A DNA stretch of 64,000 bases from positions 2,426,967 through 2,490,966 of the forward strand of contig OY760074.1 in NCBI GenBank assembly GCA_963663035.1. The letters are read 5' to 3'. The notes under the pieces are model-generated. The model made no database searches and was not told the DNA's origin. It saw only the letters and a list, made by a program, of their open reading frames with translations. This document shows positions 1 to 64,000 of the stretch, piece by piece (the stretch's first letter is position 1; each line of letters begins with the position of its first letter). This DNA comes from Acidobacteriota bacterium. GTDB lineage: Bacteria; Acidobacteriota; UBA6911; RPQK01; JADFOI01. A program made the translations under genes and the position numbers.

Positions 1-348
1 CACCACCACGCTGAGTAACTGCACCGGCGGCTCGGTGACATCGATGGAAAAAGTCTCCTCAGGCTCTTCCCAATTATCCACCGCCGCCGTGTAGGCAAAC
101 TCTTCATCCAGATCGCCAGCCAGCTGAGTTGCGCCATTTATGCTCTCGTCACTGAGTATTTCATTCATGACATTTTCCGCATGATTCATGGCTCGGTGGG
201 CCAGATCAATGCGGTGAATGTTCTTGAGTCCTCCCGAAAAGATCTGCATCACCACCCCTACGGTGAGTCCCAGAATCGCCAGCGCGACCACGATCTCTAA
301 AAGCGTAAAGCCGCTTGAACGCTGACCAGAATTTTTAGCTATCAGCAT
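1..348 (-). CDS. Type II secretion minor pseudopilin, GspI-like. Partial: the C-terminus runs off the window start.
   Basis: Reverse-complement of 241-348 translates to MLIAKNSGQRSSGFTLLEIVVALAILGL..., a prepilin N-terminal cleavage/methylation motif (GFTLLE). It is absent from the ORF track because no stop lies in the window. It fits the canonical gspE-F-G-H-I order. Confidence 0.5.
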   Translation of the reverse strand, partial: MLIAKNSGQRSSGFTLLEIVVALAILGLTVGVVMQIFSGGLKNIHRIDLAHRAMNHAENVMNEILSDESINGATQLAGDLDEEFAYTAAVDNWEEPEETFSIDVTEPPVQLLSVVV

Positions 349-829
349 TTTCTTTGAGCACCCTCGGAAATCCGGTAATGGGGTCAACCCGGATTCGCAT
401 TGGCCGGCCGGTTTCGCGCCTTAAAGTAAAAAGTGCTCCGGAACTCCTCCCGTTCGCATAAAAACTAATCCTCACCGGAAATTCCTGCTCCTCTGTCTCC
501 ACTGAGACCCCTTCCGGCAAGAAGACCTTTTTGATCTCCTGCTCGAACTCGTCGGCAAAGATGTAAGAATCGGGGACACCTTCATCTTCCTCTTGAACCA
601 GGACAATTCGAAAAACCTTCTGTCTGGAAATGGCCTGAGATCGGGCGTGTCTCATGTGCGTGATCAAGTCCCGCCCGGCCGTTTGCAACTCCAGAGTTCT
701 CAGCCCTCCTGAAAAGGAGGGCATGACAATGCCCACCGCCAGAGCTACCACCATCAAAATAACCATCAACTCAAGGAGGCTGAAGCCCTGATTCGAACGA
801 GCCTCACTCCCAGGAGTTAATATCAACAT
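335..829 (-). CDS. Type II secretion pseudopilin, GspH-like
   Basis: ORF 335..1039 (-). The internal start MLILTPGSEARSNQGFSLLELMVILMVV carries a prepilin methylation motif followed by a single hydrophobic helix. Position is directly downstream of gspG. Confidence 0.6.
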   Translation of the reverse strand: MLILTPGSEARSNQGFSLLELMVILMVVALAVGIVMPSFSGGLRTLELQTAGRDLITHMRHARSQAISRQKVFRIVLVQEEDEGVPDSYIFADEFEQEIKKVFLPEGVSVETEEQEFPVRISFYANGRSSGALFTLRRETGRPMRIRVDPITGFPRVLKENADS

Positions 830-1229
830 CTTCCCCCTCACCGCCTTCCATTCCATCGGCGCCAAGACTCCAGAGGTCATAGCCTCCGTACTCACCGGGT
901 GAACGGTACTGAAAATCCCGGCCCCATGTATCCTTGGGAACAGTGGTCTTGTCCAGGTAGGACCCACTCCAGTTTTCAATGCCCTGCTCTTCGACCAGTG
1001 CCTGCAAGCCCTGACCTGTACTGGGATAACGACCCACATCTAAACGAAACATGTCCAGTGCGTTCCCAAGTTGGTCAATCTGCAGCCTGGCCACCTGCAC
1101 CTTGCTCTGGCCCAGACGGTTCCACAGTCTCGGCCCAACCACTCCCGCCAAAAGGCCAAGAATGACTAGGACCACTATTAACTCTATAAGGGAAAAGCCC
1201 CTCTGCCTTAACTTCTTTCTCTCTTCCAT
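804..1229 (-). CDS. gspG: Type II secretion major pseudopilin GspG
   Basis: The N-terminus RGFSLIELIVVLVILGLLAGVV and the segment QIDQLGNALDMFRLDVGRYPSTGQGLQALV are the characteristic GspG signature. Confidence 0.85.
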   Translation of the reverse strand: MEERKKLRQRGFSLIELIVVLVILGLLAGVVGPRLWNRLGQSKVQVARLQIDQLGNALDMFRLDVGRYPSTGQGLQALVEEQGIENWSGSYLDKTTVPKDTWGRDFQYRSPGEYGGYDLWSLGADGMEGGEGEDVDINSWE

Positions 1230-1242
1230 ATTCTCTTCTCTC

Positions 1243-2463
1243 TTACAGCGGAATGTCGTTAATACTGAAGATGGAATACAACAAGGACACGACCATCACC
1301 CCGATGATGAGTCCCATGACCACAATTATGGCCGGTTCAAAGAGGGCAACCAATCGCTTGAGTGATCTTCTCAGCTCCCGGTCATAGCTTTCAGCAATCT
1401 GCAGCAGCATGTCATCCAGCCTTCCGGTTTCCTCCCCAACTGCAAGCAGGTGCAACGCAAAGGGTGGAAAGATTTGGGCTTCCCGAATGGGTGCGGTTAA
1501 TCCTTCTCCCCTTTTCACACCCGATTTGATGGATTCCATGGTTGAGGCAATGGCCTGATTTTCCACGACTTCCTTGACGATATTGATGGACTGAATCAGT
1601 GGAACCGCACTATGGAGAAGAGTCCCAAGGGTACGGCTAAACCGGCTCACCTCAATCTTCTGAAGAACAGAGCCGACAACCGGCAGCTTCAACTTCCGCT
1701 GGTCCCAATGCAAACGCCCCTCCTCGGTCTTCAGACGAGTGTGGATCCAATACCAGACGGCAAATGCCGCCGACAGGATCAGCCACCAGTAACCGGTCAG
1801 GAGTCCGCTTAATCCCAGCAGGATCAACATGGGAAGTGGAATGGGCGCACCTGCGTTGTCAAAGATGGTCGCGAACTGCGGGATCACAACAGTCATCATG
1901 ACGACAATTGAAATGCTGGCAACGGCAGCCAAGACACAAGGATAGATCAGTGAGGAAATCAAGTAACTGCGAAACTCGTCTACGTCTTCGAGATAATCCA
2001 CCAGGCGCTCTAAAATCTGGTCCAGAGCACCTCCGATCTCTCCCGCTTTGACCAAGTTGACGTAGACTCTGGGGAAAACCTGAGGATAGATGTGGAGTGC
2101 ATCGGAAAGGGACTTGCCACCTTTGATCTCACTGAGAAGTTCGCGGACAACTTCGCTCAGGTAAGGATTCTCCGTTAAATTCGAAAGAATACTCAGGCTG
2201 CGATCCAGAGTTAGTCCGGCCTTCACCAGAGTCGCAAGCTCCTGAGTGAAGATGAGCAGGTCTTCTTGAGGGACCTTTTTTCTCTTCCAGGGAAGTCGAA
2301 TCTCTCGACTCAGTAAGCCAGCTTCCTCACCGGAGAAAACCTTGATGGGCATCTGCCCCTGCTGTTGAAGCCGGGCCATGACCGTCTCCTGGTCAGCCGC
2401 CTCCAAGGTGCCCTCAACCACTTTTCCATCCGGCGTTACCGCCTTGTATCGAAAGGAAGTCAT
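1243..2463 (-). CDS. gspF: Type II secretion inner-membrane platform protein GspF
   Basis: A 406-aa polytopic membrane protein with the GspF/PilC domain architecture. Start taken at the ATG at 2463 (MTSFRYKAVTPDGKVVEG...). Confidence 0.85.
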   Translation of the reverse strand: MTSFRYKAVTPDGKVVEGTLEAADQETVMARLQQQGQMPIKVFSGEEAGLLSREIRLPWKRKKVPQEDLLIFTQELATLVKAGLTLDRSLSILSNLTENPYLSEVVRELLSEIKGGKSLSDALHIYPQVFPRVYVNLVKAGEIGGALDQILERLVDYLEDVDEFRSYLISSLIYPCVLAAVASISIVVMMTVVIPQFATIFDNAGAPIPLPMLILLGLSGLLTGYWWLILSAAFAVWYWIHTRLKTEEGRLHWDQRKLKLPVVGSVLQKIEVSRFSRTLGTLLHSAVPLIQSINIVKEVVENQAIASTMESIKSGVKRGEGLTAPIREAQIFPPFALHLLAVGEETGRLDDMLLQIAESYDRELRRSLKRLVALFEPAIIVVMGLIIGVMVVSLLYSIFSINDIPL

Positions 2464-2539
2464 AGCTAAAGTAGGAGACAGGAGGCAGGAGACAGGAGTC
2501 AGAAGCAAGATCTGAAACCTGGAACCTGAATCCTGGCAC

Positions 2540-4255
2540 TCACGAATCCTGGGTGACTCTCAGAACCTCCGCAATCGTCGTGACCCCCTGTTTGATCTTT
2601 TCAAACCCATCGTCTCGCAAAGTGGTCATGCCACCGCGAACGGCCGCCTTTCTCAGCTTAGTGGCCTCGGCATTGGAAATGGTTAAGCGGCGAATCTCCT
2701 CATCCATTAACATCAACTCAAAAATACCCACCCGTCCCTGATAACCCGTTTGGCCGCATTCTGTGCATCCCTTTCCCTCAAAAACTCTGGTGTCTGAATC
2801 CAGCGGGAACCCGATCTCCTCCAAGATGCCGCTCTCCATCGGCTGCTCTTCCTTACAGTGGGAGCAAATGACACGGACCAGACGTTGGGCCAGAACTCCC
2901 AGTATGGAAGAGGCCAACAAATAATCCTGTGCGCCCATATCCACCAGTCGAGCGATAGCGCTGGGGGCATCATTGGTATGCAGTGTGCTAAAAACCAGAT
3001 GACCGGTCAGGGCAGCTCTGATACCAATCTCAGCGGTCTCAAGGTCACGCATTTCTCCCACCATGATTACATCCGGATCCTGGCGCACGATGGATCGAAG
3101 TCCAGCTGCAAAAGTCAGCCCGATCTGAGGATTGACGTGGATTTGATTGATACCGTTAATCTGGTATTCCACAGGATCTTCAATCGTAATTATTTTCTTA
3201 TCAGGCTGATTGATCTTGGTCAGAGCACCGTAGAGGGTGGTTGTCTTACCGCTGCCGGTGGGACCTGTAACCAGGATGATCCCATGAGGACGCGAGATCA
3301 ACTGCTCGTACTGCTGATGCATCTGGGAGGAAAAGCCGAGTTTCTCCAAATCGTAGATTTGGGTGTTGCTCTTATCCAGGATGCGCATGACCACGCTTTC
3401 TCCATACATGGTGGGAAGTGTGGACACTCGAAGGTCGATATCCCTTCCCAGAACCTTTATCTTAATGCGGCCGTCCTGAGGGATTCTCCGCTCAGCAATA
3501 TTGAGTCTGGCCATAATCTTAACCCGAGAAATGATGGCCGCTTTGAGCTTCTTGGGCGGGGACTCTTCGTCGCAAAGAATGCCGTCAATGCGGAAGCGCA
3601 CCTTGAGATCACGCTCAAACGGCTCAATATGGATATCCGAAGCACGGGATTCGATGGCACGTGACATGATGAGATTAACCAACCGAATGACAGGGGCTTC
3701 CGATGCCAGATCCTTGAGATGTTCCACATCTTCCAGCTCCTCACTGACCAGGTCACTGTCGCCCGCGATGTCCTCCACGATCCTGTCCAGGGTCGAAGCC
3801 TGGCTCCCGTAAAATTTCTCGATCAGATCGAGAATGGCGTTTTCGGGGCCCAAAAACACTTGAAGGTTCTGGAAACCGGTGTAGAGACGAATGGTGTCCA
3901 GCGTGGAGTAATCCTGGGGGTTGGCCATGGCAAGAATCAGTTTGTTCTCGTCCTCCACCTTGATGGGAATGAATTTGCATTCGCGCATAAAGTTCGCCGA
4001 GAAAGTACCCTCCAGCACCGGAACCTGAGGAAGATCCTCGGCCGTCACGTAGGGGATACCTAAATAGGCACTCAGATGGCCCACCAGATCGGCCTCGGAA
4101 ATCGCTCCAATATCTATGAAAAGCTTACCGATTCGGTCCACTGACTGGTGCTGCAGACTGAGAGCAGTCGCCAACTCTTCCTGGGAGATGACTCCTTTTT
4201 CCAGCAGCTCCTGGCCGAAAGGCTTCTGAGTCTTTAGCTGTGACAGCTCAATCAT
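2540..4255 (-). CDS. gspE: Type II secretion ATPase GspE
   Basis: Walker A motif LVTGPTGSGKTTTLY, a T2SSE N-terminal domain, and a C-terminal tetracysteine CxxC...CxxC zinc motif. Confidence 0.9.
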   Translation of the reverse strand: MIELSQLKTQKPFGQELLEKGVISQEELATALSLQHQSVDRIGKLFIDIGAISEADLVGHLSAYLGIPYVTAEDLPQVPVLEGTFSANFMRECKFIPIKVEDENKLILAMANPQDYSTLDTIRLYTGFQNLQVFLGPENAILDLIEKFYGSQASTLDRIVEDIAGDSDLVSEELEDVEHLKDLASEAPVIRLVNLIMSRAIESRASDIHIEPFERDLKVRFRIDGILCDEESPPKKLKAAIISRVKIMARLNIAERRIPQDGRIKIKVLGRDIDLRVSTLPTMYGESVVMRILDKSNTQIYDLEKLGFSSQMHQQYEQLISRPHGIILVTGPTGSGKTTTLYGALTKINQPDKKIITIEDPVEYQINGINQIHVNPQIGLTFAAGLRSIVRQDPDVIMVGEMRDLETAEIGIRAALTGHLVFSTLHTNDAPSAIARLVDMGAQDYLLASSILGVLAQRLVRVICSHCKEEQPMESGILEEIGFPLDSDTRVFEGKGCTECGQTGYQGRVGIFELMLMDEEIRRLTISNAEATKLRKAAVRGGMTTLRDDGFEKIKQGVTTIAEVLRVTQDS

Positions 4256-4801
4256 TTAATACTCGAGGACACTAATCCGTTGCACAAATTGCTCAAAGGA
4301 GATCTTCTCAGTGGTCAAGAGGTCCAGATCCTCCTTGAGGGTTGATATGACCAATACAGTTGTCTTTTTCGTGGAATCCAGTTCATTTCGATCTTCGACA
4401 TGGGCACTTAGGGAGAGACGATTCTGAGGGGTGAGTTGCTTAAACGCAGAACCGTAATCTGCCAGGCACCTCACCATGGCATCTTTCAAAACGCGAAGCT
4501 GCTCCGCCTTTGAAAGCTGTTCTTCCGTCCGCGCCGGTATCTCCCCGAAGGGTGTACGAATCCTGGATCGATTGATATTGAGATGAAAGGAAACCACCAC
4601 ACCGTGGCCCTCCAGGTAAGATCCTTCTGCCTCTCCTGTGACTGCGAAAGGATTGGGGAAATTCTGGCTGAGGATTTCACCCACAATCCGCTCAAAAATC
4701 AGTGTGTTCTTCTTCAGCCTTTGCAGATCCAGATCTGGAGCTGCAAAGGCTGTCGTTCCAGTGAGAAGCAACACGAGTAGAACAGATAGACGATTTCCCA
4801 T
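4256..4801 (-). CDS. Hypothetical secreted or periplasmic protein with a signal peptide, co-transcribed with the ECF sigma/anti-sigma pair
   Basis: Start at the ATG at 4801 (MGNRLSVLLVLLLTGTTAFAAPDL). Its stop abuts the gspE start codon. No recognisable catalytic motif. Confidence 0.45.
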   Translation of the reverse strand: MGNRLSVLLVLLLTGTTAFAAPDLDLQRLKKNTLIFERIVGEILSQNFPNPFAVTGEAEGSYLEGHGVVVSFHLNINRSRIRTPFGEIPARTEEQLSKAEQLRVLKDAMVRCLADYGSAFKQLTPQNRLSLSAHVEDRNELDSTKKTTVLVISTLKEDLDLLTTEKISFEQFVQRISVLEY

Positions 4802-4811
4802 AGCCAATGCT

Positions 4812-5384
4812 CTATCGCGAAAGTAGCGTTCGCAAATAGTGATTGTTTTCCTCCAAATTCTCCACATAGCGCTGTTCAAGACTGAGCAGGTATTGCTCTA
4901 ATTGCTCGACGTTCGTCCTCTGTTGGAGATCCATGTCTTCCTTGACCCGCAGGAGAGCCCTGAGCATCAACTGGCGCTCTTCCGTCTGTTGGGCCACAAT
5001 CCTGTCCTGAACCGTTTCCGTGAGCTGCTGCTCGGAAATCACCAGACGCTTACCCCCGAGATACCCCATATATTGAAGAATGGTCACCACACCGACGATG
5101 ATCAGAAACCCAGCGGCGATCTTCTGAAGTACGGGCACCCAGCCTATGCGGCCCAGCGACCGGCGGAAGGCAATGGCAGCCGGGCGGGTTTCCGCCTCAC
5201 TGGCGCGTTGATGTTCAACTTTCCACTCCCCCAGCATTTCTCGGGTTTCCAACATTTCCACATATTCCCGATTGCATTCAGAGCACTGACTGAGGTGCTG
5301 AAAGAACTCGAACCCCCGGCGGGGGTTCACTTCTTCCCCGTATAGCACATCAATCATCCCGGCTTGACTCTGCTCACAGTTCAT
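4812..5384 (-). CDS. Anti-sigma factor (zinc-finger type, one transmembrane segment)
   Basis: N-terminal HLSQCSECNREY zinc-finger motif, a central hydrophobic helix, and a 4-bp overlap with the upstream ECF sigma gene. Confidence 0.65.
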   Translation of the reverse strand: MNCEQSQAGMIDVLYGEEVNPRRGFEFFQHLSQCSECNREYVEMLETREMLGEWKVEHQRASEAETRPAAIAFRRSLGRIGWVPVLQKIAAGFLIIVGVVTILQYMGYLGGKRLVISEQQLTETVQDRIVAQQTEERQLMLRALLRVKEDMDLQQRTNVEQLEQYLLSLEQRYVENLEENNHYLRTLLSR

Positions 5385-5968
5385 CCTCTTGCCTCCATCA
5401 GTTTTCTCAAGGTCTTTAATCCCAGATACATCCGAGACTTGACCGTGGACAGGGGTATACCCAGGATCTCTGAGATTTCGTGGAATTTCAGTCCCTGATA
5501 CTCCTTCATCAAAATAACCGCCTTCTGTTCTTCGGGCAGCTGACTGAAAACCCCCCTCAGAAGCTCGACGTCCTCCTTGGCCGCCAGCTCTGTCTCCGGC
5601 GTTGCCGTCGCCGCAACAAGCTCTGGCCGGCCTGGAGAATCCTCCTCATCCTGCAAAGACACCAAGTGCACCCTGCGCTGCCGGCGAAAGCGCATCCGGC
5701 ACTCATTCAGGGCGATCTTGTAGAGCCAGGAGGAGAATCGCGCTGGATCGGCAAGGCGATCCAGGTTCGTGTAGGCCTTCGTGAACGTGTCCTGCGTGAG
5801 GTCTTGAGCATCAGTACTATTCCCCACATAGCGACAGATAAAACCGTAAATCTTGCGCTGCCATCTCTCGATTAACTCGCCGAAGCAAGCCCGGTCCCCC
5901 TGGAGCGCCAACTCCAGGAGATACTCGTCGCTGCGCGTCATTTCCTCTCCCGGATACTCAAGATGCAT
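5381..5968 (-). CDS. ECF (sigma-70 family, group 4) RNA polymerase sigma factor
   Basis: Sigma-70 region 2 motif (DLTQDTFTKAY...FSSWLYKIALN) and region 4 helix-turn-helix (EISEILGIPLSTVKSRMYLGLKTLRK). Confidence 0.85.
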   Translation of the reverse strand: MHLEYPGEEMTRSDEYLLELALQGDRACFGELIERWQRKIYGFICRYVGNSTDAQDLTQDTFTKAYTNLDRLADPARFSSWLYKIALNECRMRFRRQRRVHLVSLQDEEDSPGRPELVAATATPETELAAKEDVELLRGVFSQLPEEQKAVILMKEYQGLKFHEISEILGIPLSTVKSRMYLGLKTLRKLMEARG

Positions 5969-6343
5969 GGCGAGCCCAAAAAGTCTAAATAAGTCTGGTC
6001 TTTACCTATGTAAGCGTAGCACTCTTGGGCGATTTGGGGGTGATTGAGGGGAGAAATCCACAAGTCTGAGGCGCAGTAGGACTTTTTCTCTTGACCAACC
6101 TTTGACTTTGCTCAGGTACCCGCTTCCTTGTTTCTCAGTAACTCCTTGAAACATAGAGCTTTAATGACTTCTCTCCCCTTTGGTTCGCCAATTGCTATCA
6201 CTTCTTTTGTGCGAGGCAGTCAAGGGATTGCCCCCGGGTTCATTTTGGAGGGGTTTCGCAGAAACGGCTCGGGAAACCGGCGAGGCCCCGCCCGGGCATA
6301 CTGTGGCTACTGGGTACCGATACTGTGGAGGAAAGGGGATGAA

Positions 6344-7228
6344 CTATTCGGAATCGCGGAAGAATCGAAGCGGATTCAGTGGCTGACCGTTCAGGCGAAC
6401 TTCATAGTGAAGATGGGGGCCGGTGGCACGTCCTGTCGAACCCACATAGCCAATGATATCTCCCTTTTTGACCTTTTGACCCGCCTCGACCGAGTAGCGG
6501 TCTAAATGACCATAGCGAGTTGAGATGCCGAATTTGTGTTCCAGGGTCACCAGATTCCCGTAAGAGAATTTTTGCCCTGCGTTGATCACCACTCCGTCGG
6601 CCGTTGCGGAGACCTTATTGCCTCGAGGGGCAGAAATATCGATGCCGGGATGAAAATCGCGTTCTCCACTAAAAGGATCAATCCGGTAGCCAAACCCTCC
6701 GGAGGGATAGCCACGCACTGGTACGAGAGCCGGTGTGGCTGCCAGGAGAATGCTGCGCGTGTTGTACACATCCTGCAGCTGCCTGAACTGGGCCTCCAGG
6801 CTGATGCTCTTTCGCTCCAGGGAACTAAAATGGATACGGAGACCTTGGGTGTCAAGACTCAGCAGAGGGTTCTCGTAGGCAGAAGGACCGCCCACTCCAC
6901 CGAGACCTTCCTCATCTAAACCAGAAAGGATCTGCAGCTTCGTGGAAGTGACCTCCAAGGAGGCAAGCTTTTCACTCAGCTGCCTTGCAGCCAAGCGAAA
7001 GGTATCGTTCTCTTTGCTCAGATCATAGGAGGTGGCCTGTAACTGTTCATGATCCGTGGTTTTCTTCCACATGTGATAGTAGTGCAAGGTGGACAGGGAG
7101 AACGAAGAAAGGAGAATCCCCGATGCAATCCCCATCATGAGAAGAAACCTTTGAGAGAGTCTGAATCTGCGAGCAGGTAACTCAGCAGAACGAGAAACAA
7201 TGATCGTTAGATCCCCTCTCTTCCTCAT
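6344..7228 (-). CDS. M23 family peptidoglycan metalloendopeptidase
   Basis: HPGIDISAPRGNKV...GSTGRATGPHLHYEVRLNG matches the LytM/M23 HxxxD...HxH metal-binding motifs. An N-terminal transmembrane segment and a coiled-coil region are present. Confidence 0.8.
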   Translation of the reverse strand: MRKRGDLTIIVSRSAELPARRFRLSQRFLLMMGIASGILLSSFSLSTLHYYHMWKKTTDHEQLQATSYDLSKENDTFRLAARQLSEKLASLEVTSTKLQILSGLDEEGLGGVGGPSAYENPLLSLDTQGLRIHFSSLERKSISLEAQFRQLQDVYNTRSILLAATPALVPVRGYPSGGFGYRIDPFSGERDFHPGIDISAPRGNKVSATADGVVINAGQKFSYGNLVTLEHKFGISTRYGHLDRYSVEAGQKVKKGDIIGYVGSTGRATGPHLHYEVRLNGQPLNPLRFFRDSE

Positions 7229-7530
7229 TGCATCACCTCGCCGAGCAACAGCACAGTATGCACTCCATCCACTATCCCACTAACAAGCAACAAAGTACAT
7301 AGTAAAAAGTCGAGTTAGACTGTGTCAAGCCAATGGAGGAACCTCCCCCATAGAAACGACTTCCTGACAGAGTTTCTGCTGCTAAATGTTAGTTCGTCTG
7401 AAAAGACTAATTTCTCGACTTGCACGGGCAATAGTTTAACGCTAACCGAGCCGAGTGAACAGTGACGGCTGTCACCGAAACTACGAAAAGAACCCGTCTC
7501 GTCTCAATCCCCCCGAAACTGAAAGAAGTT

Positions 7531-7891
7531 TGGTGGAGGCGGTGGGAATCGAACCCACGTCCGAAAGCCTTCGGTTGCAGAATCTACATGCTTATCCGCT
7601 TTCTTTTTTGTCATCCAATCAGGCAAATAAAAGCGGCAATAACACCTGCTTGAATGTCCCTCAGATATTTTCTCAACTACCCCCTGAAGGAAACAGGATA
7701 GCTGAAAATCCCGCAAAAGCGACGTCTTACCCGTTCCGCGGGCTGAGCGAGTTTGACGGCTGCGCCTTAATTACGCAGCGAGTGGTAACTGTTCGTTGGC
7801 AGTTATTTTTGTTCACCACTGTTTTACGAGGTTGTGGCACCTCGGCATGCATCTACAGCCTCAACTACTCCCGTCGAAGCCAATCGCCCCC
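7531..7891 (-). ncRNA. ssrA: tmRNA (SsrA)
   Basis: The minus strand starts GGGGGCGAUUGGCUUCGACGGG and ends GGGUUCGAUUCCCACCGCCUCCACCA. This gives a tRNA-Ala-like 7-bp acceptor stem with a G3:U70 wobble, a T-arm and an encoded CCA. An internal reading frame GCC AAC GAA CAG TTA CCA CTC GCT GCG TAA encodes ANEQLPLAA followed by a stop. Confidence 0.8.
7771..7800 (-). other. tmRNA tag-peptide reading frame (ANEQLPLAA plus stop)
   Basis: Direct translation of the minus strand. The C-terminal LAA is typical of ssrA degradation tags. Confidence 0.65.
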
Positions 7892-7904
7892 GAACTACTT
7901 ATCC

Positions 7905-7934
7905 AGTATACCTTCTGGAACCACACAGTTGCAA
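7905..7934 (-). promoter_or_regulatory. Putative sigma70 promoter for ssrA (TTGCAA, 18-bp spacer, TATACT)
   Basis: On the minus strand: TTGCAACTGTGTGGTTCCAGAAGGTATACT, about 13 nt upstream of the mature tmRNA 5' end. Confidence 0.4.
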
Positions 7935-7970
7935 TCAATTCATCCTTCCTCTCTATCTCTTACCTGATCG

Positions 7971-8693
7971 TCACTTTACGGCAACACACCTGTAGCAAAG
8001 AGTAAATTCCTTCTTCTGATCCAGCCAGTCCAGATAATAGCAGGTGATGGGTCCCACGACGCAGCAGACAAACAGGGTCATCAATTCCAAGGGAGAAAGT
8101 AAGATTCGACTGATCCCGATTCGATCCCGAAAGAGTATTTTCGGGATATAGGTCAATCGCTGACCGATGTAATGGAAATATCCTCCCAAGGGCTGCACTG
8201 CGATCTTTTGAAACCCGATCGACTCCAGCAGTGATTGCAGCGCGTATTGGGTAAATCGAAAATAGTCATAGGGTTGCTGGTGTTCGTGCCATCCTTGAGG
8301 AGCAGTCAAATAAAGACAGCCTCCGGGTTTGAGAACACGGTAGATTTCCCTTAAGACTTCCTTGGGGTCCGGAACATGTTCCAGGACCTGGATTTGGAGC
8401 ACTACATCCACACTGTGAGCTGCTAAAGGGATGGCCGCCAGATCGGCACAGATGTGAAGCCTGGAATAATCCCAGGTAGGGTCTCCCACCTTGGAATCGA
8501 GCGCCAGGTATAGATGATCTAAAAAATGTCCGGGAAAACGGACTTCCCCAGCTCCCGCATCCAGCACCACGGCGTGCTCGAATAGTGGCCTGGCTGACTG
8601 GACAAAGGCCTCGATTGAATATTCCAGAGGATTGATCCGGCGTTTCAGCGGTTCCGGCAGCCAATTGTATGCCCGAAGATAGAGATCTGGCAC
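7971..8693 (-). CDS. Class I SAM-dependent methyltransferase (Methyltransf_11-like) with a C-terminal hydrophobic segment
   Basis: VLDAGAGEV (motif I) ... VLEHVPDP ... LKPGGCLYLTAPQ. GTG start. Confidence 0.7.
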   Translation of the reverse strand: MPDLYLRAYNWLPEPLKRRINPLEYSIEAFVQSARPLFEHAVVLDAGAGEVRFPGHFLDHLYLALDSKVGDPTWDYSRLHICADLAAIPLAAHSVDVVLQIQVLEHVPDPKEVLREIYRVLKPGGCLYLTAPQGWHEHQQPYDYFRFTQYALQSLLESIGFQKIAVQPLGGYFHYIGQRLTYIPKILFRDRIGISRILLSPLELMTLFVCCVVGPITCYYLDWLDQKKEFTLCYRCVAVK

Positions 8694-8696
8694 GGG

Positions 8697-8797
8697 GAGA
8701 GAATACAGAATACAGAATCCAGAATCCAGAATTCAGAAGGTAGGAGGTAGGAGGTAGGAGTCTTCTGTCAGTGGTCAGTGGTCAGCTGTCAGCTGCT
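8697..8797. repeat. Heptamer tandem-repeat cluster: AATACAG x2, AATCCAG x2, AATTCAG, AGGTAGG x3, TGGTCAG x2, CTGTCAG
   Basis: Read directly in the divergent intergenic region between the methyltransferase and coaE. Confidence 0.8.
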
Positions 8798-8820
8798 TCG
8801 CTTCATGCTACTATCTCTCC

Positions 8821-9435
8821 ATGCTGAAGGTTGGGCTGACGGGCGGCATTGGCTGCGGCAAAAGCCACATCCTCAGAGAATTCCATAAACTTGGGGTTTA
8901 CACCATTGACGCCGATGAAATTGCCCATCAAGTCATTCTTCCCGATCAACCCGCCTACGGGAAGATCCTCGACACATTTGGGCCTGAGATTCTGGCAACA
9001 GACAAAACGATCGATCGGAAGAAATTAGGCAAGATGGTCTTCTCTGATGAGAAGGCACGGCAAAAGTTGAACCAGATCGTGCATCCCCCGATCCTTCAGG
9101 AGGAGGCGCGGCTTGTCGCCGAGTGTGAAGAACAAGAAACTCCGAGATCTCCCATGATTATGGTTGACGCTGCCCTGATGGTTGAAACGGGATCCTATCG
9201 AAAATACGACTTTCTCATCGTGGTGTATTGCCAGCCTGGGGTTCAGCTCCAGCGCTTGCTGTCCCGCGACAGGTTCTCCCAGGAGGAGACACTGCAGCGA
9301 ATCGGCAGCCAAATGCCCCTTTTGGAAAAGAGCAAATATGCCGATTACATCATTGAAAACTCGGGAAGACTGTCTGAGGCCAACGAACAAGTGAAACAGA
9401 TCTTCACTGAACTGCTCAATCGCTGGGAAGGGTGA
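8821..9435 (+). CDS. coaE: Dephospho-CoA kinase
   Basis: N-terminal P-loop GLTGGIGCGKS, DADxxAH, and a VHPxI motif. Confidence 0.85.
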   Translation: MLKVGLTGGIGCGKSHILREFHKLGVYTIDADEIAHQVILPDQPAYGKILDTFGPEILATDKTIDRKKLGKMVFSDEKARQKLNQIVHPPILQEEARLVAECEEQETPRSPMIMVDAALMVETGSYRKYDFLIVVYCQPGVQLQRLLSRDRFSQEETLQRIGSQMPLLEKSKYADYIIENSGRLSEANEQVKQIFTELLNRWEG

Positions 9436-9516
9436 ACCCCTGACACCTGACAACTGACAGCTGACAGAAGACTCCTGTCTCCTGTCTCCTGCCTCCTGAC
9501 TCCTGACTCCTGCCTT
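9436..9516. repeat. Heptamer repeat arrays: CCTGACA-type x4 followed by TCCTGNC-type x6, forming an imperfect long hairpin between convergent genes
   Basis: acccctgacacctgacaactgacagctgacagaagactcctgtctcctgtctcctgcctcctgactcctgactcctgcc. The two arrays are mutually complementary, so the element could act as a bidirectional terminator. Confidence 0.75.
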
Positions 9517-10467
9517 CTATTCGGTATGAATCAACATCGCCGCCAGAAGGGGAATCATGATCTCGTGATGACCGGTTAGGGCGATTCCCTTCCCTCCCTC
9601 CAGAACGGGCCGTTCCACGACGTTCTTGGTGGGTCGGTAATGCTGAATGAAGTCAAGATTAGCGGTGGTGAAGTTCTTGAGTGGCTGCCCGGCGTTTCGG
9701 ACAAGTGACACGGCTTTCAGGAAAACCTCTGGAAGAATCACGGCAGATCCCAGATTCAAGTAGACTCCCCCCTCGTTGAGAAGCGAGACCTGCTGTGTGA
9801 AGATTCGAAAGTCGATTTGTGAGCTCTTACCCATGGCTTCTCCAGAAGCCTCTGGATGGTTGTGAATAATATCGGTACCGATAGCGATAAGAACCGCCAG
9901 GGGAATGTCCTTCTGATGTGCTTTGAGCAGCAGGGACAGTTCAGGGTACTTGGTATCGTGCTGCTTCATGAACTCGCCCACTGACTCCCCGATACCCTGC
10001 TCCGCCTGGGCTCCTTTGTTGATGGCTTGATTCAGGAGCTCTCCCGTCTCTCGAGCCATTCCAAAGGCTCCCGAGCCCAGTTGCTCCCCGACCTCCTCTG
10101 AGGTAGCACCGCTCAGCGCGATCTCAAAGTCATGAATCATGCCGCTTCCGTTGGTGGCAAGTGCTGTCACAAAGCCTCGCTCCATCAGGTCAAGCAGCAC
10201 GGGCGCCAGTCCAACTTTGACAACATGGCCACCAAACCCCCAGATAATGGCCCGCCCTTCTTCCCGTGCCTTTTGAATCTTTTCCACCAGAGTGCGCAGG
10301 TCATTCGCCCCAAGAAGTTTGGGCAGCGAGGCCGTGAAGGCCGAGAGCGAATCCTCGCTTAAGGGCTGAGCAAAGTGATCGACACTGACCTTGCTGGGAC
10401 GGGATTCAAGCGGATAATCCCTGATCTTTTCGGCCTTGAACTCTTTATACTTGGACATGCCTGGCAA
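9517..10467 (-). CDS. Deoxyhypusine synthase (DS) family-like protein, function unknown
   Basis: [46 protein letters not shown] resembles the DHS-like NAD-binding core (compare VDVLVTTAGGVEEDLIKCL in eukaryotic DHS). The call is weak. Confidence 0.4.
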
Positions 10468-13255
10468 GAAGCTCCCCTAAAACTCTTCCTGTCTGCGATT
10501 TTCTTGATGTCACTATTTTCTCGGGAGGACCAACCGCCACAAGTCGGCCACCGGCTGCTCCGCCCTCCGGACCCAGATCAATGATCCAATCAGCGCATTT
10601 GATGACTTCAAGATTGTGTTCGATCACGATCACGGTGTTACCACGATCGACTAGCTGATTGAGTATGTCAAGAAGCTTTTTTACGTCCTCAAAATGGAGT
10701 CCAGTCGTCGGCTCGTCGAGGATATAGAGAGTCTTGCCGGTTGAGCGCTTGCTCAGCTCACGCGAGAGCTTCACTCGCTGAGCTTCCCCACCGGAGAGCG
10801 TGGTGGCCGATTGTCCAAGTTTAACGTAGCCCAGTCCTACGTCCGAAAGAGTTCGCAGCCTTGCCTGGAGGCGAGGGAGGTTCTCAAAAATCGGATAAGC
10901 TTCCTCAATGCTCATCTCGAGAATGTCCGCTATCGAAAATCCTTTGTACTTGATGGAAAGGGTCTCTCGGTTGTAACGGGCACCCTGGCAAGCTTCACAG
11001 GCCACGTAGACATCGGGGAGAAAATTCATCTCAATCTTGCGCAGCCCATCTCCACGGCAAACCTCACAGCGCCCTCCTTTGACATTGAAACTGAAGCGCC
11101 CGGGTTTGTATCCTCGGACTCGAGAATCCGGCAGCAGGGTAAAAAGCTCTCGGATCGGTGTAAAAAGACCTGTATAGGTGGCAGGATTGGAGCGCGGGGT
11201 CCGACCGATAGGGGATTGATCAATCTCAATGACCTTGTCGATCATCTCCACTCCAGAGATTGCTCGATGTAGCCCCGGCTCCAGCAGAGAACGATACAGC
11301 TGGCGCGAGAGGGCACGATAAAGCACGTCATCCACTAACGACGATTTTCCAGACCCGGAAACTCCTGTCACGGCAATCAACATGCCGAGGGGAAAGGTCA
11401 CATCAATCTCGTGAAGATTGTTGTGACGGACACCGAAAAGCTGAATGGCCTCCCCATTTCCCTTGCGACGCTGGGCTGGGACAGAGATCTCCCGACTTCC
11501 ATTCAAATATTGAGCCGTGAGAGACTCCTGCTGCTGTAAGACTCGCGACAAACTGCCCCGGGCCACAACGTGACCTCCGGCATGACCGCCTCCAGGCCCT
11601 AAATCCACCACATAATCGGCGCTTCGAATGGTTTCCTCATCATGTTCAACGACGATGATCGTATTTCCCAGATCACGGAGCTCCTTGAGTGCGCTCAGGA
11701 GTCTTCGAGTGTCCCGCGAGTGGAGTCCGATGGAAGGCTCATCCAGAACGTACAGGACACCTCTCAGGCGGGATCCAATTTGCGTGGCCAGACGAATACG
11801 CTGAGCCTCACCACTGGAGAGAGAGACTGCTTTTCGTTCCAGAGTCAGATAGGAGAGCCCCAAGTTCAACATAAAACGCAAACGATTGCGGATTTCTTCC
11901 AGGATCTGCCCGGCAATGGCTTCTTCCCGAGCGGAAAGCGCAATCCGCTCCACCGCTTTCAGGCAATGATCCAAGGTGAGTTGACAGTAGTCGGAGATTC
12001 CAAGACTGCCAACTTTCACAGCCCGACTTTCGGGGCGCAGACGAGTCCCACTGCAGACATTGCAGGAACCTTCCTTCACAAAAGTCAATAACTGCTGGCG
12101 TCGCTTATCACTACCCGCAGCCTGAACTCTCCGCCTCAGCCAGTGATCCAATCCTTTAAAGCGGGACCTGTAGAGGTGGCCCGCATAACGGAATTGAATG
12201 GGCTTCTCAATTCCCTCTTGAAGGGCCTGAAGGACTTCTTCGGGGTATTTGCAATAGGGAGTGGTGAGTTTAACCTCAAATTTCTCCAGCAAAATTCTGA
12301 GCGACTCCCGGAAAAAGTGATAAAACTCCTTGTCCGACAAAGCGAGCTTCAAGTCCTTCAAAGGTTTTTTCGGGTTTTCGATCAGCCTTTCCAGGTTAAC
12401 GTGAAGCTGGGAACCAAGCCCGTCGCAGCGGGGGCAGGCGCCAAATCGGCTGTTAAAAGAGAAGCTTCGAGGTTCCAGTGTGGGAACGTTAATCCCACAT
12501 TCGATGCAGGCCATGGTTTCTGAAAAGAGCATCTCCGGGCCATTGATCACGGAAACGGTGACCAGTCCCTGGCCCATGCGGACGGCCTGGCGCACGGAGT
12601 TCTCCATTCTATGGCGCACTTCTTCTTCAATGAGGAGCCGGTCCACCACAATGTCGATACTGTGATTTTTCCTTCTATCCAGGGCTGGAGGGTCCTCCAG
12701 AGTGATCAGGGAATCGTCAACACGCGCCCGCACAAATCCTTCCCGGTGATACTTATCGAATAGTTTCTTGAACTCCCCCTTACGCTCCCGGACGACGGGA
12801 GCCATGATGAGCAATCGACTGCTCTTGGGTAATGCGAAGATTTGCTCCACGATCTGATCGACCGATTGCCTCGTGATAGGCCTGCCACAATTGGGACAGT
12901 GTGGGGTTCCGACGCTGGAGAACAGCAGACGCAGATAGTCGTATATTTCCGTGATGGTGCCGACGGTGGAGCGAGCACTCTTGATGGTTGTCTTCTGATC
13001 AATGGAAATGGCCGGAGAAAGTCCTTCGATGGAATCGACATCCGGCTTTTCCATCTGGTCCAAAAACTGGCGTGCGTAGGTAGAGAGCGACTCGATGTAT
13101 CGTCTCTGACCTTCTGCGTAGAGGGTGTCAAAAGCCAGGCTTGATTTTCCGGAACCACTCAAGCCGGTGATGACCGTCAACTGGTTGCGTGGAATCTCTA
13201 GATCGATGTTCTTGAGATTATGCGCGCGGGCACCCCGAATAGAGATATTCTTCAT
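10445..13255 (-). CDS. uvrA: Excinuclease ABC subunit A
   Basis: [58 protein letters not shown]. Two ABC ATPase modules plus zinc fingers, 936 aa. Confidence 0.95.
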
Positions 13256-13308
13256 GGGTCAAACCTTCTATTGTCGGGGAGTTGAGAATCAAGGTCAAGA
13301 CGAGGGAT

Positions 13309-13447
13309 GGGCCCGCAGGCTAAAGCCTGCGGCTCTGATCGGAGCCAGCGAGGATCAGTCAGAGCCGTGGGCTTTAGCCCACGGGCCAGAGGGGCCGGAG
13401 GAAGCTCTGCCCGGGCCCGCAGGCTAAAGCCTGCGGCTCTGATCGGA
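13309..13447. repeat. REP-like element: two direct copies of a 35-bp hairpin repeat (13309-13343 and 13413-13447) flanking a second hairpin
   Basis: The repeat is gggcccgcaggctaaagcctgcggctctgatcgga (stem gcaggc/gcctgc). The second hairpin is gccgtgggctttagcccacgggc. The element lies downstream of the protease gene and upstream of uvrA. Confidence 0.6.
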
Positions 13448-13463
13448 GGTGGCACCCGAGACT

Positions 13464-14891
13464 CTACTGGAAGGCGACTTTCCGGGTGAGAAGGCGGCCA
13501 TTTCTGACAAATTGGATGACCGTCACCCCGTCTGTGACCTGCTCCAGGCTCTCTCGCATATCGAGGTGGGAGGTGACATTTTGGCCATTGACCTGAGTCA
13601 GGACATCGCCGGCTTGAAATCCGACCTTGCTGGCCAGGCTGTCGGGTAATACGGTTCTAATGAGAAGGCCCTGATCCGTGGGACACTTGAAGTATTTCGC
13701 CAACTGCGGCGTCAGCGGATCAACCACCAGTCCCAGATCCAGCTGGGGAGGTAACACTATCCGGTAGATCTTGACTTGTTCTTCTGGTCTCTCATTTTGG
13801 TTCCACGAGGAAGGAACCTCCAAACGCCACGAAACGACCGGGCCTCTGTCCTGGCGTTCGGTCAACACGGTAGAAATTTCGTGGAGCCGCCCATCGCGAA
13901 GAACTGACAAATCCAGGGTATTTCCTGAGCCTTTCCAGCGAATCGCCTGGGCCAGATCACTCCGACTGAGGACCGGCTGGTCATCGACCCGCACAATCAC
14001 ATCACCACTTTGCAGTCCGGCCTTGTCTGCAGGACTTTCAGGGATCACTTTGTCAACACGCAACGCAGAAACATCAGGATCAGGCATGATACCCAACCAT
14101 CCAGCTCTGATGTTTTTCCTTTCTTCGATAATCCGCTTGACCGAGGTGCTCAGGACCTGCGACGGCAACACCCTCCAAACCTGGAGCCTCTCGCTGAAAA
14201 GATGGGGATGACCCCGCTTCATGATCGCTACCAGCCGATCCTCTTCGTCCAGTACAAAGCCACCCTCCACGGTGTATGGGGCCGACCTCTGACCAGTAGG
14301 CACAATCTGCAGTTCTCGCTCGGGAAGTAATTGATGCCCGCTGACCTTGACTACGGTAGGGGAGGTAATCCTCCAGTCTTCCCCATTCAGGGAAACGACT
14401 CGGAGTCCAGTCTCCTTGAGAGCCGAACCAAATGCCAGAGCGTGTCCTTCAAGGGCTGGAGACTGCAGAACCACCACGGCAATCCGCTCGTCTACTCCAA
14501 TGAGCCGGGCGGAATGTTCCTTCCCATCAAAGGTTGTTACCGACACACGAGCTCCTGGCACACTCAGCTCCGGCCAGTAACTCCCCACATAGGACATAAT
14601 GTACCCGCCAGAATCGATGATCACGCCCTGCAGTTCCGCCATTTCATGAACGTGAACTTGAGGAAGATAGCGGCTTCCATGGACAACTCCGGAAAACTCA
14701 CGATCCAGATAAACCTTGACCAGTGAGCGTCGAAGATCCTTTTGCGCTTGAAGAGGGACCAATGAGCAGACCACCAAGAGGGCTACTGAAAAGAAGAACC
14801 AGCGAAAAGAATTCAGCGAGAACCTCTTCTTTCCGGGTGCGAAACACTCTTGCGTCTGCTCAGTAGCTAGCATGTTCCAGGTAAAAATCAT
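13464..14891 (-). CDS. Periplasmic HtrA/DegP-like protein with two PDZ domains; the protease domain may be degenerate
   Basis: Signal/TM segment FFSVALLVVCSLVPLQA and two PDZ motifs (PESPADKAGLQSGDVIVRVDD; SLASKVGFQAGDVLTQVNG). It sits immediately downstream of an ECF sigma/anti-sigma pair, in an rpoE-rseA-degP-like arrangement. Confidence 0.6.
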   Translation of the reverse strand: MIFTWNMLATEQTQECFAPGKKRFSLNSFRWFFFSVALLVVCSLVPLQAQKDLRRSLVKVYLDREFSGVVHGSRYLPQVHVHEMAELQGVIIDSGGYIMSYVGSYWPELSVPGARVSVTTFDGKEHSARLIGVDERIAVVVLQSPALEGHALAFGSALKETGLRVVSLNGEDWRITSPTVVKVSGHQLLPERELQIVPTGQRSAPYTVEGGFVLDEEDRLVAIMKRGHPHLFSERLQVWRVLPSQVLSTSVKRIIEERKNIRAGWLGIMPDPDVSALRVDKVIPESPADKAGLQSGDVIVRVDDQPVLSRSDLAQAIRWKGSGNTLDLSVLRDGRLHEISTVLTERQDRGPVVSWRLEVPSSWNQNERPEEQVKIYRIVLPPQLDLGLVVDPLTPQLAKYFKCPTDQGLLIRTVLPDSLASKVGFQAGDVLTQVNGQNVTSHLDMRESLEQVTDGVTVIQFVRNGRLLTRKVAFQ

Positions 14892-15396
14892 GGTGTAATT
14901 GGTTTGTCCTGATCTTGATTCGGGAGGGCAACCGCAAGATATACTCTGGTTGAGAGGGGCTGCTCAAAATCACCTCCACATAAGGAGAAGGAGCTTCGCC
15001 GGGTTCCACCCGTCCCGAAGCATTCACCAGACTCCCTGACCCGGACTCATCCTCTTGAACGATGGGGCGGGAAGCCAACACCGGCTCGCCTGTCGTCTGA
15101 ACTACCCTCACCCAGAGGAAGCCCGTCGAGATCAAAATCAGCAACCCGACAACAAAAACGGGTCTCCAAAAGACTTGCCAACCCGAGGACTCCGCCAACC
15201 TCTGATGAACCCGTGAAGAGAAGTCGGAGGGAGCTTCCACCGTCTCTCCCAGGAAACGACTGATCTCTTCCATTGACAGAAAGTCTCGGTAAAGCTTTTC
15301 ACACTCACCGCAGCACCGGATGTGGTCTTGCACTTCGGCCCGTTCGACCGCCCTGATGTCTTCTGCGAGTATCACTTCAACCTGTTTACAGGTCAT
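14860..15396 (-). CDS. Anti-sigma factor (zinc-finger, single TM)
   Basis: HIRCCGECEKLYRDF zinc-finger motif, a TM helix VFVVGLLILISTGFLWV, and a 4-bp overlap with the sigma factor gene. Confidence 0.65.
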   Translation of the reverse strand: MTCKQVEVILAEDIRAVERAEVQDHIRCCGECEKLYRDFLSMEEISRFLGETVEAPSDFSSRVHQRLAESSGWQVFWRPVFVVGLLILISTGFLWVRVVQTTGEPVLASRPIVQEDESGSGSLVNASGRVEPGEAPSPYVEVILSSPSQPEYILRLPSRIKIRTNQLHHDFYLEHASY

Positions 15397-15995
15397 AAGA
15401 CCCCCGCCAGCTTTTCCCTCAGCAACATCTTGGCTCGGTGAACACGTGACTTCACGGTCCCCAGCGAGATGCTGAGGATCTTGCTGAGCTCTAGATAAGA
15501 AAGCTCCTGGACTTCCTTGAGGATAAAGGCGAACCGATATTTCTTGGGGAGTGAATCGATGGCTTTCTGCAGTCGCTCCAACTTCTCATCCCGGGCCAGA
15601 ATTTTCTCCGGTGAACAGCGAAGATCGGGCAAGCGATGGGTCTCGTCCCCTTCCTGAAACCGCCCGGTGACGTTGTAAAAAAAGAAGCGACCCTTGCGCT
15701 CACGTCGTCTGATTTCGTCGATGGCCAGATTGGTGGCAATCCGGTACAGCCAGGTGGAAAATTGATACTGTCCCTTATAGCGATAGGCATTCCGATAGAC
15801 CCGGATGAAAGCCTCTTGTGCCAGATCCACTGCCATATCGTAGTCGTGAATGAGCCGGCTCAAGTAGTTCACCAATTTATCCTGATAACGGCTGACCAGA
15901 ACCTCAAAGGCGTATTCGTTGCCTTTCAGGTAAGCGGAAATAAGCGCCTTATCTGCGCTTCTCGAAATGGGCTCTGAAATAGCTATCTCAGTCAT
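15393..15995 (-). CDS. ECF sigma factor
   Basis: Region 2 (AVDLAQEAFIRVYRN...FSTWLYRIATN) and region 4 (LSYLELSKILSISLGTVKSRVHRAKMLLREKL). Confidence 0.85.
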   Translation of the reverse strand: MTEIAISEPISRSADKALISAYLKGNEYAFEVLVSRYQDKLVNYLSRLIHDYDMAVDLAQEAFIRVYRNAYRYKGQYQFSTWLYRIATNLAIDEIRRRERKGRFFFYNVTGRFQEGDETHRLPDLRCSPEKILARDEKLERLQKAIDSLPKKYRFAFILKEVQELSYLELSKILSISLGTVKSRVHRAKMLLREKLAGVL

Positions 15996-16070
15996 GCTGT
16001 AGTGAAGTCACTTTCCACACATTCTCTCTTGTGTAAACGAAAAATGCGACCTTTTGTTCCGGAAAAGATG

Positions 16071-18725
16071 CTATTTCGCCTCCAACCAGGAGGGTCCTAC
16101 CGCCAGATCGACCTGCAGTGGCACCCTCAATTCGGCCGCTCCTTCCATTTTTTCTTTCACCAGCTTCTTCATCTGTTCGACTTCCGAGTCTTCCACTTCG
16201 AAAACGAGTTCATCATGGACCTGAGAGATGAGTTTGCTCTTGAGCTTTTGCCGGGAAAGCTCCCGGTCGAGAGAAACCATAGCTTTTTTAATGAGATCGG
16301 CCGCCGTTCCTTGAATGGGAGCATTGACGGCTGTTCTTTCAGCGAAACTTCTCAGATTCCGGTTTTTGCTGCGAATTTCAGGGATCTGCCGAATTCGTCC
16401 AAAAAGCGTCTTCACATATCCTTTCTCGTTCACTTCTTCCAGGGTACGATCAATCCAGGTTCTCACTCCCTGGTACTTCTTGAAATAACTATCGATAAAC
16501 TGCTGTGCCTCCTTACGGTCGATTTTCAGGCTTTGGGCCAGACCAAAGGCACTCAGGCCGTAAATGATCCCGAAGTTGATGACCTTGGCATGGCGGCGAA
16601 ACTCCTGGGAATTCATCATGGCATTCATCCCGAAGACTTCCCGAGCAGTTCTCTCATGGATATCTTCTCCTTCTAAAAAAGCCTTCACCAGGACCGGATC
16701 CTGTGAAAGATGAGCCATGACTCGAAGCTCTATTTGAGAATAGTCAGCCGCCAGGATCTGGTATCCGGGCTCTGCAATAAAGGCCAGGCGGATCTTTCTT
16801 CCCAGCTGGCTCCTAATGGGAATGTTCTGCAAATTCGGATTGCTGGAGGAAAGCCGTCCGGTCGCCGCCACCATCTGATTGTAAGAAGTGTGGATACGTC
16901 CCGTGTGAGAACTCACCAACTTTGGCAGTGCATCCAGGTAGGTATTCTTCAACTTGCTCAGCTCCCGGTAATCAAGAATCAGGCGGGCGATCTCATAGGT
17001 TTCAGCCAGCCCCTCCAGAACCTCCACACCTGTGGCATAGTGGCCCCCCTTGCTCGTCTTCCTGGCCACCGGCAGATGGAGTTTTTCGAACAAAACGGTG
17101 GAAAGTTGGCGGGGGGAGTTCAGATTGAACTCCTCATCAGCGATCTCGTAAATCTCTCGGGTTAATCGACTGATTTCCCCTTCCATCTCCTGGGACATTT
17201 GCTCGAGCAAATCACAGTTCACCTTGACCCCGTGCTCTTCCATGCGAGCGAGCACTGGGACCAGTGGTATCTCGACTTCCTCCAGCAATGGCTCCAGATC
17301 TTTTTCCCGAATTAGAGGGCTCAATACATCGTAGAGTTGAAAAGTGACGTCGGCCTGCTCACACAGCACCTCCACCACTTGCTCAGCGAAGAGCCCCTCG
17401 TCATCGCTCTCTGCTTTCTGAAGCTTGTGCTGCAGATAGTCCAGACCCAACTGAGCCAGGGAAAAATCCTTCTGATTGGGCTTCACAAGATAAGCCATCA
17501 ACATGGTGTCCTGAGTATTTTCCTTGAGTTTCCACCCCTGGCGTTTGGCAAAAAAACAGAGTGGTTTGAGATCGTGGATCACCCACTGTTCGGGCCGCTC
17601 AAACAACTGCCTCACCTCATCCGATTCCGCCTTCCACAACTCCTTCGGGAGATACCAGGCCCGGCCGGCCTCATCCGTCACCGACAGGGCCTGCAGTGCT
17701 CCCTCCCGATAGCTACCAGACGGATACAACAAGGCCAGGGCCGCCCTGCTCCCTGTGATGCGGTCTCCCAAAGCCTTCAGATCCTCCCGAGTCTCGAGTC
17801 TCCGGTAGTTCACCGAGGCTGCTTCTTGAGGGGGAATCAATTCTTCCAGAAGATTTGTGAACTCCAGTTCAACAAACAGATCTCGGGCCGCTTCACGATC
17901 GGGTTCCGATACCTTCATCTCGGGCAGACTCAGCTCCAGTGGCAAGTCCTGATGAATGGTCACAAGTTGGCAGCTGAGCTGAATAAGAGGCTCATTTTGC
18001 TGTAAACTCTCACGATAGGACTTGCGTGAAACCTCGTCACGACGGGCCAGCAGCTGAGTGAGGCTCCCATATTGTTTGATGAGGTCCCGAGCACCCTTTT
18101 GACCAATGCCGGGAGCTCCAGGGATATTGTCTGAAGCGTCTCCAACAAGACTGAGGACATCCACCACCATTTGAGGCGGCACCCCAAATTTCTCCTCGAC
18201 TCCCTTGGAATCAAGGCGAGTCGAGCTTCGCGTGTCCAGAACCGCGACGTGATCATTGACCAGTTGAAACATGTCCTTGTCGATGGTCACGATGACCACC
18301 TCCAGACCCTCCTTCACTGCTTTGCGAGCCAAGGTTCCGATCACGTCGTCTGCCTCGTACTGTTCATGGGAACGTACCGGGATACGAAGCACCTCACAGA
18401 CTCGCAGAATCAAGGGAAGCTGTTTGACCAGATCTTCAGGCATGGCGGGACGAGTGGCCTTGTATTCCTTGTACTGCAGGTGGCGTACTGTGGGGCCGAA
18501 TAGATCGATGGCGACCCCCAGATAGTCAGGCTCTTCCTCTTTGATCAATTTCCGCAGCATGTTGACAAACCCATAGACAGCATTGGTGGGAAGGCCCTCA
18601 GCATTGGTGAGGGGGGGGATGGCATGGTAAGCCCGGTAAATGTGGGACATGCCGTCTACCAGGTAAAGTTTGGCTGCCACGCGGGGTATGTTAGCACGTT
18701 GAATCCGGAGGGGAAGCGCTCCCAA
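16071..18725 (-). CDS. polA: DNA polymerase I
   Basis: 5'-3' exonuclease, 3'-5' exonuclease and polymerase domains (QVHDELVFEV motif C region). The true start may be the GTG near 18680 (VAAKLYLVDG). Confidence 0.93.
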   Translation of the reverse strand: MGALPLRIQRANIPRVAAKLYLVDGMSHIYRAYHAIPPLTNAEGLPTNAVYGFVNMLRKLIKEEEPDYLGVAIDLFGPTVRHLQYKEYKATRPAMPEDLVKQLPLILRVCEVLRIPVRSHEQYEADDVIGTLARKAVKEGLEVVIVTIDKDMFQLVNDHVAVLDTRSSTRLDSKGVEEKFGVPPQMVVDVLSLVGDASDNIPGAPGIGQKGARDLIKQYGSLTQLLARRDEVSRKSYRESLQQNEPLIQLSCQLVTIHQDLPLELSLPEMKVSEPDREAARDLFVELEFTNLLEELIPPQEAASVNYRRLETREDLKALGDRITGSRAALALLYPSGSYREGALQALSVTDEAGRAWYLPKELWKAESDEVRQLFERPEQWVIHDLKPLCFFAKRQGWKLKENTQDTMLMAYLVKPNQKDFSLAQLGLDYLQHKLQKAESDDEGLFAEQVVEVLCEQADVTFQLYDVLSPLIREKDLEPLLEEVEIPLVPVLARMEEHGVKVNCDLLEQMSQEMEGEISRLTREIYEIADEEFNLNSPRQLSTVLFEKLHLPVARKTSKGGHYATGVEVLEGLAETYEIARLILDYRELSKLKNTYLDALPKLVSSHTGRIHTSYNQMVAATGRLSSSNPNLQNIPIRSQLGRKIRLAFIAEPGYQILAADYSQIELRVMAHLSQDPVLVKAFLEGEDIHERTAREVFGMNAMMNSQEFRRHAKVINFGIIYGLSAFGLAQSLKIDRKEAQQFIDSYFKKYQGVRTWIDRTLEEVNEKGYVKTLFGRIRQIPEIRSKNRNLRSFAERTAVNAPIQGTAADLIKKAMVSLDRELSRQKLKSKLISQVHDELVFEVEDSEVEQMKKLVKEKMEGAAELRVPLQVDLAVGPSWLEAK

Positions 18726-18770
18726 TAAACATCATTGTATTTATGGAAGTGAGCACTTAGCATTAGCCAA

Positions 18771-19493
18771 GTGTCTTCCCTGGTAAAAATCAATGCCGTC
18801 TGGCGTGTCCCCTTGGTTTTGCTGTGGACCGCTGTAATGGCCACTCTTAGTGTGGCTTTTTCCGTGGTGGATCCGACAGGAGGCCGACAGCACTGGTGTG
18901 CCCACACCTGGAGCCGCTTTATCTTCTTCGTGTCTCGAGTAAAGGTCGAGATTCAGGGTCTGGAAGGGTTGGATCGCCACCGAGGATACGTCTTTGCGGC
19001 CAATCACCTGAGCATCTTTGACCACTGGGCTTTCCTGGCCCATCTACCTTTTCAGTTTGGCTTTGTGGCCAAGGCCTCTTTGTTTCGATTACCCTTCTTA
19101 GGCTGGCATCTGCACCGCTCGGGCTATCTTGCCATCGGCCGTCACAACCACAGAGAGACCTTGCGGGTGTTTCGCTCCGCTGCAAAGAGGATCCGGACCG
19201 GAATGTCCTATGTGATCTATCCGGAAGGGGCGCGGACGTGGGGTGAGACGGTCGGTCCCTTCAAGCGAGGAAGTCTGCTGTTGGCCCGCTACGCTAAAGC
19301 TCCCATCGTTCCAGTGACTTTTATCGGGGCCCATCGCCGCCTGCTGCGGGGTTCTGTACTGCTCACTCCGGGGACGATGCAGATGATCATCCATTCTCCT
19401 ATCGAGTTTGAGGAGTACAAAGACTTTGACTCGAAAACTCTTGCCAAAACGGTGCGAGAGAGGATTATGGAGAATTACCAACAGGTGACCTGA
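18771..19493 (+). CDS. plsC: 1-acyl-sn-glycerol-3-phosphate acyltransferase
   Basis: NHLSIFD (HxxxxD) and YPEGART motifs of the LPLAT family. The start is ambiguous: GTG at 18771 or ATG at 18837. Confidence 0.75.
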   Translation: MSSLVKINAVWRVPLVLLWTAVMATLSVAFSVVDPTGGRQHWCAHTWSRFIFFVSRVKVEIQGLEGLDRHRGYVFAANHLSIFDHWAFLAHLPFQFGFVAKASLFRLPFLGWHLHRSGYLAIGRHNHRETLRVFRSAAKRIRTGMSYVIYPEGARTWGETVGPFKRGSLLLARYAKAPIVPVTFIGAHRRLLRGSVLLTPGTMQMIIHSPIEFEEYKDFDSKTLAKTVRERIMENYQQVT

Positions 19494-20690
19494 ATGGGCC
19501 AGGAAAAGGAACTGATCGACAAGATTCAACAGGTACTCAGGGAGTTCGACATTCCTGCCTGGCTCTTTTACGGCTTTCGGGATCTTGATCCGATTGCCAC
19601 CCGTATTCTCCAGTTCGGGCCTCATCAGCTGGCAACTCGGCGCTGGTTTTATCTCATTCCCGCAGAAAGTGAACCGAAGAGACTGGTCCACCGACTCGAA
19701 TCTTCCCATTTGGATCACCTGCCTGGCAGTAAGGAAGTCTATTTGAAATGGGAGCAACTACAAGAGCAGGTCAGGGCACTCTTAGAGGGCGTTTCGACGG
19801 TGGCCATGCAATTCTCAGAGAACAATGCCATACCTCATGTCTCGAGGGTGGATGCTGGAACAGTCGACCTGGTCCGCTCCTGCGGCCCAAGGGTCGTTTC
19901 CTCAGGAGATCTGATCCAGCGTTTTGAGGCCGTCTGGAGCCCCAGACAGGTCCAGCAACACCGTGCCACAGCTCTTGCCCTGACTGCCACTGTCAAGGCC
20001 GCTTTTGAGCAGGCTGCCGCTGAAATCTCTTCTCAGGGTGAGAGCAACGAGCTGAGCATCCAGCGCTTCATTTTGGATCGCTTTGAGCGGGATGGGTTGC
20101 TCACTGACCACTCTCCCATTGTGGCAGTGAATGAAAACAGCGCCAACCCACACTATCAGCCCAGCGCAGCAGAATACTCCACAATTCACAGAGATGATTT
20201 CCTGCTGATTGACTTATGGGCCAAGTCCAAAGAGGAAGACAGCGTGTATGCCGATATTACCTGGACAGCCTTTATGGGTGAGCGGATACCCGACAAGATC
20301 AACAAAATTTTCCAGGTCGTTCGCCAGGCTCGTGACCGGGGAGTGGACTTCTTGCGCGCCGGGTTTGAGGAAAGGAACCCTCCCCGGGGTTGGGAGGTGG
20401 ACGACGTCGTTCGCGAGAGCATCCGGAAGGCTGGCTACGAAAAATTCTTTGTCCATCGGACCGGTCACAATCTGGGCCAAGAGATACACGGCAATGGGGT
20501 CAACTTTGACAACCTCGAGACGCATGACACACGACAAGTCATCCCCGGTATCGGATGTACCATCGAGCCTGGGATCTATCTGGAAGGAGAATTCGGCGTC
20601 CGCAGTGAGATCAACGTGTTCTTCACCCAGGCAGGACCAGAAGTAACGACACCGCCTCAGGAAGAAATCTGGAGAACCACTGACAACTGA
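19494..20690 (+). CDS. M24 family metallopeptidase (Xaa-Pro aminopeptidase or creatinase type)
   Basis: The C-terminal pita-bread fold motif HRTGHNLGQEIHG...GCTIEPGIY...E. The ATG at 19494 overlaps the plsC stop. Confidence 0.8.
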   Translation: MGQEKELIDKIQQVLREFDIPAWLFYGFRDLDPIATRILQFGPHQLATRRWFYLIPAESEPKRLVHRLESSHLDHLPGSKEVYLKWEQLQEQVRALLEGVSTVAMQFSENNAIPHVSRVDAGTVDLVRSCGPRVVSSGDLIQRFEAVWSPRQVQQHRATALALTATVKAAFEQAAAEISSQGESNELSIQRFILDRFERDGLLTDHSPIVAVNENSANPHYQPSAAEYSTIHRDDFLLIDLWAKSKEEDSVYADITWTAFMGERIPDKINKIFQVVRQARDRGVDFLRAGFEERNPPRGWEVDDVVRESIRKAGYEKFFVHRTGHNLGQEIHGNGVNFDNLETHDTRQVIPGIGCTIEPGIYLEGEFGVRSEINVFFTQAGPEVTTPPQEEIWRTTDN

Positions 20691-20745
20691 CACCTGACAA
20701 CTGACAGGTGAAACGCTGACCGCTGACCGCTGACCGCTTCAACAG
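20680..20745. repeat. Heptamer repeat array: ACTGACA-type x4 then CGCTGAC x3. It overlaps the last codons and stop of the M24 peptidase gene.
   Basis: cactgacaactgacacctgacaactgacaggtgaaacgctgaccgctgaccgctgaccgc. Confidence 0.75.
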
Positions 20746-20750
20746 GAGAT

Positions 20751-20779
20751 TTGCACCGAGATGGGAGAATGTGTATAAT
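20751..20779 (+). promoter_or_regulatory. Near-consensus sigma70 promoter: TTGCAC, 17-bp spacer, extended -10 TGTGTATAAT
   Basis: ttgcac cgagatgggagaatgtg tataat, followed by GGGAG and the ATG at 20807. Confidence 0.55.
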
Positions 20780-20806
20780 TTTGTCATACACTAGGGAGCC
20801 CCTATT

Positions 20807-21052
20807 ATGAGCCCAAAACGTAAACTGCTTACCGTTTCTCTTCCCCCCGATATGGCCAGGAAGTTCGACAAGCTGGCTCGGGGCGAGGGCAAAAACAAAA
20901 GTCAGCTCTTCAGGGAGATGTTCCACACCTATGAACGACAGCGCCTCGAACGTGAATTCAACGACCTCCAGCGTTATGGTGCCAGCGAGGCCCGAAAAAT
21001 GGGTGTCTTGACTGAAGCCGATGTGGAAGCATTAGTATTTCAGGACCGCTGA
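20807..21052 (+). CDS. Ribbon-helix-helix (CopG-like) antitoxin
   Basis: An 81-aa protein whose N-terminus is RHH-like (KLLTVSLPPDMARKFDKLA). It lies immediately upstream of the PIN gene, separated from it by 3 bp. Confidence 0.65.
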   Translation: MSPKRKLLTVSLPPDMARKFDKLARGEGKNKSQLFREMFHTYERQRLEREFNDLQRYGASEARKMGVLTEADVEALVFQDR

Positions 21053-21055
21053 CGG

Positions 21056-21454
21056 GTGCAGGTTGTTTTCGATACGAACATTTTTATCTCTGCGTTCGTC
21101 ATTCCAGGCGGTAATGCGGATAAGGCATATCTTGAGGCCATCCGGGGAACCTTTGAGCTTCTTACCTCTGTAGCCATTCTGACTGAAACTGCGAACACAC
21201 TTCGCACCAAGTTTGCGTGGTCAGACTACAAGATCCAACAACTCCTCCGCGCCATCAGTGGAACCGCCACAGTCGTCAAGACCCAGCCTCACATTCACGT
21301 CCTCAAAGATGAGCCGGACAATCGAATCCTGGAATGTGCACTCCTTGCCGAAGCTGACCTGATCGTGACGGGAGATAAACATCTGCTTTCTTTGCGACAG
21401 TACCGGGATATGTCGATCATCACACTCGCTGATTTTATGGAACTCATTCAGTAA
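21056..21454 (+). CDS. PIN-domain toxin (VapC-like)
   Basis: MQVVFDTNIFISAF...ILECALLAEADLIVTGDKHL carries the PIN-domain acidic residues. GTG start. Confidence 0.7.
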   Translation: MQVVFDTNIFISAFVIPGGNADKAYLEAIRGTFELLTSVAILTETANTLRTKFAWSDYKIQQLLRAISGTATVVKTQPHIHVLKDEPDNRILECALLAEADLIVTGDKHLLSLRQYRDMSIITLADFMELIQ

Positions 21455-21459
21455 CCACA

Positions 21460-21525
21460 GATCACAGCTGGCAGCCCGGCAACGGTTGTCAGTTGTCAGG
21501 TGTCAGCGTTTCAGGGTTTCAGTGG
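21460..21525. repeat. Heptamer repeat array (GTTGTCA x2, GGTGTCA, GTTTCAG x2) between convergent genes
   Basis: ggttgtcagttgtcaggtgtcagcgtttcagggtttcagtgg. Confidence 0.7.
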
Positions 21526-22794
21526 TTAGTCGTTCAAAACTACGGTTTCTGAAGGAGACACCATTCGGTAGCGAACTCCCCGCCACTCGATTGTGCGACT
21601 CAACAGGGAACGGATGAATCCCAACAGGGAAAGGAGAGAGGCCAGGGGTCCCCAGAAAGTATAAGCCCAGCGATACTTCCGCAGAACCGAAGCGTGCTCA
21701 GGAAACAACAGGGAGACAGCCCGTACTCGAAGCCAACCCTTTACGCAACCGAGGGAGTAGACTGAAGCAAGCAGCACTGCAAGTGGGAAAAGAAGACGAC
21801 TGGAGGCAAGATTGGTGTTCCAGAGCGCGGCCGACAGGAATGCCATTCCTCCCCAAAGAGTGATGCTGTTGAGGGCCTGCGAAGCAAAAGCCATCTTCCA
21901 CAAGTTGGGATGGTAAACGCGAGTAATGGAAAGTTGTCGGCCGCTCCACTCCAGTAACTCTTCGAAGCTGCAGTCCTCATGGGAAAAACTCAGGCAGCGG
22001 GGTTGGAAGGAAATGGTTCGCGAATGATCATGCATGGCCCGGCTGATAGCGTAGTCGTCACTCAAGGCATTCCTCCAGTAGTCGATGACTCGGCAATCCT
22101 GAAACACTTGACGACGCACGGCCATGGCTCCCCCCCAAGCAAAGGCGCTGTCTCCTTCTTTCAAGAGCGATGCCGTCCCGGCATTCCAAACTGAGCGCAA
22201 AGCAGAAGCAAAGTTCCCTCGCTGGGGGAGATACCAACGAAATCCCGTACTCACACCCACCTGTGGATCTTTGAGTGGGCCGATCAGATAACGCAGCCAG
22301 TGACTGGCCGGTCGAATATCGGAGTCTCCAAGCGCCAACACCTGGTCTTTGTCGCGAAGCTGACCAAGGGCATGCAGCAGGTTATGCACTTTCTGTCCGC
22401 GCTGCTCGGTCTTGCCCGCAAAGAGAATTTCAGAACTCACCCCGGGATATCGCTCTTTCACCTTCTCCAGAATGGGCACACAGGGATCCGCGGAGTCCCC
22501 GGTCACCAGCAGAATCTGCAAGTCAGGGTAGTCCAACTCGAAGTAGGCCTCAAGATTCTGTTCAAGTCCAGCGTCGACCCCTTTGCAGGGAAGAATCAGA
22601 GAGGCCGCTGGAGCAAACTCATGGGGTGGCTTACCGCGAAACTTTTGAAACAGCCGAAGATAGTCGACTCCTGCCTTGAGAGAATAGAGGGCCTCCAGAA
22701 GAGAGAGGATTGCGAAAGCGACGAGAACGGCAGGAATAAGGGTCAAGACTGACATTGGCGACTGGCCCCGGCCATTGCCAGCAACCGGTTCCAC
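21526..22794 (-). CDS. Membrane glycosyltransferase, GT2/GT21-like (ceramide-glucosyltransferase or HpnI-like fold)
   Basis: N-terminal TM segment, a DSD motif (LGDSDIRP), GGAMAVRRQVF, and several C-terminal TM segments. Confidence 0.55.
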   Translation of the reverse strand: MEPVAGNGRGQSPMSVLTLIPAVLVAFAILSLLEALYSLKAGVDYLRLFQKFRGKPPHEFAPAASLILPCKGVDAGLEQNLEAYFELDYPDLQILLVTGDSADPCVPILEKVKERYPGVSSEILFAGKTEQRGQKVHNLLHALGQLRDKDQVLALGDSDIRPASHWLRYLIGPLKDPQVGVSTGFRWYLPQRGNFASALRSVWNAGTASLLKEGDSAFAWGGAMAVRRQVFQDCRVIDYWRNALSDDYAISRAMHDHSRTISFQPRCLSFSHEDCSFEELLEWSGRQLSITRVYHPNLWKMAFASQALNSITLWGGMAFLSAALWNTNLASSRLLFPLAVLLASVYSLGCVKGWLRVRAVSLLFPEHASVLRKYRWAYTFWGPLASLLSLLGFIRSLLSRTIEWRGVRYRMVSPSETVVLND

Positions 22795-23171
22795 TGAGCC
22801 GGAGTCACCGGCATGACTGAGAGGCGGGGAATCCTCACCAATGGAAAATCGGAAAATTCCGAATCCGCCTTGACGTCAGCCAGGGAAACGATTCGAGGGA
22901 GTGTTTCTTTGGCCTTCACGTCCACTACCACGAGTTTTGCATCATTCTTTCCGGGATCGGGATAAGGATCGGAAATGACTTCAGCGATTCCCACCAAGGC
23001 TCGCTCCTTCCCGGTATGGTAGATGAACGCCAGATCGCCTCTTTTTATATTGCGTAGGTGTTTCAGGGCCAGATTATTGGAGACCCCATCCCAGATGGTT
23101 CGCACGTCTCTTTCCAGATCAGTATTGGAGTAGTCGGAAGGCTCTGTTTTGAGTAACCAGTATTGCGGCAT
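22743..23171 (-). CDS. EVE (PUA-like) domain protein
   Basis: MPQYWLLKTEPSDYS...GDLAFIYHTG is typical of the EVE/DUF55 family. Confidence 0.7.
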   Translation of the reverse strand: MPQYWLLKTEPSDYSNTDLERDVRTIWDGVSNNLALKHLRNIKRGDLAFIYHTGKERALVGIAEVISDPYPDPGKNDAKLVVVDVKAKETLPRIVSLADVKADSEFSDFPLVRIPRLSVMPVTPAQWNRLLAMAGASRQCQS

Positions 23172-23180
23172 ACCAAAGCT

Positions 23181-24371
23181 CTAGCCGACTTTTTCAGGAA
23201 TTCGGCTCACTGTCGATGCCATCGTCTTTCCGACAGCCTGCTCCTCAGCTCCATGTTCCTCTAACATCTGATCAAAGAGCGACCTTTGCCTCTGCTCATA
23301 CCTGTATTCTCGTTCCGTGTGGGTGGGTTTCGTTCCAAAGAGGTTCAATTCCTTGGCCAACAGGCCACCCAGGACTCCAATCACCACGATAATGACCGCA
23401 GCATACTCATCTAACTGGACCGTGAAGGCAAAAGCAATGATTCCCAGCAGCACGGTGACGAAATACAAGAACAGCACAGTCTGTTTCTGGCTCAAACCCA
23501 GATCGAGCAAACGGTGGTGCAGATGCTCCCGATCTGCAGTGGCGATACCCTTATTATTGATGTAGCGGCGCGTCAGGGCAACCACTGCATCAAAAATGGG
23601 AATCCCAAAAATGATCACGGGCACGATCAAGGAAGAGAGGGCGAAGCTTTTCTGAAATCCGGTGGTGGAGAGACATCCCAGGGTAAAACCCAGGAACATG
23701 CTTCCCGTATCTCCCAGAAACACCTTGGCCGGAAAACGGTTATAGCGCAGAAAGCCCAGTGTTGCTCCCGCCAGGGCAATGTAAAAATAAGTCACCTCCC
23801 CGGCCTCGATATTGACGGAGATTAAAAAAAGCGTCACCGAAGTAAAAAGGGCAATGCCGCAAGCCAGTCCGTCCAATCCATCAATCAGGTTCATGGCATT
23901 GGTGAGGCCCACAATCCAGAGAACCGAAAGAGGAAAGGCCAACATTCCCAGGTCAAAGTAGTCCCTCGTTCCTGTCACAAGAGGATTGCTCGCCAGCTCA
24001 AACTGCACTCCCATGTAAACTGCAATACTGGCTGCCACAAACTGACAGGCGAGCTTTACAAAGGGGTTAGCATTATGGGTGTCATCCCATAATCCTATGG
24101 CAATAATGACCAAGCTCCCCACCATCATGCCCACCAAACTGGTGCTCAGAACCTGGGGAATGTAGACGTTGACTGCGGCCCCCAGCAAGAGAGAAATGGC
24201 CACGGAAAGAAAGACTGCTGCACCGCCCAGTCGGGGAATGGGAGTTTTGTGCACTTTTCTGTCAGTGGGAATGTCTACGGCACCGATCTTAGCAGCGATC
24301 TTGATGGAGAGCGGCGTCAGGAGATTGACGGAGCCCAGAGCCACCAGAAATAAAAAGAGATAGATAATCAT
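23181..24371 (-). CDS. Undecaprenyl-phosphate N-acetylhexosamine-1-phosphate transferase (WecA/WbpL family, GT4 MraY-like). Initiating transferase.
   Basis: A polytopic membrane protein with NAMNLIDGLDGLA and the DxxD motifs of the MraY/WecA family. Confidence 0.85.
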   Translation of the reverse strand: MIIYLFLFLVALGSVNLLTPLSIKIAAKIGAVDIPTDRKVHKTPIPRLGGAAVFLSVAISLLLGAAVNVYIPQVLSTSLVGMMVGSLVIIAIGLWDDTHNANPFVKLACQFVAASIAVYMGVQFELASNPLVTGTRDYFDLGMLAFPLSVLWIVGLTNAMNLIDGLDGLACGIALFTSVTLFLISVNIEAGEVTYFYIALAGATLGFLRYNRFPAKVFLGDTGSMFLGFTLGCLSTTGFQKSFALSSLIVPVIIFGIPIFDAVVALTRRYINNKGIATADREHLHHRLLDLGLSQKQTVLFLYFVTVLLGIIAFAFTVQLDEYAAVIIVVIGVLGGLLAKELNLFGTKPTHTEREYRYEQRQRSLFDQMLEEHGAEEQAVGKTMASTVSRIPEKVG

Positions 24372-25621
24372 TTTAGGCGACCTGCAAGACTTGACTCCTG
24401 CCTTTCCAGCCCAGGTCTGCCGGCCAGCGTATGGGTGGTCCGAGGAGCAACCGTACTGGTGTTCTCAGGTGGCAGATGCCGTTGATAAACCTGGTGAATC
24501 ATTTCCACCATTGAGTCAGCCGAGTGCTCTTGCCCGATTCGATGGGCGCCTGCCTGGCCCATTTTTTGCCTGAGGTCGGGGTCGGTGATCAGGGTCTCCA
24601 GCCGCTTCACCAAGGCGTTCACATCTCCGGGGGGAATGAGATATCCGCTCACCTGATCTTCCACCAACTCCGTCAGGCCACCCACCCCGCTAGCCACCAC
24701 GGGTTTTCCGGCTGCCATGGCCTCCAGAGCCACTCTTCCCATCCCTTCATAGAAGGAAGGAAGAACTGACACGTCAAGAATGGCTGTAATTTCTGGAACA
24801 TTGGTCCAGAAGCCGGTGAAAATCACGGCTTCTTCGATCCCCAGAGATTTGACTTGTTCCCTTAATTTCTCTTCCAGATTCCCATCTCCCACAATCAGCA
24901 GTTTCACTCGGTGCCCGCTCTTCAGAAGTCGGGCCATCGCATCAATCAGCTGTTCATGGCCCTTCCCCTCCCACAGCTTGGAGACCACGCCAATCACCAC
25001 TTCTTCCGCTTCAATTCCGAACTGAGTTTTAAGCTCGGGGCAAGGGGCTTGATTTCGAAAGCTCTCCACTTCAATTCCGCTGAAGATCTTGACGAACTTC
25101 TCTGGTGGGGCGATCTTCTCTCGCTGCGCCCACTCCACCATGGGCTGAGAGACGGCGATCATCTGGTCACACCAGCCTGCCGCCATTCGTTCCAGGACAA
25201 TAAAGAGATGGCGCACGACCCAGTTCTCTTCATCATGAAAGGCAAAGCCGTGAACGGTGTGGATGACAATTGGAACGTGGTTCTTCCTGGCAGCAAGACG
25301 TCCCAGAAAACCCCCTTTTGAGTTGTGAGTGTGGACCAGATCGAATCTCTCTCGTGCCAACAAACGGTCCAGCTGCCACAGGGCGTGAAGATCCTTGAAA
25401 GGAGACAACTCGCTGACAAAGTTTCGGATGGGGTAAAACTGCAGGCCGGCCTCGCGAACCAAGGTTTCTAATTTCCCACCGGGAGCACTGGCGAGGCCCA
25501 CCTCAGCTCCACAATTCGCTGAGCCCTGCATCGTCCGAAGTGTAGCGATCCCCGAGCCACTGACAACGGGAAGCGTATGAACATGCAGGATCCGCCGGCC
25601 GGCCAGAGAGACATTCTCCAT
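24368..25621 (-). CDS. Glycosyltransferase family 4 (GT-B, glycosyl transferases group 1)
   Basis: The C-terminal E...E motif LPSFYEGMGRVALEAMAAGKPVVASGVGGLTELV. ATGA overlap with the wecA-like gene. Confidence 0.8.
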   Translation of the reverse strand: MENVSLAGRRILHVHTLPVVSGSGIATLRTMQGSANCGAEVGLASAPGGKLETLVREAGLQFYPIRNFVSELSPFKDLHALWQLDRLLARERFDLVHTHNSKGGFLGRLAARKNHVPIVIHTVHGFAFHDEENWVVRHLFIVLERMAAGWCDQMIAVSQPMVEWAQREKIAPPEKFVKIFSGIEVESFRNQAPCPELKTQFGIEAEEVVIGVVSKLWEGKGHEQLIDAMARLLKSGHRVKLLIVGDGNLEEKLREQVKSLGIEEAVIFTGFWTNVPEITAILDVSVLPSFYEGMGRVALEAMAAGKPVVASGVGGLTELVEDQVSGYLIPPGDVNALVKRLETLITDPDLRQKMGQAGAHRIGQEHSADSMVEMIHQVYQRHLPPENTSTVAPRTTHTLAGRPGLERQESSLAGRLK

Positions 25622-25675
25622 TCACTATTTATTGTACCGAATATAATGCGTCATCCGCGGTAATCGCCGGTAGGA

Positions 25676-27187
25676 TCATTGGATATTCACAAAGACGGGA
25701 TTTGACAACACATTGTAGATGTTTCCGCGCCACCGAGCTCTCATCCGAAAATAGTGTCGACCCGATGGGAGTTTCTGCGTGCTCGTGATCTGGATGGGTA
25801 GGTACTGCTCAACCTGCTCCACGACCTCTCCGTTTCGGATCAGTTCAAGATGGAAGGGTCTATCCTCTTCAGGAGGATTATGGAGCCAATCCAAGTGAAT
25901 GTGCACCTGGACAGGGGATTCACCCTCCACTTCACCTCCTTGAAAAGCCTTGGCTCCCTCAAAGGTTTCCACACTGAGTTGGTGCAAACGAAGCTTTTCC
26001 TCCGGCTGTTGGAAGGTGGCGTAACCGCTTCCCTCACGAAGTGCTTCAAGAACGGCCGCTTCCGACTTCTCCGGCATCAAGAGGATGGTTTGGCCTCCGA
26101 CAAGGTCGTACCAGCTTCCCGGGTTACCTTTGAAGTAATGAAAATTGATTCCGGTGGTCAAAAAGGGAGGTGTCCTGCGCCAACCTTCGATATAGGAATT
26201 TAGGGCAAGGTCCCATACTCTACCGGGCAGAGTTGCCGTGATCCGATCGCCGTAGATCCCTTCAATCCCATGGTAACCATCGGTCAGGAGGAGATCTTCC
26301 GCGTGAGGCTGGCTCACCATTTTGGCTCCCCCCATTTGAACATCCGGATAACGAGCTTCTGGATAGCTCCAATAGACGATTCCACCCCGTTTATTCACAT
26401 AATCGATCACACGCTGATAAGGAAGAATGTCCTGCTGACCTGAGTGCGGATCACCCAGCCTCCCGAAAGGATAGTTGTTCCAGGCCAGCAGCAAAGCGAA
26501 TAGCATGATGCTCGTTGCTACTGCCCAAGGACGCCGCTTACGCAGGATCGTGTAGTCGCTGAGATGAATTTTCAGGTAGCTTCCTGACACCAGCAGGAGA
26601 ATCCCGCAAAGAAAGATGCCCGAGGGAACGAGGATCAAAGTCCAATGGGTAGCAGTATTTCCCCAGGTCTCATTTCCGATGACCGGCAGATTTTCAAGTT
26701 GCCGCTCCGTCAGTCCCAGGACAATCAGATGGCGGTCGAAATTGTAGAGTGTCGGCTCAATCCAGGGCTCTCCCTTCCAATAGTAGTAGGGCGTCACCTC
26801 CACGCCCGGGAGAATGACCAGATCAGGAAACTGCTTTTGTGCCTCTCGTACAGCGGCAAAGTAACGCCCGATTCCATAATCCCGAACCCCTGGCCGAACC
26901 ATTTTGTTGATTCCCTCAACGGCGATTCGATCGAACGGCCAGATCCCATAGACTACCGTGGTCAAAAAGGAGTCGGTCAGAACCAGTACGTCAATGTTTC
27001 GTTCCCTTGCAAAACCTGCCAGCTCTGAGACCTCATACTCACCGTTGCTAAAGGTGGAATGGACATGAATGGCGGCCGGGTAGTGCTTCAGCTCTTTTGT
27101 TGCAGCTTCCCCCTGAAAGCAAAACAAGAACAGGAGAAAAAGCAAAAGGAAGGGACTGCACTTAGAAGAAGTGTTCAAGAGAACCAC
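25676..27187 (-). CDS. PHP-domain (metal-dependent phosphoesterase) protein with a signal peptide and an internal TM segment
   Basis: Signal peptide FLLLFLLFLFCFQGEA, then PAAIHVHSTFSNGEY (PHP motif I, HxHxxxSxDG-like). Confidence 0.5.
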   Translation of the reverse strand: MVLLNTSSKCSPFLLLFLLFLFCFQGEAATKELKHYPAAIHVHSTFSNGEYEVSELAGFARERNIDVLVLTDSFLTTVVYGIWPFDRIAVEGINKMVRPGVRDYGIGRYFAAVREAQKQFPDLVILPGVEVTPYYYWKGEPWIEPTLYNFDRHLIVLGLTERQLENLPVIGNETWGNTATHWTLILVPSGIFLCGILLLVSGSYLKIHLSDYTILRKRRPWAVATSIMLFALLLAWNNYPFGRLGDPHSGQQDILPYQRVIDYVNKRGGIVYWSYPEARYPDVQMGGAKMVSQPHAEDLLLTDGYHGIEGIYGDRITATLPGRVWDLALNSYIEGWRRTPPFLTTGINFHYFKGNPGSWYDLVGGQTILLMPEKSEAAVLEALREGSGYATFQQPEEKLRLHQLSVETFEGAKAFQGGEVEGESPVQVHIHLDWLHNPPEEDRPFHLELIRNGEVVEQVEQYLPIQITSTQKLPSGRHYFRMRARWRGNIYNVLSNPVFVNIQ

Positions 27188-27230
27188 AAAATATGATACC
27201 CGATTTGGGAGTCAACGTGGGGCACGGAAT

Positions 27231-27689
27231 CTACCTGATCGGATCCCCGTCCAGCCAGTCATAGCCGATTTCCGAATCATCGTGGGGAATACGACCTTCG
27301 TCCTCTGGATTGTAGGTGTGAGAAGTAGCGTAAAGAAGACTTGCGGGCCCGCTGATGCACTTGCAACCGTGAGCGACACCGGGGGGGATCTTGAGAACGC
27401 TTGCCTCGTGGCGATCCCCTAGCATCATTTCCATACTCTGACGGTAGGTAGACGATTCCGGTCGCTTATCGTACAAGACGACCTTCAAAACTCCCGTGCA
27501 GACATACCACCAGTCCGTCTGCTTGTTATGAATATGCCAGGCCTTGATGACTCCCGGGTGCATCAATGAGTGACTCCACTGCCCAAAACCCTCCTCGAAG
27601 AAATCGTCCGTCACCCGAATGATCTCGCGAAAAAACCCACGCTCGTCTCGGTGGGTCTTCAAACTTCTGACAACCACCCCATCAATCAT
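27231..27689 (-). CDS. RmlC-like cupin: dTDP-4-dehydrorhamnose 3,5-epimerase, or a sugar 3,4-ketoisomerase family member
   Basis: A 152-aa protein with DERGFFREI and WHIHNKQTDWWYV, typical of RmlC/FdtA-like cupins. Confidence 0.55.
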   Translation of the reverse strand: MIDGVVVRSLKTHRDERGFFREIIRVTDDFFEEGFGQWSHSLMHPGVIKAWHIHNKQTDWWYVCTGVLKVVLYDKRPESSTYRQSMEMMLGDRHEASVLKIPPGVAHGCKCISGPASLLYATSHTYNPEDEGRIPHDDSEIGYDWLDGDPIR

Positions 27690-28765
27690 AGAGGCGTAGC
27701 CTCGCTTAAGATTTTGACAATGCGTCTGGCGGCATCTCCATCTCCAAAGTCAAGCCGGCGTGCTTGAGGTGGCTTGATCGTTGCAACGGCATGAACGATG
27801 TCGGATTGATCAGCTCCAACCACTACGTTCCAGCCAGACTCTACGGTTTCAGTCCATTCTGTCTCCGGGCGTAGCGTTACACAGGGTACGCCGACAAAAT
27901 AGGCTTCCTTCTGTACACCCCCGGAATCGGTGAGGATCACTCGGGCATTCTGTTCAAGCATGAGCATGTCAAGGTAGCTTACCGGTTTGATGCTCTGGAC
28001 ATTGGGCATTTGAGATAAATCCAGTGCGCCATTCACCCCACTAAGACTGTGTTTCGTCCTGGGATGAATGGGGAAAACAATCGTCTCTTTTATCTCGGCA
28101 AAAGCACTAAGAATGCTGCACAGAGCTTCGGGAGAATCGGTATTGTAGGCACGGTGAACTGTGGCTAACAAGTAGTTTCCTGGCTTTAAATCCAGTTTCT
28201 CAAGTATCTTCGAGCGCTGGCGGGCGACATCGCCAAAGGACAACACCGAGTCGTACATGGTGTCTCCGACAAGGTGTACTCCCCTGGTAATGCCCTCTCT
28301 AGCCAGGTTCTCAATAGCGGTCTTGGTTGGGCAGAAGAACAGGTCAGAGCAGTGATCAGCAATCTGGCGATTACGCTCTTCGGGCATTTCACGATTGAAG
28401 GACCGCAAGCCAGCCTCAACATGGGCCAGGGGAACATTCAGTTTCACTGCAGCCAGGGCAGCCGCCAGAGTCGAATTGGCGTCACCATAAACAATGACCC
28501 AATCCGGCTTTTCCGACTGGAGAACTTCCTCCACACCCATCAGCATGTGAGCCGTTTGGAACCCATGAGTTCCTGATCCTACTCCTAAGTTCAGGTCGGG
28601 TTCAGGAAGTTCCAGTTCTTCAAAGAAAACGCGAGACATCTCCGTATCATAGTGTTGTCCAGTGTGTATCAAGATTTCCTGGTGATGGTTTTTCCTGAGC
28701 TCCTTACTGACGGGAGCAGCCTTGATAAACTGGGGGCGGGCTCCTACGATTGTGACGACTTTCAT
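27686..28765 (-). CDS. UDP-N-acetylglucosamine 2-epimerase (non-hydrolysing, WecB/WbpI family)
   Basis: MKVVTIVGARPQFIKAAPV...HVEAGLRSFN... Confidence 0.85.
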   Translation of the reverse strand: MKVVTIVGARPQFIKAAPVSKELRKNHHQEILIHTGQHYDTEMSRVFFEELELPEPDLNLGVGSGTHGFQTAHMLMGVEEVLQSEKPDWVIVYGDANSTLAAALAAVKLNVPLAHVEAGLRSFNREMPEERNRQIADHCSDLFFCPTKTAIENLAREGITRGVHLVGDTMYDSVLSFGDVARQRSKILEKLDLKPGNYLLATVHRAYNTDSPEALCSILSAFAEIKETIVFPIHPRTKHSLSGVNGALDLSQMPNVQSIKPVSYLDMLMLEQNARVILTDSGGVQKEAYFVGVPCVTLRPETEWTETVESGWNVVVGADQSDIVHAVATIKPPQARRLDFGDGDAARRIVKILSEATPL

Positions 28766-29880
28766 GGTTGAGTCTCAGAACCAACCATGGCGCCTTCTAA
28801 TGCAGCCACAACCTCCTGCACCTGTTGGTCGGACATCTCCGGGTAGACTGGGATGGCCAGGGTTTCGCGACTCATTTGTTCTGTAACCGCGAGATCACCC
28901 TCCTTTAATCCGAGAAACTGGCAGGGCTTGGTCAAGTGCAGGGGTTGGGGATAGTAGATAGCAGAGCCAATCCCTTTCTCTCTCAGAATTTGGATAACCT
29001 CGTCACGCTGCCTCAGTCGCACCACAAAAAGATGAAAAACGTGCTTGACCGAGCTGGCTTCATAAGGCACCCCTATGCCGAGATCAGAAAGTTGTTCCTT
29101 ATATTGGGCCGCCACCTCACGACGACGTTGGTTCCAGACATCAAGGTAGTTCAACTTTACCCTGAGGATTGCCGCCTGTAGCTCATCCAGACGACTGTTG
29201 TGCCCTGTCGTCTCGGGGAAGTACTTTTCCCGCCACCCGTGGGTTCGCAGCATTCGCGCCCGCTCGTAAGTTTCAGCGTCGTTGGTGACCACCATTCCCC
29301 CATCGCCATAGGCTCCCAGGTTCTTGCTTGGAAAGAAACTCAAACATCCTGCATCGCCCAGGCTTCCGGTTTTTCTGCCATCGTACTCGGCTCCCATGGC
29401 CTGGGCATTGTCCTCAATGACTTTTAAGCCGTGAGTCCCAGCCAATTCCAATAGGGGGCCCATAGAGGCTGGATGCCCATACATATGGACTGGAATGACG
29501 GCCTTGGTACTGGGTGTCAGCTGCTCTGTGACCTGCTGCACATCAAGACAGTAGGTGTCGGGTTCGATATCGACGAATACGGGTCTCGCACCCACCTGCA
29601 GAACCGCTTCAGCCGTAGCAAAGAAGGTATAGCTGGGCACAATCACCTCATCGCCAGCACCGATGCCTAGACTCTCCAAGGCGATGATCAGGGCGTCAGT
29701 GCCCGATGCCACCCCGATAGCATGTTTGACCCCCAGGTAGGCCGCCACTTCCTGTTCCAACTCTTGAACATTGGGACCAAGCACAAAGTGTCCCGACTCC
29801 AAGACCTGTTGAATCGCACCGTCAATTTCCGACTGAATTGCTCGATACTGAGCTTTTAAGTCAACCAGCGGTATTGTCAT
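28762..29880 (-). CDS. DegT/DnrJ/EryC1 family PLP-dependent sugar aminotransferase
   Basis: MTIPLVDLKAQY...HFVLGPNVQELEQEVAAYLGVKHAIGVASGTDAL. Start taken at the ATG at 29880. Confidence 0.85.
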   Translation of the reverse strand: MTIPLVDLKAQYRAIQSEIDGAIQQVLESGHFVLGPNVQELEQEVAAYLGVKHAIGVASGTDALIIALESLGIGAGDEVIVPSYTFFATAEAVLQVGARPVFVDIEPDTYCLDVQQVTEQLTPSTKAVIPVHMYGHPASMGPLLELAGTHGLKVIEDNAQAMGAEYDGRKTGSLGDAGCLSFFPSKNLGAYGDGGMVVTNDAETYERARMLRTHGWREKYFPETTGHNSRLDELQAAILRVKLNYLDVWNQRRREVAAQYKEQLSDLGIGVPYEASSVKHVFHLFVVRLRQRDEVIQILREKGIGSAIYYPQPLHLTKPCQFLGLKEGDLAVTEQMSRETLAIPVYPEMSDQQVQEVVAALEGAMVGSETQP

Positions 29881-30469
29881 GATCCGTCTCACTCGGACTT
29901 ACCTTGGGTCCTTCCTTTGAATAGCGGGTGCCGCAGCTGCCACATTCTGCCACCTTCTGGTCATCTTCCGGCCCAAAAATCAACTTTGTCCCACACTGAC
30001 AGACCCAGCCCCGAAGCCTTCCGGGATTCCCATAGACGAGGGCATAATCCGGGATGTCCTTGGTGATGACCGCACCAGCCCCCACAAAGGAGTAGCGCCC
30101 CACCATCATTCCACAAACAATGGTGGCGTTCGCTCCAATTGAGGCCCCTCGCTTGACCAGTGTTTGCTGATATTCATTTCTTCGAGAAACATGGCTGCGT
30201 GGATTCACCACGTTGGTGAACACCATCGAAGGACCCAGAAAGGCATAATCTTCTACGGTAACGCCCGTATAAACAGAAACGTTGTTTTGGATTTTGACAT
30301 GGTCACCAATGACCACATCAGAACCGATAAATACGTTTTGGCCGATATTGCAATCGTCCCCAACCTTGGCCCCTGCCATCAGGTGAGAGAAGTGCCAAAT
30401 CTTCGTTCCCGTGCCGACCTCTGCTCCCTCATCTACAAAACTGGATTCATGAGCGAAATAGTCTGTCAT
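29861..30469 (-). CDS. Hexapeptide-repeat sugar N-acetyltransferase (WbpD/PglD-like) with a C-terminal Cys4 zinc ribbon
   Basis: Left-handed beta-helix repeats, ending CQCGTKLIFGPEDDQKVAECGSCGTRY. Confidence 0.75.
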   Translation of the reverse strand: MTDYFAHESSFVDEGAEVGTGTKIWHFSHLMAGAKVGDDCNIGQNVFIGSDVVIGDHVKIQNNVSVYTGVTVEDYAFLGPSMVFTNVVNPRSHVSRRNEYQQTLVKRGASIGANATIVCGMMVGRYSFVGAGAVITKDIPDYALVYGNPGRLRGWVCQCGTKLIFGPEDDQKVAECGSCGTRYSKEGPKVSPSETDHDNTAG

Positions 30470-31476
30470 TTCGCTTCAGCCTCCGCTAGCTCGGACAGCG
30501 ACACCGGCAGACTGCCTGTCTCCAAGGACCTTTGGCTTGCCTCCAGGACCTTGAGCACCCTCAAGGCACTTTCACCGTCGGTCAACGGAGACGTGTGCTC
30601 GCGAATGCAGGTCAGAAAGTGCTCGCACTCGAGCCGCAGTGGTTCCGTCTCATCGAAAAACAAGGTTGTTTCCGCAGTCTGGCGGGGAACCGGAAGTCCA
30701 GCTTCCCACTCGATTCCCTGGTCATAAATCTTGAGTTTGCCCTCGCGAGCTGTGTCATCGAACACCGCCATTTTCTTCTCACCAATGACAACCAGTTTTT
30801 GTTCCTTGTAGGGGTGGAGCCAACTGACAAAAATGTGTGCTCTCACCCCATTTTCGAAAAACAGGCTGGTCACCGTCACATCCACAATGCCCGGCTGCAG
30901 GTAGCTTCCACCAGAAGCGGTCACCTCATTGGGCTCGGACTCTAATAGCTCGCAAATCACCGAGATATCGTGAGGGGCAAAGCTCCACAAGATATTTTCT
31001 TCCTGTCGAACCTTCCCAAGATTGAGTCGACTTGAATAGATGTACCAGATTCTACCCAACTCATTCTTCTGCACGATGTCTTGGAGCAACCTTACCGCTG
31101 GGTGGTAGTTGAGAATGTGACCCACCATGAGCAACACGCCACGGTCCTTGGCCAAGGTCACGAGTTCCCGTCCCTGCTCATACTTGAGCGCCAGCGGCTT
31201 CTCGACAAAAACGTTCTTGCCCCTCAGGACTGCTTCCTTGACATGTTCGTAGTGGGATTCAGCTGGTGTGGCAATTGCCACCGCCTGAATGCTGTCTTCA
31301 GTAAGTACTTCTTCCAAACGGGAGGTTCGGCGAATGTTGGGGTACTCCTCAGAGTAAGCCTGCAGGAGCTCGTCGTTGCTGTCACAAATGCAGCCCAGTG
31401 CTCCCAGCTGGGCAAAATTGCGCACCAGGTTTTTACCCCAGTAGCCACAACCGACAACAGCTAAGCTCTGGTCCAT
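30466..31476 (-). CDS. Gfo/Idh/MocA family NAD-dependent UDP-sugar oxidoreductase (WbpB-like)
   Basis: N-terminal Rossmann motif LAVVGCGYWGKNLVRN. First gene of the minus-strand cassette. Confidence 0.8.
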   Translation of the reverse strand: MDQSLAVVGCGYWGKNLVRNFAQLGALGCICDSNDELLQAYSEEYPNIRRTSRLEEVLTEDSIQAVAIATPAESHYEHVKEAVLRGKNVFVEKPLALKYEQGRELVTLAKDRGVLLMVGHILNYHPAVRLLQDIVQKNELGRIWYIYSSRLNLGKVRQEENILWSFAPHDISVICELLESEPNEVTASGGSYLQPGIVDVTVTSLFFENGVRAHIFVSWLHPYKEQKLVVIGEKKMAVFDDTAREGKLKIYDQGIEWEAGLPVPRQTAETTLFFDETEPLRLECEHFLTCIREHTSPLTDGESALRVLKVLEASQRSLETGSLPVSLSELAEAEAK

Positions 31477-31518
31477 TTACCCATTCCCCAATCTCAATTT
31501 CGGCCAAGTACCCACAGG

Positions 31519-31594
31519 ACTTCGTAGAGTCACCCTATAATATAAAATTAGAGTGGCATAGAGAGTGGCATAACTCGTTGCTTGTCATGAAAGG
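31519..31594 (+). promoter_or_regulatory. Conserved promoter/leader element, copy A: ACTTCGTAGAGTCACCCTATAATATAAAA...TCGTTGCTTGTCATGAAAGG
   Basis: Highly similar to 36344-36407. It contains a perfect TATAAT and lies immediately 5' of the plus-strand cassette. Confidence 0.4.
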
Positions 31595-32683
31595 ATGCAT
31601 TTGACAGTTCACTTGGAGACTGTGAATAGGGCGCTGAGAATAGGGATGATCGGAGTGGGTTTCTGGGGTCCGAAACTTCTTCGAAACCTTGTTGAGATGA
31701 ACGAAGCGGATGTTGTGGCCGTGGCGGATCTGGCTGAAACAAATAGAAGAAAGGTCGGACAAACGTATCCCAGCCTGAGGGTCATTGAAAACCACAGAGA
31801 GATTTTGGAGAACCCTGACATCGAGGCAGTCGTCATCGCCACCCCTGCGGCGACCCACTTTGATCTGGTCCAGGAGGCTCTGAAGGCGGGTAAACATGTT
31901 TTGGTAGAGAAACCGCTTTGCACCAGCACCGATGAGGCGTTGCAATTGACGCAAATGGCCTCCCAACGAGGTGTGATTCTCATGGTGGGTCACACCTTTC
32001 TCTACAACGCCGCAGTCCGAAAGGCGAAGGAATATATCGATAGTCGTGAACTGGGCAGTGTTCTCTATCTTTACGGTAGGAGAGTGAATCTGGGGAAAGT
32101 TCGACAGGATGTGAACTCACTGTGGAATTTTGCACCCCACGACATTTCCATAGTGAACTACTTGTTGAGTTCCGTTCCCGAGTCGGTCCAGGCCTTCGGA
32201 GCGTGCTACATTCAGAAGGACATTGAAGACGTCGTTTTCCTCAACATGCGCTACCCAGATGGGGTGATCTGCTCCCTGCACTTGAGTTGATTGGATCCCA
32301 AAAAGGTTCGGCGGATGACGATTGTCGGAACCGAAAAAATGCTGATCTACAACGACGTTTCAAGCGACCAGAAAATACAACTCATTGACAAAGGCGTTGA
32401 AATCAAGGGTCGGGAGCCCGGCAATGACGAGATGGTGAATTTTGGTGAATATCAGGTACTGCTCCGTTCCGGCGACGTTTTGATCCCCAAGGTGAATTTT
32501 ATTGAGCCCTTGCGAGTAGAGTGCACCCATTTTGTGGAGTGCTGTTTCAAAGGAGATACCCCTTTGACCGATGGGTTGAACGGTCTCCAGGTGGTTGCCG
32601 TTCTGGAAGCCGCCTCCCGTTCACTGCAAAACTCAGGCTCTGAGGTGGAAGTCGATTATCTTGAAGCCAGGGCAGAAGCTTGA
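31595..32683 (+). pseudogene. Gfo/Idh/MocA oxidoreductase paralogue interrupted by an in-frame TGA (32288-32290) at a conserved Trp codon
   Basis: ORFs 31595..32290 and 32291..32683 are in the same frame. HLS*LDPKKV aligns with FVSWLHPYKE of the paralogue at 30466..31476. Confidence 0.7.
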
Positions 32684-33738
32684 AGGTCCTTTCTGTTCTG
32701 GGCACCCGGCCCAATTTCGTGAAGGAGTTTCTGGTACATCGGGAATTCCAGAGAAGGGAAATCAAGGAAATCATCGTTCATACTGGACAACACTATGATT
32801 ACGAAATGTCTCGAGTGTTTTTTAATACTTTCGATCTTCCCGATCCTCACTACCATTTCGAGATTGGAGCCAGAAGCAGTGTGGCCTCAACTGCAGAAAC
32901 GATGCTGAGCCTCGAGGATGTGCTGCACAAGGAAAAGCCGAACGCCGTTCTTTCCTATGGAGATGTCAATTCGACTACCGCAGCCGCCATAGCCGCCGTA
33001 AAGACCAAGATCCCGTTCGTGCACGTTGAAGGAGGAATTCGGACACCTTTTCTGTACAATCCGGAGGAGATCAATCGTCGGCTTTCCGATTGTGTGGCCG
33101 ATTTGATTTTCACGTGTACTCGTACCGACACGGAAAATCTCTGCCGGGAAAACGTTCCCAGGGAGCGGATCTGCTTTTCGGGAGATTTGATGAAAGATGC
33201 ATTGCTGTACACACTGGAGACACAATCCATTCCCGTCAAGAGAGGCGACTATGTGGTGGCAACGATTCACCGTGAAGAAAACGCTGACAATCCGCAGCGA
33301 CTTCGAGAGATTATGCATGGCCTGGTTCAGAGCGAACAGATCATCCACTTTCCTGTACATCCTCGAACCAGAAAACGCTTGGAAAAGTTCGGGATTCTGG
33401 AAGAGGTGAAGAGCTGCGACCGGATTCGGATGACAGAGCCCACAGGATATCTTGAATTTATACGTCTCCTGGCAGGTGCTGACAAGGTCGTGACTGATTC
33501 GGGCGGAGTGCGAAGAGAGGCTTTTCTTTTGAGAAAACCGGTGATTATTCCAGTTGAGCTGGTGTGGTTTCCGGAAATTCTGGAAGCGGGTTGGAAGATC
33601 CATGTTCCACCCAAGGCTTCAGAAGTGGCTGAGGCTATCCGGGAGTTTGAGCCCACAGGACCGCACAACCCCGAGATCTTCGGTAACGGGGAGTCGGCGC
33701 GAAAGATCGTCGACAACATCGTAGAGCATTATCAATAG
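32680..33738 (+). CDS. UDP-N-acetylglucosamine 2-epimerase-like (WecB/WbpI family), second copy
   Basis: MKVLSVLGTRPNFVKEF...FVHVEGGIRT. A TTG start overlaps the preceding TGA. Confidence 0.8.
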   Translation: MKVLSVLGTRPNFVKEFLVHREFQRREIKEIIVHTGQHYDYEMSRVFFNTFDLPDPHYHFEIGARSSVASTAETMLSLEDVLHKEKPNAVLSYGDVNSTTAAAIAAVKTKIPFVHVEGGIRTPFLYNPEEINRRLSDCVADLIFTCTRTDTENLCRENVPRERICFSGDLMKDALLYTLETQSIPVKRGDYVVATIHREENADNPQRLREIMHGLVQSEQIIHFPVHPRTRKRLEKFGILEEVKSCDRIRMTEPTGYLEFIRLLAGADKVVTDSGGVRREAFLLRKPVIIPVELVWFPEILEAGWKIHVPPKASEVAEAIREFEPTGPHNPEIFGNGESARKIVDNIVEHYQ

Positions 33739-33780
33739 TGAAACCGGGCCTTCACGTCGTCGATGAGATGAAACAGTTTC

Positions 33781-34353
33781 ATGCCGATGAACTACTTCAA
33801 ACATCCGAAGGCACTCGTTGAGACCAACGAAATCGGAGCGGACACCCGAGTGTGGGCTTTTGCCCACATCATGAAGGGTGCTCGGGTGGGCAGCGGATGC
33901 AACATCTGCGAGCAGGTATTCATCGAAAGCGGTGCGATCGTTGGGAATCTGGTCACGGTCAAGAATGGCGTCAGCCTTTGGGACAAGATAACTATAGAAG
34001 ACCGGGTTTTTATCGGGCCCAATGCTGCTTTTACCAATGACATGTGGCCTAGAAGCAGAGCCGGTGGGGATTTGCTTCCGACGCTGATTCGCTACGGTGC
34101 AACGATCGGAGCCAATGCGACCTTCCTGTGCGGAATCATCATCGGAAAGTTTGCATTCATCGGAGCCGGTTCGGTCGTTACCCGGGATGTACCGGACTAC
34201 ACCCTCGTTTTGGGAAATCCGGCCAGAAAAGGGGGCTATGTGTGCGAATGTTCCAGGAAGCTCATCCAGGAGGATCCCAACTCTTACCGGTGCCAGCGGT
34301 GTTCGAAAGCGTATCTGGCGACCGCGGAAGGAATCCTGACACCGAATGACTGA
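33781..34353 (+). CDS. Hexapeptide-repeat sugar N-acetyltransferase with a C-terminal Cys4 zinc ribbon, second copy
   Basis: A paralogue of 29861..30469, ending CECSRKLIQEDPNSYRCQRCSKAY. Confidence 0.75.
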   Translation: MPMNYFKHPKALVETNEIGADTRVWAFAHIMKGARVGSGCNICEQVFIESGAIVGNLVTVKNGVSLWDKITIEDRVFIGPNAAFTNDMWPRSRAGGDLLPTLIRYGATIGANATFLCGIIIGKFAFIGAGSVVTRDVPDYTLVLGNPARKGGYVCECSRKLIQEDPNSYRCQRCSKAYLATAEGILTPND

Positions 34354-34370
34354 GAGCGTGTTGCTCACTG

Positions 34371-34445
34371 GAATGTGGGAGCCGCCTCAGTGCGGCGAAT
34401 GGGCCTCTTCGCGGCCTGAGGCCGCTCCCACATTCTCCCAACCGC
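34371..34445. terminator. Long nested hairpin between convergent genes: a 20-bp stem with one mismatch enclosing an inner 8-bp stem
   Basis: gaatgtgggagccgcctcag ... ctgaggccgctcccacattc. Confidence 0.5.
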
Positions 34446-34462
34446 AAGGACAGGAAGGCGGG

Positions 34463-36316
34463 CTAGCGCTTCGCATACACCTGAACTTTGCCGAAGTTCA
34501 TCATCTGGGTAAAGCCGAAACTCCCATCCCTCAAACCCCGATAATATTGCAGATGTTCTCTGTACTGGGCCTCACCGGCGCCAAACTGGCTGGCTTTGGT
34601 GGGATCTACGAACCTTTGTGATATCTCTTCACTCACAATGACAACGTCCGGTGCGAAAATCTCGAGGTCTTCACTCGTCCCTGCGAAAGTCAGTTGAGCC
34701 TCCGCGAAGGCGGGCGGTACATAGCTGTAGCTGTCGTACAGCACTCGAGAATCCGCCTCGAAGGTCTCGGCCAGCCACAGACCGGCCCTCACCGCGGGGC
34801 TCTTCTCCACACGCAATCTCTCTGTAGCTCGAAACTCTTGAACTCTTGTGATGGAGCTAGCAAAATCTGCGGCACCCAGCACGAGAAAGAGCACGAGGAC
34901 AGGAACGGCGAACTTGCGAGAGACGGCGTCGAGAGACGCTCGTGCGAGTTGAGCCAGGAACTGTCCAGCGAGGATGATCAGGACTGGAAACACCGGCAAG
35001 AGATAACGAGGCTCCATCATGCGAACTCGCATCACCAGGAAGCCCAGGTACAAGAGGACCCAAAGCCAAAGAATCACCTCGGGTCGGATGACTGGCCCAG
35101 CCAAGCGCTGACCGATCGACAGATGCTGGGCCTCTTTAGTGGCCAGGTCGTGGAAGAGATAAAGAAGACCCACTGCAGCCATTGCGGCAAATGTAACCCC
35201 CAGCAAATCCTGTGAGACGAGCAGCGACAGCCATCCTTGCACGCCTCCCTCACCCCGAAAATAATGGCCGAAGGCCACATGCCTGGATTGGGAAATCATG
35301 CCGTAGAGGAAGTTGAGTTTCCAAAGCGAGAAGGGTGAGCCAATGACGAAGGCTGTGATAAAGGCAGCCACCGAAATACCAACTTGCGACAGTGTTCTTG
35401 CTAGAAAATCACTTCTGGCCAGGAGCCTCCAGGGCCAGCGCAGGATGCCGAGAACAATGAGGACACATCCTGTAGCACCCAGCAAAATCCTGAACTCCCT
35501 GATTACCGGCAAGTTGCTGCTCTCTACAGCACCATCGGAAGTCAATAAGCGAGCCACAAGTTCAACCCGCATCACCAATCCCAGCGAAACGCTCCCAATT
35601 CCCGCCGCCAGAGTTAGACCACGGGCCCATTTTCTGACCAGCAGGGCAGCGCTCCGAAATGGGCCCACCTCATCGCGGCCTGCGTTCCCCCCAACCGCCA
35701 CAAGCCAGATGACTGGGAGCAGAAAGAGGCCTGAGTACTTGCAGGCAAAAGCCAATCCAGCGGAAGCGGAGGCAAGAACAAGAGACTCCCGGCTTTTGTC
35801 GCCGCCTAGCCTGCAACAGAAATACAGCCCAAGCATGAGGAAGAACAGTTGAGGAACGTCTGGGTGAGCATAAACCGACCATTCGATAAAATTCAACGAG
35901 ATCCCACAGAGCAGGCAGGCCGACACCCAACCGACAAGACGACCGAAGTATCTGCGGGCTAGAAAGAAAGTGCAGAGAACCGTGGCTGCACCAGCCACTG
36001 CCGATACCAGGCGTAAACTGATGATAATCGACTGATCGGTCACTGGAGTGAGGAAGCTCATCAAGAACAGAGGAATGAGAGCGAGGTTGAATTGTAGATG
36101 CCCATACTGCGAGTAGTCGATTCGCAGGGTCCCCTGGGACAGCGCCTGACGCAAAAGCTCCAATTGGGTGGGTTCATCTGAGTTGAAAACAGAGACCAGG
36201 CGAATATTCTCGGATGCGGTGGGGATCATGGCCGTCGCGAGCCACACGAAGTAGCAGCCCGTCAAGACCGCAACGCATATTCCCTCGAGGTTTCTGTTCA
36301 TTGGAATCTCCGGCAT
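34463..36316 (-). CDS. Large polytopic membrane protein, putative GT-C fold glycosyltransferase (ArnT/PMT-like) with a C-terminal periplasmic domain
   Basis: 617 aa with more than 10 predicted TM helices, an early DEP motif (VFNSDEPTQLELL) and a soluble C-terminal domain of about 150 aa. The family assignment is tentative. Confidence 0.45.
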   Translation of the reverse strand: MPEIPMNRNLEGICVAVLTGCYFVWLATAMIPTASENIRLVSVFNSDEPTQLELLRQALSQGTLRIDYSQYGHLQFNLALIPLFLMSFLTPVTDQSIIISLRLVSAVAGAATVLCTFFLARRYFGRLVGWVSACLLCGISLNFIEWSVYAHPDVPQLFFLMLGLYFCCRLGGDKSRESLVLASASAGLAFACKYSGLFLLPVIWLVAVGGNAGRDEVGPFRSAALLVRKWARGLTLAAGIGSVSLGLVMRVELVARLLTSDGAVESSNLPVIREFRILLGATGCVLIVLGILRWPWRLLARSDFLARTLSQVGISVAAFITAFVIGSPFSLWKLNFLYGMISQSRHVAFGHYFRGEGGVQGWLSLLVSQDLLGVTFAAMAAVGLLYLFHDLATKEAQHLSIGQRLAGPVIRPEVILWLWVLLYLGFLVMRVRMMEPRYLLPVFPVLIILAGQFLAQLARASLDAVSRKFAVPVLVLFLVLGAADFASSITRVQEFRATERLRVEKSPAVRAGLWLAETFEADSRVLYDSYSYVPPAFAEAQLTFAGTSEDLEIFAPDVVIVSEEISQRFVDPTKASQFGAGEAQYREHLQYYRGLRDGSFGFTQMMNFGKVQVYAKR

Positions 36317-36343
36317 CCCTGGTAACTGCCGCTTCTACACAGA

Positions 36344-36407
36344 ACTTCGTGGAGTCAACCTATAATATAAAAGAAGAATGGCGTTAATCGTTGCTTGTAC
36401 TGAAAAG
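36344..36407 (+). promoter_or_regulatory. Conserved promoter/leader element, copy B: ACTTCGTGGAGTCAACCTATAATATAAAA...TCGTTGCTTGTACTGAAAAG
   Basis: Aligns with copy A at 31519. Immediately 5' of the methyltransferase operon. Confidence 0.4.
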
Positions 36408-37165
36408 TGATCATGACCCGGTCTGACGACCCTTCAATTCGCACTTTTTATGATCGCTGGTATGAAGCGCGATCTGAGGGGAAAGACATTGATCGTCTCT
36501 GTCGCATTCGTGTCATCCGGAATTTCCTGCGTGCGCTTTCCCTTGGAGATAGTAACATCCTGGAGCTTGGATGCGGCCAAGGGTGGCTGGCAAACGTGCT
36601 CTCGCAGTACGGTCGGGTGACGGCGGTTGACTTGTCAGCCGAGGCAATTCTCGCAGCCAAATCAGCCTACCCTCACATTGAGTTCCGTGCCGGTAGTTTC
36701 CTTGAGATGACCGACCTGCCAAGAGACTGCGATCTGATCGTCTCGTCAGAGGTGGTTGAGCATATGGTCGCCGAAGAGCAGATTCGATTCCTGGCTCTCA
36801 TCAGCGATCACCTTCGCCCGGGAGGATCAGTGATCTTGACCACGCAGAACCGAGAAGTAGCAGGAAGATTTCTGGAGAGTGGCGATCCGGATGCGCCAGA
36901 TCATCTCCAACCGATCGAGCAGTGGCTTTCGATTGAAGAGCTTCGTGCCATGCTCGAGCCAATGTTTGAGATCCTGAAGATGAAAACGGTCCTCTTCTTT
37001 CATCCATTCTTGCGCCGGCATCGGACGCTCAACTGGCTAAGGTATGTGGCGTATTGCCGGCTCGGCCTCTTGCCTGTGATTGAAGGCAGTCTCGATGGAG
37101 GGCCAGGAGGGATGTACATGTGTTGTCTGGCGAGGAAAGCGGCACACCAGGGACGCTGTGGATAG
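36407..37165 (+). CDS. Class I SAM-dependent methyltransferase
   Basis: ILELGCGQGWLANVL (motif I) and LRPGGSVILTTQN. Confidence 0.75.
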   Translation: MIMTRSDDPSIRTFYDRWYEARSEGKDIDRLCRIRVIRNFLRALSLGDSNILELGCGQGWLANVLSQYGRVTAVDLSAEAILAAKSAYPHIEFRAGSFLEMTDLPRDCDLIVSSEVVEHMVAEEQIRFLALISDHLRPGGSVILTTQNREVAGRFLESGDPDAPDHLQPIEQWLSIEELRAMLEPMFEILKMKTVLFFHPFLRRHRTLNWLRYVAYCRLGLLPVIEGSLDGGPGGMYMCCLARKAAHQGRCG

Positions 37166-37242
37166 TGGCTATGCCGACAGGACGCATCAGGAAGAATCCC
37201 TAGGATCACAAGGGCTCACACAACTCTGGTAACTACCGCCGC

Positions 37243-38385
37243 TTGGCGACGACCTACCAACGAGCATTCTACATAGTTTTGTATAGTAGTGGCATGGGTT
37301 TCGAGGTTCTGACTGGGCTGTTTTGCGGACATCGAATTGGACCCCAGCAGATGGGCCAGCACCGTCTGCCTGTTCGAATGTGGGTCGGACTTTCACGAGC
37401 CGTGTCAGGATTTCTGCTCAGGCATCGTTTTCGAGGGCGAGGGCGGCTCCTGAGCCTGGCGACGCGATGGCTGATGCCAAAACCTGCAGGGCCGACGATC
37501 GTGCCGGTTCTCGGGGACCTGCTCATGTGGGTGGACCCTGCGGACGGCGGGTTAGAGCAATCCCTGTATTATTTTGGGGCCTACGAAGCGGGCACCCTTC
37601 ACGTGATGGCGAGGTGTTTGCACCCCGGTGACACGTTTTTGGACATAGGCGCCAACATCGGCTTAATGACCTTGACGGCCTCTCGGGCGGTGGGCGGCAC
37701 GGGACAGGTGCACGCCTTTGAGCCCCTTCCCGAGACTCGCGCGATACTGGAACGCAACCTGGTGCTCAATCACACGCAGGGCGTCGTGGTCCATGGGACA
37801 GCCCTGGGGGCGAGGGCGCGGAGACGCACACTCTATTCTCCTGAAGGCACAAACCGGGGAATGGCTACGCTCCTTCCGCCGGCCACGGCACGCTCGTCAG
37901 TCGACGTGGAAGTGCTGCCTCTCGATGAGATTCTACAGGCACAGGGATTGATTAACGTGCGTATGATGAAAATCGATGTGGAGGGCTGGGAACTGGAAGT
38001 GCTCAAAGGGGCCACCACCTTCCTTGGGCAAGAGAATCCGCCGATCCTTTGCATTGAATACAGCGCCATGCGTCCAGTGCAAGGTGGCACGCTCCTGGAT
38101 CTGGCCCGCTGGCTTACCCGCATCAACAGCTATCGCCTTTATCGGCTGGATCTTGGCAAGAACCATCTGGGGCTGCTGAAGCTCGTTGGGTCCGAACAGG
38201 AGCTGCCGTATCATGACAATCTTTTTTGTGTGACCGACCAACAACGGACTACGCTACCGGCCTCGCTTTTTGCAGACCGTACAGCTCGGTTAACGGGTTC
38301 CCGCAACGAGTCAAGGTCACAGGGTATCCTTTCCCAAAGGGACTGTCCCCTCCCTGTCAAGAAAGAGGACTATTGCCGCGCATGA
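37243..38385 (+). CDS. FkbM family methyltransferase
   Basis: FLDIGANIGLMTL...QVHAFEPLPET...MMKIDVEGWELEVLKGA. The true start probably lies downstream of 37243. Confidence 0.7.
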   Translation: MATTYQRAFYIVLYSSGMGFEVLTGLFCGHRIGPQQMGQHRLPVRMWVGLSRAVSGFLLRHRFRGRGRLLSLATRWLMPKPAGPTIVPVLGDLLMWVDPADGGLEQSLYYFGAYEAGTLHVMARCLHPGDTFLDIGANIGLMTLTASRAVGGTGQVHAFEPLPETRAILERNLVLNHTQGVVVHGTALGARARRRTLYSPEGTNRGMATLLPPATARSSVDVEVLPLDEILQAQGLINVRMMKIDVEGWELEVLKGATTFLGQENPPILCIEYSAMRPVQGGTLLDLARWLTRINSYRLYRLDLGKNHLGLLKLVGSEQELPYHDNLFCVTDQQRTTLPASLFADRTARLTGSRNESRSQGILSQRDCPLPVKKEDYCRA

Positions 38386-39653
38386 CTCAGCAGGTGAGCT
38401 TGAGAAAGTATCCCTATCCTTACCGGAGTGCCCTCACCATTTGCAGTGATATTGACTTGACCACTCCTGAAGAATTCCTTGAAATACACCGCTTCCTCAA
38501 TACCAAGCAACGCACCCCCATGGGTGTTGGTGTGGGGTTGGAGATAGGGGACAGCTTTTGGATGTACTCGGCTGCTCCCGAACCCGGGAGGAGCTTGTCC
38601 TTATTTAACGGCTTGGAGCCTGTAGAAGGCCCCTGGTCGGAAATGATCCTCGATTTCATCCGGGCCGGCTACCTCGACTGTCTGCACACCTATGGAGACT
38701 TCAGTTTCTACGGTGGTTTCAGGAGGGAAATGGCGGTCACGGCAGTGGACTATCTTCAAGACAAGGGCATCCAGATTAGAGTTTGGACGAACCATGGAGA
38801 CCTGCATAACTTTCAAAATATTCAGGAGAATTTTAGCTTGGGAGACTTGCAGCAGGGGCAGACGGCTAATGGGGATTCCTATGAAATTGTTGAGTATCAC
38901 ATGGACCTCACGCGCACTCTCGGAATCACCTTTCTGTGCAGGAGCCGCGACGTCACTCAGTTTTGGGGACAGAACAGAGACCTCCGCCTTCAGGAAGTAT
39001 TTACTCCGACCAGGATGAGCGATCCTGTGAACTGTCTCAAGTGGTTTTACCACCAGCTTCGCCCCGGTGTTAAGAGGTTCATTGCAAACCCTTTGTTACA
39101 AAGCATCAACGTGAGGGATGGGAACTCACTTTTTGCTTTTAAGCGCTATGGCCGGTGCCAGCAGGACCGATCCAATGATCTTGGAAGTGTACTATCGCAG
39201 AAAAATTTTGCGCGGCTGATCAGGGATGAGTCCGTTGCCATTCTCTATACACATATGGGGAAAAGGCTTCAACCGGAAGGGCCCGTGATCCCCGAAGAGT
39301 TCCAAGAAGGTCTGAGAAGGTTAGAAGAACACTTTCGGGAGGGGACAATCTTTGTTACCACTACCGCTCGTCTGTTGAACTACCTTTCAGTCCACCGGGA
39401 CTTAGACTTTCTGGTTGTAGAGAACGAAGATCATCTCAGAGTCACACTCCAATCCAAGGCCCAAGTGGAAAAACTTGGGGGGATTACTTTCTTTGTGGAC
39501 AGTCCAAAGAAACCCAGGTTCTTCTTAGACGAAAAGGAACTTGAGCTTCAAGAGAATCCCAAGGACCATCGCCAACGGAAAAGTTATTCCGTGCCACTAA
39601 CCCCTCTTTCGATCGAAAAGCTCGAGCCTCACTTCAAAACTCATGCTCACTAG
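38382..39653 (+). CDS. Hypothetical protein (424 aa), possibly a divergent polysaccharide-modifying enzyme
   Basis: ATGA overlap with the FkbM stop. Starts MTQQVSLRKYPYPYRSALTICSDIDL. No confident family match. Confidence 0.5.
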   Translation: MTQQVSLRKYPYPYRSALTICSDIDLTTPEEFLEIHRFLNTKQRTPMGVGVGLEIGDSFWMYSAAPEPGRSLSLFNGLEPVEGPWSEMILDFIRAGYLDCLHTYGDFSFYGGFRREMAVTAVDYLQDKGIQIRVWTNHGDLHNFQNIQENFSLGDLQQGQTANGDSYEIVEYHMDLTRTLGITFLCRSRDVTQFWGQNRDLRLQEVFTPTRMSDPVNCLKWFYHQLRPGVKRFIANPLLQSINVRDGNSLFAFKRYGRCQQDRSNDLGSVLSQKNFARLIRDESVAILYTHMGKRLQPEGPVIPEEFQEGLRRLEEHFREGTIFVTTTARLLNYLSVHRDLDFLVVENEDHLRVTLQSKAQVEKLGGITFFVDSPKKPRFFLDEKELELQENPKDHRQRKSYSVPLTPLSIEKLEPHFKTHAH

Positions 39654-40359
39654 AGTGATCCGTTTCTGGCAAGTGTGGGTAAAGTTGCCCTGGGTGGTGG
39701 ACCGCAAGTTCGACTTCGCTTTGAGCCAAGCCCGTCAATATGTGGGTGGCAGGTTGTTGGATGTGGGCTGCGGAGCAAAGCCCTATCGGAAGCTCTATGC
39801 TGCATCTGTTGATAGGCACATTGGCGTGGATTTCACCATTCCCGATGGAAACCGTGAAGAAGAAGTCGCATCTCGAGCGATGGGGCCCGACGTTTTAGCT
39901 GACGGACAACATCTCCCCTTTCGTTCAACATCATTCGATACGGTTCTCTGTACCCATGTCTTTGTACATTTCAAGGAACCTTCTCAAGCTATGGGAGAAA
40001 TGAGCCGTGTTCTCCGAGAAGGTGGACATCTGGTGTTGAGCGCCCGACAGATGTGGCATGTCTACGTCGCTGAGGATTACTTTCGCTTCACCGAAAACGG
40101 GTTAAGGCATCTTGCCAAGAAAAACGGACTCGAAGTGTTGCAAGTTTTCGGAGTGGGCGGTTTTTTCGCACGCTTGGGAGCCAAACTAAGCTACTTTCTG
40201 CACTCGCTCAACCGACGGAAGCTTCGCTTCTTCATCGAGGTTCCTTTGGGAATCCTCATCGTGTTCATACAGGGACTCTTCTACTTTCTGGATTCAATTT
40301 TTCCTACCCCAAACGACGTGGTTTTTAATGTCCTTGTGGCCAGGAAAGGTTCCCAGTGA
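39643..40359 (+). CDS. Class I SAM-dependent methyltransferase (Methyltransf_11-like) with a C-terminal TM segment
   Basis: LLDVGCGAKPY ... ADGQHLPFRSTSFDTVLCTHVFVHF ... LREGGHLVLS. Confidence 0.7.
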   Translation: MLTRVIRFWQVWVKLPWVVDRKFDFALSQARQYVGGRLLDVGCGAKPYRKLYAASVDRHIGVDFTIPDGNREEEVASRAMGPDVLADGQHLPFRSTSFDTVLCTHVFVHFKEPSQAMGEMSRVLREGGHLVLSARQMWHVYVAEDYFRFTENGLRHLAKKNGLEVLQVFGVGGFFARLGAKLSYFLHSLNRRKLRFFIEVPLGILIVFIQGLFYFLDSIFPTPNDVVFNVLVARKGSQ

Positions 40360-41693
40360 GCTTGTTCGTGAAGGACATCTCTGCGACGTTAGGCACGAGA
40401 GTCATACTTCTGTTTGTCGGTTTTTTCACTAACGTTTTTGTTGCAAACAGCCTCGGCTCCGAGAGGCTGGGAGCATTCAGCCTGGTCATGACTACCCTGG
40501 CGTGGCTTACTCTGTGCGCTGGTTTTGGCATAGATGCCTCAAATGTCTATTTTGCAGGGCAAAAGAGATGGACTACGGCATCATTGGTTGCCAATTCACT
40601 TTGGATAGCACTGCTGGGAGGTGTCCTGGCTTCAGTTCTATTCTTGTCGGTTCAGAATTGGGCTTTCGAGACTATCCTCAAAGGGGTCGATCCCAAATGG
40701 CAGTTTGTGGGTCTTTTGGCTTTGCCTGTGATGGTTGCCAGAAACTCTTTGCAGGGGATCTTGAGAGGTACAAACCGAATTCTTGAATGGAACGGGACCG
40801 CTTTGGCAAATGCCGCACTACTGTTGCTGCTGTTTCTCATTCTACTCAAGGGAGCTGGACTGGGGGTGTTGGGAGCGGTTTCGACCCATTTGATCGTTGC
40901 CTTTTTAATGACGGTGACGTTGCTTTTCATCTTGTCGCGAGGCTCAAAGTTATCCTGGAAGATTCATTGGCAAGGGATGAAGGAGAGTCTCGGATACGGA
41001 CTCAAAATACAATCGAGTAATGTCATCAACTTTTTCAACTACTACTTGAATTATTATCTCTTGAATTATTTCTTGAGTACGACTGAAGTAGGCCAATACA
41101 GCGTGGCCATGGCTTTGAGTCAACCTCTCATGATCCTTCCCGCTGCCATTCAGTATGTCCTGCTTCCCAAGGTCTCCATCACTCAAACTTCCGAAGCAAA
41201 GATCTGGATGCCCCTATTACTACGACTAACTGTCTTTCTCATGTTGTCTATGTTGTGCGTCTTCCTTCTGGTCTGCCCTCTTGTTATCGCCTGGTTCTAT
41301 GGCGACGAGTACGCGGCCTCGGTTTTGCCGCTTCGACTACTGATTTCAGGCTGCCTTTTCCTCAGTATCGCGACAGTGACTTCAGGTTATAACGCCGGCT
41401 CTGGACGTCCCGAGATATCAATTTATTCTTCGGGGCTGGGTTTGGTGACGACCGTTACACTTGGCATCTGGCTGATTCCCACCTACGGTTTGGCAGCGGC
41501 CGGCTTCACCTCAGCCGTGGCCTACTTCGTTCTGGCTGTTATTGAATTTATCGGTTACCTCCGAGTATCGGGCAACGGAATGGCGGAGTCGCTCATCATC
41601 AGAGGAGAAGATTTCCGATTTACTTTCAATTCGCTCCGGTCGATGGCAACCCATTGGAAAGCCCGATTTGACCTGGAAAAGGGGAAAGATTAG
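40356..41693 (+). CDS. wzx: Wzx-type oligosaccharide flippase (MOP superfamily polysaccharide biosynthesis protein)
   Basis: 445 aa with about 12 TM helices and the topology of the PF01943 family. GTGA overlap with the preceding gene. Confidence 0.75.
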   Translation: MSLFVKDISATLGTRVILLFVGFFTNVFVANSLGSERLGAFSLVMTTLAWLTLCAGFGIDASNVYFAGQKRWTTASLVANSLWIALLGGVLASVLFLSVQNWAFETILKGVDPKWQFVGLLALPVMVARNSLQGILRGTNRILEWNGTALANAALLLLLFLILLKGAGLGVLGAVSTHLIVAFLMTVTLLFILSRGSKLSWKIHWQGMKESLGYGLKIQSSNVINFFNYYLNYYLLNYFLSTTEVGQYSVAMALSQPLMILPAAIQYVLLPKVSITQTSEAKIWMPLLLRLTVFLMLSMLCVFLLVCPLVIAWFYGDEYAASVLPLRLLISGCLFLSIATVTSGYNAGSGRPEISIYSSGLGLVTTVTLGIWLIPTYGLAAAGFTSAVAYFVLAVIEFIGYLRVSGNGMAESLIIRGEDFRFTFNSLRSMATHWKARFDLEKGKD

Positions 41694-41720
41694 AACCTGC
41701 TTCCTACAGGTGGCAAAGCT

Positions 41721-42884
41721 ATGCATTTGTGCTTCATGGGTAACTTGGAAAGTATTCATCTCAGGAGGTGGATCCAGCACTTTATCGAGCGAGGACACCA
41801 GGTCTCTTTGCTTTCATACTCAGGTGAATCGGTCCAAATGGAGGGGTTGAAGGTACATTCCCTCCTGGAGAACGGTTCTGGAGATACTCAACCCCTTCCG
41901 AGCAATTCCGCTCCCCCTACAGCTCCCCCTCGGGCACCTGAGTGGGCTCAGCGTCTCCTTCCCTTTGGCCTTCTCACCGCCAAGATGAGTCTGAAATGGC
42001 TGCGCCATGGGATCAAGAAAAAGCTGAAGGAAATTCAGCCGGACATTTTACATGGGCATTTTCTAGTGGAGTACGGGTTGTATGCCGCTATCACGGGATT
42101 CTCACCGTTAGTCGTCTCTGCATGGGGTTCGGACCTTCTGCTTCATCCTCAGAGGTCCTTGCTTAACAGGTTGTTGGTCCGCTATACGGCCAAAAGAAGT
42201 TCTTTGTTCCATGTTGCATCTCCTTTCATGGTCACGAAGCTAGAAGAAATGGGACTCCGTCATGACAACATCGTCATTGCCAATCTTGGGGTGGGCGAAG
42301 AGTTCCTTGATGTCCAAACTCAGTCAACGGCAGGGAGAAGTGTATTGGTGAGCACGCGGAAGCTTGGTCAAGTCTACAATCCAGCTACTCTTATCCGGGC
42401 CATGAAGTTGGTGAGCAAGGACCATCCTCAGGTTTTGCTGAGATTAGCGGGAGAAGGTCCGCTTCGCCAAGGTCTCGAAGCTTTGGTGGCTGAGTTGGGC
42501 TTGCAGGCCAATGTTGAGTTCTTGGGCAGTCTCTCTGAAGAAGATGTCAAACAGACTCTGAGCGAAGCCGATCTCTATCTTTCTACCTCGCTCTCGGATT
42601 CAGCCTCTATCGCATTGCTGGAGGCCATGGCGGTCGGACTTCTTCCGATTGTATCGGACATTGCGGGAAACAGGGAATGGATCACAGACGGTGTCAACGG
42701 GTTCCTTGTTGACCCTCACGACACCGATACGATGGCCGCGAGGATCACACTGGCTTTGAGCAGGGCCGACTGGAGACAAGAGGTGTGTCAGCAAAATAAG
42801 GAGATTGTGAAACAGCGAGCTCTCCGGAAAAACCAGATGGACATCGTGGAACAGGCCTACCGGGAGCTACTCTCGCAGAAATAG
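41721..42884 (+). CDS. GT4 glycosyltransferase (tandem paralogue 1a)
   Basis: MHLCFMGNLESIHLRRWIQHF...EAMAVGLLPIVSDIAGNREWITDGVNGFLV. About 70% identical to the next gene. Confidence 0.8.
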   Translation: MHLCFMGNLESIHLRRWIQHFIERGHQVSLLSYSGESVQMEGLKVHSLLENGSGDTQPLPSNSAPPTAPPRAPEWAQRLLPFGLLTAKMSLKWLRHGIKKKLKEIQPDILHGHFLVEYGLYAAITGFSPLVVSAWGSDLLLHPQRSLLNRLLVRYTAKRSSLFHVASPFMVTKLEEMGLRHDNIVIANLGVGEEFLDVQTQSTAGRSVLVSTRKLGQVYNPATLIRAMKLVSKDHPQVLLRLAGEGPLRQGLEALVAELGLQANVEFLGSLSEEDVKQTLSEADLYLSTSLSDSASIALLEAMAVGLLPIVSDIAGNREWITDGVNGFLVDPHDTDTMAARITLALSRADWRQEVCQQNKEIVKQRALRKNQMDIVEQAYRELLSQK

Positions 42885-42890
42885 GATGCC

Positions 42891-44045
42891 ATGCATTTGT
42901 GTTATATGGGTAGGTTCGAAAGTGTTCATCTCAAGAGGTGGATCAAGCACTTTATCGAGCAAGGACATCAGGTCTCTTTGCTTTCTTTCTCAGGTGCATC
43001 ACTTCAGATGGAGGGCTTGAAAGTACATTCCCTCCTGGCGAACTGTTCTGGAGACTCTCCACCACCCACGAGCACGCCCACTCTTCTCTTTGGAGCGCAA
43101 GAGTGGGCTCACCGCCTCCTTCCCCTGGGCCTCCTAACGGCCAGAATGAGTCTTAAGTGGCTGCGCCATGGAATCAAGAGAAAGCTGGAGGAGATTCAGC
43201 CCGACATTTTACATGGGCACTTTCTGATGGAGTATGGTTTCTACGCTGCCACTACGGGATTCTCACCGTTAGTTGTCTCTGCATGGGGTTCGGACCTTCT
43301 GATTCATCCTCAGAGGTCCTTGATCAACAGGTTGTTGATCAACCACACGCTCAAAAGAAGTTCTTTAGTCTACGTTATGGCTCCTTTCATGGCCAGAAAG
43401 ATTGAAGAGATGGGGATCCATAGAGGGAAAATCGTTTCGGCCAATTTTGGGGTAGATGAAGCTTTACTCGATGTACAGGCTCAATCAAGGAATGGGAGAC
43501 CGATACTGGTATGCACCAGGATGCTGGACCACGTCTATAATCACGCCACGCTGATTAAAGCTTTAGCCGTGGTACGCAAAGCCCATTCGGAGGTTTTGCT
43601 TAGATTAGCGGGAGACGGTCCCTTACGGAAGCCTCTGGAAGCCTTGGTGAATGAGTTGAGTTTGCAGACAAATGTTGAGTTTGCAGGCTTTCTTTCAGGA
43701 AGTAAATTAATAGGGGCTCTGAGCACTGCGGACCTCTATCTCTCCACCTCTCTGTCCGATGGAACCTCGGTGTCACTACTGGAAGCCATGGCGGTCGGAC
43801 TTTTTCCGATTGTATCGAACATTGAGGGAAACCGGGACTGGATCGCTGACGGCGCCAACGGATTCCTTGTTGACCCTCACGACCCAGATGCGCTGGCCGC
43901 AAGAATCACCCTGGCTTTGAGTAAGGTCGACTGGAGACGAGAGGTGTGTCAGCAAAATAAGGAGATTGTCAAACAGAGAGCTCTCCGGAAAAGCCAGATG
44001 GAGATCATGGAACAGGCCTACCGCGAGCTATTATCGGAGCAATAG
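42891..44045 (+). CDS. GT4 glycosyltransferase (tandem paralogue 1b)
   Basis: MHLCYMGRFESVHLKRWIKHF...EAMAVGLFPIVSNIEGNRDWIADGANGFLV. Confidence 0.8.
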   Translation: MHLCYMGRFESVHLKRWIKHFIEQGHQVSLLSFSGASLQMEGLKVHSLLANCSGDSPPPTSTPTLLFGAQEWAHRLLPLGLLTARMSLKWLRHGIKRKLEEIQPDILHGHFLMEYGFYAATTGFSPLVVSAWGSDLLIHPQRSLINRLLINHTLKRSSLVYVMAPFMARKIEEMGIHRGKIVSANFGVDEALLDVQAQSRNGRPILVCTRMLDHVYNHATLIKALAVVRKAHSEVLLRLAGDGPLRKPLEALVNELSLQTNVEFAGFLSGSKLIGALSTADLYLSTSLSDGTSVSLLEAMAVGLFPIVSNIEGNRDWIADGANGFLVDPHDPDALAARITLALSKVDWRREVCQQNKEIVKQRALRKSQMEIMEQAYRELLSEQ

Positions 44046-44125
44046 GATTTCAGTTGTTAGTCAGGAGATACGGCTAGCTCTTCGAATGGGCTTTTGACGG
44101 GAGAACCACTTCGAGGCAACTTCAG

Positions 44126-45298
44126 ATGAAGATACTCTACGTCCTCTATCATGAGTATGAGCGAATGCCCATACATGCTGTTGAAGTGATCGAGGAGATG
44201 AACCGCCAAGGGCACCAGGTGGTGGTTGTGACTGCCATTTCACGCCAATTTCTGCGAGGACTCGCCTGGCCCCCCACCATTCAAGTCCATCGGGTCCCGA
44301 TCGTGAATCTTAAGGGTCTTCGAATGATCTCTTTCTGTCTGAGTTCCTTGCTGCTTCTGCCTCGCTGGTGCCTGAAAGAATGCCCGAATATTGTTTATGA
44401 TCGCTTTTCACTCACCTCTCTCGTGACAGTCTGGATGACACGCCTCTTAGGTATTCCCCTGGTTTTGGAGATCAATGGAATCGTGAGCGATGAGTTAGCC
44501 TTGGGTCGGAGTGCGCGTTGGCGTCGTCAACTCTTTAAGCTGGTTGAGGGTTGGGTGTTTCGAGGTGGTGACCATCTCATCACCGTGACCGAAGGTATTC
44601 GTAAGTGGGTCAGCTCTGCTCATTCGGTGCCGCTTGAAAACATAGAGACCATCCTCAATGGCACCAATCCTGGCAGGTTTAAGCCCGTTGATAAGGGTCT
44701 GGCTCGACAGGAACTTGGGCTGGATCCTGAGCGGCCTATCGTCGGCTATCTAGGAAGCCTGTTCCCCTGGTGCGGTCTGGAAGTTCTCATTGAAGCCTCG
44801 CTTATCATTTTGGAAAGTATTCCTGATGGACTGTTTCTGATCGGAGGTGGTCAGGCAGAAATGAAAGTGGCATTGGAGGGAAAAGTGAAGCACCTGGGTG
44901 CGGAACAGCACTTTGTCTTTCAGGGTGAAGTTCCCTGGGATCAGGCCGCTCTGTTTATCAGTGCCTTCGATGTTGCAGTGGCTCCAGCCCAACTCTCAGA
45001 GCGCTCAGGAATCTCACCTCAGAAGGTTTATGCATACCTGGCATGCCAACGCCCTGTGGTGGGAAGTGATATCGAGGGACTGGGTGACATGCTGACACAG
45101 GAGAGGGTTGGATTCTCCTTTCCCTCAGGCGATGCTGAGAGAATGGCCGGAGCCATCATCCAACTGCTTCAGGATCGGGAATTGGCGCAGACGATGGGTG
45201 AGCGGGGAAGACGGTTAGTGTTGGATCGTTTCACCTGGGAACGAGTGGTCCAGAAGACAGTACGGATTTTCAAGGACATCTTGGAATCACGGTGTTGA
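44126..45298 (+). CDS. GT4 glycosyltransferase (tandem paralogue 2a)
   Basis: MKILYVLYHEYERMPIHAVEVIEEMNRQGHQVVVV... Confidence 0.8.
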   Translation: MKILYVLYHEYERMPIHAVEVIEEMNRQGHQVVVVTAISRQFLRGLAWPPTIQVHRVPIVNLKGLRMISFCLSSLLLLPRWCLKECPNIVYDRFSLTSLVTVWMTRLLGIPLVLEINGIVSDELALGRSARWRRQLFKLVEGWVFRGGDHLITVTEGIRKWVSSAHSVPLENIETILNGTNPGRFKPVDKGLARQELGLDPERPIVGYLGSLFPWCGLEVLIEASLIILESIPDGLFLIGGGQAEMKVALEGKVKHLGAEQHFVFQGEVPWDQAALFISAFDVAVAPAQLSERSGISPQKVYAYLACQRPVVGSDIEGLGDMLTQERVGFSFPSGDAERMAGAIIQLLQDRELAQTMGERGRRLVLDRFTWERVVQKTVRIFKDILESRC

Positions 45299-45334
45299 AA
45301 CGACTGAGATGAGAATGAGACAGGGCAAACTGAG

Positions 45335-46513
45335 ATGAAGATCTTCTACGTCTTCTATCATGAGTATGAGCGAATGCCCATACATGCTGTTGAGGTGATC
45401 GAGGAGATGAACCGGCAAGGGCAGCAGGTGGTTGTTGTGACTGCCATTTCACGCCAATATCTGCAAGGACTTGCCTGGCCCAAGAGCATTCAAGTTCATC
45501 AGGTTCCGATACTTCATCTCAGGGGTCTTCGAATGATCTCCTTCTTTTTGAGTTCGTTTCTATTGATGCCTTACTGGTGCCTGAAGGCATCGCCCGATAT
45601 TGTGTATGAACGCTTCTCACTCACTTCTCTAGCGACTCTGTGGATTACACGCCTTTTAGGTATTGCTCTGGTCGTGGAGGTAAATGGAATCGTCACCGAT
45701 GAGTTAGCCTTGAGTCAGACTGCCGGTTGGCGTCTTCACCTTCAGGAGCTGGTTGAGGGTTGGGTGTTTCGAGGGAGTGACCATCTCATCACCGTGACCG
45801 AGGGTATACGTCAGTGGGCCGGATCCGATCATTCGGTGCCGCTTGAGAAAATAGAAACAATCTTCAATGGCACCAATCCTCGCAAATTTAAACCCTTTGA
45901 GAAAGGTCTTGCTCGACAAGAATTTGGGCTGGACCCGGAGCGGCCTATCGTCGGCTATCTGGGAAGCCTGTACCCCTGGTGTGGTCTGGAACATCTGATT
46001 GATGCTTCGCCTATGATTCTTGAAGAAATTCCAGATGCACTCTTCCTGATCGGAGGTGGTCAAACGGAGATGAAATGGGAATTTGAGAGAAGGGCGAAGC
46101 ACCTGGGTGTGGAACAGCACTTTGTCTTTCAGGGTGAAGTTCCCTGGGATAAGGCCGCGCTCTTTATCAGTACCTTCGATGTTGCAGTGGCCCCCGCCCA
46201 ATTCACAAAGCGCACAGGAATATCACCTCTGAAGTTCTATGCCTACCTAGCATGCGAACGCCCCGTGGTCGGAACTGACTTGCAGGGTTTGGGCAACATC
46301 CTGGAGGAGAGAAATGTTGGAAAGTCATTTCCCGTGGGTGAAAAGGAAGAACTGGCGGAGGCTGTGATTCTGCTGCTCCAAGATAGAGAAATGGCGACGA
46401 GCATGGGGAAAAGAGGTAGAGAGTTTGTCCTGAAATCTCATACTTGGGAGCGAGTGGTTGAGAAGACCATCGAGTTACTCAATAGGTGTCTAAACTCGAA
46501 GCGAGGCACTTAG
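45335..46513 (+). CDS. GT4 glycosyltransferase (tandem paralogue 2b)
   Basis: MKIFYVFYHEYERMPIHAVEVIEEMNRQGQQVVVV... Confidence 0.8.
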   Translation: MKIFYVFYHEYERMPIHAVEVIEEMNRQGQQVVVVTAISRQYLQGLAWPKSIQVHQVPILHLRGLRMISFFLSSFLLMPYWCLKASPDIVYERFSLTSLATLWITRLLGIALVVEVNGIVTDELALSQTAGWRLHLQELVEGWVFRGSDHLITVTEGIRQWAGSDHSVPLEKIETIFNGTNPRKFKPFEKGLARQEFGLDPERPIVGYLGSLYPWCGLEHLIDASPMILEEIPDALFLIGGGQTEMKWEFERRAKHLGVEQHFVFQGEVPWDKAALFISTFDVAVAPAQFTKRTGISPLKFYAYLACERPVVGTDLQGLGNILEERNVGKSFPVGEKEELAEAVILLLQDREMATSMGKRGREFVLKSHTWERVVEKTIELLNRCLNSKRGT

Positions 46514-47415
46514 TGCTCACTGAGCCCTTGAATCAGCTCACACCAGAAGAATTGAAGCTCTATGGAAATGTGGAAGCGGTTGAGGAACATCGAATCTATC
46601 AGAAGTTTGCGCATAGTCCTCGGCACCATAAGGACTATTACCGGCTGATGTATTTCGAGTTTGAGCAACGGGCACAGGTTGGGGATCTCTTAACTGAAAG
46701 TGAGCTTCGTCTCTTTGAACGACAAAGGCAGATGGAAAAGGAGCGCATCACACGTTTCATGAAGATCATTGCGCCTCTCCCGGATCACTTTTTTTTAGAC
46801 GTTGGGTGTGGCGTGGGACAATTGACCTACCATCTTGCTCGTGCCGGGGCCCGTGTTGTGGGGATAGAACTCAGTTATGAGGCCGTGCAGGTCGGGTTGG
46901 CGATACTGAATGAGTGTTCGCTGCCTGCTCCTGTGAGTTTTATCTGCCAGAACGCTATCTCCTTACCTTTTCAGAACGGGATCTTTGATCGGGTGGTTTG
47001 TGCGGATGTCATGGAGCACCTGAGCGACGAAGAGAAGCGAGCAGTGCTGCAAGAAGTCTACCGAGTGCTGAAGCCAGGCGGAGAGGTTTTTTTTCACACA
47101 CCGAATAAACGGCGGATACAACTGGGGTTGCTCAGGAGACGTCTCGCCGCATTAATCCGATTGGAAAACCCTATGTCCATACGGCATCACTATCCCGAGG
47201 GGGGAGGCCACGTCGGTCTGACAACGCCAAGAAAGCTGATTCCGATGTTAACTGCCAGTGGTTTTGATTGCAGACGCATTTACTGTCCAGGTGATATCCC
47301 CATTCTCAAAGGGTTAGGCAGACCCGTGAATGATCTGCTGAGTGCAGATACACCGGTCCTGAGGGATTTTCTGGCGGCGAATTTTGTCCTGATTGGGAGG
47401 AAACGCATTGGTTAA
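46486..47415 (+). CDS. Class I SAM-dependent methyltransferase
   Basis: FLDVGCGVGQLTYHL ... LKPGGEVFFHTPN. GTG start overlapping the preceding gene. Confidence 0.7.
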   Translation: MSKLEARHLVLTEPLNQLTPEELKLYGNVEAVEEHRIYQKFAHSPRHHKDYYRLMYFEFEQRAQVGDLLTESELRLFERQRQMEKERITRFMKIIAPLPDHFFLDVGCGVGQLTYHLARAGARVVGIELSYEAVQVGLAILNECSLPAPVSFICQNAISLPFQNGIFDRVVCADVMEHLSDEEKRAVLQEVYRVLKPGGEVFFHTPNKRRIQLGLLRRRLAALIRLENPMSIRHHYPEGGGHVGLTTPRKLIPMLTASGFDCRRIYCPGDIPILKGLGRPVNDLLSADTPVLRDFLAANFVLIGRKRIG

Positions 47416-47502
47416 GCGTGTCACCCTGAAGCTCTATGCTTATCTGGCTTGGTGGGCAATCTCTGACACGGTCTCGGGCAAGAGAGACAAGGGTAAGACA
47501 CT

Positions 47503-48693
47503 GTGAAAATCGTCGTGACCGCAAGGTCTGACCTCTCAGGGCAGGTCACTACGCCAGGAGGCATGGTTCACCTCCTGGAAACTTGCCGAAATCTCCACTT
47601 GCTGGGACACGACGTCACCCTCTTTGTGGGAACTGAAGGGCGCTATCAAGAGGCTGTCCCTTTTAAGATCGTTAATATCCCTATTCCCCGTATACGGTTT
47701 CTAGGTACTTTCTTATTTCCCATTCTCCTCTTCATCTATCTTCTAGCCTGGAGCCTTTTCAACAAGTCCGACGTCATCTATGAGAATTGCGTAACCTACT
47801 CTTTTTCGGGATTATTGGTGGCCAAGCTCTTAGGCAAGCCCCACGCGATGCATGTTCACGGTTTTACTCCCGATGAGATGGAGATGGGAGGACACGGAAA
47901 GTTTCGAGTGGCCTTGGTCCTTTTCGTTGAACGCTGGAACTACCGCCTGTCGGATGCGCTTTTCTGCGTGACCCCGGTCGTCCTTGAGAAAATCAGTGAA
48001 GTGTATGGTGTGTCTCCTGATACCTCATACTTCATCTACAACGGAGTGGACGCGGATCGCTGCAGGCCCATGGACAGGCAGGAATGTGCTCGAACCTTAG
48101 GGATGGATCCCAGCCAGGAATATGTGGGATTCATCGGCTATCTTTACCCTTGGTCGGGAGTTGACAAACTGATTGAGGCGGCTCCTGCAATTGTTGCCAA
48201 ACGTCCCAAAGCTCAATTCGTGGTGGTTGGCCACGGGATCTGGGGACCCCAACTCCCCGTCTTAGCCAAAAAAGCAGGAGTATCGGAGCACTTTCATTTT
48301 GTGGGTTATCAACCGTGGGATCAGATCCCCCTCTTTTGTAATCTCTTCGACGTAGGGGTAACAGCCTACACAGCGGAAAAGGGCGTTGGACGCTATCGTT
48401 CCTCCATGAAGTCTCTGGAATACTCGGCAGCAGGTTGTCCGGTGGTGATTACTCGCGCCCGAGGCGTCTCGGACATTATTGAGGAAGCGGGTTGTGGAAT
48501 CGTGGTCGAGCCAGACGACATGGATGCGTTAGCCAACGCCATCATTGAGATTCTCCAGGACCCGGAACTCCGAAAAACCATGGGAGATAAGGGCCGACAA
48601 CTTATTGAGGACGGCTACACATGGCGACATGTTGCTGAGAAAATGACGGTTGTTTTTGACAAGCTTGTTAAATCACCTTCTGATAGCGGGTAA
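47503..48693 (+). CDS. GT4 glycosyltransferase
   Basis: The GT-B C-terminal domain motif. GTG start. Confidence 0.8.
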   Translation: MKIVVTARSDLSGQVTTPGGMVHLLETCRNLHLLGHDVTLFVGTEGRYQEAVPFKIVNIPIPRIRFLGTFLFPILLFIYLLAWSLFNKSDVIYENCVTYSFSGLLVAKLLGKPHAMHVHGFTPDEMEMGGHGKFRVALVLFVERWNYRLSDALFCVTPVVLEKISEVYGVSPDTSYFIYNGVDADRCRPMDRQECARTLGMDPSQEYVGFIGYLYPWSGVDKLIEAAPAIVAKRPKAQFVVVGHGIWGPQLPVLAKKAGVSEHFHFVGYQPWDQIPLFCNLFDVGVTAYTAEKGVGRYRSSMKSLEYSAAGCPVVITRARGVSDIIEEAGCGIVVEPDDMDALANAIIEILQDPELRKTMGDKGRQLIEDGYTWRHVAEKMTVVFDKLVKSPSDSG

Positions 48694-48756
48694 AGAGAAC
48701 GGCCTGTCTGAAGTTTTTCCACTTCCTCCTTCTGCCCGGATTATAGCTGACAAACC

Positions 48757-50679
48757 ATGTGTGGAATTTGCGGGATTGTTCTAGATCAGGAAAGCAAAGA
48801 GGCCGATCTCAAGAGCCTACAGTCCATGAGAGAGGCACTGTTTCACCGCGGACCGGATGATCATGGATCATATCTGAAAGGTAATGTGGGCTTGGCCATG
48901 CAGCGGCTCAGCATTATCGACTTGGCAGGAGGACACCAACCGATCCATAACGAGGACCAGACTGTTTGGGTGGTCTTCAACGGTGAAATCTACAATTTCC
49001 AGGAATTGCGGAAAGAATTGATCGGTAAAGGGCATCACTTCTCCACCAGGAGTGATACGGAAGTCATTGTCCATCTCTACGAAGAATCCGGCGTCGACTG
49101 TGTGAAGAGACTTCGGGGGATGTTCGCTTTTGCGCTGTGGGACACGAGAAGGAAGACTCTGCTTCTTGCCAGGGACCGTTTGGGCATCAAACCCCTTTAC
49201 TATTACCACCGGAACGGATGTTTTCTCTTTGCCTCGGAGATAAAGGCATTGATTCAACACCCCGCAGTTGAGCGCCAGGTGAGTATGAGGGGACTGGACT
49301 GCTACTTCACTTATGGCTACATCCCAGCCCCTGAAACCATCTTCAAAGATATCTACAAACTGAGTCCGGCTGCAACTCTCTCGCTGCAACAGGGTCATGT
49401 CTCGAAGCAAAAATATTGGGATCTGGACTATACAGACACACTGCAGGGCGATCCTGAGGAGTTGAGCCAGGAGCTCCTGGAGCGCTTGCGAGATTCGGTC
49501 CGGCGTCATTTGGTAAGCGACGTGTCTGTGGGGGCCTTCTTGAGCGGAGGGGTAGACTCAAGTGCCATGGTGGCCCTGATGCGCGAGGAAGCGGACCGGC
49601 CCATTAAAACCTTTTCCTTGGGATACCGAGGAAAGGGCGACGAGCTGGGTTATGCCAGATTGGTCTCCAAGCACCTCGAGACCGAGCACCACGAATTTAT
49701 AGTCAGTCCGGATATGACGGAGCTGTTGCCCGAATTGGTTTGGCATCAGGATGAGCCCTTGTTTGATAACTCCATACTCCCTACTTTTCTGGTGTCGAAA
49801 CTGGCCAGAGAGCATGTCAAGGTTGCCTTGTCCGGCGACGGAGGTGATGAGCTGTTTGGAGGATATGAATGGACTCGCCGATATCAATTCATACGATACT
49901 ACAATCAGCTACCTGGAGGTATCAGGACGATCTTACAGAAGCTGTTGTTGAGAGACGGACACGAACCTGCATACCGTTCCGATTTCACGAGTAAGCTGAA
50001 ACGTTTCATCTCTGACACAACCCTATCCTTGGAGGAAGGCTTTGCCCGCAGGACGACCAATTCAGGGCAATTCAGACAGCAGCTTTATTCCGAAGAAACA
50101 AAAAAGGCACTGGATCGTTATGACGCTTTGACTCTTCAGAGCGAGTGCTTCACTCGAGCATCCGTGCAGGATGAGAGAGACAAGATGCTCTATGTGGATA
50201 GCATGCTTTATTTGCCCGATGATTGCCTTTTCAAAGTAGACCGCATGAGCATGGCCAACTCTCTCGAGGTAAGAGTTCCCTTTCTCGACCATGAGTTCGT
50301 AGAGTTCACCAGTCGTCTTCCCTTTTCTGTGAAGGTTTCCGGCCTCACCACGAAGCGAATTCTGAAGAAGGCCCTTGCCAGTCGACTTCCTTCAACAGTC
50401 TTCTCTCAGAGGAAGCAGGGTTTCACCATTCCCATTGCTGATTGGCTGAGGGGAGAGCTGGGTGATCTGGTGGAGAAGATCATTCTACAGGACAGGGCTC
50501 AGGAACGAGGTTTCTTCAATCCAGATTGCTTGCGATGGATGCTCGAAAGCCATCGAAGTCACCGCTACAATTTGAGCTATCAAATCTGGGCGGTATTCAT
50601 CTTCGAGATCTGGGCAAGACTGTATCTGGACCGGACAGATCTGACCAAACCCGAAGCAACTCTGAAAGACCTACTTTAG
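48757..50679 (+). CDS. Asparagine synthase (glutamine-hydrolysing) family amidotransferase (AsnB/WbpS-like)
   Basis: MCGICGIV (N-terminal nucleophile Cys2) and the SGGVDSS PP-loop. Confidence 0.9.
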   Translation: MCGICGIVLDQESKEADLKSLQSMREALFHRGPDDHGSYLKGNVGLAMQRLSIIDLAGGHQPIHNEDQTVWVVFNGEIYNFQELRKELIGKGHHFSTRSDTEVIVHLYEESGVDCVKRLRGMFAFALWDTRRKTLLLARDRLGIKPLYYYHRNGCFLFASEIKALIQHPAVERQVSMRGLDCYFTYGYIPAPETIFKDIYKLSPAATLSLQQGHVSKQKYWDLDYTDTLQGDPEELSQELLERLRDSVRRHLVSDVSVGAFLSGGVDSSAMVALMREEADRPIKTFSLGYRGKGDELGYARLVSKHLETEHHEFIVSPDMTELLPELVWHQDEPLFDNSILPTFLVSKLAREHVKVALSGDGGDELFGGYEWTRRYQFIRYYNQLPGGIRTILQKLLLRDGHEPAYRSDFTSKLKRFISDTTLSLEEGFARRTTNSGQFRQQLYSEETKKALDRYDALTLQSECFTRASVQDERDKMLYVDSMLYLPDDCLFKVDRMSMANSLEVRVPFLDHEFVEFTSRLPFSVKVSGLTTKRILKKALASRLPSTVFSQRKQGFTIPIADWLRGELGDLVEKIILQDRAQERGFFNPDCLRWMLESHRSHRYNLSYQIWAVFIFEIWARLYLDRTDLTKPEATLKDLL

Positions 50680-50685
50680 AACAGG

Positions 50686-52203
50686 ATGTTTAAGAGCGTA
50701 CTCAATGAGAGCCGGCTACCGTATCTTTTTGTTTGCATTTTTTTGCTGCAGGCCGTGATCTTCATTGACTACACGGTGGATGATGCCTTTATTACTTTCA
50801 GGTATTCCAGGAATCTGATCAGCGGACTGGGACTGGTTTTCACCGCGGGGGAAAGAGTAGAGGGAATCACCAATTTCATGTGGATGCTTCTCATGGCAGG
50901 GCCGATAAAGGCAGGTGTGGACCCCGTACAGGCATCCAAGGTTTTGGGGCTTGCCTCATCTGCTCTACTCATTCTAGCTCTGTGGAAAATCTTGGAGAAG
51001 GAGGGAGTCGGACTGGCTGCACGAACTCTTTCGACTATGCTTCTGGCCCTGGATGGGAGCCTTGTGCTGTGGAGTGTGGGGGGGTTGGAAACATCGTTTT
51101 TTACGCTGCTCTGTTTTGTCGGATCGGCGCTTGCCATCGCCAATAGACCGGGCCAGCGGCTGTATGTCATTTCAGGTCTATTGCTTGGAGTTGGATTTCT
51201 GACTCGACCTGAAGCCGCCATTTTCATTGCTCTTGTGTTTGTCTTCCTGCTTCTCGAGCCGAACAAAACGGAAGCGGAGAAGAAAGGATTACGTCGGTGG
51301 GCGCTGACTGTTTTTATCATTGCGGTGACATTTTTGACTTGGCGCTTGATTTACTACGGAGATATTTTCCCGAACACCTTTTACGCCAAGACCGGCAGAG
51401 GACTCACACAGACCCTGGGAGGGGCACGATACATTTATCGGTACTTCATGCTTTACGGAGGGATGCTGACTATTCCCTTGGCTCTCCTGCCCCTAGCTCT
51501 TGGGAAAGCAAAGAGACTGTACAGTTTCTCATTGATAATCGTTTTTAGTTTCTTTGGGTACGTGTTGCTGGTTTCCGGGGCTGATTGGATGATGCTTTTC
51601 AGATTTCTCTTGCCGGCACTGCCTTTCTTGTATCTCACGGTGGGATTCGGTGTGCAGGAGTTTTCCGAAACATTCATCGCAAACATAAGAAGGCCAGCGG
51701 CAGCAGCCTACTTTTTCAGTTTCTGTGGGCTCTTGCTGTCTGTCATGTTTCTCACTTCTACAGTGACTGCAAGATTCCTGCATGATACTGCCCTTCACGG
51801 GATAACCGTATACACTGGGGGTATTCACCGCGATGCAGGTTTATGGCTCAAGAGGAATGCTCCTGCCACCTCATTAATTGCGGTGGCAGATGCGGGCGCG
51901 ATTCCCTATTTCAGTGAAATGCCGACGCTCGACATGAGCGGACTTGCAGACCCCTACCTGGCCAGGATTGCTCCCACCGAACCACGAGGTTTGAGGCTTG
52001 ATCTGGATTACGTATTTAAAAGGGAGCCTGACTTTATACAGCTCTATTCCACCACTGATATCACCCGGCAAGGATTCACCAACTACTATCGCGGCTATGG
52101 AGAACTGTTTGAGCGAGCCCTGCACGAGGGTCAATATGTTCCGGTTGCACCCTACAACAGCGGACCTGGATTGATCATCTTGCGCCGTCAAGACAGGAAC
52201 TAG
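50686..52203 (+). CDS. Polytopic membrane protein, putative GT-C-like glycosyltransferase or polymerase
   Basis: 505 aa with more than 10 TM helices. The first loop carries YTVDDAFITFRYSRNL, an acidic DD motif before a conserved Arg as seen in GT-C enzymes. Tentative. Confidence 0.4.
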   Translation: MFKSVLNESRLPYLFVCIFLLQAVIFIDYTVDDAFITFRYSRNLISGLGLVFTAGERVEGITNFMWMLLMAGPIKAGVDPVQASKVLGLASSALLILALWKILEKEGVGLAARTLSTMLLALDGSLVLWSVGGLETSFFTLLCFVGSALAIANRPGQRLYVISGLLLGVGFLTRPEAAIFIALVFVFLLLEPNKTEAEKKGLRRWALTVFIIAVTFLTWRLIYYGDIFPNTFYAKTGRGLTQTLGGARYIYRYFMLYGGMLTIPLALLPLALGKAKRLYSFSLIIVFSFFGYVLLVSGADWMMLFRFLLPALPFLYLTVGFGVQEFSETFIANIRRPAAAAYFFSFCGLLLSVMFLTSTVTARFLHDTALHGITVYTGGIHRDAGLWLKRNAPATSLIAVADAGAIPYFSEMPTLDMSGLADPYLARIAPTEPRGLRLDLDYVFKREPDFIQLYSTTDITRQGFTNYYRGYGELFERALHEGQYVPVAPYNSGPGLIILRRQDRN

Positions 52204-52215
52204 GCTAACTTTTCC

Positions 52216-53190
52216 ATGTCCAGCGTTGATGCAATAATCGAGACTGCCAATAGGAAGCGAAAGGAGTTCGTCCGCCACAGGAATACTGACTTTTCTCCCC
52301 GAATTCAGGTCATTGAGGGAACCGCTCGTCAGGAAGGTCGCCCTCCAGAGTTATCCATCACTGTCCCCACACTCGAAGGGAGTCGGGGAGGGGTCTTTCA
52401 ATCGCTCCTGGAGCAGATCAAGAAGCAAAGCCTCCAGAACTACGAGCTCATCATAGTGGAGGGAGATCCTCGACAGGGTCGAGCCATCAACACAGGAGCT
52501 GCTCTGGCAAGGGCGGAACTTCTACTGACACTCGACGATGACACCGTCCTGGGTCATGAGAGAGTCTTTGAAACTCTGATCAGGACGATGAGATCCTATC
52601 CGGACATCGGCATGGCTGGGACTTCGAATCTTGTTCCTGAGGATGCCCCCTGGCTGGTGAGAACACTCATGAACCAGATACCCAGGAGGAGTTCAGAACT
52701 GGTTCACGAGATCACCGACAGTGACATGGCGGAACATCCCTGTCTGGCAATCAGAAAATCGGTCTTTTTTGAGATAGGAGGAGAGAACGAATTGATTCCG
52801 CGAGGACTGGACCCTTACTTGAGGGCTGAAGTCAGAAAGGCTGGATACAGGGTTGTGGTTGTGCCCGAGACCTGGATCCATCATTTGCCTCCCAATTCTC
52901 TTCCAGTGGTGATCAGGCAGTTCTTTCGGAATGGTTCCCAAGCAGCATTCTGCAAAAAGCTTTACCCGCAGTGGGTCATTGAAACCCCCGATCAGCATGT
53001 TGGTGAATTCAAAGAAAGAATTTCTTTTAGCAAGAGGCTGGTGAGATATGCCGGAAGGATCTTGTTGGCCGTTGCGAAGGTCCGGTTGCTTTACCTCTTG
53101 GTTTTAATTGTTTACGCACTGGGATACGTCTATGGCTTCATGACGACGAGGGTGGAACAGCAGGAAAGCAAAGAAGGCGGTCTGGAGTGA
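52216..53190 (+). CDS. GT2 family glycosyltransferase
   Basis: ELIIVEGDP...LLTLDDDTVL (DxD motif) and a C-terminal TM helix. Confidence 0.75.
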   Translation: MSSVDAIIETANRKRKEFVRHRNTDFSPRIQVIEGTARQEGRPPELSITVPTLEGSRGGVFQSLLEQIKKQSLQNYELIIVEGDPRQGRAINTGAALARAELLLTLDDDTVLGHERVFETLIRTMRSYPDIGMAGTSNLVPEDAPWLVRTLMNQIPRRSSELVHEITDSDMAEHPCLAIRKSVFFEIGGENELIPRGLDPYLRAEVRKAGYRVVVVPETWIHHLPPNSLPVVIRQFFRNGSQAAFCKKLYPQWVIETPDQHVGEFKERISFSKRLVRYAGRILLAVAKVRLLYLLVLIVYALGYVYGFMTTRVEQQESKEGGLE

Positions 53191-53192
53191 AT

Positions 53193-54803
53193 TTATGATT
53201 CGCGCTGAGCGGGTCTACGCATTTGGGGCTGTTCATAAATCGCGTCGGTTCCGCGATTGACCAGAATCACCTGTTCGGTGTCGACATCAGACGGTGGTTC
53301 TGTCTCGGTACGGGTCCAGAGTGTCGGAAAGGCCTTTCCCAAGTTTTTGGTCTTGATGACTTTCTGGAGACTTCCCCAGAGCCCATACCAGCGCAACTGG
53401 TCTCGGATATAAATCCCCACTCGCAGCAGGTAGACGATCCATTTGAGCACCCGCGGGCGCCCCTGGGTGAGAGCGAGGCAGGCCTGGAAAAGCCACCTGG
53501 ACAGTCGATCACCCCGGCCAGCGAATCCGCTCATGAGAATCTGAAAGAGAACGATCTGTTCTTTTCTGAGGGTCGGCAACTCCAGTACCGTGCTTTCGTA
53601 ATAGTTCTCCGGCATCTCATCGTCTGTCAGGTATCCTTTCTCCTTGCAGTAATCATGGAGTACCGTGCCTCTCAAGGGATAGAAGATAGTGACCTGAAAG
53701 CTGTCGGGCTGTAACTCGGCCAGCAGCTCAAAGTTCTTGCGGAGGACATCCGCAGTTTCACCTGGCAACCCGACCATGTTAAAGGCATGAGTGTGCAAAC
53801 CATATTTCTTTGCCAGTCGAAAAGCTTCGATGACCTTTCCCTGCGGTGTTTTCCGATCCAGAGTCTCTTTCCTGAAGTCTTCATCTCCGCTTTCCACTCC
53901 TATGGCAACAGCCGCCGCACCAGCCTCACTGATCAACTTCATCTTCTCCTCGGTGATGAGCTCGGGACGCTCCATGAAGGTAAAAGGGATGTTGACCTGA
54001 GAACTGAAGAGATCTCTGATCCTTTCGAGCCTCGGTCTTTGGGTGAGGAAAATCTCATCTACGAAGTAGATGTAATCCAGGCCACCGAGTAATTTCTTTA
54101 ATGCGTGCACCTCCTCGACCATCCGTTCGGGGGATTTCTCACGGCGCCAGGATTTACCTCCGTACATGTTCATCAAGTGGGGACTGCTGCAGTAGGTGCA
54201 GGTAAAAATACATCCTCTACTTCCCTCGAAGGTACCGACGATGTTTGCTCCACTGGCTACACCGCCTTTGAGGTAATGGGAGGTAAAGTGCGCCTCGTCA
54301 AAGATTTGCCAGTCGGGAAAAGGCAACTCTTCGAGATCAATCAAGGGCCGGAGACTATTCTTGTGGACAACACCATTCTCGCGTACCCACACATTTTGAA
54401 CATCCTTCAGGCTCTCTCCCTTTTCCAGCTTCTCAACCAGTTCCAACAGGGCATACTCCCCCTCTCCCTGAACAACGATGTCGAAGGTCTCCATCATCTC
54501 CTGGGCGGCAACTGTGACGTGATGCCCCCCAGCGATAACCGTGATCCCCTCAGGAATCAGTTCCTTGAGTAAACGAACCATTCTCACTTCGTTGCTGCGA
54601 ATGGAAAAGGCAACAAGCTGGGGCTGAAAGTCCTCAAGTTTTTGAACGAAACTTGTTCGTTCATGGCCCGGTTCAACCAGTGTAGTGTCATACAGATCGC
54701 AGTCATGGCCATGAAGTTTCATGACTGCCGAAAGCGAACAGATACCCAGTTGAGGGGTGCGAGCACCCCGCTGGATATTTGGATACACAAACAGAATTTT
54801 CAT
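53193..54803 (-). CDS. B12-binding domain radical SAM protein
   Basis: N-terminal B12-binding-like domain (MKILFVYPN...) plus a CxxxCxxC radical SAM motif (GSRGCIFTCTYCSS). Confidence 0.8.
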   Translation of the reverse strand: MKILFVYPNIQRGARTPQLGICSLSAVMKLHGHDCDLYDTTLVEPGHERTSFVQKLEDFQPQLVAFSIRSNEVRMVRLLKELIPEGITVIAGGHHVTVAAQEMMETFDIVVQGEGEYALLELVEKLEKGESLKDVQNVWVRENGVVHKNSLRPLIDLEELPFPDWQIFDEAHFTSHYLKGGVASGANIVGTFEGSRGCIFTCTYCSSPHLMNMYGGKSWRREKSPERMVEEVHALKKLLGGLDYIYFVDEIFLTQRPRLERIRDLFSSQVNIPFTFMERPELITEEKMKLISEAGAAAVAIGVESGDEDFRKETLDRKTPQGKVIEAFRLAKKYGLHTHAFNMVGLPGETADVLRKNFELLAELQPDSFQVTIFYPLRGTVLHDYCKEKGYLTDDEMPENYYESTVLELPTLRKEQIVLFQILMSGFAGRGDRLSRWLFQACLALTQGRPRVLKWIVYLLRVGIYIRDQLRWYGLWGSLQKVIKTKNLGKAFPTLWTRTETEPPSDVDTEQVILVNRGTDAIYEQPQMRRPAQRES

Positions 54804-54819
54804 CACTTGCGGCTCTCCC

Positions 54820-55016
54820 TAGCCGGGATTATGCATAGGTTTTCGTGACGAAGTGCCGCAGGCGCCGCGATGACAAGGCATGCGAAGGGGTACCCGCTTG
54901 CGGGTCGGGACCCGCAGGCGTACTCATGCAGTACGCCGAGGAGCCCAAGGAAGCATAACGCAGTCAGCGCGGATGATTGCGGCACTGCAGTAGAAAATTT
55001 ATTCATAATCCCGGCT
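54820..55016. repeat. Roughly 200-bp imperfect palindromic element: 14-bp perfect terminal inverted repeats (tagccgggattatg / cataatcccggcta) plus nested inner hairpins
   Basis: Inner hairpins are gtgccgca/tgcggcac, cccgcttgcggg and ggcgtact-catgc-agtacgcc. The element sits in the divergent region between the radical SAM gene and a GT4 gene. Confidence 0.55.
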
Positions 55017-55111
55017 AAACCCTGCTTCTATGTTACAAAATAAGAGGGGCCGACCGTGCAGCCCTCAACAGGAAACGTTACCGTATTGATGGGACGAGGT
55101 ACTGTGGAAGA

Positions 55112-56215
55112 ATGAGAATTCTAGTCATTTGTGATGTTCTGTCTCCGCAGACGGTGGGAGGGGCGGGAAGGTTCGCTCGAGAAGTCACCACGGCTTTCGG
55201 AGAACGGGGTAACGCGGTGGAATTTCTCACTCGACAAGTTTCTGCGAATCGTTCGAGAAACGATGCCAACGATATCAAAACAACCTATTACCCATTTGTG
55301 GGAAAGGCCTTTCCCACTCGTTTTCGAAAGATCTTCAACCAGACCATAAGAGACTTTAAACCTGACCTTGTGCATGTTCATCAACCCCTGCCAGCATTCC
55401 TATTGATTCCATCTTCTTTCTCCCGACCGATCGTCTACACCTTTCACTCCTCCTGGGCGGAGGAGTTTAAGATCAAGTCTTCTCGCTGGCCGCGAGTCTT
55501 CAGAAAGATAGTGAGTCCTTTGCTGGCGGAAGTGGAGAAACGCGCACTCCACCGTGCAACTGCAATAACGGTGCTGAGCGAGTTCTCACAGCGCAAACTG
55601 AAGCGACTTTATAACCGGGAAGGGGTCATAATCCCGGGCGGAGTCAACTCCGAGCGATTTCAACCGATCGAGAAAGTGCAACCCAACCAGACTCTTCGCC
55701 TGGTTACCCTTCGCAACCTGGTCCCACGGATGGGATTACCTCAACTGATCCGCGCCATGAAACTCTTGCCTTCCCACATCGAACTAACGATCGGGGGACA
55801 GGGTCCACTGCGGAATGAGCTAATGGGGCTCATCGGGTCCCTGGGTCTGAGCAAACGAGTGCAATTGGCTGGACACGTGCCGGATGATGATCTTTCTCAT
55901 TTCTATTCGTCGGCCAACTGGTTTGTTCTGCCCACTGTGGCACTGGAAGGATTCGGTCTGGTTATCTTGGAAAGCCTTTCCTGTGGCACTCCGGTGTTGG
56001 GAACAAGGATCGGGGCGATTCCGGAGCTGTTGGAAAAATTCGATCCACAGTGGATCATCAAAGAACCCACTCCGGAGGCCATCGCTGCCACAATACTATC
56101 TGTCAGCGAAAACTCCCCTCCCTCGCCCACCCAGTTGCATGATCGGGTCAGCGCGGAATTCGACTGGAGAAACATTGCCGCGCGCTACCTCGACCTGTTC
56201 GCGAGTCTCATCTAG
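55112..56215 (+). CDS. GT4 glycosyltransferase
   Basis: MRILVICDVLSPQTVGGAGRFAREV...LEGFGLVILESLSCGTPVLGTRIGAIPELL. Confidence 0.8.
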   Translation: MRILVICDVLSPQTVGGAGRFAREVTTAFGERGNAVEFLTRQVSANRSRNDANDIKTTYYPFVGKAFPTRFRKIFNQTIRDFKPDLVHVHQPLPAFLLIPSSFSRPIVYTFHSSWAEEFKIKSSRWPRVFRKIVSPLLAEVEKRALHRATAITVLSEFSQRKLKRLYNREGVIIPGGVNSERFQPIEKVQPNQTLRLVTLRNLVPRMGLPQLIRAMKLLPSHIELTIGGQGPLRNELMGLIGSLGLSKRVQLAGHVPDDDLSHFYSSANWFVLPTVALEGFGLVILESLSCGTPVLGTRIGAIPELLEKFDPQWIIKEPTPEAIAATILSVSENSPPSPTQLHDRVSAEFDWRNIAARYLDLFASLI

Positions 56216-56300
56216 GGAAATGTGGGGACAAAGGGGAAATGTGGGGACAAAGGGGAAATGTGGGGACAAAGGGGAAATGGGGACAAAGGGGAAATGTGGG
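56216..56300. repeat. 19-bp direct tandem repeat GGAAATGTGGGGACAAAGG: three perfect copies, one 17-bp copy and one partial copy
   Basis: Read directly. There are no interspersed spacers, so this is not a CRISPR array. Confidence 0.85.
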
Positions 56301-56364
56301 GACAGACTACCCGTTCACCTTATTTCGGAAATGAGGTGAACGGGTAGTCTGTCCCCACATTTCC
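56290..56364. terminator. Perfect 30-bp stem hairpin with a 15-nt loop; bidirectional terminator candidate between convergent genes
   Basis: ggaaatgtggggacagactacccgttcacc / ggtgaacgggtagtctgtccccacatttcc. Confidence 0.6.
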
Positions 56365-56382
56365 CTCCACCAGCTTCCCCCT

Positions 56383-56613
56383 CTACCTTCTGTCCGCGTC
56401 CTGAGGCTCGTAGAATTCAGGCTGGTGATTGTAAAGATAGGTCCCAAACCACATGAGAAAAAAGGCAATCACGACAATCACCAATAAGACAATCACCTTC
56501 GGCCAGACCCCTCCGCGTCGTGGAGAACCTAGCCTAAAAAGGCCGGAGATCTTTCCCCTGTCTCTCCTTCTCCTGCCTCTACCTCTCCTGTCTCCCTTTC
56601 TCCTCTCTGTCAT
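56383..56613 (-). CDS. Doubtful small ORF (76 aa): an Arg-rich N-terminus plus one TM helix
   Basis: ATGA overlap with the stop of asnB-2. The N-terminus RRGRGRRRRD is encoded by the CT-rich heptamer repeat family, so the ORF may be spurious. Confidence 0.25.
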   Translation of the reverse strand: MTERRKGDRRGRGRRRRDRGKISGLFRLGSPRRGGVWPKVIVLLVIVVIAFFLMWFGTYLYNHQPEFYEPQDADRR

Positions 56614-58496
56614 CCTGTGAGCCTCTTCTCCATCTTTTCATACCACAGCTGAAAGACAAGAAGACCCCACAACTGGTTGGTCTTGCGAACTTTTCCGCTG
56701 AGGTGCTCCTGAAACAGAAAGTTGACCTGTTGTGAATCGAAGAAACCCTGACGATCCAGTCTCTGGGGTGCAAAGTAATGCTCGAACATGGATCGCAGCT
56801 CCTGTTTCATCCAGGTGCCGATGGGAATCATAAAACCCTGCTTCTTCCGGCTGAGGATCTTCGGAGGCAAGTCGTTTTTCAATATTTTTTTCAACAGCTT
56901 CTTCAGGGTAAAGGAGCCTACCTTGCGGTGCCATGGGTGACGAAGCAAGTCCTCTACTAAAAGATGGTCGCAAAAAGGTACTCGAATCTCCAAGGAGTGA
57001 GTCATTCCCATCTGGTCAGCCATATAGAGCAGATCATTCACCAGGTAGGACACCAGATCCACATAAAAGACCTGGTCCACAGGGTTCCACTCCCGAACCG
57101 GCTGAAGTAACTCGTTGAAGTAAGCCTTATCTCGATCCAGTGACGTCAACTTGCTCAGGAACTCCCTGGTGTACAGTGCTCGTCGGTCCTCTGGTGAATT
57201 GAAGCTGACCCACCTGCGATAGCGGTCAAGAGGCTGATCCTCAGGATGTGACAGGAAGCGGCGTGCCCATCCTCCTATGTTTCTACTGGATTCCCCCTCG
57301 GGGATGGCCCTGGACATCCGCGACAAGAGCTTCCGCAAGGCAAGAGGCAACTCCCGGTAACGGGTGTCCCACAAAACGCCCAGGTATCGAGGATAGCCGC
57401 CAAATAACTCGTCGCCGCCGATGCCAGACAATGCCACTTTGACTTGGCCGGCCGTTTGCTGGCTGACGAGATAAGTGGGAATGGCTGAAGAATCGCCAAA
57501 GGGCTCATCCATTGCCTGAACAACATCCAAGATCGTCTGCTGGATGTCGGGCTGGACAACGAACTCGCAGTGCTCAGTCTTGTAATAGTCAGCAACCAGA
57601 CGGCAATACTCCAGTTCATCAAAAGAGGAAAATTGCTCTCCGTAGCCAATAGAAAAGGTCTTCACCGGCTCAGAGGAGCTTTCACTGACCAAGGCAACAA
57701 TGGCACTGGAGTCTATGCCTCCACTCAAAAACACCCCCAGAGGCACGTCACTCATCAGCCGGATCGCCATGGACTCGCGAAGACGTGAATCAATCTGTTT
57801 CTCAAAATCCTCTGCACTTTCCTCTGATAACCGATCAACTGGAGGCTCCCAGTACTGAACAAGTTCATACTCACCTTTTTCATATTCCAGGTAAGTACCA
57901 GGTGGAAGTTTGTAGATGTTTTTGTAGATGGTCCAGGGACAGGGGATGTAGAGAAAACTCTGGTAGAGATCCAGAGCTTCAGGACTCAACTCCAGGGAAA
58001 GTCGCTCCTCTTGAAGCACTGCCTTCAGCTCTGAAGAAAAAATCACTCTTGTTCCCAGAGGAGTGAAATAAAGTGGTTTGACTCCCAAATGATCCCGCGC
58101 CAAAAAGCCTTTCTGCTCTTTTTGATTCCAGATGGCGAAGGCAAAGTCGCCCCTCAAAAATTTGGGGGTCTCCGGCCCCTTTTCTTCAAAGAGATGCAGA
58201 ATAACTTCCGTATCCGTATGCGTCGAAAAGCGATGACCTCGCCCTTCAAGTCCCTCTCTCAGTGTCTGGTAATTATAGATCTCCCCATTGAAGACAATCC
58301 AAAGATCACCCGATTCATTGCTGATCGGCTGATGACCCGTGATCAGGTCAATGATGGTGAGCCGGCGCATACCCAGTGTTGCACCCGGGTTGCTGTAGAC
58401 TCCGTGGTCGTCGGGCCCCCGATGAGTGAGGCACTCATTCATGCGCTCCACCAGAGCAGGGTTTTGTTCCCCAAAGACACCATTAATTCCACACAT
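56610..58496 (-). CDS. Asparagine synthase (glutamine-hydrolysing) family amidotransferase, second copy
   Basis: MCGINGVFG and the SGGIDSS PP-loop. Confidence 0.9.
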   Translation of the reverse strand: MCGINGVFGEQNPALVERMNECLTHRGPDDHGVYSNPGATLGMRRLTIIDLITGHQPISNESGDLWIVFNGEIYNYQTLREGLEGRGHRFSTHTDTEVILHLFEEKGPETPKFLRGDFAFAIWNQKEQKGFLARDHLGVKPLYFTPLGTRVIFSSELKAVLQEERLSLELSPEALDLYQSFLYIPCPWTIYKNIYKLPPGTYLEYEKGEYELVQYWEPPVDRLSEESAEDFEKQIDSRLRESMAIRLMSDVPLGVFLSGGIDSSAIVALVSESSSEPVKTFSIGYGEQFSSFDELEYCRLVADYYKTEHCEFVVQPDIQQTILDVVQAMDEPFGDSSAIPTYLVSQQTAGQVKVALSGIGGDELFGGYPRYLGVLWDTRYRELPLALRKLLSRMSRAIPEGESSRNIGGWARRFLSHPEDQPLDRYRRWVSFNSPEDRRALYTREFLSKLTSLDRDKAYFNELLQPVREWNPVDQVFYVDLVSYLVNDLLYMADQMGMTHSLEIRVPFCDHLLVEDLLRHPWHRKVGSFTLKKLLKKILKNDLPPKILSRKKQGFMIPIGTWMKQELRSMFEHYFAPQRLDRQGFFDSQQVNFLFQEHLSGKVRKTNQLWGLLVFQLWYEKMEKRLTG

Positions 58497-58512
58497 AGTG
58501 GGAACAGAATCT

Positions 58513-59936
58513 TCAGACAGACTGGTCCAGGGGCTCAGTTTCCTCTTCGGAGAGCTCTTCAGCAGCTACAAAGCGCAAGCTAAAGACAAGGCCGGCTACC
58601 AGCCAGAAGGGCTGCATAATGCGGACTATAATGAAGGTGTTGGACCCGATGGCATGGAAGAGGAGGCACACCAGAGCTCCTAGAAAACCGACCGCCAGAC
58701 CTCTGGAGAAGGGTTCATCAGAAAAATAGCGGAAACGATCCATCCCCATTTGAAAAAGTCTAAAACAGAGGAACAACAGAGCAAACAGACCCAATAGCCC
58801 GCTTTCGAGCAACGTTCTAAAGTACTGGGCATCGATAAACTGCCACCCCGTCACCCCATAACCGAGAAGAGGTTCCTCGTAGAAATCCTGCAGAGCCGCT
58901 TGGAAACTTTGCAGTCGAGCAGAGGTTGAGGTATCCAATCGCTGACCAAAAACGAGGACCTGGCCGGCCATGGGCTCCTGGGCTCCTGGGTCCAGGTATA
59001 GGTGACCCGGTCGCGAATAACTTGGGGGAACACATTGGGGAAAAGCAGAAGACAAAAGGTCAGACCCAGCAGACTGTAGCTGACCAGGCGCTGCTTACTC
59101 AAGAGCAGCACCACAGCCAGCCCTGGAATAAAGCCGAGATAGGAAGCTCGTGAAAGCGTGAACAAGAAAGGCACAAAGAGATAAAAAGCAATGGCGAAGT
59201 AACCGATCCGGCTCCTGTATTCCGGTAGATTCAGTGACAGAGCAATACAAATGAGGATCAACAAGGCCAGATAGCCTCCAAAGGTATTGGGTTCTGGGCT
59301 GTCACCTTCAAAGGGAGCTGTTATCCGACCTCCGCCGGGGACCTGAGCGAGACCGATAGCGCCTACAATAAGAGCTGTCACGATGACCGCCACCCAATAT
59401 CGTCGCAGCTGCTTTTGGTCTTCGATGTTGTTGATGACCAGAAAAAAGAGCACAAAGTACTGGATGTACTTCAGCACAAAAAGGGACCCGGCCATGAGTT
59501 GGACCCGGCCGGCCGCTATCCCTATCAGTGTAGAGAGAAAACACGCGAAAGCGTAAAGAAGCATGGCACCATTGAGCGGGGTTTTCTTGAAAATTCCCAA
59601 TTCTTTGTGCAGGGCACTTTTCACCATCCAGGAAACTGCAATGATCACCAGTAGAAAATCATCGAAACGAAAGGTGACACCCCTTCCCAAGGTCCCTCCT
59701 GTAGTGGCGGACTGACCGACACCGAACTCGGGAGAGAGCAGCATGGAGCAGATCAGTAGATAGATGGCGATCTTCGCTCTGAAAAAGACAAGGACGGTGA
59801 CCGCGATCCCTACACCCACCAGAAGGGCCACACTCATCTCCAGTCGGGAGATAAGGAGGGCGACTACAAACAGAACCCCTCCCATGAGAAGCATCAGGAA
59901 AAGCTCAAAGGTGTGCTCGCCAGGGATCCGTGCCAT
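58513..59936 (-). pseudogene. Wzy / O-antigen ligase family polymerase, frameshifted by an 8-bp tandem duplication
   Basis: The N-terminal ORF 58851..59936 carries the TLSRASYLGF motif. The C-terminal ORF 58513..59055 (GYGVTGWQFIDAQYF) is in another frame. Deleting one copy of GGCTCCTG (58973-58988) gives a continuous ...TYTWTQEPMAGQVLVFGQRLD... product. Confidence 0.7.
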
Positions 59937-59943
59937 CTGGTGA

Positions 59944-62349
59944 CTACTCCTCGTCCGTGAGCTTCATCACGTCTTCCATTTCCTCATCGCCAGAGGAGGG
60001 GTGGGAGGGCTTCTTGGGGGATGCTTTAAAACCTCTGAAGATCTTTCGAAGACTCTGACGGCCGAGAAAGCTCGAAAATCGCTCTTTCAAGCCGCCCACG
60101 AGTCCCAAATAGGATTCGGGGGCAAGAACCTCTTCGTACTTATATTTATAGCCATAGTATGGGTAATCGCGGGTATAGTAGATTTCCGCCTCGATGTCGT
60201 TCATCAAAAGACCCACCACGTTTCCACCAACAGATTGCAGCCGACTTTTGGTTCGGTTGACGACTTCGCGTCCAACTCGGCCAATTTGATAGGTAATCAG
60301 TGTCGCCTCGATGCCGGGGGTCAACTGAGAGGCTTCGGCCACCGGAAGCACAGGTGCAATATCCACAATGATGATGTCATAAAGATCACGCATTTCTGAA
60401 AGGATTCCGCTCATCTTGTCCAGGTTCAGGAGTTCAGCGGGGCTATCGACCCTTCTCCCGGCAGTGAGTAGAAAAAGATACTCAAGTCCCGGGTTCAAGT
60501 GGGCATTCTTGAGTCCAAATTTCCCTAAGATCAAATCATCGATTGATTTGGTGGCACTTTCCCACTCAGCCACTCCCAGAAGAACATCCGATAATCCAGG
60601 GGTCTTAGACAATCCAAAGACTCTATGGACCTGGGGACGCCGCAGGTCGGCATCTATCAAGAGTGTCTTCCAACCGGCCTGGCCAAAGATGACCGCTAAG
60701 TTACAGGCGGTGTTCGTCTTACCCTCCTGCAAGACAGAGGACGTGACCAGGACGGTCTTCCAGTCATTTTTCTTTAACATGACCTCGAGCTGGGCACGCA
60801 TTGAACGGAAAGCCTCGGAGACGGGCTCTTGAGGGGCAAAATGAGTACAGAGAGTGGCCATTCGGTCTATTTCCCCGGAGGTGACATCGCTCCCCATCTC
60901 TCCCACCAGCACATTCCCTCTCACCAGGTCTGCATCCAGATGGGGGATCACCCCCAAAACAGGAAGCTCAAGATATCCCTCAACATCATCTATAGTCCCA
61001 ATCGAGGTATCCAGGGACTCCAGCAGGACAGAAAAAATGCCGCCTAAAATCAGTCCGATCAGTACGCCCGCCAGAGATTTCAATAATCTCGAGGGCTGAG
61101 CCAAGGGGATAGCCAAGCTGGCCTGCTCGACAATAGTGACCTCCTTGATTTCACTGGCCTTCTGAATCTCCGCGTCCTGCAACCGCCTCTGGAAAAGATT
61201 GAGGCCATCGGTCTGGAGTACGACGCGCCGTTCCAAAGCTCCAAGTTGGCGGGTGATCTCAGGGACGGTTTCCAGTAGATCCCAACGGATCATTAAAGTG
61301 CGGCGATTTTCAATCAACTCATCCTGAACGGCCTGGTAGCCTTGAAGCAAACTGGAGATGATTTCCCGACCGCTTTCTTCCAGGTCTTCTGTCTCGAGGA
61401 TTTTCTCCTGGACCTCCCTCGATTCCGCAGTGCTGTAGCGCAACAGTCGACGCAATTCGGTTTTGAGCCGGTTGATCTCAACAATCAGCTGCAAAACTTG
61501 CTCTTCCAGTCGATAAAGCATCTGATCTTCTGCTTCGCCCAGTACAGGAGAGAAGGACCAGTACTCCTCGACGCTGGGAATCAGCTCCAACTGTCGCATC
61601 CCCTTTTCCAGATTGGCCATCGTTCTTCCAAGACTCTCGATCCGCTGTTGGATGTCTCCACCTGCGGCGGCATCCAGAGCTAAGACCGTCCGATAGTCTC
61701 GCTTGAACTCCTCGAGTCCTTTTTCCGCCTGGCCCAGCTCTTCCTCAGACTCTTGGATTCGGGCTTGGATGAACAGCACAGCCTCGCGAACCTCTCTATT
61801 TCTCTCTGAGATGTTGTAATTGACAAATTCCTCAGCCGTATAGTTGGCGATATCAACTGCCAGTTCCTGTGAGGAGCCAAAAGCCAGGATGCCCACAGCT
61901 TCGCTGTCTCCCTTTTTTTCAGCCTCGATTTCGATGTCGCTAACCAACCTCACCAGGTTCGGATCATCCCGGACCTTTTGCTCGAGAGCCTCGTAGTCCA
62001 CCTCCTCCTCATCTACATCACTACCTAAAGCATTCATCTCGCTGTATTGATCGTACTTCTGAGCAAGACGCAGCGCCACACGTGCTTTAATCTTCTGACT
62101 TGTGATGATCTCTGACTGGGTGGCGATGTTGTCACCTTGATACCAATATAAGGCCTCGACCAGCAGTGCCTGCATATTGGCCGCCACACGAGTGATTTTC
62201 ACCAACGATTCAGCTTCGAATCGGGGAGGCGGGCTTTCAGTGAAGAACCAGGTCAAAGCCCCGACCAGGCTGGGTGCCAGCAGGAGGATCCACCTCCGGC
62301 GACGTGCGACACGAAAGATGTCTCGAAGGTTGATTTCAAACTCTGCCAT
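59944..62349 (-). CDS. wzc: Polysaccharide co-polymerase fused to a BY-family tyrosine autokinase (Wzc-like)
   Basis: An N-terminal TM helix, a periplasmic coiled-coil region and a second TM helix, then a P-loop (SSVLQEGKTNTACNLA) and a C-terminal Tyr cluster (YYTRDYPYYGYKYKYEE). Confidence 0.85.
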   Translation of the reverse strand: MAEFEINLRDIFRVARRRRWILLLAPSLVGALTWFFTESPPPRFEAESLVKITRVAANMQALLVEALYWYQGDNIATQSEIITSQKIKARVALRLAQKYDQYSEMNALGSDVDEEEVDYEALEQKVRDDPNLVRLVSDIEIEAEKKGDSEAVGILAFGSSQELAVDIANYTAEEFVNYNISERNREVREAVLFIQARIQESEEELGQAEKGLEEFKRDYRTVLALDAAAGGDIQQRIESLGRTMANLEKGMRQLELIPSVEEYWSFSPVLGEAEDQMLYRLEEQVLQLIVEINRLKTELRRLLRYSTAESREVQEKILETEDLEESGREIISSLLQGYQAVQDELIENRRTLMIRWDLLETVPEITRQLGALERRVVLQTDGLNLFQRRLQDAEIQKASEIKEVTIVEQASLAIPLAQPSRLLKSLAGVLIGLILGGIFSVLLESLDTSIGTIDDVEGYLELPVLGVIPHLDADLVRGNVLVGEMGSDVTSGEIDRMATLCTHFAPQEPVSEAFRSMRAQLEVMLKKNDWKTVLVTSSVLQEGKTNTACNLAVIFGQAGWKTLLIDADLRRPQVHRVFGLSKTPGLSDVLLGVAEWESATKSIDDLILGKFGLKNAHLNPGLEYLFLLTAGRRVDSPAELLNLDKMSGILSEMRDLYDIIIVDIAPVLPVAEASQLTPGIEATLITYQIGRVGREVVNRTKSRLQSVGGNVVGLLMNDIEAEIYYTRDYPYYGYKYKYEEVLAPESYLGLVGGLKERFSSFLGRQSLRKIFRGFKASPKKPSHPSSGDEEMEDVMKLTDEE

Positions 62350-62593
62350 TGTTACCTGGAGCTTACCTCCGTGTGAAAAGAAATACCGAGTCTCTCAGAA
62401 GTCCCAGCAGCGGAGTAATGACCCCTACCACATCTCCTAATGTGGCAAGATTACGTCTGGGGACAAATATAACATCATGATTTTGCAAGGTGACGTTCTG
62501 AGAGAAATCGGCCTCCTCCACCAGACTTGACCTTGCCCCCTAAAACGAGTCCAGTTTGAATGTTAGGATTTCCGGTTTAGGAAGGAGGCAAGG

Positions 62594-62872
62594 ATGGCAG
62601 GGAAGCGGTTTAGGGCAGAACAGATCATCATGAAGCTGCGTGAGGCAGAGGTGGGTCTGGCCCAAGGACAGAGGGTGGGACAGGTGTCGAAGCAGATGGG
62701 GGTGAGCGAGCAGACCTACTACCGGTGGCGCAAAGAGTACGGAGGGCTCCGGTTGGACCAGGCCAAGAGGTTGAAGGTGTTGGAGAAGGAGAATACCCGG
62801 TTGAAGAAGCTGGTGGCGGATCTGTCTTTGGACAAGCAGATCCTGAAGGAAGTGTCCTCGGGAAACTTCTAG
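62594..62872 (+). CDS. IS3 family transposase OrfA (helix-turn-helix)
   Basis: [51 protein letters not shown]. Confidence 0.8.
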
Positions 62873-63765
62873 GCCCGGCGAACAGGAGACGAGCGGTGAT
62901 GTGGGTACGAGAGCGATTAGGAGCAGAGCGAGTCTCCGAACGTCGGGCCTGCCAAGTGCTGGGACAGGTTCGATCGACCCAGCGAAGGGAAAGGCAAATT
63001 CCCGATGATGAGGCCCGATTGGTGGCCCGGATGGTGGAGTTGGCTACGCAATACGGGCGTTATGGCTACCGGCGGGTCACGGCGATACTTCATGGGGAAG
63101 GGTGGAAGGTGAATCCTAAGCGGGTGGAGAGGCTGTGGAGACAAGAAGGGCTGAAAGTCCCGTCCAGACAGCCGAAACGAAGGAGGCTGTGGCTTAATGA
63201 CGGTTCCTGTGTTCGGTTACGAGCGGCTCGCAAGAACCACGTCTGGAGCTATGATTTCGTGCATGAACGGACCCATGATGGGCGAGCCTTTCGGCTATTG
63301 ACGATCCTGGATGAGTACACCAGAGAGTGCCTCGCCATTGATGTGAAACGGCAGATGAATCACCAAGACGTGTTGGACCGGCTGGCGGAGTTATTCGTTG
63401 ATCGGGGAGTGCCTGAGTTTATCCGGTCCGATAACGGATCGGAGTTTACGGCACAGGCGGTCCGGGACTGGCTGCAGGCTGTTGGGGTAAGGACCTTGTA
63501 CATCGAGCCGGGCAGCCCCTGGGAGAATGGGTACATTGAGAGTTTCAACGGGAAACTACGGGATGAGCTGCTGAACATGGAGATCTTCGACACGCTGGGG
63601 GAAGCCAAGGTGTTGGTAGAACGCTGGCGGAGGGATTACAATCAGATCCGGCCTCACAGCGCCTTGGCCTATCGGCCGCCGGCGCCAGAGGCCAAACTAC
63701 CTAGGTCGCAGGCACTGGATCCAATCCCTTGGAGTGGACTTCAAATGGTCCCGGGTCTAGCATAG
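62860..63765 (+). CDS. IS3 family transposase OrfB (DDE integrase core), expressed by a programmed -1 frameshift at GGGAAAC (62860-62866)
   Basis: ...[16 protein letters not shown]...DNGSEFTA...[20 protein letters not shown] matches the DD(35)E catalytic core. The ORF track gives the orfB frame as 62725..63765. Confidence 0.75.
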
Positions 63766-64000
63766 AGGGTGGACTCGTTCGTGGGGGCAGGTCAGCTGTG
63801 CCTCGACGCACACCGAAGGCCACAAACAAGATATGAGAATGAAGAAAGAAAGCGTCCTGGCTAAACTATCTCGTACCATAGCTCTACCTCCAAGGTGGAG
63901 TCGGTGTTTGAATAATAGGTAACGGAAATTCCAACTGTGCACACCACCCCGTTTCGAGAAATCATACCTCAGAATACCGACATCTAGGGGGGGGATGCAG

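Follow-up and report, generated by a model that had tools for sequence, protein, structure and literature searches.

Does a set of short tandem repeats scattered through 64 kb of DNA from an uncultured Acidobacteriota bacterium form a genuine family, and if so, how does it arise and does it serve a function? A sequence-only reading of this stretch (64,000 nucleotides in length, hereafter the window) had described arrays of heptamers at six gene boundaries. We find that the heptamer arrays are a genuine, statistically clear sequence family, present at five of these loci. Tandem Repeats Finder (TRF) identified period-7 arrays at 2473–2502, 2512–2535, 8700–8738, 8738–8760, 8765–8795, 9440–9467, 9470–9515, 20679–20706, 20714–20738 and 21485–21506, together with an 8-mer variant at 21499–21527. 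A mismatch-tolerant scan of periods 4–12 gave five runs at period 7, one at period 8 and none at any other, leaving period 7 as the sole enriched period in the window; at a slightly lower threshold, seven period-7 runs were found, whereas 200 block shuffles that preserve the composition of the window averaged 0.075 such runs (maximum 2). The sixth proposed locus, 56520–56610, has a period of 15 and lies in coding sequence. The repeat units quoted by the sequence-only reading are correct; AGGTAGG, one of them, is a phase-shifted reading of AGGAGGT. Assembly artefacts are excluded, since separately assembled metagenomes with near-identical strains contain the same arrays. Seeding from an abundant word was ruled out, as CTGACA occurs 30 times outside the arrays compared to a mean of 30.5 for hexamers in the window. 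The 10 kb to the left of the window adds two arrays, and a scan of the 8 kb to its right found none. In an Rfam search of the window at the gathering threshold, the only match was tmRNA at 7531–7891.

To place the arrays relative to genes, we used a greedy open-reading-frame map covering ~93% of the window, with flanking genes assigned by Pfam on the reading frames and by gene calls on matching contigs. Every array in the window falls in a gap of this map, in line with the earlier placing of the family at gene boundaries, and arrays occupy 77 of the 81 nt between coaE and a deoxyhypusine-synthase-like (DS-like) gene (9436–9516) and 67 of the 76 nt between T2SSE and T2SSF (2464–2539). The arrays had also been said to sit mostly just after stop codons. 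A stop codon does lie within 5 nt of an array at four of the five true heptamer loci; the exception is 8700–8797, where the arrays lie between divergent start codons. The neighborhood is a type II secretion (T2SS) and ECF-sigma region.

Arrays A, B, C, C2, D and F were delimited by TRF and register (array C also by the period scan), and arrays E1 and E2 by TRF. Two of them share the co-directional spacer from the T2SSE stop to the T2SSF start within the type II secretion operon (2464–2539). Array A (2473–2507) reads CTGACTC, CTGTCTC, CTGCCTC and CTGTCTC on the minus strand, corresponding to four AGGAGNC units and AGAAGCA on the plus strand, and stops 10 nt short of the T2SSF ATG (2463), whereas array B (2512–2539) has its units CTGAAAC, CTGGAAC, CTGAATC and CTGGCAC on the plus strand and adjoins the T2SSE stop codon (2540–2542, minus strand). 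The spacer at 8694–8820, between the divergent starts of a methyltransferase gene (7971–8693, minus strand) and coaE (8821–9435, plus strand), also holds two arrays, both assigned to the minus strand. Array C (8700–8760) reads on the plus strand as two AGAATAC, two AGAATCC, AGAATTC, AGAAGGT and two AGGAGGT units and forms a single in-register gradient, its ortholog in the relatives L211 and L212 running from AGAATAC through AGAATCC and AGAAGCC to AGGAGGC. Array C2 (8765–8797), which stops 24 nt short of the coaE ATG, reads CTGTCAG, TGGTCAG, TGGTCAG, CTGTCAG and CTG on the plus strand, or CTGACAG, CTGACCA, CTGACCA and CTGACAG on the minus strand. Between the convergent stops of coaE (9435) and the DS-like gene (9517), array D (9440–9516, plus strand) is a single in-register array of 11 units: CTGACAC, CTGACAA, CTGACAG, CTGACAG and AAGACTC, followed by CTGTCTC, CTGTCTC, CTGCCTC, CTGACTC, CTGACTC and CTGCCTT.

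Two of the remaining arrays, E1 and F, bracket a toxin–antitoxin cassette in inverted orientation. Array E1 (20679–20706, plus strand; ACTGACA, ACTGACA, CCTGACA, ACTGACA) overlaps the stop codon of an M24 peptidase gene (19494–20690), whose product ends W-R-T-T-D-N; T-D-N and the TGA stop are array sequence, which bears out the earlier statement that an array supplies the last codons of this peptidase. Array E2 (20714–20738, plus strand; 3.6 copies of CGCTGAC) completes this locus (20679–20738) and is followed by a predicted sigma-70-like promoter (20750–20779) ahead of the RHH–PIN toxin–antitoxin operon. On the far side of the cassette, between the convergent stops of the PIN gene (21454) and a GT2 glycosyltransferase gene (21526), the spacer at 21455–21525 holds arrays F (21470–21527, minus strand), with two CTGAAAC(C) units followed by CTGACAC, CTGACAA and CTGACAA and including a degenerate inverted arm at 21470–21484. 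Just left of the window, a further array overlaps the 5′ end of a T2SSJ-like pseudopilin gene.

When read on the CTG-bearing strand in a CTG-first register, every array has the form (CTGNMNN)n. Across 43 units, C1 and T2 are each present in 42 and G3 in 40, position 5 is either C (33 units) or A (10 units), and positions 4, 6 and 7 vary, with position 4 hypervariable. The unit types in the window arrays are CTGACAN, CTGNCTC, CTGRAAC and CTGNATT, and a network of single-base steps links 18 of 19 unit types. Adjacent units differ by a mean of 1.06 bases, non-adjacent units of the same array by 2.15 bases, and units of different arrays by 2.55 bases. The NCTGACA and TCCTGNC types, regarded earlier as complementary, are same-strand, in-register variants.

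The locus that dropped out of the family had been described as a heptamer array forming the Arg-rich start of a doubtful small reading frame. What lies there is a purine-rich repeat of period 15 (56553–56608, minus strand; 75% match in TRF), which was not detected in the period-7 scan and is the only in-gene repeat among the cited loci. Its minus strand encodes MTERRKGDRRGRGRRRRDRGK, an N-terminus that is indeed Arg-rich, in a 76-residue reading frame (56383–56613, minus strand) that contains a hydrophobic, potentially transmembrane segment, overlaps the asnB stop at an ATGA junction and is called by gene callers in several assemblies. Homologs with 97, 82 and 74% identity are all exactly 76 residues long, and in L210 the frame occupies the matching place after asnB with no indels. 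With its period of 15, the repeat is not a member of the heptamer family; the case for a real protein is built on the conserved length, the frame, the transmembrane segment and the coupling to a neighboring gene. We treat the frame as coding, probably for a conserved membrane protein translationally coupled to asnB; a weakness of this assignment is that differences are spread 11/7/11 over the three codon positions, a pattern that does not show strong purifying selection.

Comparison with relatives provides a graded series at individual sites. When UvrA was compared with 185,579 species genomes, the best matches came from Acidobacteriota metagenome-assembled genomes (MAGs), with 70–71% identity, and all named CoaE homologs are from Acidobacteriota. 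These relatives and the T2SS/ECF-sigma neighborhood led us to reject a cyanobacterial origin, which the resemblance of the arrays to cyanobacterial STRRs (see below) might have suggested. The near-identical strains L001 and L002 are 99.9% identical to the window over 19.4 kb with two indels only, one of which is exactly one extra CTCCTGT unit in array D of L001; arrays 20679–20738 and 21485–21527 showed no variation among three near-identical strains. The CoaE proteins of L211 and L212 are identical to each other and 90% identical to that of the window, yet these two relatives carry four and seven CTGACAN units, respectively, after coaE, with only ~1.5 CTCCTGA units left. L213 and L214 likewise share an identical CoaE, 80% identical to that of the window; their post-coaE gap carries other units (AAATCCC/AAATTCC, CTGGAAC and CTGTCAG), and at a different array one of the two has a single GACAACA unit more than the other. 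Thus, copy number shifts by whole units between close relatives, the signature of slippage, and the suggestion that heptamer number might vary between strains holds for all three pairs (one unit more in L001, four compared to seven in L211 and L212, and one unit between L213 and L214).

At greater distance, arrays appear and disappear at orthologous sites. L004 (UvrA 71% identical), a 3.4-Mb contig, is fully syntenic with the window across polA, the ECF sigma gene, a PDZ protease gene, uvrA, the DS-like gene and coaE, yet its convergent gap between coaE and the DS-like gene holds an ordinary REP-like hairpin rather than a heptamer array. The window also has REP-like hairpins, separate from the arrays. 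Conversely, the spacer upstream of polA measures 45 nt and is free of arrays in the window but reaches 279 nt, with at least six arrays, in L004, and the spacer between T2SSE and T2SSF is 4 nt in L213 compared to 76 nt of arrays in the window. L215 (CoaE 71% identical) has no heptamer arrays in 20 kb. Upstream of coaE, GTCAG-type arrays occur in all four species (63–100% identity) with differing units and orientation, including at the position of array C2 in L211, L213 and L004, and the gaps on both sides of coaE carry arrays in several species with CoaE identities of 80–100%. Taken with the significant folds at three loci described below, this persistence could reflect selection. Finally, L213 contains a 45-nt composite (GACCGCA twice, GACGACG once and GACAACA three times) that occurs twice, at loci separated by 7.7 kb, with 100% identity, as well as a module of ~100 nt present twice with 77% identity and consisting of an xGACA array, GAAGAyTTAA, a CCTGGAA array and GCGCGCGrAGCGCGC, indicating that arrays are also copied between loci.

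Taken together, these results make it probable that the arrays are slippage-driven heptanucleotide simple-sequence repeats of the same kind as the STRR, LSSR, TAACTGA and GGGAATC repeats described in other bacteria. They are specific to period 7, confined to noncoding DNA, held in one register, connected by single-base steps, different between strains by whole units, turned over between species and occasionally copied from one locus to another. The presence of heptamer arrays in other phyla and in metagenome and viral sequences (see below) agrees with this reading. We propose that slipped-strand mispairing during replication or repair adds and removes units, that local duplication then spreads point mutations along an array, and that arrays would persist only outside reading frames, because seven is not a multiple of three and an indel of 7 nt causes a frameshift. 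Effects on neighboring genes would then be incidental and specific to each locus, with no single shared function; candidates include altered spacing of promoters or ribosome-binding regions, hairpins in 3′ untranslated regions, and the stop codon of the M24 peptidase.

The sequence-only reading held that such a family belonged to no standard feature class, but intergenic heptanucleotide arrays have been published (as STRRs and LSSRs, and in PMC4679880 and PMC4692102). The STRRs of heterocystous cyanobacteria are tandem heptanucleotides (Mazel et al., 1990, as cited in PMC4692102), and three heptamers of this type from Calothrix are cited in Rehm et al., 2015 (PMC4692102). Like STRRs, the window arrays are dispersed through intergenic DNA (five loci in 64 kb), with a small number of related units in each genome; STRR1 and STRR3 (CCCCAGT and CAACAGT) carry CAG/CTG, as do the window units, and STRR2 (TTGGTCA) is the reverse complement of the L004 unit TGACCAA. 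The host phylum differs, being Cyanobacteria for STRRs and Acidobacteriota here, where the nearest relatives are Acidobacteriota MAGs. The long simple-sequence repeats (LSSRs) of Mrázek et al., 2007, have units of 5–11 nt, among which heptanucleotides are the commonest; genes exclude units whose length cannot be divided by three, and slippage of the polymerase has been proposed as the mechanism (as summarized in PMC4679880 and PMC4692102). The window arrays resemble LSSRs in their head-to-tail heptamer unit, their length beyond chance (seven period-7 runs compared to 0.075) and their absence from genes. They differ in that the summaries in PMC4679880 and PMC4692102 do not name Acidobacteriota among repeat-rich genomes or mention a CTG register.

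The closest parallels in detail come from two further studies. MacGregor, 2015 (PMC4679880) described intergenic TAACTGA arrays of 2–6 or more copies in Beggiatoaceae, Cyanobacteria and Bacteroidetes, with other heptamers mixed into the same spacers, strain-specific positions, and Cyanothece strains that differ by indels in 7-nt steps. The mixed heptamers per spacer, the 7-nt steps and the CTGA within the unit are shared with our arrays, whereas the TAACTGA repeats of the Beggiatoaceae genome BOGUAY lie mostly just upstream of starts in forward orientation and the window arrays are mixed in both position and orientation. Rehm et al., 2015 (PMC4692102) found GGGAATC/GGGGAYT arrays in Xanthomonas and Nostoc at a mean of 28 nt behind the upstream reading frame; these are likewise intergenic heptamer repeats near the ends of reading frames that vary in length and sequence between related species, but their units are G-rich and form G-quadruplexes, whereas window units have no G run longer than GG, with a CTG strand that is rich in C. 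None of the published heptamer units, including STRR1–3 and TAACTGA, occurs in tandem in the window. Single heptamer loci with a demonstrated effect on expression are also known, namely the variable-number 7-bp repeats in the promoter/5′-UTR of Haemophilus influenzae hmw1A and hmw2A (PMC8262952, PMC12721329) and the functional TTTTGAT repeat of Vibrio cholerae ctxAB (bioRxiv 10.1101/2021.05.14.444153); the window arrays differ in being many and in occupying all intergenic contexts. At a phase-variable contingency locus, the unit number of a repeat in a reading frame, core promoter or 5′ untranslated region switches expression; here, unit number varies, and the array just left of the window overlaps the 5′ end of the T2SSJ-like gene. 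Literature searches with the exact strings CTGACAACTGACA and similar returned only unrelated primer-type matches, a survey of short tandem repeats (PMC12699852) does not mention heptamers, and we found no report of heptamer arrays in Acidobacteriota in the literature searched. What is new here is thus the phylum and the units; the kind itself is already known, if poorly understood.

Could the arrays instead be selected transcription terminators, or hairpins that fold in the RNA at operon ends and stabilize 3′ ends? Long imperfect hairpins had been proposed where complementary arrays adjoin, as at 9436–9516. This locus is one same-strand, in-register array, yet its junction does form a hairpin: the minus strand of 9430–9522 folds with −31.7 kcal/mol (z = −3.2 compared to shuffles), and the plus strand with z = −2.0. 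Significant folds were also obtained at 21450–21530 (z = −5.4 on the plus strand and −3.9 on the minus strand) and on the mRNA (minus) strand of 2464–2539 (−26.1 kcal/mol, z = −4.0), where arrays A and B form a periodic imperfect hairpin. Arrays occupy both convergent gaps, the extra unit in L001 lengthens the stem after coaE (z = −4.3), and the REP-like hairpin in the orthologous convergent gap of L004 suggests equivalent roles. Hairpins are not general, however, as only three of the six loci folded gave a z of −3 or lower, and the folds of 8694–8820, 20676–20760 and 56530–56612 were no better than shuffles. Nor is the hairpin downstream of coaE conserved, because L211 no longer has it (z ~0 and −0.6) and L212 has a weak form. 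A search for a stem followed by a T-tract gave no terminator-like match at any array, and with hairpins at three of six loci, no T-tract and no conservation, we rejected intrinsic (Rho-independent) termination. Some arrays, moreover, precede start codons or fall within the T2SS operon, and array orientation relative to flanking genes is mixed. We therefore regard selected terminators or 3′-end hairpins as an improbable explanation.

Rho utilization (rut) sites were considered as well. The CTG strand is C-rich and G-poor, but stop-adjacent arrays among the metagenome matches listed were more often antisense (9 compared to 3), and this candidate was rejected. For arrays between co-directional genes among the matches listed, 11 were sense and 5 antisense, a difference that is not significant.

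A further possibility is that the arrays are multivalent platforms for an RNA- or DNA-binding protein that reads CTG(AC) every 7 nt. MacGregor proposed a regulatory network for the TAACTGA repeats (PMC4679880), and the earlier suggestion that strands reading GGAGACAGGAGGCAGGAG, a string of GGA/GGAGG motifs, resemble Shine–Dalgarno or CsrA sites belongs here too. That string is correct as sequence, but a Shine–Dalgarno or CsrA role finds no support in strand or position. Such sites would be expected on the mRNA strand within ~15 nt of a start codon and, for CsrA, to overlap the Shine–Dalgarno site, often in hairpin loops. At 2473–2502, neither flanking gene is transcribed with the GGAG strand as sense, and the mRNA reads CUCCUG; at 9472–9515, the GGAG strand is the 3′ untranslated region of the DS-like gene; and at 8738–8760, more than 60 nt separate it from the coaE ATG downstream.

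What speaks for a binding platform more broadly is the unit itself and its distribution. CTG is invariant and position 5 is only C or A over the 43 units while the other positions drift, and TGAC is present in six of six L004 arrays compared to an expectation of 5.5%. The exact pattern (CTGACAN)3 was found in at least 120 stretches in JGI metagenomes (GC 37–71%) and in at least 120 stretches in IMG/VR viral contigs, where two control heptamers of the same composition gave 30 and 38 stretches and (CTGNCTC)3 gave 105; (CTGACAN)3 is thus at least 3–4 times commoner in IMG/VR than the two controls. Among the matches listed, metagenome arrays sit between reading frames or within ~100 nt of their ends, and 45% of 365 co-occurring heptamer arrays contain CTG/CAG compared to 21% for random heptamers, in what is a biased sample. 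Beyond this lineage, period 7 was the commonest repeat period (26 of 67 arrays) in 1.36 Mb that covered 78 UvrA loci of other phyla, and heptamer arrays were present in an Anaerolineae MAG, a Dehalococcoidia MAG and a Geminocystis cyanobacterium, while an array in a WOR-3 genome (CAGTTAT/ACTGATA) belongs to the TAACTGA family; in these UvrA loci the share with CTG/CAG was only 3 of 21. Against a platform, the arrays keep no consistent strand or distance to starts and stops, GGAG strands are antisense or lie in 3′ untranslated regions, orthologous sites lose or replace their arrays, a spacing of 7 bp is off the helical repeat of DNA, no candidate protein is at hand, and frequent copying between loci could by itself maintain a shared core. 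On balance, we consider such platforms unlikely, more so than terminators.

Slippage and drift alone nevertheless leave two features unexplained, namely the invariance of CTG across nine arrays beside a hypervariable position 4 and the presence of TGAC in all six L004 arrays, and the CTG anchor could therefore, at low probability, point to a specific binding factor or to a mechanism linked to priming. As a speculative extension that we think doubtful, the anchor would be no accident of descent, and CTG(AC)-phased arrays would form a cross-phylum class produced or maintained by a specific molecular process. Its members, put forward just as tentatively, would be the arrays of this Acidobacteriota lineage, TAACTGA, STRR1 and STRR3, the WOR-3 array and many phage contigs. 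One candidate for the process is a protein with a binding site at each CTG, every 7 nt; another is that primers realign at the triplets recognized by primase. CTG is the template site of Escherichia coli DnaG, and the T7-type site is GTC, which lies on the opposite strand. If true, a class of this kind would explain why seven is the favored repeat length in bacteria.

Least probable of all, and in our view very unlikely, is that the arrays belong to small, mobile composite elements, or mark insertion or recombination hot spots, and spread as blocks rather than growing in place: the identical composite and recurring module of L213, the spacer at 2464–2539 that shares the layout of that module and represents a gain of 76 nt relative to the 4-nt spacer of L213, the toxin–antitoxin cassettes that arrays flank both in the window, where CTGACAN arrays at 20679 and 21485 are inverted relative to each other, and in L213 and L214, and the different toxin–antitoxin module at the post-M24 site of L004 would all fit, but the arrays lack the terminal inverted repeats that can bound REP- or MITE-type units and have no target-site duplications or linked transposase, strains differ by single-unit steps rather than block insertions, and the unit content of composites differs between loci.

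Slippage-driven simple-sequence repeats thus remain our preferred explanation, and several consequences follow for work on such repeats. Heptamer arrays are the commonest long simple-sequence repeat in bacteria, and we know of no established origin or function for them more than thirty years after STRRs were described. The relatives of the window at 99.9%, 90%, 80% and 70% identity offer a graded series at one site in which unit gain and loss, in-register drift and block copying can be followed, and the invariance of CTG beside a hypervariable position 4 could steer a search for mechanism. Arrays may also be used as strain markers for metagenomic populations. For annotation, they mislead gene callers, which extend start codons across array strands that contain no stops: for several CoaE homologs the called length is 225–270 residues instead of 204, and T2SSF is called at 421 or 378 residues in two assemblies compared to 406 residues from the start placed here.

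Toxin-antitoxin cassettes lie among the heptamer arrays, the period-7 intergenic repeats, in both the window and related genomes. An RHH-PIN cassette (window 20807-21454) is flanked by inverted CTGACAN arrays, and in a related species (contigs L213/L214, 7113-7660) a MazE-ParE cassette has heptamer arrays on either side. The site following the M24 peptidase gene, which holds RHH-PIN in the window, is also occupied in the syntenic relative L004, but there by a different, HicB-like module (214-857). Because these cassettes sit between heptamer arrays and the module differs at the post-M24 site of L004, our results suggest that array-rich spacers are insertion hot spots.

The 5' end of a T2SSJ-like pseudopilin gene, roughly 170 nt beyond the left edge of the window, contains four TGTCAGS units (10996-11022 in L206/L207, contigs that extend past this edge). 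If translation begins at the ATG at 10964, these units fall inside a leader peptide; otherwise they immediately precede a GTG start within the array. As a change of one unit would frameshift the longer form, this array is a possible phase-variable site. Stop-free array strands that precede the true start also account for N-terminally extended gene calls: CoaE homologs P0004-P0034 are called at 225–270 aa rather than 204 aa, and the assemblies of two near-identical strains (L001 versus L002) give T2SSF a length of 421 or 378 aa, compared to 406 aa from the start placed here.

Immediately 3' of the GT4 stop codon, window 56215-56361 contains 4.8 copies of the 19-mer GGGAAATGTGGGGACAAAG, the end of which is continuous with a perfect inverted repeat of ~31 bp with loop TTATTTCGGAAATGA. 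The 19-mer array is 55 bp shorter in strain L085, which lacks three units, and is thus a variable-number tandem repeat. Upstream of the GT4 gene, the inverted repeat TAGCCGGGATTATG ... CATAATCCCGGCTA encloses ~170 nt of hairpin-rich DNA (54820-55020) in what looks like a MITE-like segment.

A long hairpin, GGAATGTGGGAGCCGCCTCAG...CTGAGGCCGCTCCCACATTC, at window 34354-34462 has the same head, GGAA(A)TGTGGG, as the hairpin at 56285, and its core, GGAGCSGCCTCAG, is also that of the hairpin in the L004 gap between coaE and the deoxyhypusine-synthase-like gene (13790-13860); the three look like a REP-like family. The uvrA-upstream gap (window 13256-13463) carries two copies of a REP-like element, GGGCCCGCAGGCTAAAGCCTGCGGCTCTGATCGGAG and GCCGTGGGCTTTAGCCCACGGGC, which recurs at different sites in related species (L210 3232-3330; L211 2950-3030) and, in L211, interrupts the coaE-upstream heptamer spacer mid-way.

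Near-identical strains are separated by an 8-bp insertion, AGCACTCT, in L001 at window position 7292, between the M23 peptidase gene and a one-piece tmRNA gene (7531-7891, minus strand; Rfam, 188 bits), and, left of the window, by two insertions that have no heptamer basis, one hairpin-rich and 59 nt long (GCGGGTACCCC...GGGGTCGACCCGTG), the other of 88 nt (L206 12800, L207 18062). A shared promoter-like box, CTTCGTrGAGTCAmCCTATAATATAAAA, is present at 31520-31560 and 36340-36385, in each case 5' of an exopolysaccharide/glycosyltransferase cluster gene. The right end of the window holds an IS3-family insertion sequence (62594-63765), comprising an HTH_Tnp_1 OrfA of 92 aa followed by an rve OrfB in a different frame (gene calls of L209).

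Follow-up and report, generated by a model that had tools for sequence, protein, structure and literature searches.

A probable Wzx/Wzy-dependent surface-polysaccharide locus, very probably non-functional, in an Acidobacteriota genome

Loci of the Wzx/Wzy and Wza/Wzc kind are an ordinary, strain-variable type of surface-polysaccharide locus in bacteria, and WbpB/D/E/I (WlbA–D) is a known route to 2,3-diacetamido sugars. The 41-kb gene cluster at positions 21526–62349 of the 64-kb stretch of DNA analysed here (the window) is real and belongs to this known kind, and one of its operons (GFO, hexapeptide, DegT and epimerase genes) resembles the WlbA–D route; its uncharacterised tailoring enzymes are of modest interest. 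Pfam and NCBIfam profile searches show about 35 sugar-polymer genes, and glycan-related domains are present on about 30 of 35 consecutive open reading frames, far above chance. As judged from its sequence, the cluster is likely a chromosomal Wzx/Wzy-dependent, Wza/Wzc-exported surface heteropolysaccharide locus of capsule/EPS type, very probably non-functional in this genome.

The locus extends rightward past 62349, where remnants of wza flank an IS3 element, and housekeeping genes (PolA, UvrA, T2SS/pilus genes and tmRNA) lie on its flanks. It was compared with related loci, including L084, L085 and L086, that are on low-coverage long-read metagenome contigs (1x and 5x in their names) and carry frameshifts of their own, e.g. 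in Wzx and the deacetylase-fold gene of L084.

Genes and proposed pathway

An earlier note, made from the letters alone, had described a Wzx/Wzy/Wzc polysaccharide locus. The domain matches bear this out, and its inventory is right almost gene for gene: all listed domain classes are found in 21526–62349, i.e. the WecA-type initiator, seven GT4, two GT2 and two GT-C glycosyltransferases, three class I and one FkbM methyltransferase, two AsnB proteins, and the B12-binding radical SAM, PHP, Wzx, Wzy-like and Wzc genes. The initiating enzyme, glycosyltransferases and flippase are as follows.

21526–22794, minus strand: GT2 glycosyltransferase, GT21/HpnI-like, 2 predicted TM segments (Glyco_tranf_2_3 65.1 bits, Glyco_transf_21 54 bits)
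22743–23171, minus strand: EVE-domain protein in the left operon (PF01878 EVE 137 bits)
23181–24371, minus strand: WecA/MraY-type polyprenyl-phosphate HexNAc-1-P transferase, initiating enzyme (Glycos_transf_4 133.9 bits; ~10 TM segments)
24368–25621, minus strand: GT4 a (Glycos_transf_1 152.3 bits)
34463–36316, minus strand: GT-C membrane glycosyltransferase 1, PMT_2/ArnT-like (PMT_2 55 bits; ~12 TM segments)
40356–41693, plus strand: Wzx, MOP-family flippase, multi-pass membrane protein (Polysacc_synt_3 51.9, Polysacc_synt 47.5 bits)
41721–44045, plus strand: GT4 b (41721–42884) and c (42891–44045) (Glycos_transf_1 121 and 119 bits)
44126–46513, plus strand: GT4 d (44126–45298) and e (45335–46513) (Glycos_transf_1 80 and 79 bits)
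47503–48693, plus strand: GT4 f (Glycos_transf_1 101.7 bits)
50686–52203, plus strand: GT-C membrane glycosyltransferase 2, PMT_2-like (PMT_2 28.5 bits, cutoff 26.1; at least 9 TM segments)
52216–53190, plus strand: GT2 glycosyltransferase b, weak family matches (Glycos_transf_2 28 bits, cutoff 23.3)
55112–56215, plus strand: GT4 g, divergent from the radical SAM gene (Glycos_transf_1 103 bits)

The top NCBIfam match of the WecA-type transferase is ECA_wecA (123 bits, below cutoff). GT4 b and c are tandem duplicates (71% protein identity; direct repeats D2–D4), as are d and e (72%; direct repeat D1). The divergent pair of GT4 g and the radical SAM gene is also kept in L085. The EVE-domain protein, which sits within the left operon, is probably not a glycan enzyme. 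The genes form at least seven transcription units of alternating orientation, which leaves room for more than one pathway.

The aminosugar precursor genes are:

27231–27689, minus strand: small cupin, RmlC/FdtA-like sugar epimerase or ketoisomerase (dTDP_sugar_isom 85.1 bits)
27686–28765, minus strand: UDP-HexNAc 2-epimerase, WecB/WbpI/WlbD-like (Epimerase_2 363.5 bits; TIGR00236 wecB 341.9 bits, cutoff 210)
28762–29892, minus strand: DegT-family sugar C3-aminotransferase, WbpE/WlbC-like (DegT_DnrJ_EryC1 424 bits)
29861–30469, minus strand: hexapeptide N-acetyltransferase, WlbB/WbpD-like (PDB 3mqg, WlbB, E 2.6e-62, 213 bits, about full length)
30466–31476, minus strand: GFO/IDH/MocA sugar 3-dehydrogenase (GFO1), WbpB/WlbA/GnnA-like (GFO_IDH_MocA 85.4 bits)
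31595–32683, plus strand: second GFO dehydrogenase, pseudogene (in-frame TGA at 32288–32290; reads ...LHLS*LDPKK)
32680–33738, plus strand: second UDP-HexNAc 2-epimerase, WecB2 (Epimerase_2 273 bits; wecB 245 bits, cutoff 210)
33781–34353, plus strand: second hexapeptide acetyltransferase (Hexapep 67.7 bits; 44% identical to the first)

PDB sequence matches of the aminotransferase include the C3-aminotransferases DesV, QdtB and WbpE (E 3e-85). GFO1 has UDP-GlcNAc 3-dehydrogenase as its top NCBIfam match (154.8 bits, below cutoff) and matches 7bvj (E 4e-21) and WlbA 3q2k (E 6e-18) in PDB. Cupin orthologues adjoin radical SAM homologues in two other loci (L001 and L003). The two 2-epimerases are 36% identical to each other. 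Of the two UDP-aminosugar cassettes that had been claimed, the first stands as a wlbA-D-like operon; the second is partial, with no aminotransferase and with a dehydrogenase that has the in-frame TGA.

The tailoring genes are:

25676–27187, minus strand: membrane-anchored PHP-fold metal phosphoesterase-like protein with a C-terminal Ig-like domain
36407–37165, plus strand: class I SAM methyltransferase 1, MT1 (Methyltransf_23/25/11, 55–60 bits)
37243–38385, plus strand: FkbM-family methyltransferase (Methyltransf_21 71.7 bits; TIGR01444 112.6 bits, cutoff 37.7)
38382–39653, plus strand: 423-aa protein with a CE4-like polysaccharide-deacetylase fold
39643–40359, plus strand: class I SAM methyltransferase 2 (Methyltransf_11 65.5 bits)
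46486–47415, plus strand: class I SAM methyltransferase 3 (Methyltransf_25 82.2 bits)
48757–50679, plus strand: AsnB-family glutamine amidotransferase 1, N-terminal MCG (Asn_synthase 352.8 bits; TIGR01536 535 bits, cutoff 267)
53193–54806, minus strand: B12-binding-domain radical SAM enzyme (Radical_SAM 88.6, B12-binding 59.6 bits)
56610–58496, minus strand: AsnB-family amidotransferase 2 (Asn_synthase 317 bits; TIGR03108 551.7 bits, below cutoff 816.9)

The 423-aa open reading frame, which the earlier note did not mention, matches no Pfam or NCBIfam family. AsnB1 gives 666 bits with TIGR03108 (below cutoff 817); AsnB2 is 41% identical to AsnB1 and has an orthologue in L086. The radical SAM enzyme has the CX3CX2C motif (as CIFTCTYC) and PDB sequence matches to AprD4 (E 5e-17) and OxsB (E 1e-9); named NCBIfam subfamilies all score below cutoff, the best being HpnJ (133.6 bits, cutoff 577.6). 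Its close homologues sit in glycan loci. Across many uncultured phyla, glycan loci repeatedly contain homologues of the radical SAM enzyme and of the deacetylase-fold protein, all of them uncharacterised. B12-radical-SAM genes are widespread in glycan loci of metagenomes; a described example in a glycan locus was not found in the searchable literature.

The following pathway is proposed from family membership unless stated. The wlbA-D-like operon and the cupin would yield a UDP-2,3-diacetamido-2,3-dideoxy-hexose and its 2-epimer. A repeat unit would be started on polyprenyl phosphate by the WecA-type enzyme, lengthened by up to seven GT4 and two GT2 enzymes, and decorated by the four methyltransferases, two AsnB proteins, the deacetylase-like and phosphoesterase-like proteins and the radical SAM enzyme. 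Wzx would flip the unit across the membrane, the two GT-C enzymes may add periplasmic side groups, Wzy would polymerise the units, and Wzc with Wza would control chain length and export.

A methylated and N-acetylated product, as the earlier note predicted, is a reasonable expectation from the gene content. The resemblance to the WbpB/E/D/I-type diacetamido route likewise holds (WlbB 3mqg and WbpE matches); the uronic acid part is not supported. No UDP-sugar 6-dehydrogenase of the WbpA/Ugd/WecC type is present in the 64-kb window among all open reading frames of at least 380 aa, and thus a uronic-acid substrate for amidation is not encoded here. The locus itself therefore lends no support to an amidated uronic acid. 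Alternatively, acetamidino groups could be the product of the AsnB enzymes, or their substrate could be a uronic acid that is produced elsewhere.

Export genes and lesions

58513–59936, minus strand: Wzy-like (Wzy_C) polymerase gene, frameshifted (8-bp tandem duplication at 58971–58990; two overlapping ORFs)
59944–62349, minus strand: Wzc, PCP-2a co-polymerase and BY-type tyrosine autokinase (Wzz 28.3, AAA_31 32.8 bits; TIGR01007 133.7 bits, cutoff 108)
62363–62527, minus strand: wza 3′ remnant, last 55 codons of the outer-membrane polysaccharide exporter (aligns to L085 5687–5851, the end of a 329-aa Poly_export/SLBB gene)
62528–63794, plus strand: IS3-family insertion sequence (transpos_IS3 247 bits, cutoff 160; rve/HTH_21)
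63795–63879, minus strand: wza 5′ remnant, signal-peptide codons 1–28 (translation MVRDSLARTLSFFILISCLWPSVCVEAQ)

The Wzc translation displays a Walker A GKT and a C-terminal tyrosine cluster (tail YYTRDYPYYGYKYKY). It is 93% identical to a protein of an “Acidobacteria bacterium” MAG, and matches of 58–63% are labelled likewise; Acidobacteriota MAGs are the closest named relatives of the locus.

Compared with close relatives, three genes have been inactivated. The Wzy-like gene is present, as had been noted, although not as one intact gene: it has an extra CCCAGGAG, an exact tandem copy that is also picked up by TRF and is not in L085 or L086, where wzy is intact at 471 and 473 aa. The repaired 471-aa sequence gives 39.5 bits with Wzy_C (cutoff 31.7), the fragment 20.1 bits. 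Its context suggests a polymerase; Wzy_C also covers WaaL-type ligases. In wza, about 740 bp have been replaced by the IS3 element (L085 4947–5686 has no counterpart in the window), which has terminal inverted repeats at 62534–62566 and 63757–63789, orfA (62594–62872) and orfB (62725–63765). Window positions 63795–63990 align to L085 4946–4751 with 92% identity (L085 wza starts at 4862), and the region upstream of the 5′ remnant runs on to the window end. In the second GFO dehydrogenase, TGG has changed to TGA at a position that is W in the L084 orthologue (359 aa) and in the paralogue GFO1. With wzy, wza and one dehydrogenase inactivated, the predicted polymer is probably neither polymerised nor exported, and on sequence grounds the system very probably does not work in this genome.

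Related loci and alternative readings

The related loci are 87–96% identical and apparently from Acidobacteriota; they share modules and differ in tailoring genes. L084 (87–92% nucleotide identity) lacks WecB2 (seen as an alignment gap) and the FkbM gene and has two extra genes. In L085 and L086 the order is an HD-GYP-like gene, Wza (329 and 340 aa), Wzc and Wzy, then AsnB in L086, with different genes beyond. In relatives the HD-GYP-like gene and gmd come beyond wza, on the right side of the locus. On these alignments the locus has a conserved predicted export module (wza-wzc-wzy-asnB, including AsnB2) and a variable, mosaic region whose content changes even among close relatives; such sharing of modules only is typical mosaic capsule/EPS diversity. 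The undescribed enzyme combination of the earlier note is no conserved type: some relatives of about 90% nucleotide identity already lack WecB2, FkbM or AsnB2, and some contain different genes.

The 41 kb could also be two or more juxtaposed glycan pathways, e.g. a Wza/Wzc EPS and an O-antigen, or a GT-C-based lipid or protein glycosylation. The seven or more units of alternating orientation, the two GT-C enzymes, the two partial precursor cassettes and L086, which has only wza-wzc-wzy-asnB in common before an unrelated set with its own Wzx, fit this reading, as do the hopanoid enzymes HpnI and HpnJ as top named matches of the terminal GT2 and radical SAM enzyme. These two scores are, however, far below cutoff (126 against 310 bits and 134 against 578), the locus has a single initiating transferase, a single Wzx and a single Wzy-like gene, its genes adjoin one another with small gaps or overlaps, and the same 45-nt element lies upstream of two plus-strand units; we regard juxtaposed pathways as unlikely.

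An intact, active locus is decidedly unlikely. In that reading the organism would produce the complete heteropolysaccharide, with the methylation, amidation and N-acetylation that the earlier note predicted, and the three lesions would stem from errors of assembly or sequencing or from minority alleles. Rare variants can become fixed in metagenome-derived assemblies, and the other genes all match the relatives' orthologues in length. Yet the lesions are independent and of three different kinds, none like a homopolymer-type error and none typical of read errors in general: an IS3 element that has orfA, orfB and proper terminal inverted repeats, an exact 8-bp tandem copy, and a single G to A transition in a Trp codon conserved in orthologue and paralogue. 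A very improbable reading is an XrtA/PEP-CTERM (exosortase-associated) EPS system. PEP-CTERM-system models are the top NCBIfam matches of both AsnB proteins (TIGR03108), several GT4 (stp2/stp3), Wzc (pepcterm_TyrKin/ChnLen) and the relatives' Wza (pepcterm_export), but all score below curated cutoffs (666 and 552 against 817, 213 against 409, 106 against 231, 116 against 180), and neither the window nor L085 or L086 yielded an exosortase gene. A single surface-polysaccharide locus, very probably non-functional here, remains the preferred reading.

Repeats and small elements

31513–31557, plus strand: 45-nt repeated element with TATAAT, divergent intergenic region (second copy 36338–36382; direct repeat D6, 87% identity)
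54819–55018: ~200-bp MITE-like element with 25-nt terminal inverted repeats, between the radical SAM gene and GT4 g (read from the sequence)
56215–56365: 19-nt tandem repeat (4.8 copies), then a 38-nt-arm perfect-type hairpin, between convergent genes
56383–56613, minus strand: 76-aa Arg-rich single-TM small open reading frame (ATG overlaps the AsnB2 stop codon, ATGA)

The 29-nt core of the 45-nt element has 2 matches against 0 expected. The element precedes two plus-strand units of the locus, and L084, too, has it ahead of its MT1 orthologue. The element may act as a promoter; a sigma-70 scan made no call there. Copies of the MITE-like element are present at non-syntenic sites in L084 (7761–7974, 83%) and L085 (1149–1337, 81%). 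The small open reading frame region is kept in L085 (9694–9929) though AsnB2 is missing there.

Gene content of the locus and comparison with relatives

The polysaccharide locus at window positions 21526–62349 contains the following genes, as seen from an open reading frame listing and Pfam/NCBIfam searches.

Genes of the polysaccharide locus (window coordinates, in order from left to right)
21526–22794, minus strand: GT2 glycosyltransferase, left end of the locus
23181–24371, minus strand: WecA/MraY-type initiating transferase (Glycos_transf_4, 133.9 bits)
After WecA, minus strand: GT4, PHP-like protein, small cupin, UDP-HexNAc 2-epimerase, DegT aminotransferase, hexapeptide acetyltransferase
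30466–31476, minus strand: GFO/IDH/MocA dehydrogenase, closing the left minus-strand run
Divergent from this dehydrogenase, plus strand: second GFO dehydrogenase, second epimerase, second acetyltransferase
Between the second acetyltransferase and the long plus-strand run, minus strand: GT-C protein (PMT_2)
Long plus-strand run, first part: methyltransferase, FkbM methyltransferase, unannotated open reading frame, methyltransferase, Wzx, four GT4
Long plus-strand run, second part: methyltransferase, GT4, AsnB, GT-C, GT2
Right end: B12-binding radical SAM protein (minus), GT4 (plus), then AsnB, Wzy_C-like protein and Wzc (all minus)

The inventory in the earlier note is borne out almost gene by gene, and its counts (seven GT4, two GT2, two GT-C, three methyltransferases plus one FkbM, two AsnB) are exact; the observation stands, but the interpretation holds only in part. 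Two tandem pairs of GT4 genes are recent duplicates with protein identities of 71% and 72%. The FkbM protein gives a weak RfbT-like match of 25.4 bits, under the cutoff. The GC content of the locus, about 50%–56%, does not depart from that of the flanks, which carry housekeeping genes: T2SS/pilus genes, tmRNA, CoaE, UvrA, an ECF sigma factor, PolA and an M24 peptidase.

A PIN-domain (toxin-like) gene (21056–21454, plus strand) is found directly at the left border, and the left operon includes an EVE-domain gene (22743–23171, minus strand), placed between GT2 and WecA. Neither gene has an evident part in making glycans. An Rfam scan shows no riboswitch or other RNA within the locus; its sole match is the upstream tmRNA (7531–7891, minus strand; 187.9 bits), with the tag peptide ANEQLPLAA predicted by ARAGORN. 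A 170-aa open reading frame at 7455–7967 (plus strand) overlaps the tmRNA and is spurious. A GSU2086-family protein (9517–10467, minus strand; 412 bits, above cutoff) adjoins uvrA. The segment 13464–15995 (minus strand), upstream of polA, encodes a PDZ-domain protein, a 178-aa open reading frame (14860–15396) with no Pfam match, and the ECF sigma factor (15393–15995).

The initiating transferase scores 133.9 bits against a Glycos_transf_4 cutoff of 27 and has about 10 transmembrane segments. Wzx is a MOP flippase (Polysacc_synt_3, 51.9 bits versus 23; Polysacc_synt, 47.5 versus 28.2). Wzc is a PCP-2a plus BY-kinase protein (TIGR01007, 133.7 bits versus 108.05; Wzz, 28.3 versus 25.5) with Walker motifs and a C-terminal tyrosine cluster, the YYTRDYPYYGYKYKY tail, of pattern YYxxxYxYYxYxYxY. 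The proposal of a Wzx/Wzy/Wzc polysaccharide locus is thus upheld by the initiator, Wzx and Wzc, with Wzy and Wza present but broken. The locus belongs to the Wzx/Wzy-dependent, Wza/Wzc-exported polysaccharide class, two of whose defining genes are not intact here.

As judged from the protein families, WecA would start the unit, the GT4 and GT2 enzymes would lengthen it, and the methyltransferases would O-methylate it. Wzx would then flip the unit, the GT-C enzymes would use polyprenyl-P-sugars to attach substituents in the periplasm, Wzy would polymerise it, and Wzc together with Wza would export the product. The locus resembles the E. coli cps/wca (group 1 capsule/colanic acid) type, to which many EPS loci also belong, in having a polyprenyl-P initiating transferase, cytoplasmic glycosyltransferases, Wzx, a Wzy_C-type polymerase and a Wzc BY-kinase with a tyrosine-rich tail, and in relatives Wza (Poly_export/SLBB) adjoins wzc. 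It differs in that the initiator is of the WecA/MraY type and not the WbaP/WcaJ type, the tailoring set is much larger, a Wzb-type low-molecular-weight phosphatase was not seen, and both wza and wzy are inactivated here.

Assignment to an XrtA/PEP-CTERM exopolysaccharide system was also considered, as many best matches are to its models. All of these (TIGR03108, stp2/3, pepcterm_TyrKin, pepcterm_export) are beneath their cutoffs, however, and no exosortase gene is present in the window or in the two related contigs L085 and L086; the locus is not of this kind. A hopanoid (HpnI) reading of the terminal GT2 was likewise rejected, the score being far under the cutoff.

Synteny was drawn from metagenome contigs found by protein searches; relatives of the locus are on contigs ctg355628 and ctg278137 of ENA ERZ25766727 and on ctg471314 of ERZ25074053. 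Wzc shares 96% identity with a protein encoded on an ENA metagenome contig and 93% with one that NCBI labels “MAG: Acidobacteria bacterium”; matches at 58%–63% identity carry this same label. An origin in Geobacter/Desulfuromonadales, hinted at by the model names GSU2086-family and Geo_Pelo, was rejected in view of the 93% match, and the DNA probably comes from a lineage of uncultured Acidobacteriota. Contig L084 displays 87%–92% nucleotide identity over window positions 27459–46825, and shares the precursor operon, the GT-C gene, the first methyltransferase gene (MT1, 36407–37165), a deacetylase-fold gene, the second methyltransferase gene (MT2, 39643–40359), Wzx and GT4 genes. The second epimerase (WecB2) and FkbM are missing from it, and genes for a DUF7033 protein and a 377-aa protein are additional. 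The order in L085 is HD-GYP-like, Wza (329 aa), Wzc, Wzy (471 aa), GT4 and radical SAM, without the AsnB gene that precedes wzy here (AsnB2, 56610–58496); beyond wza are genes for GDP-mannose 4,6-dehydratase (TIGR01472, 439.8 bits versus a cutoff of 415) and an SDR protein. L086, on a 3.9-Mb contig, has a Wzc with 76% identity and has in common the HD-GYP-like, Wza, Wzc, Wzy and AsnB genes. This shared module is followed by unrelated GT9, GT4, another Wzx, sulfotransferase and methyltransferase genes.

The HD_5/HD-GYP-like gene is directly upstream of wza (L085 3564–4748; L086 7483–8724), followed by gmd and the SDR gene. Its product is possibly a c-di-GMP phosphodiesterase. The presence of these three genes in relatives indicates that the locus, with a possible c-di-GMP input, reaches past the right end of the window.

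Comparison of L084, L085 and L086 thus shows a conserved module for export and polymerisation, to which a variable region of mosaic make-up is attached. Diversity in capsules, EPS and O-antigens is usually built in this way, and Wzx/Wzy plus Wza/Wzc loci with mosaic regions are the standard bacterial route to surface-glycan diversity. As a system the locus adds little. The enzyme combination had been put forward as an undescribed type; it does not hold as a distinct type, as it is one strain's assortment that is not conserved in L084–L086.

Disrupted genes and small sequence elements

Three genes of the locus carry lesions. The wzy gene (58513–59936) is present as two overlapping open reading frames, with an extra 8 bp that is an exact tandem copy of CCCAGGAG at 58971–58990. 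The alignment shows this duplication to be absent from L085 and L086, where the wzy orthologs are intact. With the 8 bp removed, the gene again encodes 471 aa, colinear with the L085 ortholog; the computationally repaired product passes the Wzy_C model (39.5 bits versus 31.7) and the fragments fail it.

Of wza, the window retains the last 55 codons (62363–62527), directly upstream of wzc, and the first 28 codons (63795–63879). Between these remnants is an IS3-family element (62528–63794) with orfA, orfB and 33-nt terminal inverted repeats, and 740 bp of the L085 wza have no counterpart in the window. Relatives carry intact Wza genes of 329–340 aa with PF02563. As read from the sequence, wza is replaced by the IS3 element and wzy is frameshifted, which would destroy the exporter and break the polymerase. 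The pathway as encoded here would thus be unable to polymerise or export its product.

The second GFO dehydrogenase gene (31595–32683) displays an in-frame TGA at 32288–32290 and reads ...LHLS-TGA-LDPKK. Selenocysteine insertion or read-through at 32288 was considered and rejected: both the L084 ortholog (359 aa) and the paralogous first dehydrogenase (GFO1) have Trp at this position, in a conserved S-W-L-D/H-P motif. The lesion is therefore taken to be a TGG to TGA nonsense change.

As judged from the assembled sequence, the inactivation of the locus is probably real, the lesion types being unlike typical sequencing errors, and the locus is probably non-functional in this genome. Insertion of an IS element and frameshift are a familiar fate of Wzx/Wzy-type loci. 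In this uncultured lineage of Acidobacteriota, the locus offers a clean case, found in nature, of polysaccharide genes in mid-inactivation, and close relatives have intact alleles with which it can be compared.

Several small elements are found between genes. A 45-nt element that has a TATAAT and contains CCTATAATATAAAA is present at 31513–31557 and 36338–36382, in two divergent intergenic regions and upstream of two plus-strand units; it is also found at L084 8023–8051, upstream of MT1. The element could serve as a promoter or operator common to the units, and its placement hints at shared regulation. A sigma-70 and terminator scan of 31300–37300 gave no more hits than shuffled sequences, and did not call the 45-nt element as a consensus promoter.

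A MITE-like element of about 200 bp (54819–55018) is bounded by terminal inverted repeats of 25 nt (TAGCCGGGATTATG...), and its core is palindromic and rich in GC. Copies are also present at L084 7761–7974 and L085 1149–1337. As the sites in the window, L084 and L085 are different and non-syntenic, the element is seemingly mobile within the lineage.

At 56215–56365 a 19-nt unit, GGGAAATGTGGGGACAAAG, is present in 4.8 tandem copies that run into a hairpin whose 38-nt arms are 97% complementary. It sits between the convergent GT4 gene at 55112–56215 and a small open reading frame next to AsnB2, and is a candidate terminator, REP-like element or protein-binding array. In the alignment of L085 with the window, no aligned stretch includes the repeats (56215–56388). 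The small open reading frame (56383–56613, minus strand) encodes 76 aa with an Arg-rich N-terminus and one transmembrane helix, and its ATG start and the stop codon of AsnB2 overlap (ATGA). It has no family match; its region is kept in L085 though AsnB2 is absent there.

Predicted diacetamido-sugar genes and the AsnB pair

The precursor operon has the order dehydrogenase, acetyltransferase, aminotransferase, epimerase, as in wlbA-D of Bordetella. Over its full length (residues 7–183), the acetyltransferase is similar to WlbB (3mqg; 213 bits, E-value = 2.6e-62). The aminotransferase matches WbpE with an E-value of 3e-85. This is a family-level similarity. DesV and QdtB, which are also C3-aminotransferases, score higher, and the single best match is 7b0d, annotated as a glutamine--scyllo-inositol transaminase. 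The dehydrogenase GFO1 belongs to the GFO family. Its best named matches are UDP-GlcNAc 3-dehydrogenases and WlbA with modest scores (7bvj, the UDP-GlcNAc 3-dehydrogenase GnnA, E-value = 4e-21; WlbA 3q2k, 6e-18; NF040723, 154.8 bits versus 450), and other GFO enzymes outscore WlbA. The 2-epimerase gives 341.9 bits with TIGR00236, against 210.

The operon order, together with the WlbB, C3-aminotransferase and GFO matches, supports synthesis of UDP-2,3-diacetamido-2,3-dideoxy-hexose and its 2-epimer as a predicted function. The proposal of a WbpB/E/D/I-like diacetamido route thus agrees with the C3-aminotransferase, 3-N-acetyltransferase and 2-epimerase families found. Bordetella wlbA-D and P. 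aeruginosa WbpA-B-E-D-I form the pathway to UDP-ManNAc3NAcA. The operon is like these in having a dehydrogenase, an N-acetyltransferase, a C3-aminotransferase and a 2-epimerase together; unlike WbpA-B-E-D-I, it is accompanied in the window by no WbpA-type 6-dehydrogenase, and it has an extra cupin gene.

No open reading frame of at least 380 aa in the 64-kb window matches UDPG_MGDP_dh, the family sought for a UDP-GlcNAc 6-dehydrogenase (WbpA). Nothing in the locus itself therefore supports the uronic form or, in consequence, its carboxyl amidation by AsnB, and this applies to the amidated uronic acid proposed in the earlier note. A WbpA-type enzyme could be encoded elsewhere in the genome. With no WbpA in the window and a dehydrogenase no closer to WlbA than to other family members, the product may instead be a neutral diacetamido sugar.

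AsnB1 (48757–50679) and AsnB2 are glutamine-dependent enzymes, full-length with an N-terminal Cys, and score 535 and 458 bits with TIGR01536, above cutoff. In this architecture and in their setting in a polysaccharide locus they resemble WbpS/WbpG and the XrtA-system amidotransferases of TIGR03108; the likeness to WbpS/WbpG is by architecture and setting, and both proteins differ from the TIGR03108 group in falling below the model cutoff. WbpS and WbpG are AsnB-like amidotransferases of O-antigen loci, and WbpG is proposed to form acetamidino groups. By analogy, the AsnB pair could amidate a uronic acid made elsewhere, or could form acetamidino groups as for WbpG.

Radical SAM enzyme and other putative tailoring families

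The radical SAM gene (53193–54806, minus strand) encodes a protein with a Radical_SAM domain (88.6 bits versus 29.5), an N-terminal B12-binding domain (59.6 versus 32.1) and a CX3CX2C motif, CIFTCTYC. This core together with the N-terminal domain would place it in class B, the cobalamin-dependent enzymes. All 34 matches to named NCBIfam B12-radical SAM subfamilies (HpnJ, BchE, PhpK, HpnR and others) are under cutoff. The best of these, HpnJ, scores 133.6 versus 577.6; a hopanoid reading was rejected on this account.

The closest solved sequence is AprD4 (E-value = 5e-17, core only, residues 190–396), followed by OxsB. AprD4 is a sugar 3′-dehydratase with a related N-terminal domain and no cobalamin bound (PMC12931638). 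This makes the use of cobalamin by the enzyme here uncertain. The two proteins are alike in the N-terminal Rossmann/B12-type domain, the CX3CX2C core and a context of carbohydrate biosynthesis. They differ in that AprD4 belongs to an aminoglycoside pathway and the present gene sits in a surface-polysaccharide locus, not an antibiotic cluster, and the similarity is limited to the radical SAM core. GenK-type enzymes are B12 C-methyltransferases of aminoglycoside pathways.

Homologs with at least 55% identity that could be placed are all in glycan loci (L001, L002, L003 and L085), where their neighbors are GT4, DegT, cupin, Wzy_C, methyltransferase or heptose-pathway genes. The adjacency of GT4 and radical SAM genes is kept in L085. 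A profile scan of species-representative genomes gave at least 557 relatives in many phyla, including Planctomycetota, Omnitrophota, Desulfobacterales, Chloroflexota and DPANN archaea, with identities of 42% or less among the 80 loci kept. A GT4 is recognisable within 10 kb of the relative in 23 of these 80 distant loci by blastp with the window proteins, an insensitive census with no matched control that shows GT4 to be often nearby and is not a formal enrichment. The adjacent GT4 may be a conserved partner.

Genes of this family often occur in arrays of 2–4 paralogs per glycan-type locus (many of L004–L083). L002 (3377–13344) has three, L003 (10001–20268) has an array, and L035 and L049 have as many as four. 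This arrangement suggests modification that is iterative or takes place at several sites.

The reaction may be C-methylation of an unactivated carbon, or dehydration/deoxygenation. At low confidence, our best guess is that the enzyme C-methylates a sugar residue or its activated precursor, or dehydrates it by radical chemistry. A literature search for radical SAM enzymes encoded at O-antigen, capsule or Wzx/Wzy loci found nothing relevant, and for capsules, EPS and O-antigens no radical sugar chemistry by an enzyme of this type has been described.

The deacetylase-fold protein (38382–39653) has no Pfam or NCBIfam match even at an E-value of 0.1, Polysacc_deac_1 included, and 9%–13% sequence identity to CE4 structures. 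Unlike the CE4 deacetylases (PgdA, ArnD, WbmS and the PelA deacetylase domain), it is larger (423 aa) and has an extra C-terminal beta domain. The frame can be read as a 475-aa sequence from 38226, with the likely true start at the ATG at 38382. This open reading frame was considered as a second polymerase and rejected, as it has no transmembrane segments and has a deacetylase-like fold.

The membrane-anchored PHP protein (25676–27187, minus strand) is below the Pfam PHP gathering threshold (21.1 bits versus 26.4), has no PDB sequence matches, and displays a PHP fold with His/Asp/Glu metal ligands. A role as a CpsB-type phosphotyrosine phosphatase partner of Wzc is not supported; the best-matching folds are TM0559 and PHP proteins of the 3e38 type rather than CpsB.

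The radical SAM, deacetylase-fold and membrane-inserted PHP-fold families have no characterised member and recur in glycan loci of many uncultured phyla; they are concrete candidates for new sugar-tailoring chemistry. A tentative and rather doubtful proposal is that the radical SAM enzyme performs radical chemistry on a surface-polysaccharide sugar or its nucleotide- or lipid-linked precursor, and that the Pfam-less deacetylase-fold and membrane PHP-fold families are further uncharacterised, widely distributed glycan-tailoring enzymes.

Follow-up and report, generated by a model that had tools for sequence, protein, structure and literature searches.

In the capsular polysaccharide loci of Bacteroides, invertible promoters are combined with UpxY anti-termination, and a related promoter-leader region heads multiple transcription units. 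In other bacteria, the JUMPstart sequence is a short conserved element located directly upstream of many polysaccharide clusters (PMC5399914). The cassette described here was compared with both. Like the JUMPstart/ops sequences of the RfaH-dependent polysaccharide, hemolysin and F-pilus operons of enterobacteria, it is a short non-coding block 5' of the first gene, is associated with a promoter and leader, and stands before non-homologous gene sets. Unlike them, it has no sequence similarity to JUMPstart, no ops motif and no Rfam match at E<=1, and it itself includes the -10 and the DNA upstream of it. It is also limited to a narrow clade of Acidobacteriota, and no NusG paralog was found among the window proteins. 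The cassette resembles JUMPstart in role only.

Set beside the description of the Bacteroides capsule loci, the cassette is similar in that multiple polysaccharide transcription units begin with a related promoter-leader region. It differs in that its units have no upxY-like first gene and in that its promoter carries TATAAT rather than the TAnnTTTG of Bacteroidetes. No consistent flanking inverted repeats were found around the five copies examined, and therefore the cassette is no inverton of the Bacteroides type; in addition, the copies are all oriented alike with respect to the gene that follows. The cassette is best filed as a lineage-restricted repeated promoter/leader module at polysaccharide cassette boundaries, a member of neither the JUMPstart nor the Bacteroides family.

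The window, that is, the whole stretch of DNA analyzed, comprises 64,000 nucleotides from an Acidobacteriota bacterium (GCA_963663035.1 OY760074.1:2426967-2490966). Its polysaccharide locus occupies ~21.5-62.3 kb. The locus contains two inverted paralogous aminosugar cassettes (Gfo/Idh/MocA oxidoreductase, hexapeptide acetyltransferase, DegT aminotransferase, UDP-GlcNAc 2-epimerase), seven GT4 glycosyltransferase genes and one GT2 gene, several SAM methyltransferases, a flippase, two asparagine-synthase-like amidotransferases, a B12/radical SAM enzyme and a Wzc-like tyrosine kinase. Counted from the order of ORFs, about seven transcription units are present in the locus:

Unit 1, minus strand: operon starting at 31476
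Unit 2, plus strand: aminosugar cassette, headed by copy c1
Unit 3, minus strand, 34463-36301/36316: PMT_2/GT39-like membrane glycosyltransferase gene, alone
Unit 4, plus strand, ~17 kb from 36413: methyltransferase/glycosyltransferase operon, headed by copy c2
Unit 5, minus strand: radical SAM gene
Unit 6, plus strand, 55112: GT4 gene
Unit 7, minus strand: wzc operon

A preliminary description of this DNA had proposed a promoter/leader cassette shared by several of these units. For two of them, the plus-strand aminosugar cassette and the long methyltransferase/glycosyltransferase operon, a homologous putative promoter-plus-leader cassette was indeed revealed. Their likeness, first given as ~65 alignable nt, is real and extends further, to ~95 nt. 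Judged by sequence, c1 and c2 are paralogous copies of one ~95-nt promoter-and-leader block. Repeat finding aligned 31513-31557 with 36338-36382 (45 nt at 87%) and 31562-31592 with 36375-36405 (31 nt at 81%), the link between the copies being given by repeat families D11 and D20. The following elements were detected:

31513-31608, plus strand: c1 (nhmmer E 7.5e-27), with promoter core CACAGGACTTCGTAGAGTCACCCTATAATATAAAA, -10 TATAAT at 31536-31541, and a leader that contains a 12-nt tandem duplication (31550-31561 / 31562-31573) and ends ...TCGTTGCTTGTCATGAAAGGATGCATTTGACAGT
36314-36406, plus strand: c2, the short form (nhmmer E 9.3e-31), with -10 TATAAT at 36361-36366
37196-37243, plus strand: remnant (nhmmer E 2.8e-5) consisting of the left (upstream) module only, CCCTAGGATCACAAGGGCTCACACAACTCTGGTAACTACCGCC

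Both c1 and c2 head a transcription unit in a divergent gap, and their leaders are 45-75 nt long. Copy c1 lacks the upstream left module and begins only at the -35 position; it lies in a 118-bp gap between two inverted paralogous Gfo/Idh/MocA genes. Copy c2, divergent from the PMT_2-family gene, has a partial left module (CCCTGGTAACTGCCGC) in which ~26 nt are deleted relative to its relatives. Its leader is shortened by ~50 nt and ends TCGTTGCTTGTACTGAAAAG directly 5' of the methyltransferase start (ATG 36413). The remnant, in which ACTTCGT and TATAAT are both missing, separates the first methyltransferase gene of the long operon from the second.

The repeated leader also bears on the annotation of the gene following c1. 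The ATG at 31595, taken as its start codon in the preliminary description, proved to fall within the repeated leader, and a related metagenome contig (L002) has ...GGATGCATTTGACAGT in a non-coding context. The alternative ORF start called in a near-identical strain (L016), TTG 31601, is likewise inside this non-coding sequence. GTG 31625, preceded by GGAG, is the more plausible start of the oxidoreductase, and an annotated start at 31595 or 31601 is probably wrong. It should be mentioned that an in-frame TGA (32288-32290) splits this Gfo/Idh/MocA gene into ORFs of 231 and 130 aa. In the near-identical strain L017 its ortholog is uninterrupted (360 aa); in L016 it is split as well. The gene is probably a recent pseudogene, and copy c1 may no longer matter, given the in-frame TGA in the first gene of its cassette. 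The two aminosugar sets (oxidoreductase, acetyltransferase, epimerase) are inverted around c1 (27686-31476, minus strand, versus 31625-34353, plus strand), and an inverted repeat of 73% identity connects 30962-31028 with 32082-32148 in these paralogous sets.

The motif from which the cassette was originally recognized, ACTTCGT-N8-CCTATR, occurs exactly three times in the window, at the positions first reported for it: 31519 (plus), 36344 (plus) and 54854-54834 (minus). No exact matches are expected in shuffled sequences. When up to two mismatches were allowed, three extra matches appeared in the window, all of them in coding sequence and in a number within chance expectation. A six-copy nhmmer profile, applied to the whole window at E<=10, detected c1, c2 and the remnant (37204-37243) and nothing more. 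Among the sites named in the preliminary description, only c1 and c2 are related to each other. Its wider claim, that the cassette marks several units and the whole locus, could not be upheld, as copies are present at two of ~7 transcription units, in addition to the promoter-less remnant at 37196-37243. Locus-wide co-regulation by a special factor is thus not supported.

The third site (54834-54854, minus strand) turned out to be one arm of an inserted element:

54822-55015: MITE-like insertion, palindromic, 194 bp, in the gap of 306 bp that separates the radical SAM gene from the GT4 gene

The insertion has terminal inverted repeats of 25 nt (54820-54844 / 54993-55017; repeat I21) with 88% complementarity and is flanked by a TA target duplication (54820-21 and 55016-17), the filled site reading ...TA-GCCGGG...CCCGGC-TA... 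In a relative whose radical SAM gene is 95% identical (L013), the insertion is absent and a precise empty site is found, ...GCGGCTCTCTC-TA-CACCCTGT... (CTCTC-TA-CACCC). Folded as DNA, the 194-bp insert forms a near-complete hairpin (-58 kcal/mol, z = -7.8). Two further copies were found in a sister genome: one of ~155 bp (L020:931-1084), flanked by TA and located between two convergent gene ends, and one reduced to a 30-bp mini-palindrome, a minimal hairpin (L020:57-82). Having inverted ends, a TA duplication, an empty site and further copies, the 54822-55015 insert is therefore a MITE by definition.

The motif is carried by only one arm of this MITE. In the other arm, which is on the plus strand and directed toward the GT4 gene at 55112, the sequence is CACTGCAGTAGAAAATTTATTCATAAT and the motif is missing. 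The motif-bearing arm (ACTTCGT-N8-CCTATG in the window) reads CACTTCGCTACGAAAACCTATTCATAAT in the longer copy of the sister genome and contains there the near-motif CACTTCGCTACGAAAACCTAT; therefore, the motif is ancestral to that MITE arm. The third site is identical to the c1/c2 consensus at 17 of 32 positions and was not detected by the six-copy profile at E<=10, and a match with two runs totalling at least 12 nt arises in ~26% of simulated windows. Of the third copy that had been reported upstream of the radical SAM gene, the exact motif match stands; the site itself is an arm of an unrelated MITE. We concluded that its resemblance to the promoter cassette is coincidental. Short gapped motifs common to intergenic regions may stem from unrelated repeats, and here a MITE arm mimicked a promoter motif. 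The sequence CATAAT, a candidate for outward promoter activity, is present in both MITE ends (54833-54828 and 55004-55009).

Correia elements have a TA duplication, which is present at 54822-55015 too. Similarly to these elements of Neisseria (Correia/CREE) and other promoter-bearing bacterial MITEs, the insertion belongs to a family of ~150-200 bp with long terminal inverted repeats and multiple copies, is located immediately upstream of genes and has sigma-70-like -10 sequences in its ends. MITE size and promoter content are described for the Correia/CREE type, the ends of which act as outward promoters (PMC10969869). Unlike them, the element at 54822-55015 is of unrelated sequence and was found in three copies in the ~85 kb examined, and one copy of its family is flanked by converging genes, a position in which any activity would be that of a hairpin/terminator.

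The degenerate copy that had been described upstream of wzc (62374-62404, minus strand) has five mismatches to the 13-position motif, was missed by the profile and therefore does not count as a copy. A terminator-like hairpin (62398-62386) within a 52-codon ORF (62363-62521) overlaps this site, which lies ~130-170 nt from the end of an insertion element:

~62534-63789: IS3-family element with orfA (HTH_Tnp_1, 62594-62872), orfB (rve, 62725-63765) and 33-nt imperfect terminal inverted repeats

The distance from this element to wzc, downstream of it, is ~185 nt, and the related contigs L019 and L020 carry the same insertion. The element may have displaced the native promoter or an upstream gene of the wzc operon. 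The 52-codon ORF was considered as a remnant of Wza and rejected, having no Pfam support.

Five further copies of the cassette were revealed in related metagenome contigs, before at least four different downstream genes. A metagenome scan with the motif pattern returned seven loci, of which L002 was the sole true relative. The pattern missed the copies in L009 (TATAATGTAA) and L011b (ACTGCGA) because it was too strict. Contigs L009, L010 and L011, as well as the near-identical strains L016-L018, were found through the protein neighbours of the PMT_2 gene. The six-copy profile detected no additional copies in ~100 kb of related sequence. As judged from ~100 kb of sequence from this genome and close relatives, the cassette is restricted to one narrow clade of uncultured Acidobacteriota. 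The copies have the following surroundings:

L002: upstream of ACP / SDR / AMP-ligase genes
L009: between PMT_2 and an unnamed gene
L010: partial copy
L011a: between PMT_2 and the methyltransferase ortholog
L011b: between a 314-aa methyltransferase gene and the same unnamed gene as in L009
c1: upstream of the oxidoreductase gene
c2: upstream of the methyltransferase gene

In an alignment of eight sequences the long form of the cassette is ~150-165 nt in length and is composed of three parts: a left module (CCCTAGGACCACAAAGGCTCACACATCTCTGGTAACTGCCGCC), a promoter core (TCTACACAGAACTTCGTAGAGTCACCCTATAATATAAAAG) and a leader (AAGAGTGGCGTTAATCGTTGCTTGTAATGAAAGGATGYATTTGACAG..TTTTAGCCTCATAGTCGCAGCAATCTGAATCGT). 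The copies are homologous, share their orientation and their position ahead of a gene, and have different genes downstream. Their boundaries differ: c1 lacks the left module, the remnant at 37196-37243 consists of the left module alone, c2 has internal deletions, and L011b includes 8 nt of PMT_2. At its left edge L011b has GCCGGCAT, which is the start region of PMT_2 in reverse complement, and therefore the boundary of this copy lies in the neighbouring gene. The gene order is PMT_2, copy, unnamed gene in L009 and PMT_2, copy, two methyltransferase genes, copy, unnamed gene in L011. Thus, the two contigs differ by exactly the two methyltransferase genes between L011a and L011b, an indel bounded by direct copies. 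The differing boundaries, the boundary inside a gene and the indel between copies therefore point to a spread by segmental duplication and recombination rather than by transposition. A MITE reading of c1 and c2 was rejected; they have no terminal inverted repeats, and their boundaries vary, one of them being within a neighbouring gene.

The perfect -10 and non-canonical -35 noted in the preliminary description were confirmed: TATAAT is preceded, 17 bp upstream, by CACAGG in c1 and CACAGA in c2, each with 2/6 identity to TTGACA. The -10 is intact in every full copy, relatives included, in the eight-sequence alignment. The best alternative -35 is TACACA (4/6) at a spacing of 19 bp, and no TG of an extended -10 (TGn) is found upstream of the -10 in c1 or c2. 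A scan for the canonical sigma-70 consensus called neither copy because the -35 fails. Canonical promoters do exist in this lineage, both at the tmRNA gene (TTGCAA-18-TATACT) and in the equivalent intergenic region of a more distant relative, L012 (TTGACC-17-TACAAT); therefore, the weak -35 is a real peculiarity of the block. All full copies are oriented toward a downstream gene that has no other obvious promoter and the start codon of which is 45-170 nt away. Promoter activity of the full copies is predicted from position, orientation and the consensus -10 only.

Several other candidate signals in the cassette were considered and rejected. The perfect TTGACA at the end of the leader has no -10 at 16-18 bp after it in any copy. 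CTCTAC-N10-GTAGAG, a possible operator overlapping the -35 region, has its perfect form only in L002 and L011a; c2, L009 and L010 have a degraded version, and c1 has none. The inverted repeat CACCCTA...TAGAGTG around the -10 is imperfect and not kept in c2. Conservation of the cassette as a sign of selection was dropped as well. Orthologous copies are ~93% identical, and the identity of 4-fold degenerate sites in the flanking PMT_2 and methyltransferase genes (0.89-0.92) is as high as that of the element; therefore, conservation gives no evidence of selection. As to the PMT_2 gene itself (34463-36301), its amino-acid identity to the proteins of L009, L010 and L011 (0.82-0.92) is no higher than the identity at 4-fold degenerate sites (0.84-0.91), which suggests that this glycosyltransferase may be under relaxed or diversifying selection.

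In our opinion c1 and c2 are probably paralogous copies of a lineage-specific promoter-plus-5'UTR block that was moved by segmental duplication/recombination and acts as a -10-driven promoter of the housekeeping sigma. The block would likely have its home between the divergently transcribed PMT_2-family glycosyltransferase gene and methyltransferase operon, and from this intergenic region segmental duplication and homologous recombination could have put all or part of it before other polysaccharide gene cassettes. A full copy would most likely be driven mainly by TATAAT, with CACAGR (17 bp) or TACACA (19 bp) as a weak -35. Transcription is predicted to start ~7 nt downstream of the -10, in an A-rich tract, and to yield a common leader of 45-150 nt; the start site and any co-regulation are inferred. 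In a second role, the copies could serve as homology stretches at cassette boundaries, letting gene blocks be gained or lost. Promoter function is suggested by the invariant -10, the constant orientation, the location at the heads of transcription units in divergent gaps, and the lack of any other promoter-like sequence there. These same features speak against c1, c2 and their relatives being neutral scars, by-products of cassette shuffling and of the inverted aminosugar duplication with no function beyond that of the original intergenic region. Every full copy keeps TATAAT and the correct orientation directly before a gene without another obvious promoter, and c1 and c2 each head a unit in a divergent gap. 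The scar reading is unlikely, even with the variable boundaries (c1, the remnant at 37196, L011b with 8 nt of PMT_2), a copy identity equal to the neutral expectation and the nonsense codon in the cassette driven by c1 in its favour. A regulon promoter, in which ACTTCGT-N8-CCTAT is recognized by a dedicated activator or alternative sigma co-regulating the whole locus, is a distinctly unlikely reading. It would explain the combination of a perfect -10 and a poor -35, typical of activator-dependent promoters, in a lineage whose other promoters are canonical, and also the recurrence of the exact motif at a third intergenic site facing a gene. However, this third site is a MITE arm missing from a 95%-identical relative; almost the same motif (CACTTCGCTACGAAAACCTAT) recurs in another copy of the MITE, at a place where two genes converge, and the sister arm on the side of the GT4 gene is without it. 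The profile search gives no link of the site to c1/c2, the probability of a two-run match by chance in a window is ~0.26, and five of ~7 transcription units have no copy. Nor does the promoter sequence of an ECF sigma encoded in the window, GGAAC-N16-CGTT (likely its autoregulated promoter, 16060-16036), fit the cassette, in which GAAC and CGT are only 2 nt apart, and Pfam scans of the window proteins revealed no obvious regulator family in the locus.

The leader, conserved after the promoter in all copies (AGTGGCRTTAATCGTTGCTTGTMATGAAAGGATG.ATTTGACAG), raises the question of a JUMPstart-like function, in which the transcribed 5' leader would recruit a specialised NusG paralog (RfaH, UpxY, LoaP-like) or another anti-termination factor and RNA polymerase would thereby read through the 17-kb operon. 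Besides the conserved leader, this reading draws on the location of the cassette at the head of long polysaccharide operons, c2 preceding ~17 kb of co-directional genes, and on the fact that JUMPstart, too, is a short conserved element directly upstream of many polysaccharide clusters (PMC5399914). Several results speak against it. The ops core GGCGGTAGnnTG, with one mismatch allowed, was not found in the cassette, and its single match in the window (25173) is coding and within chance expectation. At the gathering threshold Rfam detected only tmRNA in the whole window, and at E<=1 it detected no family in 31400-37400 or in L002, L009 and L011. The leader RNA folds no better than shuffled sequence (z-scores -1.4 to +1.8), and copies more than 85% identical are too alike for covariation. 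The leader of c2 is ~50 nt shorter and the operon has not been lost, and no NusG/KOW family was matched by Pfam among the window proteins scanned. We regard the JUMPstart-like leader as quite improbable. The same holds, to our mind no less strongly, for the broader proposal of an Acidobacteriota counterpart of JUMPstart, a portable promoter-plus-leader module by which a dedicated factor (a specialised NusG paralog, or an activator compensating for the missing -35) would switch on exopolysaccharide operons and which would act as a recombination handle between strains. Sigma-54 promoters have the consensus GG-N10-GC (TGGCAC-N5-TTGCW) with a strictly held spacing. The leader contains conserved TGGC and TTGC blocks in all copies, so that TGGCRT-N6-TTGCT could be taken for a -24/-12 promoter dependent on an enhancer-binding protein, as in exopolysaccharide loci of the PEP-CTERM/XrtA type; proteins of the locus do resemble the amidotransferase and tyrosine kinase families of the XrtA system, below curated cut-offs. 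However, TGGCRTTAATCGTTGCT is GG-N11-GC in all copies, one nucleotide too long, and neither rpoN nor a gene for an enhancer-binding protein was found in the window, which makes this promoter barely credible.

If the promoter-plus-leader block is active, it would offer the first handle on the transcription of exopolysaccharide operons in this uncultured lineage of Acidobacteriota. It would also be a concrete example of repeated regulatory DNA serving as cassette boundaries for polysaccharide diversification, one relative differing by the genes between copies. Its wider significance is limited by the narrow clade and the inferred function.

Several other features of the leader and the window should be mentioned. 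A mini-ORF in the leader, ATGAAAGGATGCATTTGA (MKGCI), was rejected, as L009 has only a shortened form of it and c2 none, and it lacks a ribosome-binding site. A 9-nt long-range pairing, TGGCGTTAA / TTAACGGCA, was seen at L009:119-127 / 248-256 and L011:356-364 / 485-493, only in the context of L009 and L011b. Here TTAACGGCA stands directly before the start codon of the unnamed gene, 120 nt from the leader bases TGGCGTTAA, and translational control specific to this context is possible.

Two pairs of GT4 genes are tandem duplicates with 75-85% DNA identity: 41721-42884 with 42891-44045, and 44126-45298 with 45335-46513 (41718-46513 in all). Between the convergent ends of GT4 and amidotransferase genes lies a repeat structure (56215-56365) in which a 19-nt unit (GGGAAATGTGGGGACAAAG) is repeated four times in tandem, with a near-perfect palindrome of 38 nt (56289-56365) after it; the structure is possibly a bidirectional terminator made of repeats.

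Two ECF sigma genes were found in the window. One of them (15393-15995) belongs to an envelope-stress-like module (13464-16070) together with an HtrA-like PDZ protease and a 178-aa gene that has no Pfam match and may possibly encode an anti-sigma; the second is located at 5381-5968. A family of short tandem repeats rich in CTGACA or CTCCTGTCTCC was revealed in several intergenic regions on both strands (2473-2505, 8714-8795, 9433-9518, 20673-20740, 21487-21513). Finally, GC-rich hairpin units of the REP-like kind (GGGCCCGCAGGCTAAAGCCTGCGGC...) are located at 13309-13448, between uvrA and the HtrA-like protease gene; of the three, two are in direct and one is in inverted orientation.

Follow-up and report, generated by a model that had tools for sequence, protein, structure and literature searches.

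Single-base nonsense mutations that give rise to pseudogenes or loss-of-function polymorphisms are known from O-antigen and capsule loci, where a sugar-modifying gene carries a premature stop that is polymorphic among very close strains, within an otherwise intact cluster. The locus described here shares each of these properties: in the stretch of DNA that we analysed (64,000 nucleotides, hereafter the window), a GFO/IDH/MocA oxidoreductase gene on the plus strand (31601-32683) is cut in two by an in-frame TGA at 32288-32290. It differs from the known cases in that its host is uncultured and probably acidobacterial, and in that an adjoining, divergent paralogous set of genes may buffer the loss. 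The interruption is a nonsense allele of an ordinary kind in a redundant-looking glycan gene. On the sequence comparisons reported below, we consider it likely to be a young, segregating TGG to TGA loss-of-function allele, an ordinary knock-out with no recoding signal.

The encoded enzyme has the same fold as the UDP-GlcNAc(A) 3-dehydrogenases GnnA (PDB 7bvj) and WlbA/WbpB (PDB 3q2k; Foldseek E ~1e-24, TM 0.76). The likeness extends to the EKP motif and to a context of DegT aminotransferase, hexapeptide acetyltransferase and WecB-type 2-epimerase, and the make-up of the cluster recalls the WbpB/E/D/I route to 2,3-diacetamido sugars. Identity to GnnA and WlbA is, however, only ~22%, the copy here is truncated, and its match to the NCBIfam model of UDP-N-acetylglucosamine 3-dehydrogenase (NF040723) reaches 185 bits where the cut-off is 450; the minus-strand paralogue reaches 155 bits. 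The original prediction had called the gene a UDP-sugar oxidoreductase. That name fits the gene context but outruns the sub-threshold family match, and as it rests on these two things it should be read as provisional with respect to substrate.

A third point of comparison is the basal readthrough of UGA in bacteria, in which Trp-tRNA-Trp competes with RF2 and, in an E. coli reporter (PMC10570021), succeeds in ~2% of cases (37 C) to ~4% (25 C). As there, Trp inserted at the UGA would give a meaningful product here; unlike there, the stop has arisen recently by mutation, neither a conserved context nor a stimulatory element accompanies it, and any readthrough would be incidental.

The interrupted gene and its surroundings

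Around the stop the plus strand reads CAC TTG AGT TGA TTG GAT CCC, and the open reading frames on its two sides (31595-32290 and 32291-32683) lie in one common frame. Bridging the TGA gives a product of 362 aa from ATG 31595 or 360 aa from TTG 31601, and residues 16-362 of the longer form align with residues 5-335 of the minus-strand paralogue (30466-31476) at 36% identity (E 1e-81). The end-to-end alignment that the original prediction had proposed therefore holds, as does its placement of the stop exactly opposite a paralogue Trp, which lies in the motif FVSWLHP. Its first reading frame, beginning at 31595, was correct in frame but is better started at TTG 31601, the codon favoured by gene callers and by a Shine-Dalgarno-like AAAGGA at 31590-31595, with ATG 31595 as the alternative.

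Family assignment of the bridged product is straightforward. A Rossmann NAD(P)-binding domain (PF01408) occupies residues 14-133 (E 1.9e-29), as expected at the N-terminus of this family, and the EKP motif is present as VEKPL at residues 102-106, with E103 and P105 invariant and K104 at least 90% conserved in 121 homologues. PF02894 spans residues 145-352 and crosses the stop (230/232), such that the C-terminal domain is contiguous only if the TGA is bridged; the Pfam matches to GFO_IDH_MocA_C and GFO_IDH_MocA_C3 (PF02894 / PF22725) both run across it. The natural terminus of the gene is also a TGA (32681-32683).

Two sets of sugar genes diverge from the oxidoreductase pair (Table 1). The minus-strand set, 27686-31476, is complete, with oxidoreductase, acetyltransferase, aminotransferase and epimerase, and provides the gene context expected of a UDP-GlcNAc 3-dehydrogenase. 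The plus-strand set runs oxidoreductase, epimerase, acetyltransferase, without an aminotransferase of its own, and its epimerase begins at a TTG that overlaps the oxidoreductase's natural stop (TTGA). Between the sets the two epimerases are 36% identical and the two acetyltransferases 44%, which together with the 36% of the oxidoreductases points to an old duplication or to separate acquisition. Genes for glycosyltransferases, methyltransferases, a flippase and PMT_2-type proteins in the surrounding 20 kb identify the region as a surface-polysaccharide cluster. A scan of 31300-34600 for promoter and terminator consensus sequences returned matches no more frequently than in shuffled sequence, and picked out no promoter in the 118 nt between the two oxidoreductase genes.

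Table 1. Features of the interrupted gene and of the two divergent sugar-gene sets, in window coordinates
Feature	Coordinates	Strand	Remarks
2-epimerase	27686..28765	-	intact minus-strand set
DegT-family aminotransferase	28762..29892	-	intact minus-strand set
Acetyltransferase	29861..30469	-	intact minus-strand set
Paralogous oxidoreductase, intact, 336 aa	30466..31476	-	divergent; Trp at aligned position
Intergenic, 118 nt	31477..31594	.	between divergent oxidoreductase genes; presumably both promoters
N-terminal fragment, 229 aa, TTG start	31601..32290	+	Rossmann domain and first part of C-terminal sheet
Premature TGA	32288..32290	+	from TGG (invariant Trp230), G>A transition at 32290; +4 base T
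In-frame remnant, residues 231-360	32291..32683	+	three beta strands and two long C-terminal helices
WecB-type UDP-GlcNAc 2-epimerase	32680..33738	+	TIGR00236, 245 bits vs cut-off 210
Hexapeptide-repeat sugar N-acetyltransferase	33781..34353	+	last of plus-strand set

Several other features of the region were recorded. The plus-strand acetyltransferase is shadowed by an antisense 249-aa ORF (33619-34368, minus strand) with no Pfam match, which is called as a gene in the public record of one near-identical assembly (L001), the acetyltransferase being called in another (L002); the antisense call is a gene-calling artefact. Amid the glycosyltransferase block lies a 142-aa EVE-domain protein (PF01878; 22743-23171, minus strand), and a PIN/RHH toxin-antitoxin-like pair is found just upstream of the cluster, roughly at 20800-21450 of the window (L125 1802-2449). 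The cluster also encodes a 503-aa protein (25676-27187, minus strand) with no Pfam match and a sub-threshold CehA/McbA metallohydrolase score (49 bits; cut-off 80), in which two strain-specific changes, V343L and F308I, occur. A tmRNA gene with the tag peptide ANEQLPLAA is located at 7531-7891 on the minus strand, with a strain SNP at 7733 within it.

Conservation of Trp230 and the predicted structural cost of termination

Searching 5.8 billion proteins with the bridged sequence as query recovered an intact 360-aa protein (P0001) that is 100% identical to it. W230 is invariant in the 121 homologues, both paralogues included, and is one of 33 invariant columns. Trp occupies the site in every one of the orthologues P0124 and P0002-P0005 (95-68% identity), and an 88% orthologue, the sole close one in a scan of JGI metagenomes (L049), reads AGT TGG TTG. 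No orthologue has a stop at codon 230 or is a split gene. The nearest named proteins come from Acidobacteriota MAGs; with the intact protein as query, the best match among GTDB species representatives is 48% identical, and none is close. Relative to the 88% orthologue, dN/dS is 0.21 for the part before the stop and 0.25 for the part after it, which indicates that selection has constrained the whole gene across the wider lineage and that its disruption is recent.

Because all orthologues have Trp and a near-identical assembly (L001, described below) has TGG, the ancestral codon was TGG, and the window's allele is derived from it by a G to A transition. The position of the stop opposite the paralogue's Trp is no chance resemblance: that Trp is invariant in the 121 homologues, and L001 has TGG at the same base. 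The allele thus stands one substitution from an intact gene whose ancestral state is a sense codon, as a nonsense pseudogene should.

An AlphaFold model built from the 121-sequence alignment (pLDDT 89, pTM 0.87) matches solved GFO-family structures at full length with TM 0.75-0.80, GnnA (7bvj) and WlbA (3q2k) among them. In the model W230 directly follows the strand formed by residues 223-229, and a stop there costs the protein three strands (236-243, 247-251 and 259-262) and two helices (303-317 and 325-343). The loss amounts to 131 of the 360 residues, falls in the C-terminal domain and takes away invariant positions, which beyond the stop include P233, K235, G243, M247, D252, E302, P303, L304 and F311. 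Since the C-terminal strands and helices and several invariant residues would all be missing, the model makes it very unlikely that the 229-aa fragment is active.

A split enzyme would escape this verdict if translation restarted at UUG 32291 or AUG 32315 and the two fragments assembled non-covalently. The UUG directly after the UGA, a weak AAGG 9 nt upstream of AUG 32315 and the 122-aa ORF that gene callers annotate from that ATG inside the remnant are what could be expected of such an arrangement. Yet a restart at AUG 32315 would lose nine residues, including the invariant W230, P233 and K235; one at the UUG, which has no clear Shine-Dalgarno sequence, would still lose W230; the cut falls inside the C-terminal beta sheet; and the orthologues offer no split counterpart. 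We therefore hold a split enzyme to be very improbable.

TGA and TGG alleles among near-identical assemblies

Alleles were compared on assembly consensus sequences. The contig that encodes the intact P0001 (L001; ENA ERZ28669063 ctg7846, 90 kb) has the same gene order as the window and differs from it by 8 substitutions and 0 indels over 15,298 nt; within the 1083-nt gene the single difference is A in the window against G in L001 at position 32290. The TGA allele recurs in L002 (ERZ28763718 ctg125096, 2.59 Mb), which, with 4 private SNPs and 6 differences from the window in 20.7 kb, represents a separate haplotype. It is found again in L004 (ERZ23495140, sample SAMN09064976), a 2.2-kb scaffold that contains an N gap and is identical to the window over 31706-32799. 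The exact 229-aa product (P0122) is on record on three contigs of more than 1 Mb each, the longest 3.59 Mb, and the 122-aa product from ATG 32315 (P0121) on four. TGA and TGG alleles therefore segregate among near-identical strains.

The original prediction had listed a sequencing error among its explanations, and it is true that the difference is one base only and that the near-identical L001 has TGG. A one-off error is unlikely in light of the sequence data, though, because the same A is present in L002 with its own SNPs, in L004 from another named sample, and in the contigs of more than 1 Mb from which the truncated product is on record. A systematic long-read error is disfavoured by the occurrence of TGA in L004, apparently a short-read scaffold, and of TGG in L001, and the absence of any indel over 20 kb of the cluster speaks for high consensus quality of the assemblies. 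With the TGA recurring in assemblies of differing haplotype and type, an error in sequencing or assembly consensus that conceals a genomic TGG is, in our estimation, quite unlikely. The TGG to TGA nonsense mutation, which the prediction had also named, is by contrast borne out by the TGG of the otherwise identical L001 gene and by Trp in the orthologues and the 121 homologues.

In the 15.3 kb over which the window can be compared with both L001 and L002, the two TGA haplotypes lie 4 sites apart and each lies 8 sites from the TGG haplotype, which places the mutation before the split of the TGA haplotypes. In the 393 nt past the stop there are 0 variable sites across haplotypes, where ~0.1 would be expected, a count with no power to separate decay from constraint. 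The presence of TGA in most of the near-identical assemblies, and its persistence through some divergence, suggest that the allele is tolerated; it could also be advantageous or partly functional.

Further differences among these assemblies lie outside the interrupted codon. Across the three haplotypes, window 21601-42290 holds 12 variable sites (10 nonsynonymous, 1 nonsense, 1 synonymous) and 0 indels. In the 23-kb flank at 460-23255 there are 3 nonsynonymous, 2 synonymous and 3 non-coding SNPs (the last include the tmRNA SNP at 7733), as well as two indels between genes, of 8 bp near 7293 and of 7 bp near 9472. That amino-acid changes are in excess in the cluster fits very recent divergence, the counts being too small to claim diversifying selection. 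The TGG-bearing contig L001 ends at window 36898, mid-cluster and within a methyltransferase gene (36407-37165), while the TGA contigs continue for megabases; strain heterogeneity may have broken the assembly there. In L004, at 1095-1131 (window 32800-32881), a 10-N gap replaces 55 nt, and two mismatches just beyond it look like scaffold-edge artefacts, not real variants.

Decoding of the stop and its expected consequences

Apart from its position in frame, nothing suggests that the TGA is decoded by design. Of the 50 other ORFs that were tallied in the window, 22 stop at TGA, the interrupted gene's own end and that of the paralogue among them, and it is the commonest ordinary stop. The window is densely packed with long table-11 ORFs, and no further split gene occurs in its 64 kb, the other pairs of neighbouring same-frame ORFs belonging to different protein families. 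These observations speak strongly against an alternative code (tables 4/25). Selenocysteine was likewise rejected: the site is an invariant Trp, not Cys or Sec, and it has neither a SECIS hairpin nor a matching RNA family. No Rfam family matched 30000-35000 at E<=1, and the predicted structure of 32270-32370, which spans the stop, is no better than that of shuffled sequence (z -0.25). On both sides of the TGA the sequence is the same as in the TGG allele, which means that no change has accumulated near the stop. Neither a stop conserved among orthologues nor a stimulatory element or RNA structure, the marks of programmed readthrough, is found here, and readthrough as a designed feature, which the original prediction had left as one option, finds no support on any of these counts or in the standing of TGA as the commonest stop. 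We give next to no credence to programmed recoding, whether by selenocysteine insertion or by TGA coding for Trp or Gly throughout the genome.

That the TGA coincides with a conserved Trp is instead the mark that a point mutation leaves; it does not signal decoding. TGG is one transition from TGA or TAG, and the ORFs of the window contain 264 TGG codons; at a strain divergence of ~5e-4 per site, we estimate a probability of ~0.1 that an unpurged TGG to stop difference would be seen somewhere in the 64 kb.

It remains to weigh whether the new stop is leaky enough to matter. By analogy with E. coli, where the original prediction was right that tRNA-Trp misreads UGA (~2-4%, PMC10570021), unprogrammed misreading could yield the exact wild-type protein at a few percent of its normal amount at most. 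This leak is generic and gives no evidence about the site in question, and the fact that readthrough restores the wild-type residue is not informative, since it holds for every TGG to TGA mutation. The tryptic peptide YPDGVICSLHLSWLDPK is the predicted marker of a readthrough product, alongside C-terminal peptides.

If the TGA were kept because it is leaky, with tRNA-Trp supplying a reduced but useful dose of enzyme, expression would be tuned and not abolished. The rate measured in the E. coli reporter, the restoration of the exact residue, and the occurrence of the TGA in two diverged haplotypes and in most near-identical assemblies are all compatible with this. They are set against a stop that no orthologue has, the lack of a stimulatory structure or RNA family, flanks the same as those of the TGG allele, and the regular use of TGA as the commonest normal stop in the window. 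The base following the premature stop (+4) is moreover U, which Poole, Brown and Tate (1995) are reported to have found to be the most efficient context for termination in E. coli. We find a retained leaky allele unlikely. A little less likely still is the more specific version in which the TGA has been selected as a low-dose allele and misreading sets the proportion of modified sugar in the surface glycan.

Under the preferred reading, a young loss-of-function allele, a G to A change at 32290 converted TGG, the codon of the invariant Trp230, to TGA in one of the pair of divergent sugar-nucleotide dehydrogenase paralogues. RF2 would then terminate translation at codon 230 and release the 229-aa fragment, and this copy of the enzyme, deprived of the C-terminal strands, helices and invariant residues, would be inactive. 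The effect might reach the next gene: because the epimerase's TTG start overlaps the natural stop, it may be translated only if ribosomes get that far, and the premature stop could lower expression of this translationally coupled epimerase (32680-33738). The glycan step carried out by the plus-strand set would be lost or reduced, with the intact minus-strand set continuing to work.

For annotation, both ORFs should be treated as one disrupted gene, a pseudogene allele; neither a pair of genes nor a recoding event should be recorded. Were the leaky reading to prove true, the locus would be an instance of natural expression tuning by near-cognate decoding of UGA. As a probable knock-out, it shows how a TGA opposite a conserved Trp can be the simple product of a G to A transition, and it offers a clean case of strain-level loss-of-function variation at a surface-glycan locus of an uncultured bacterium.
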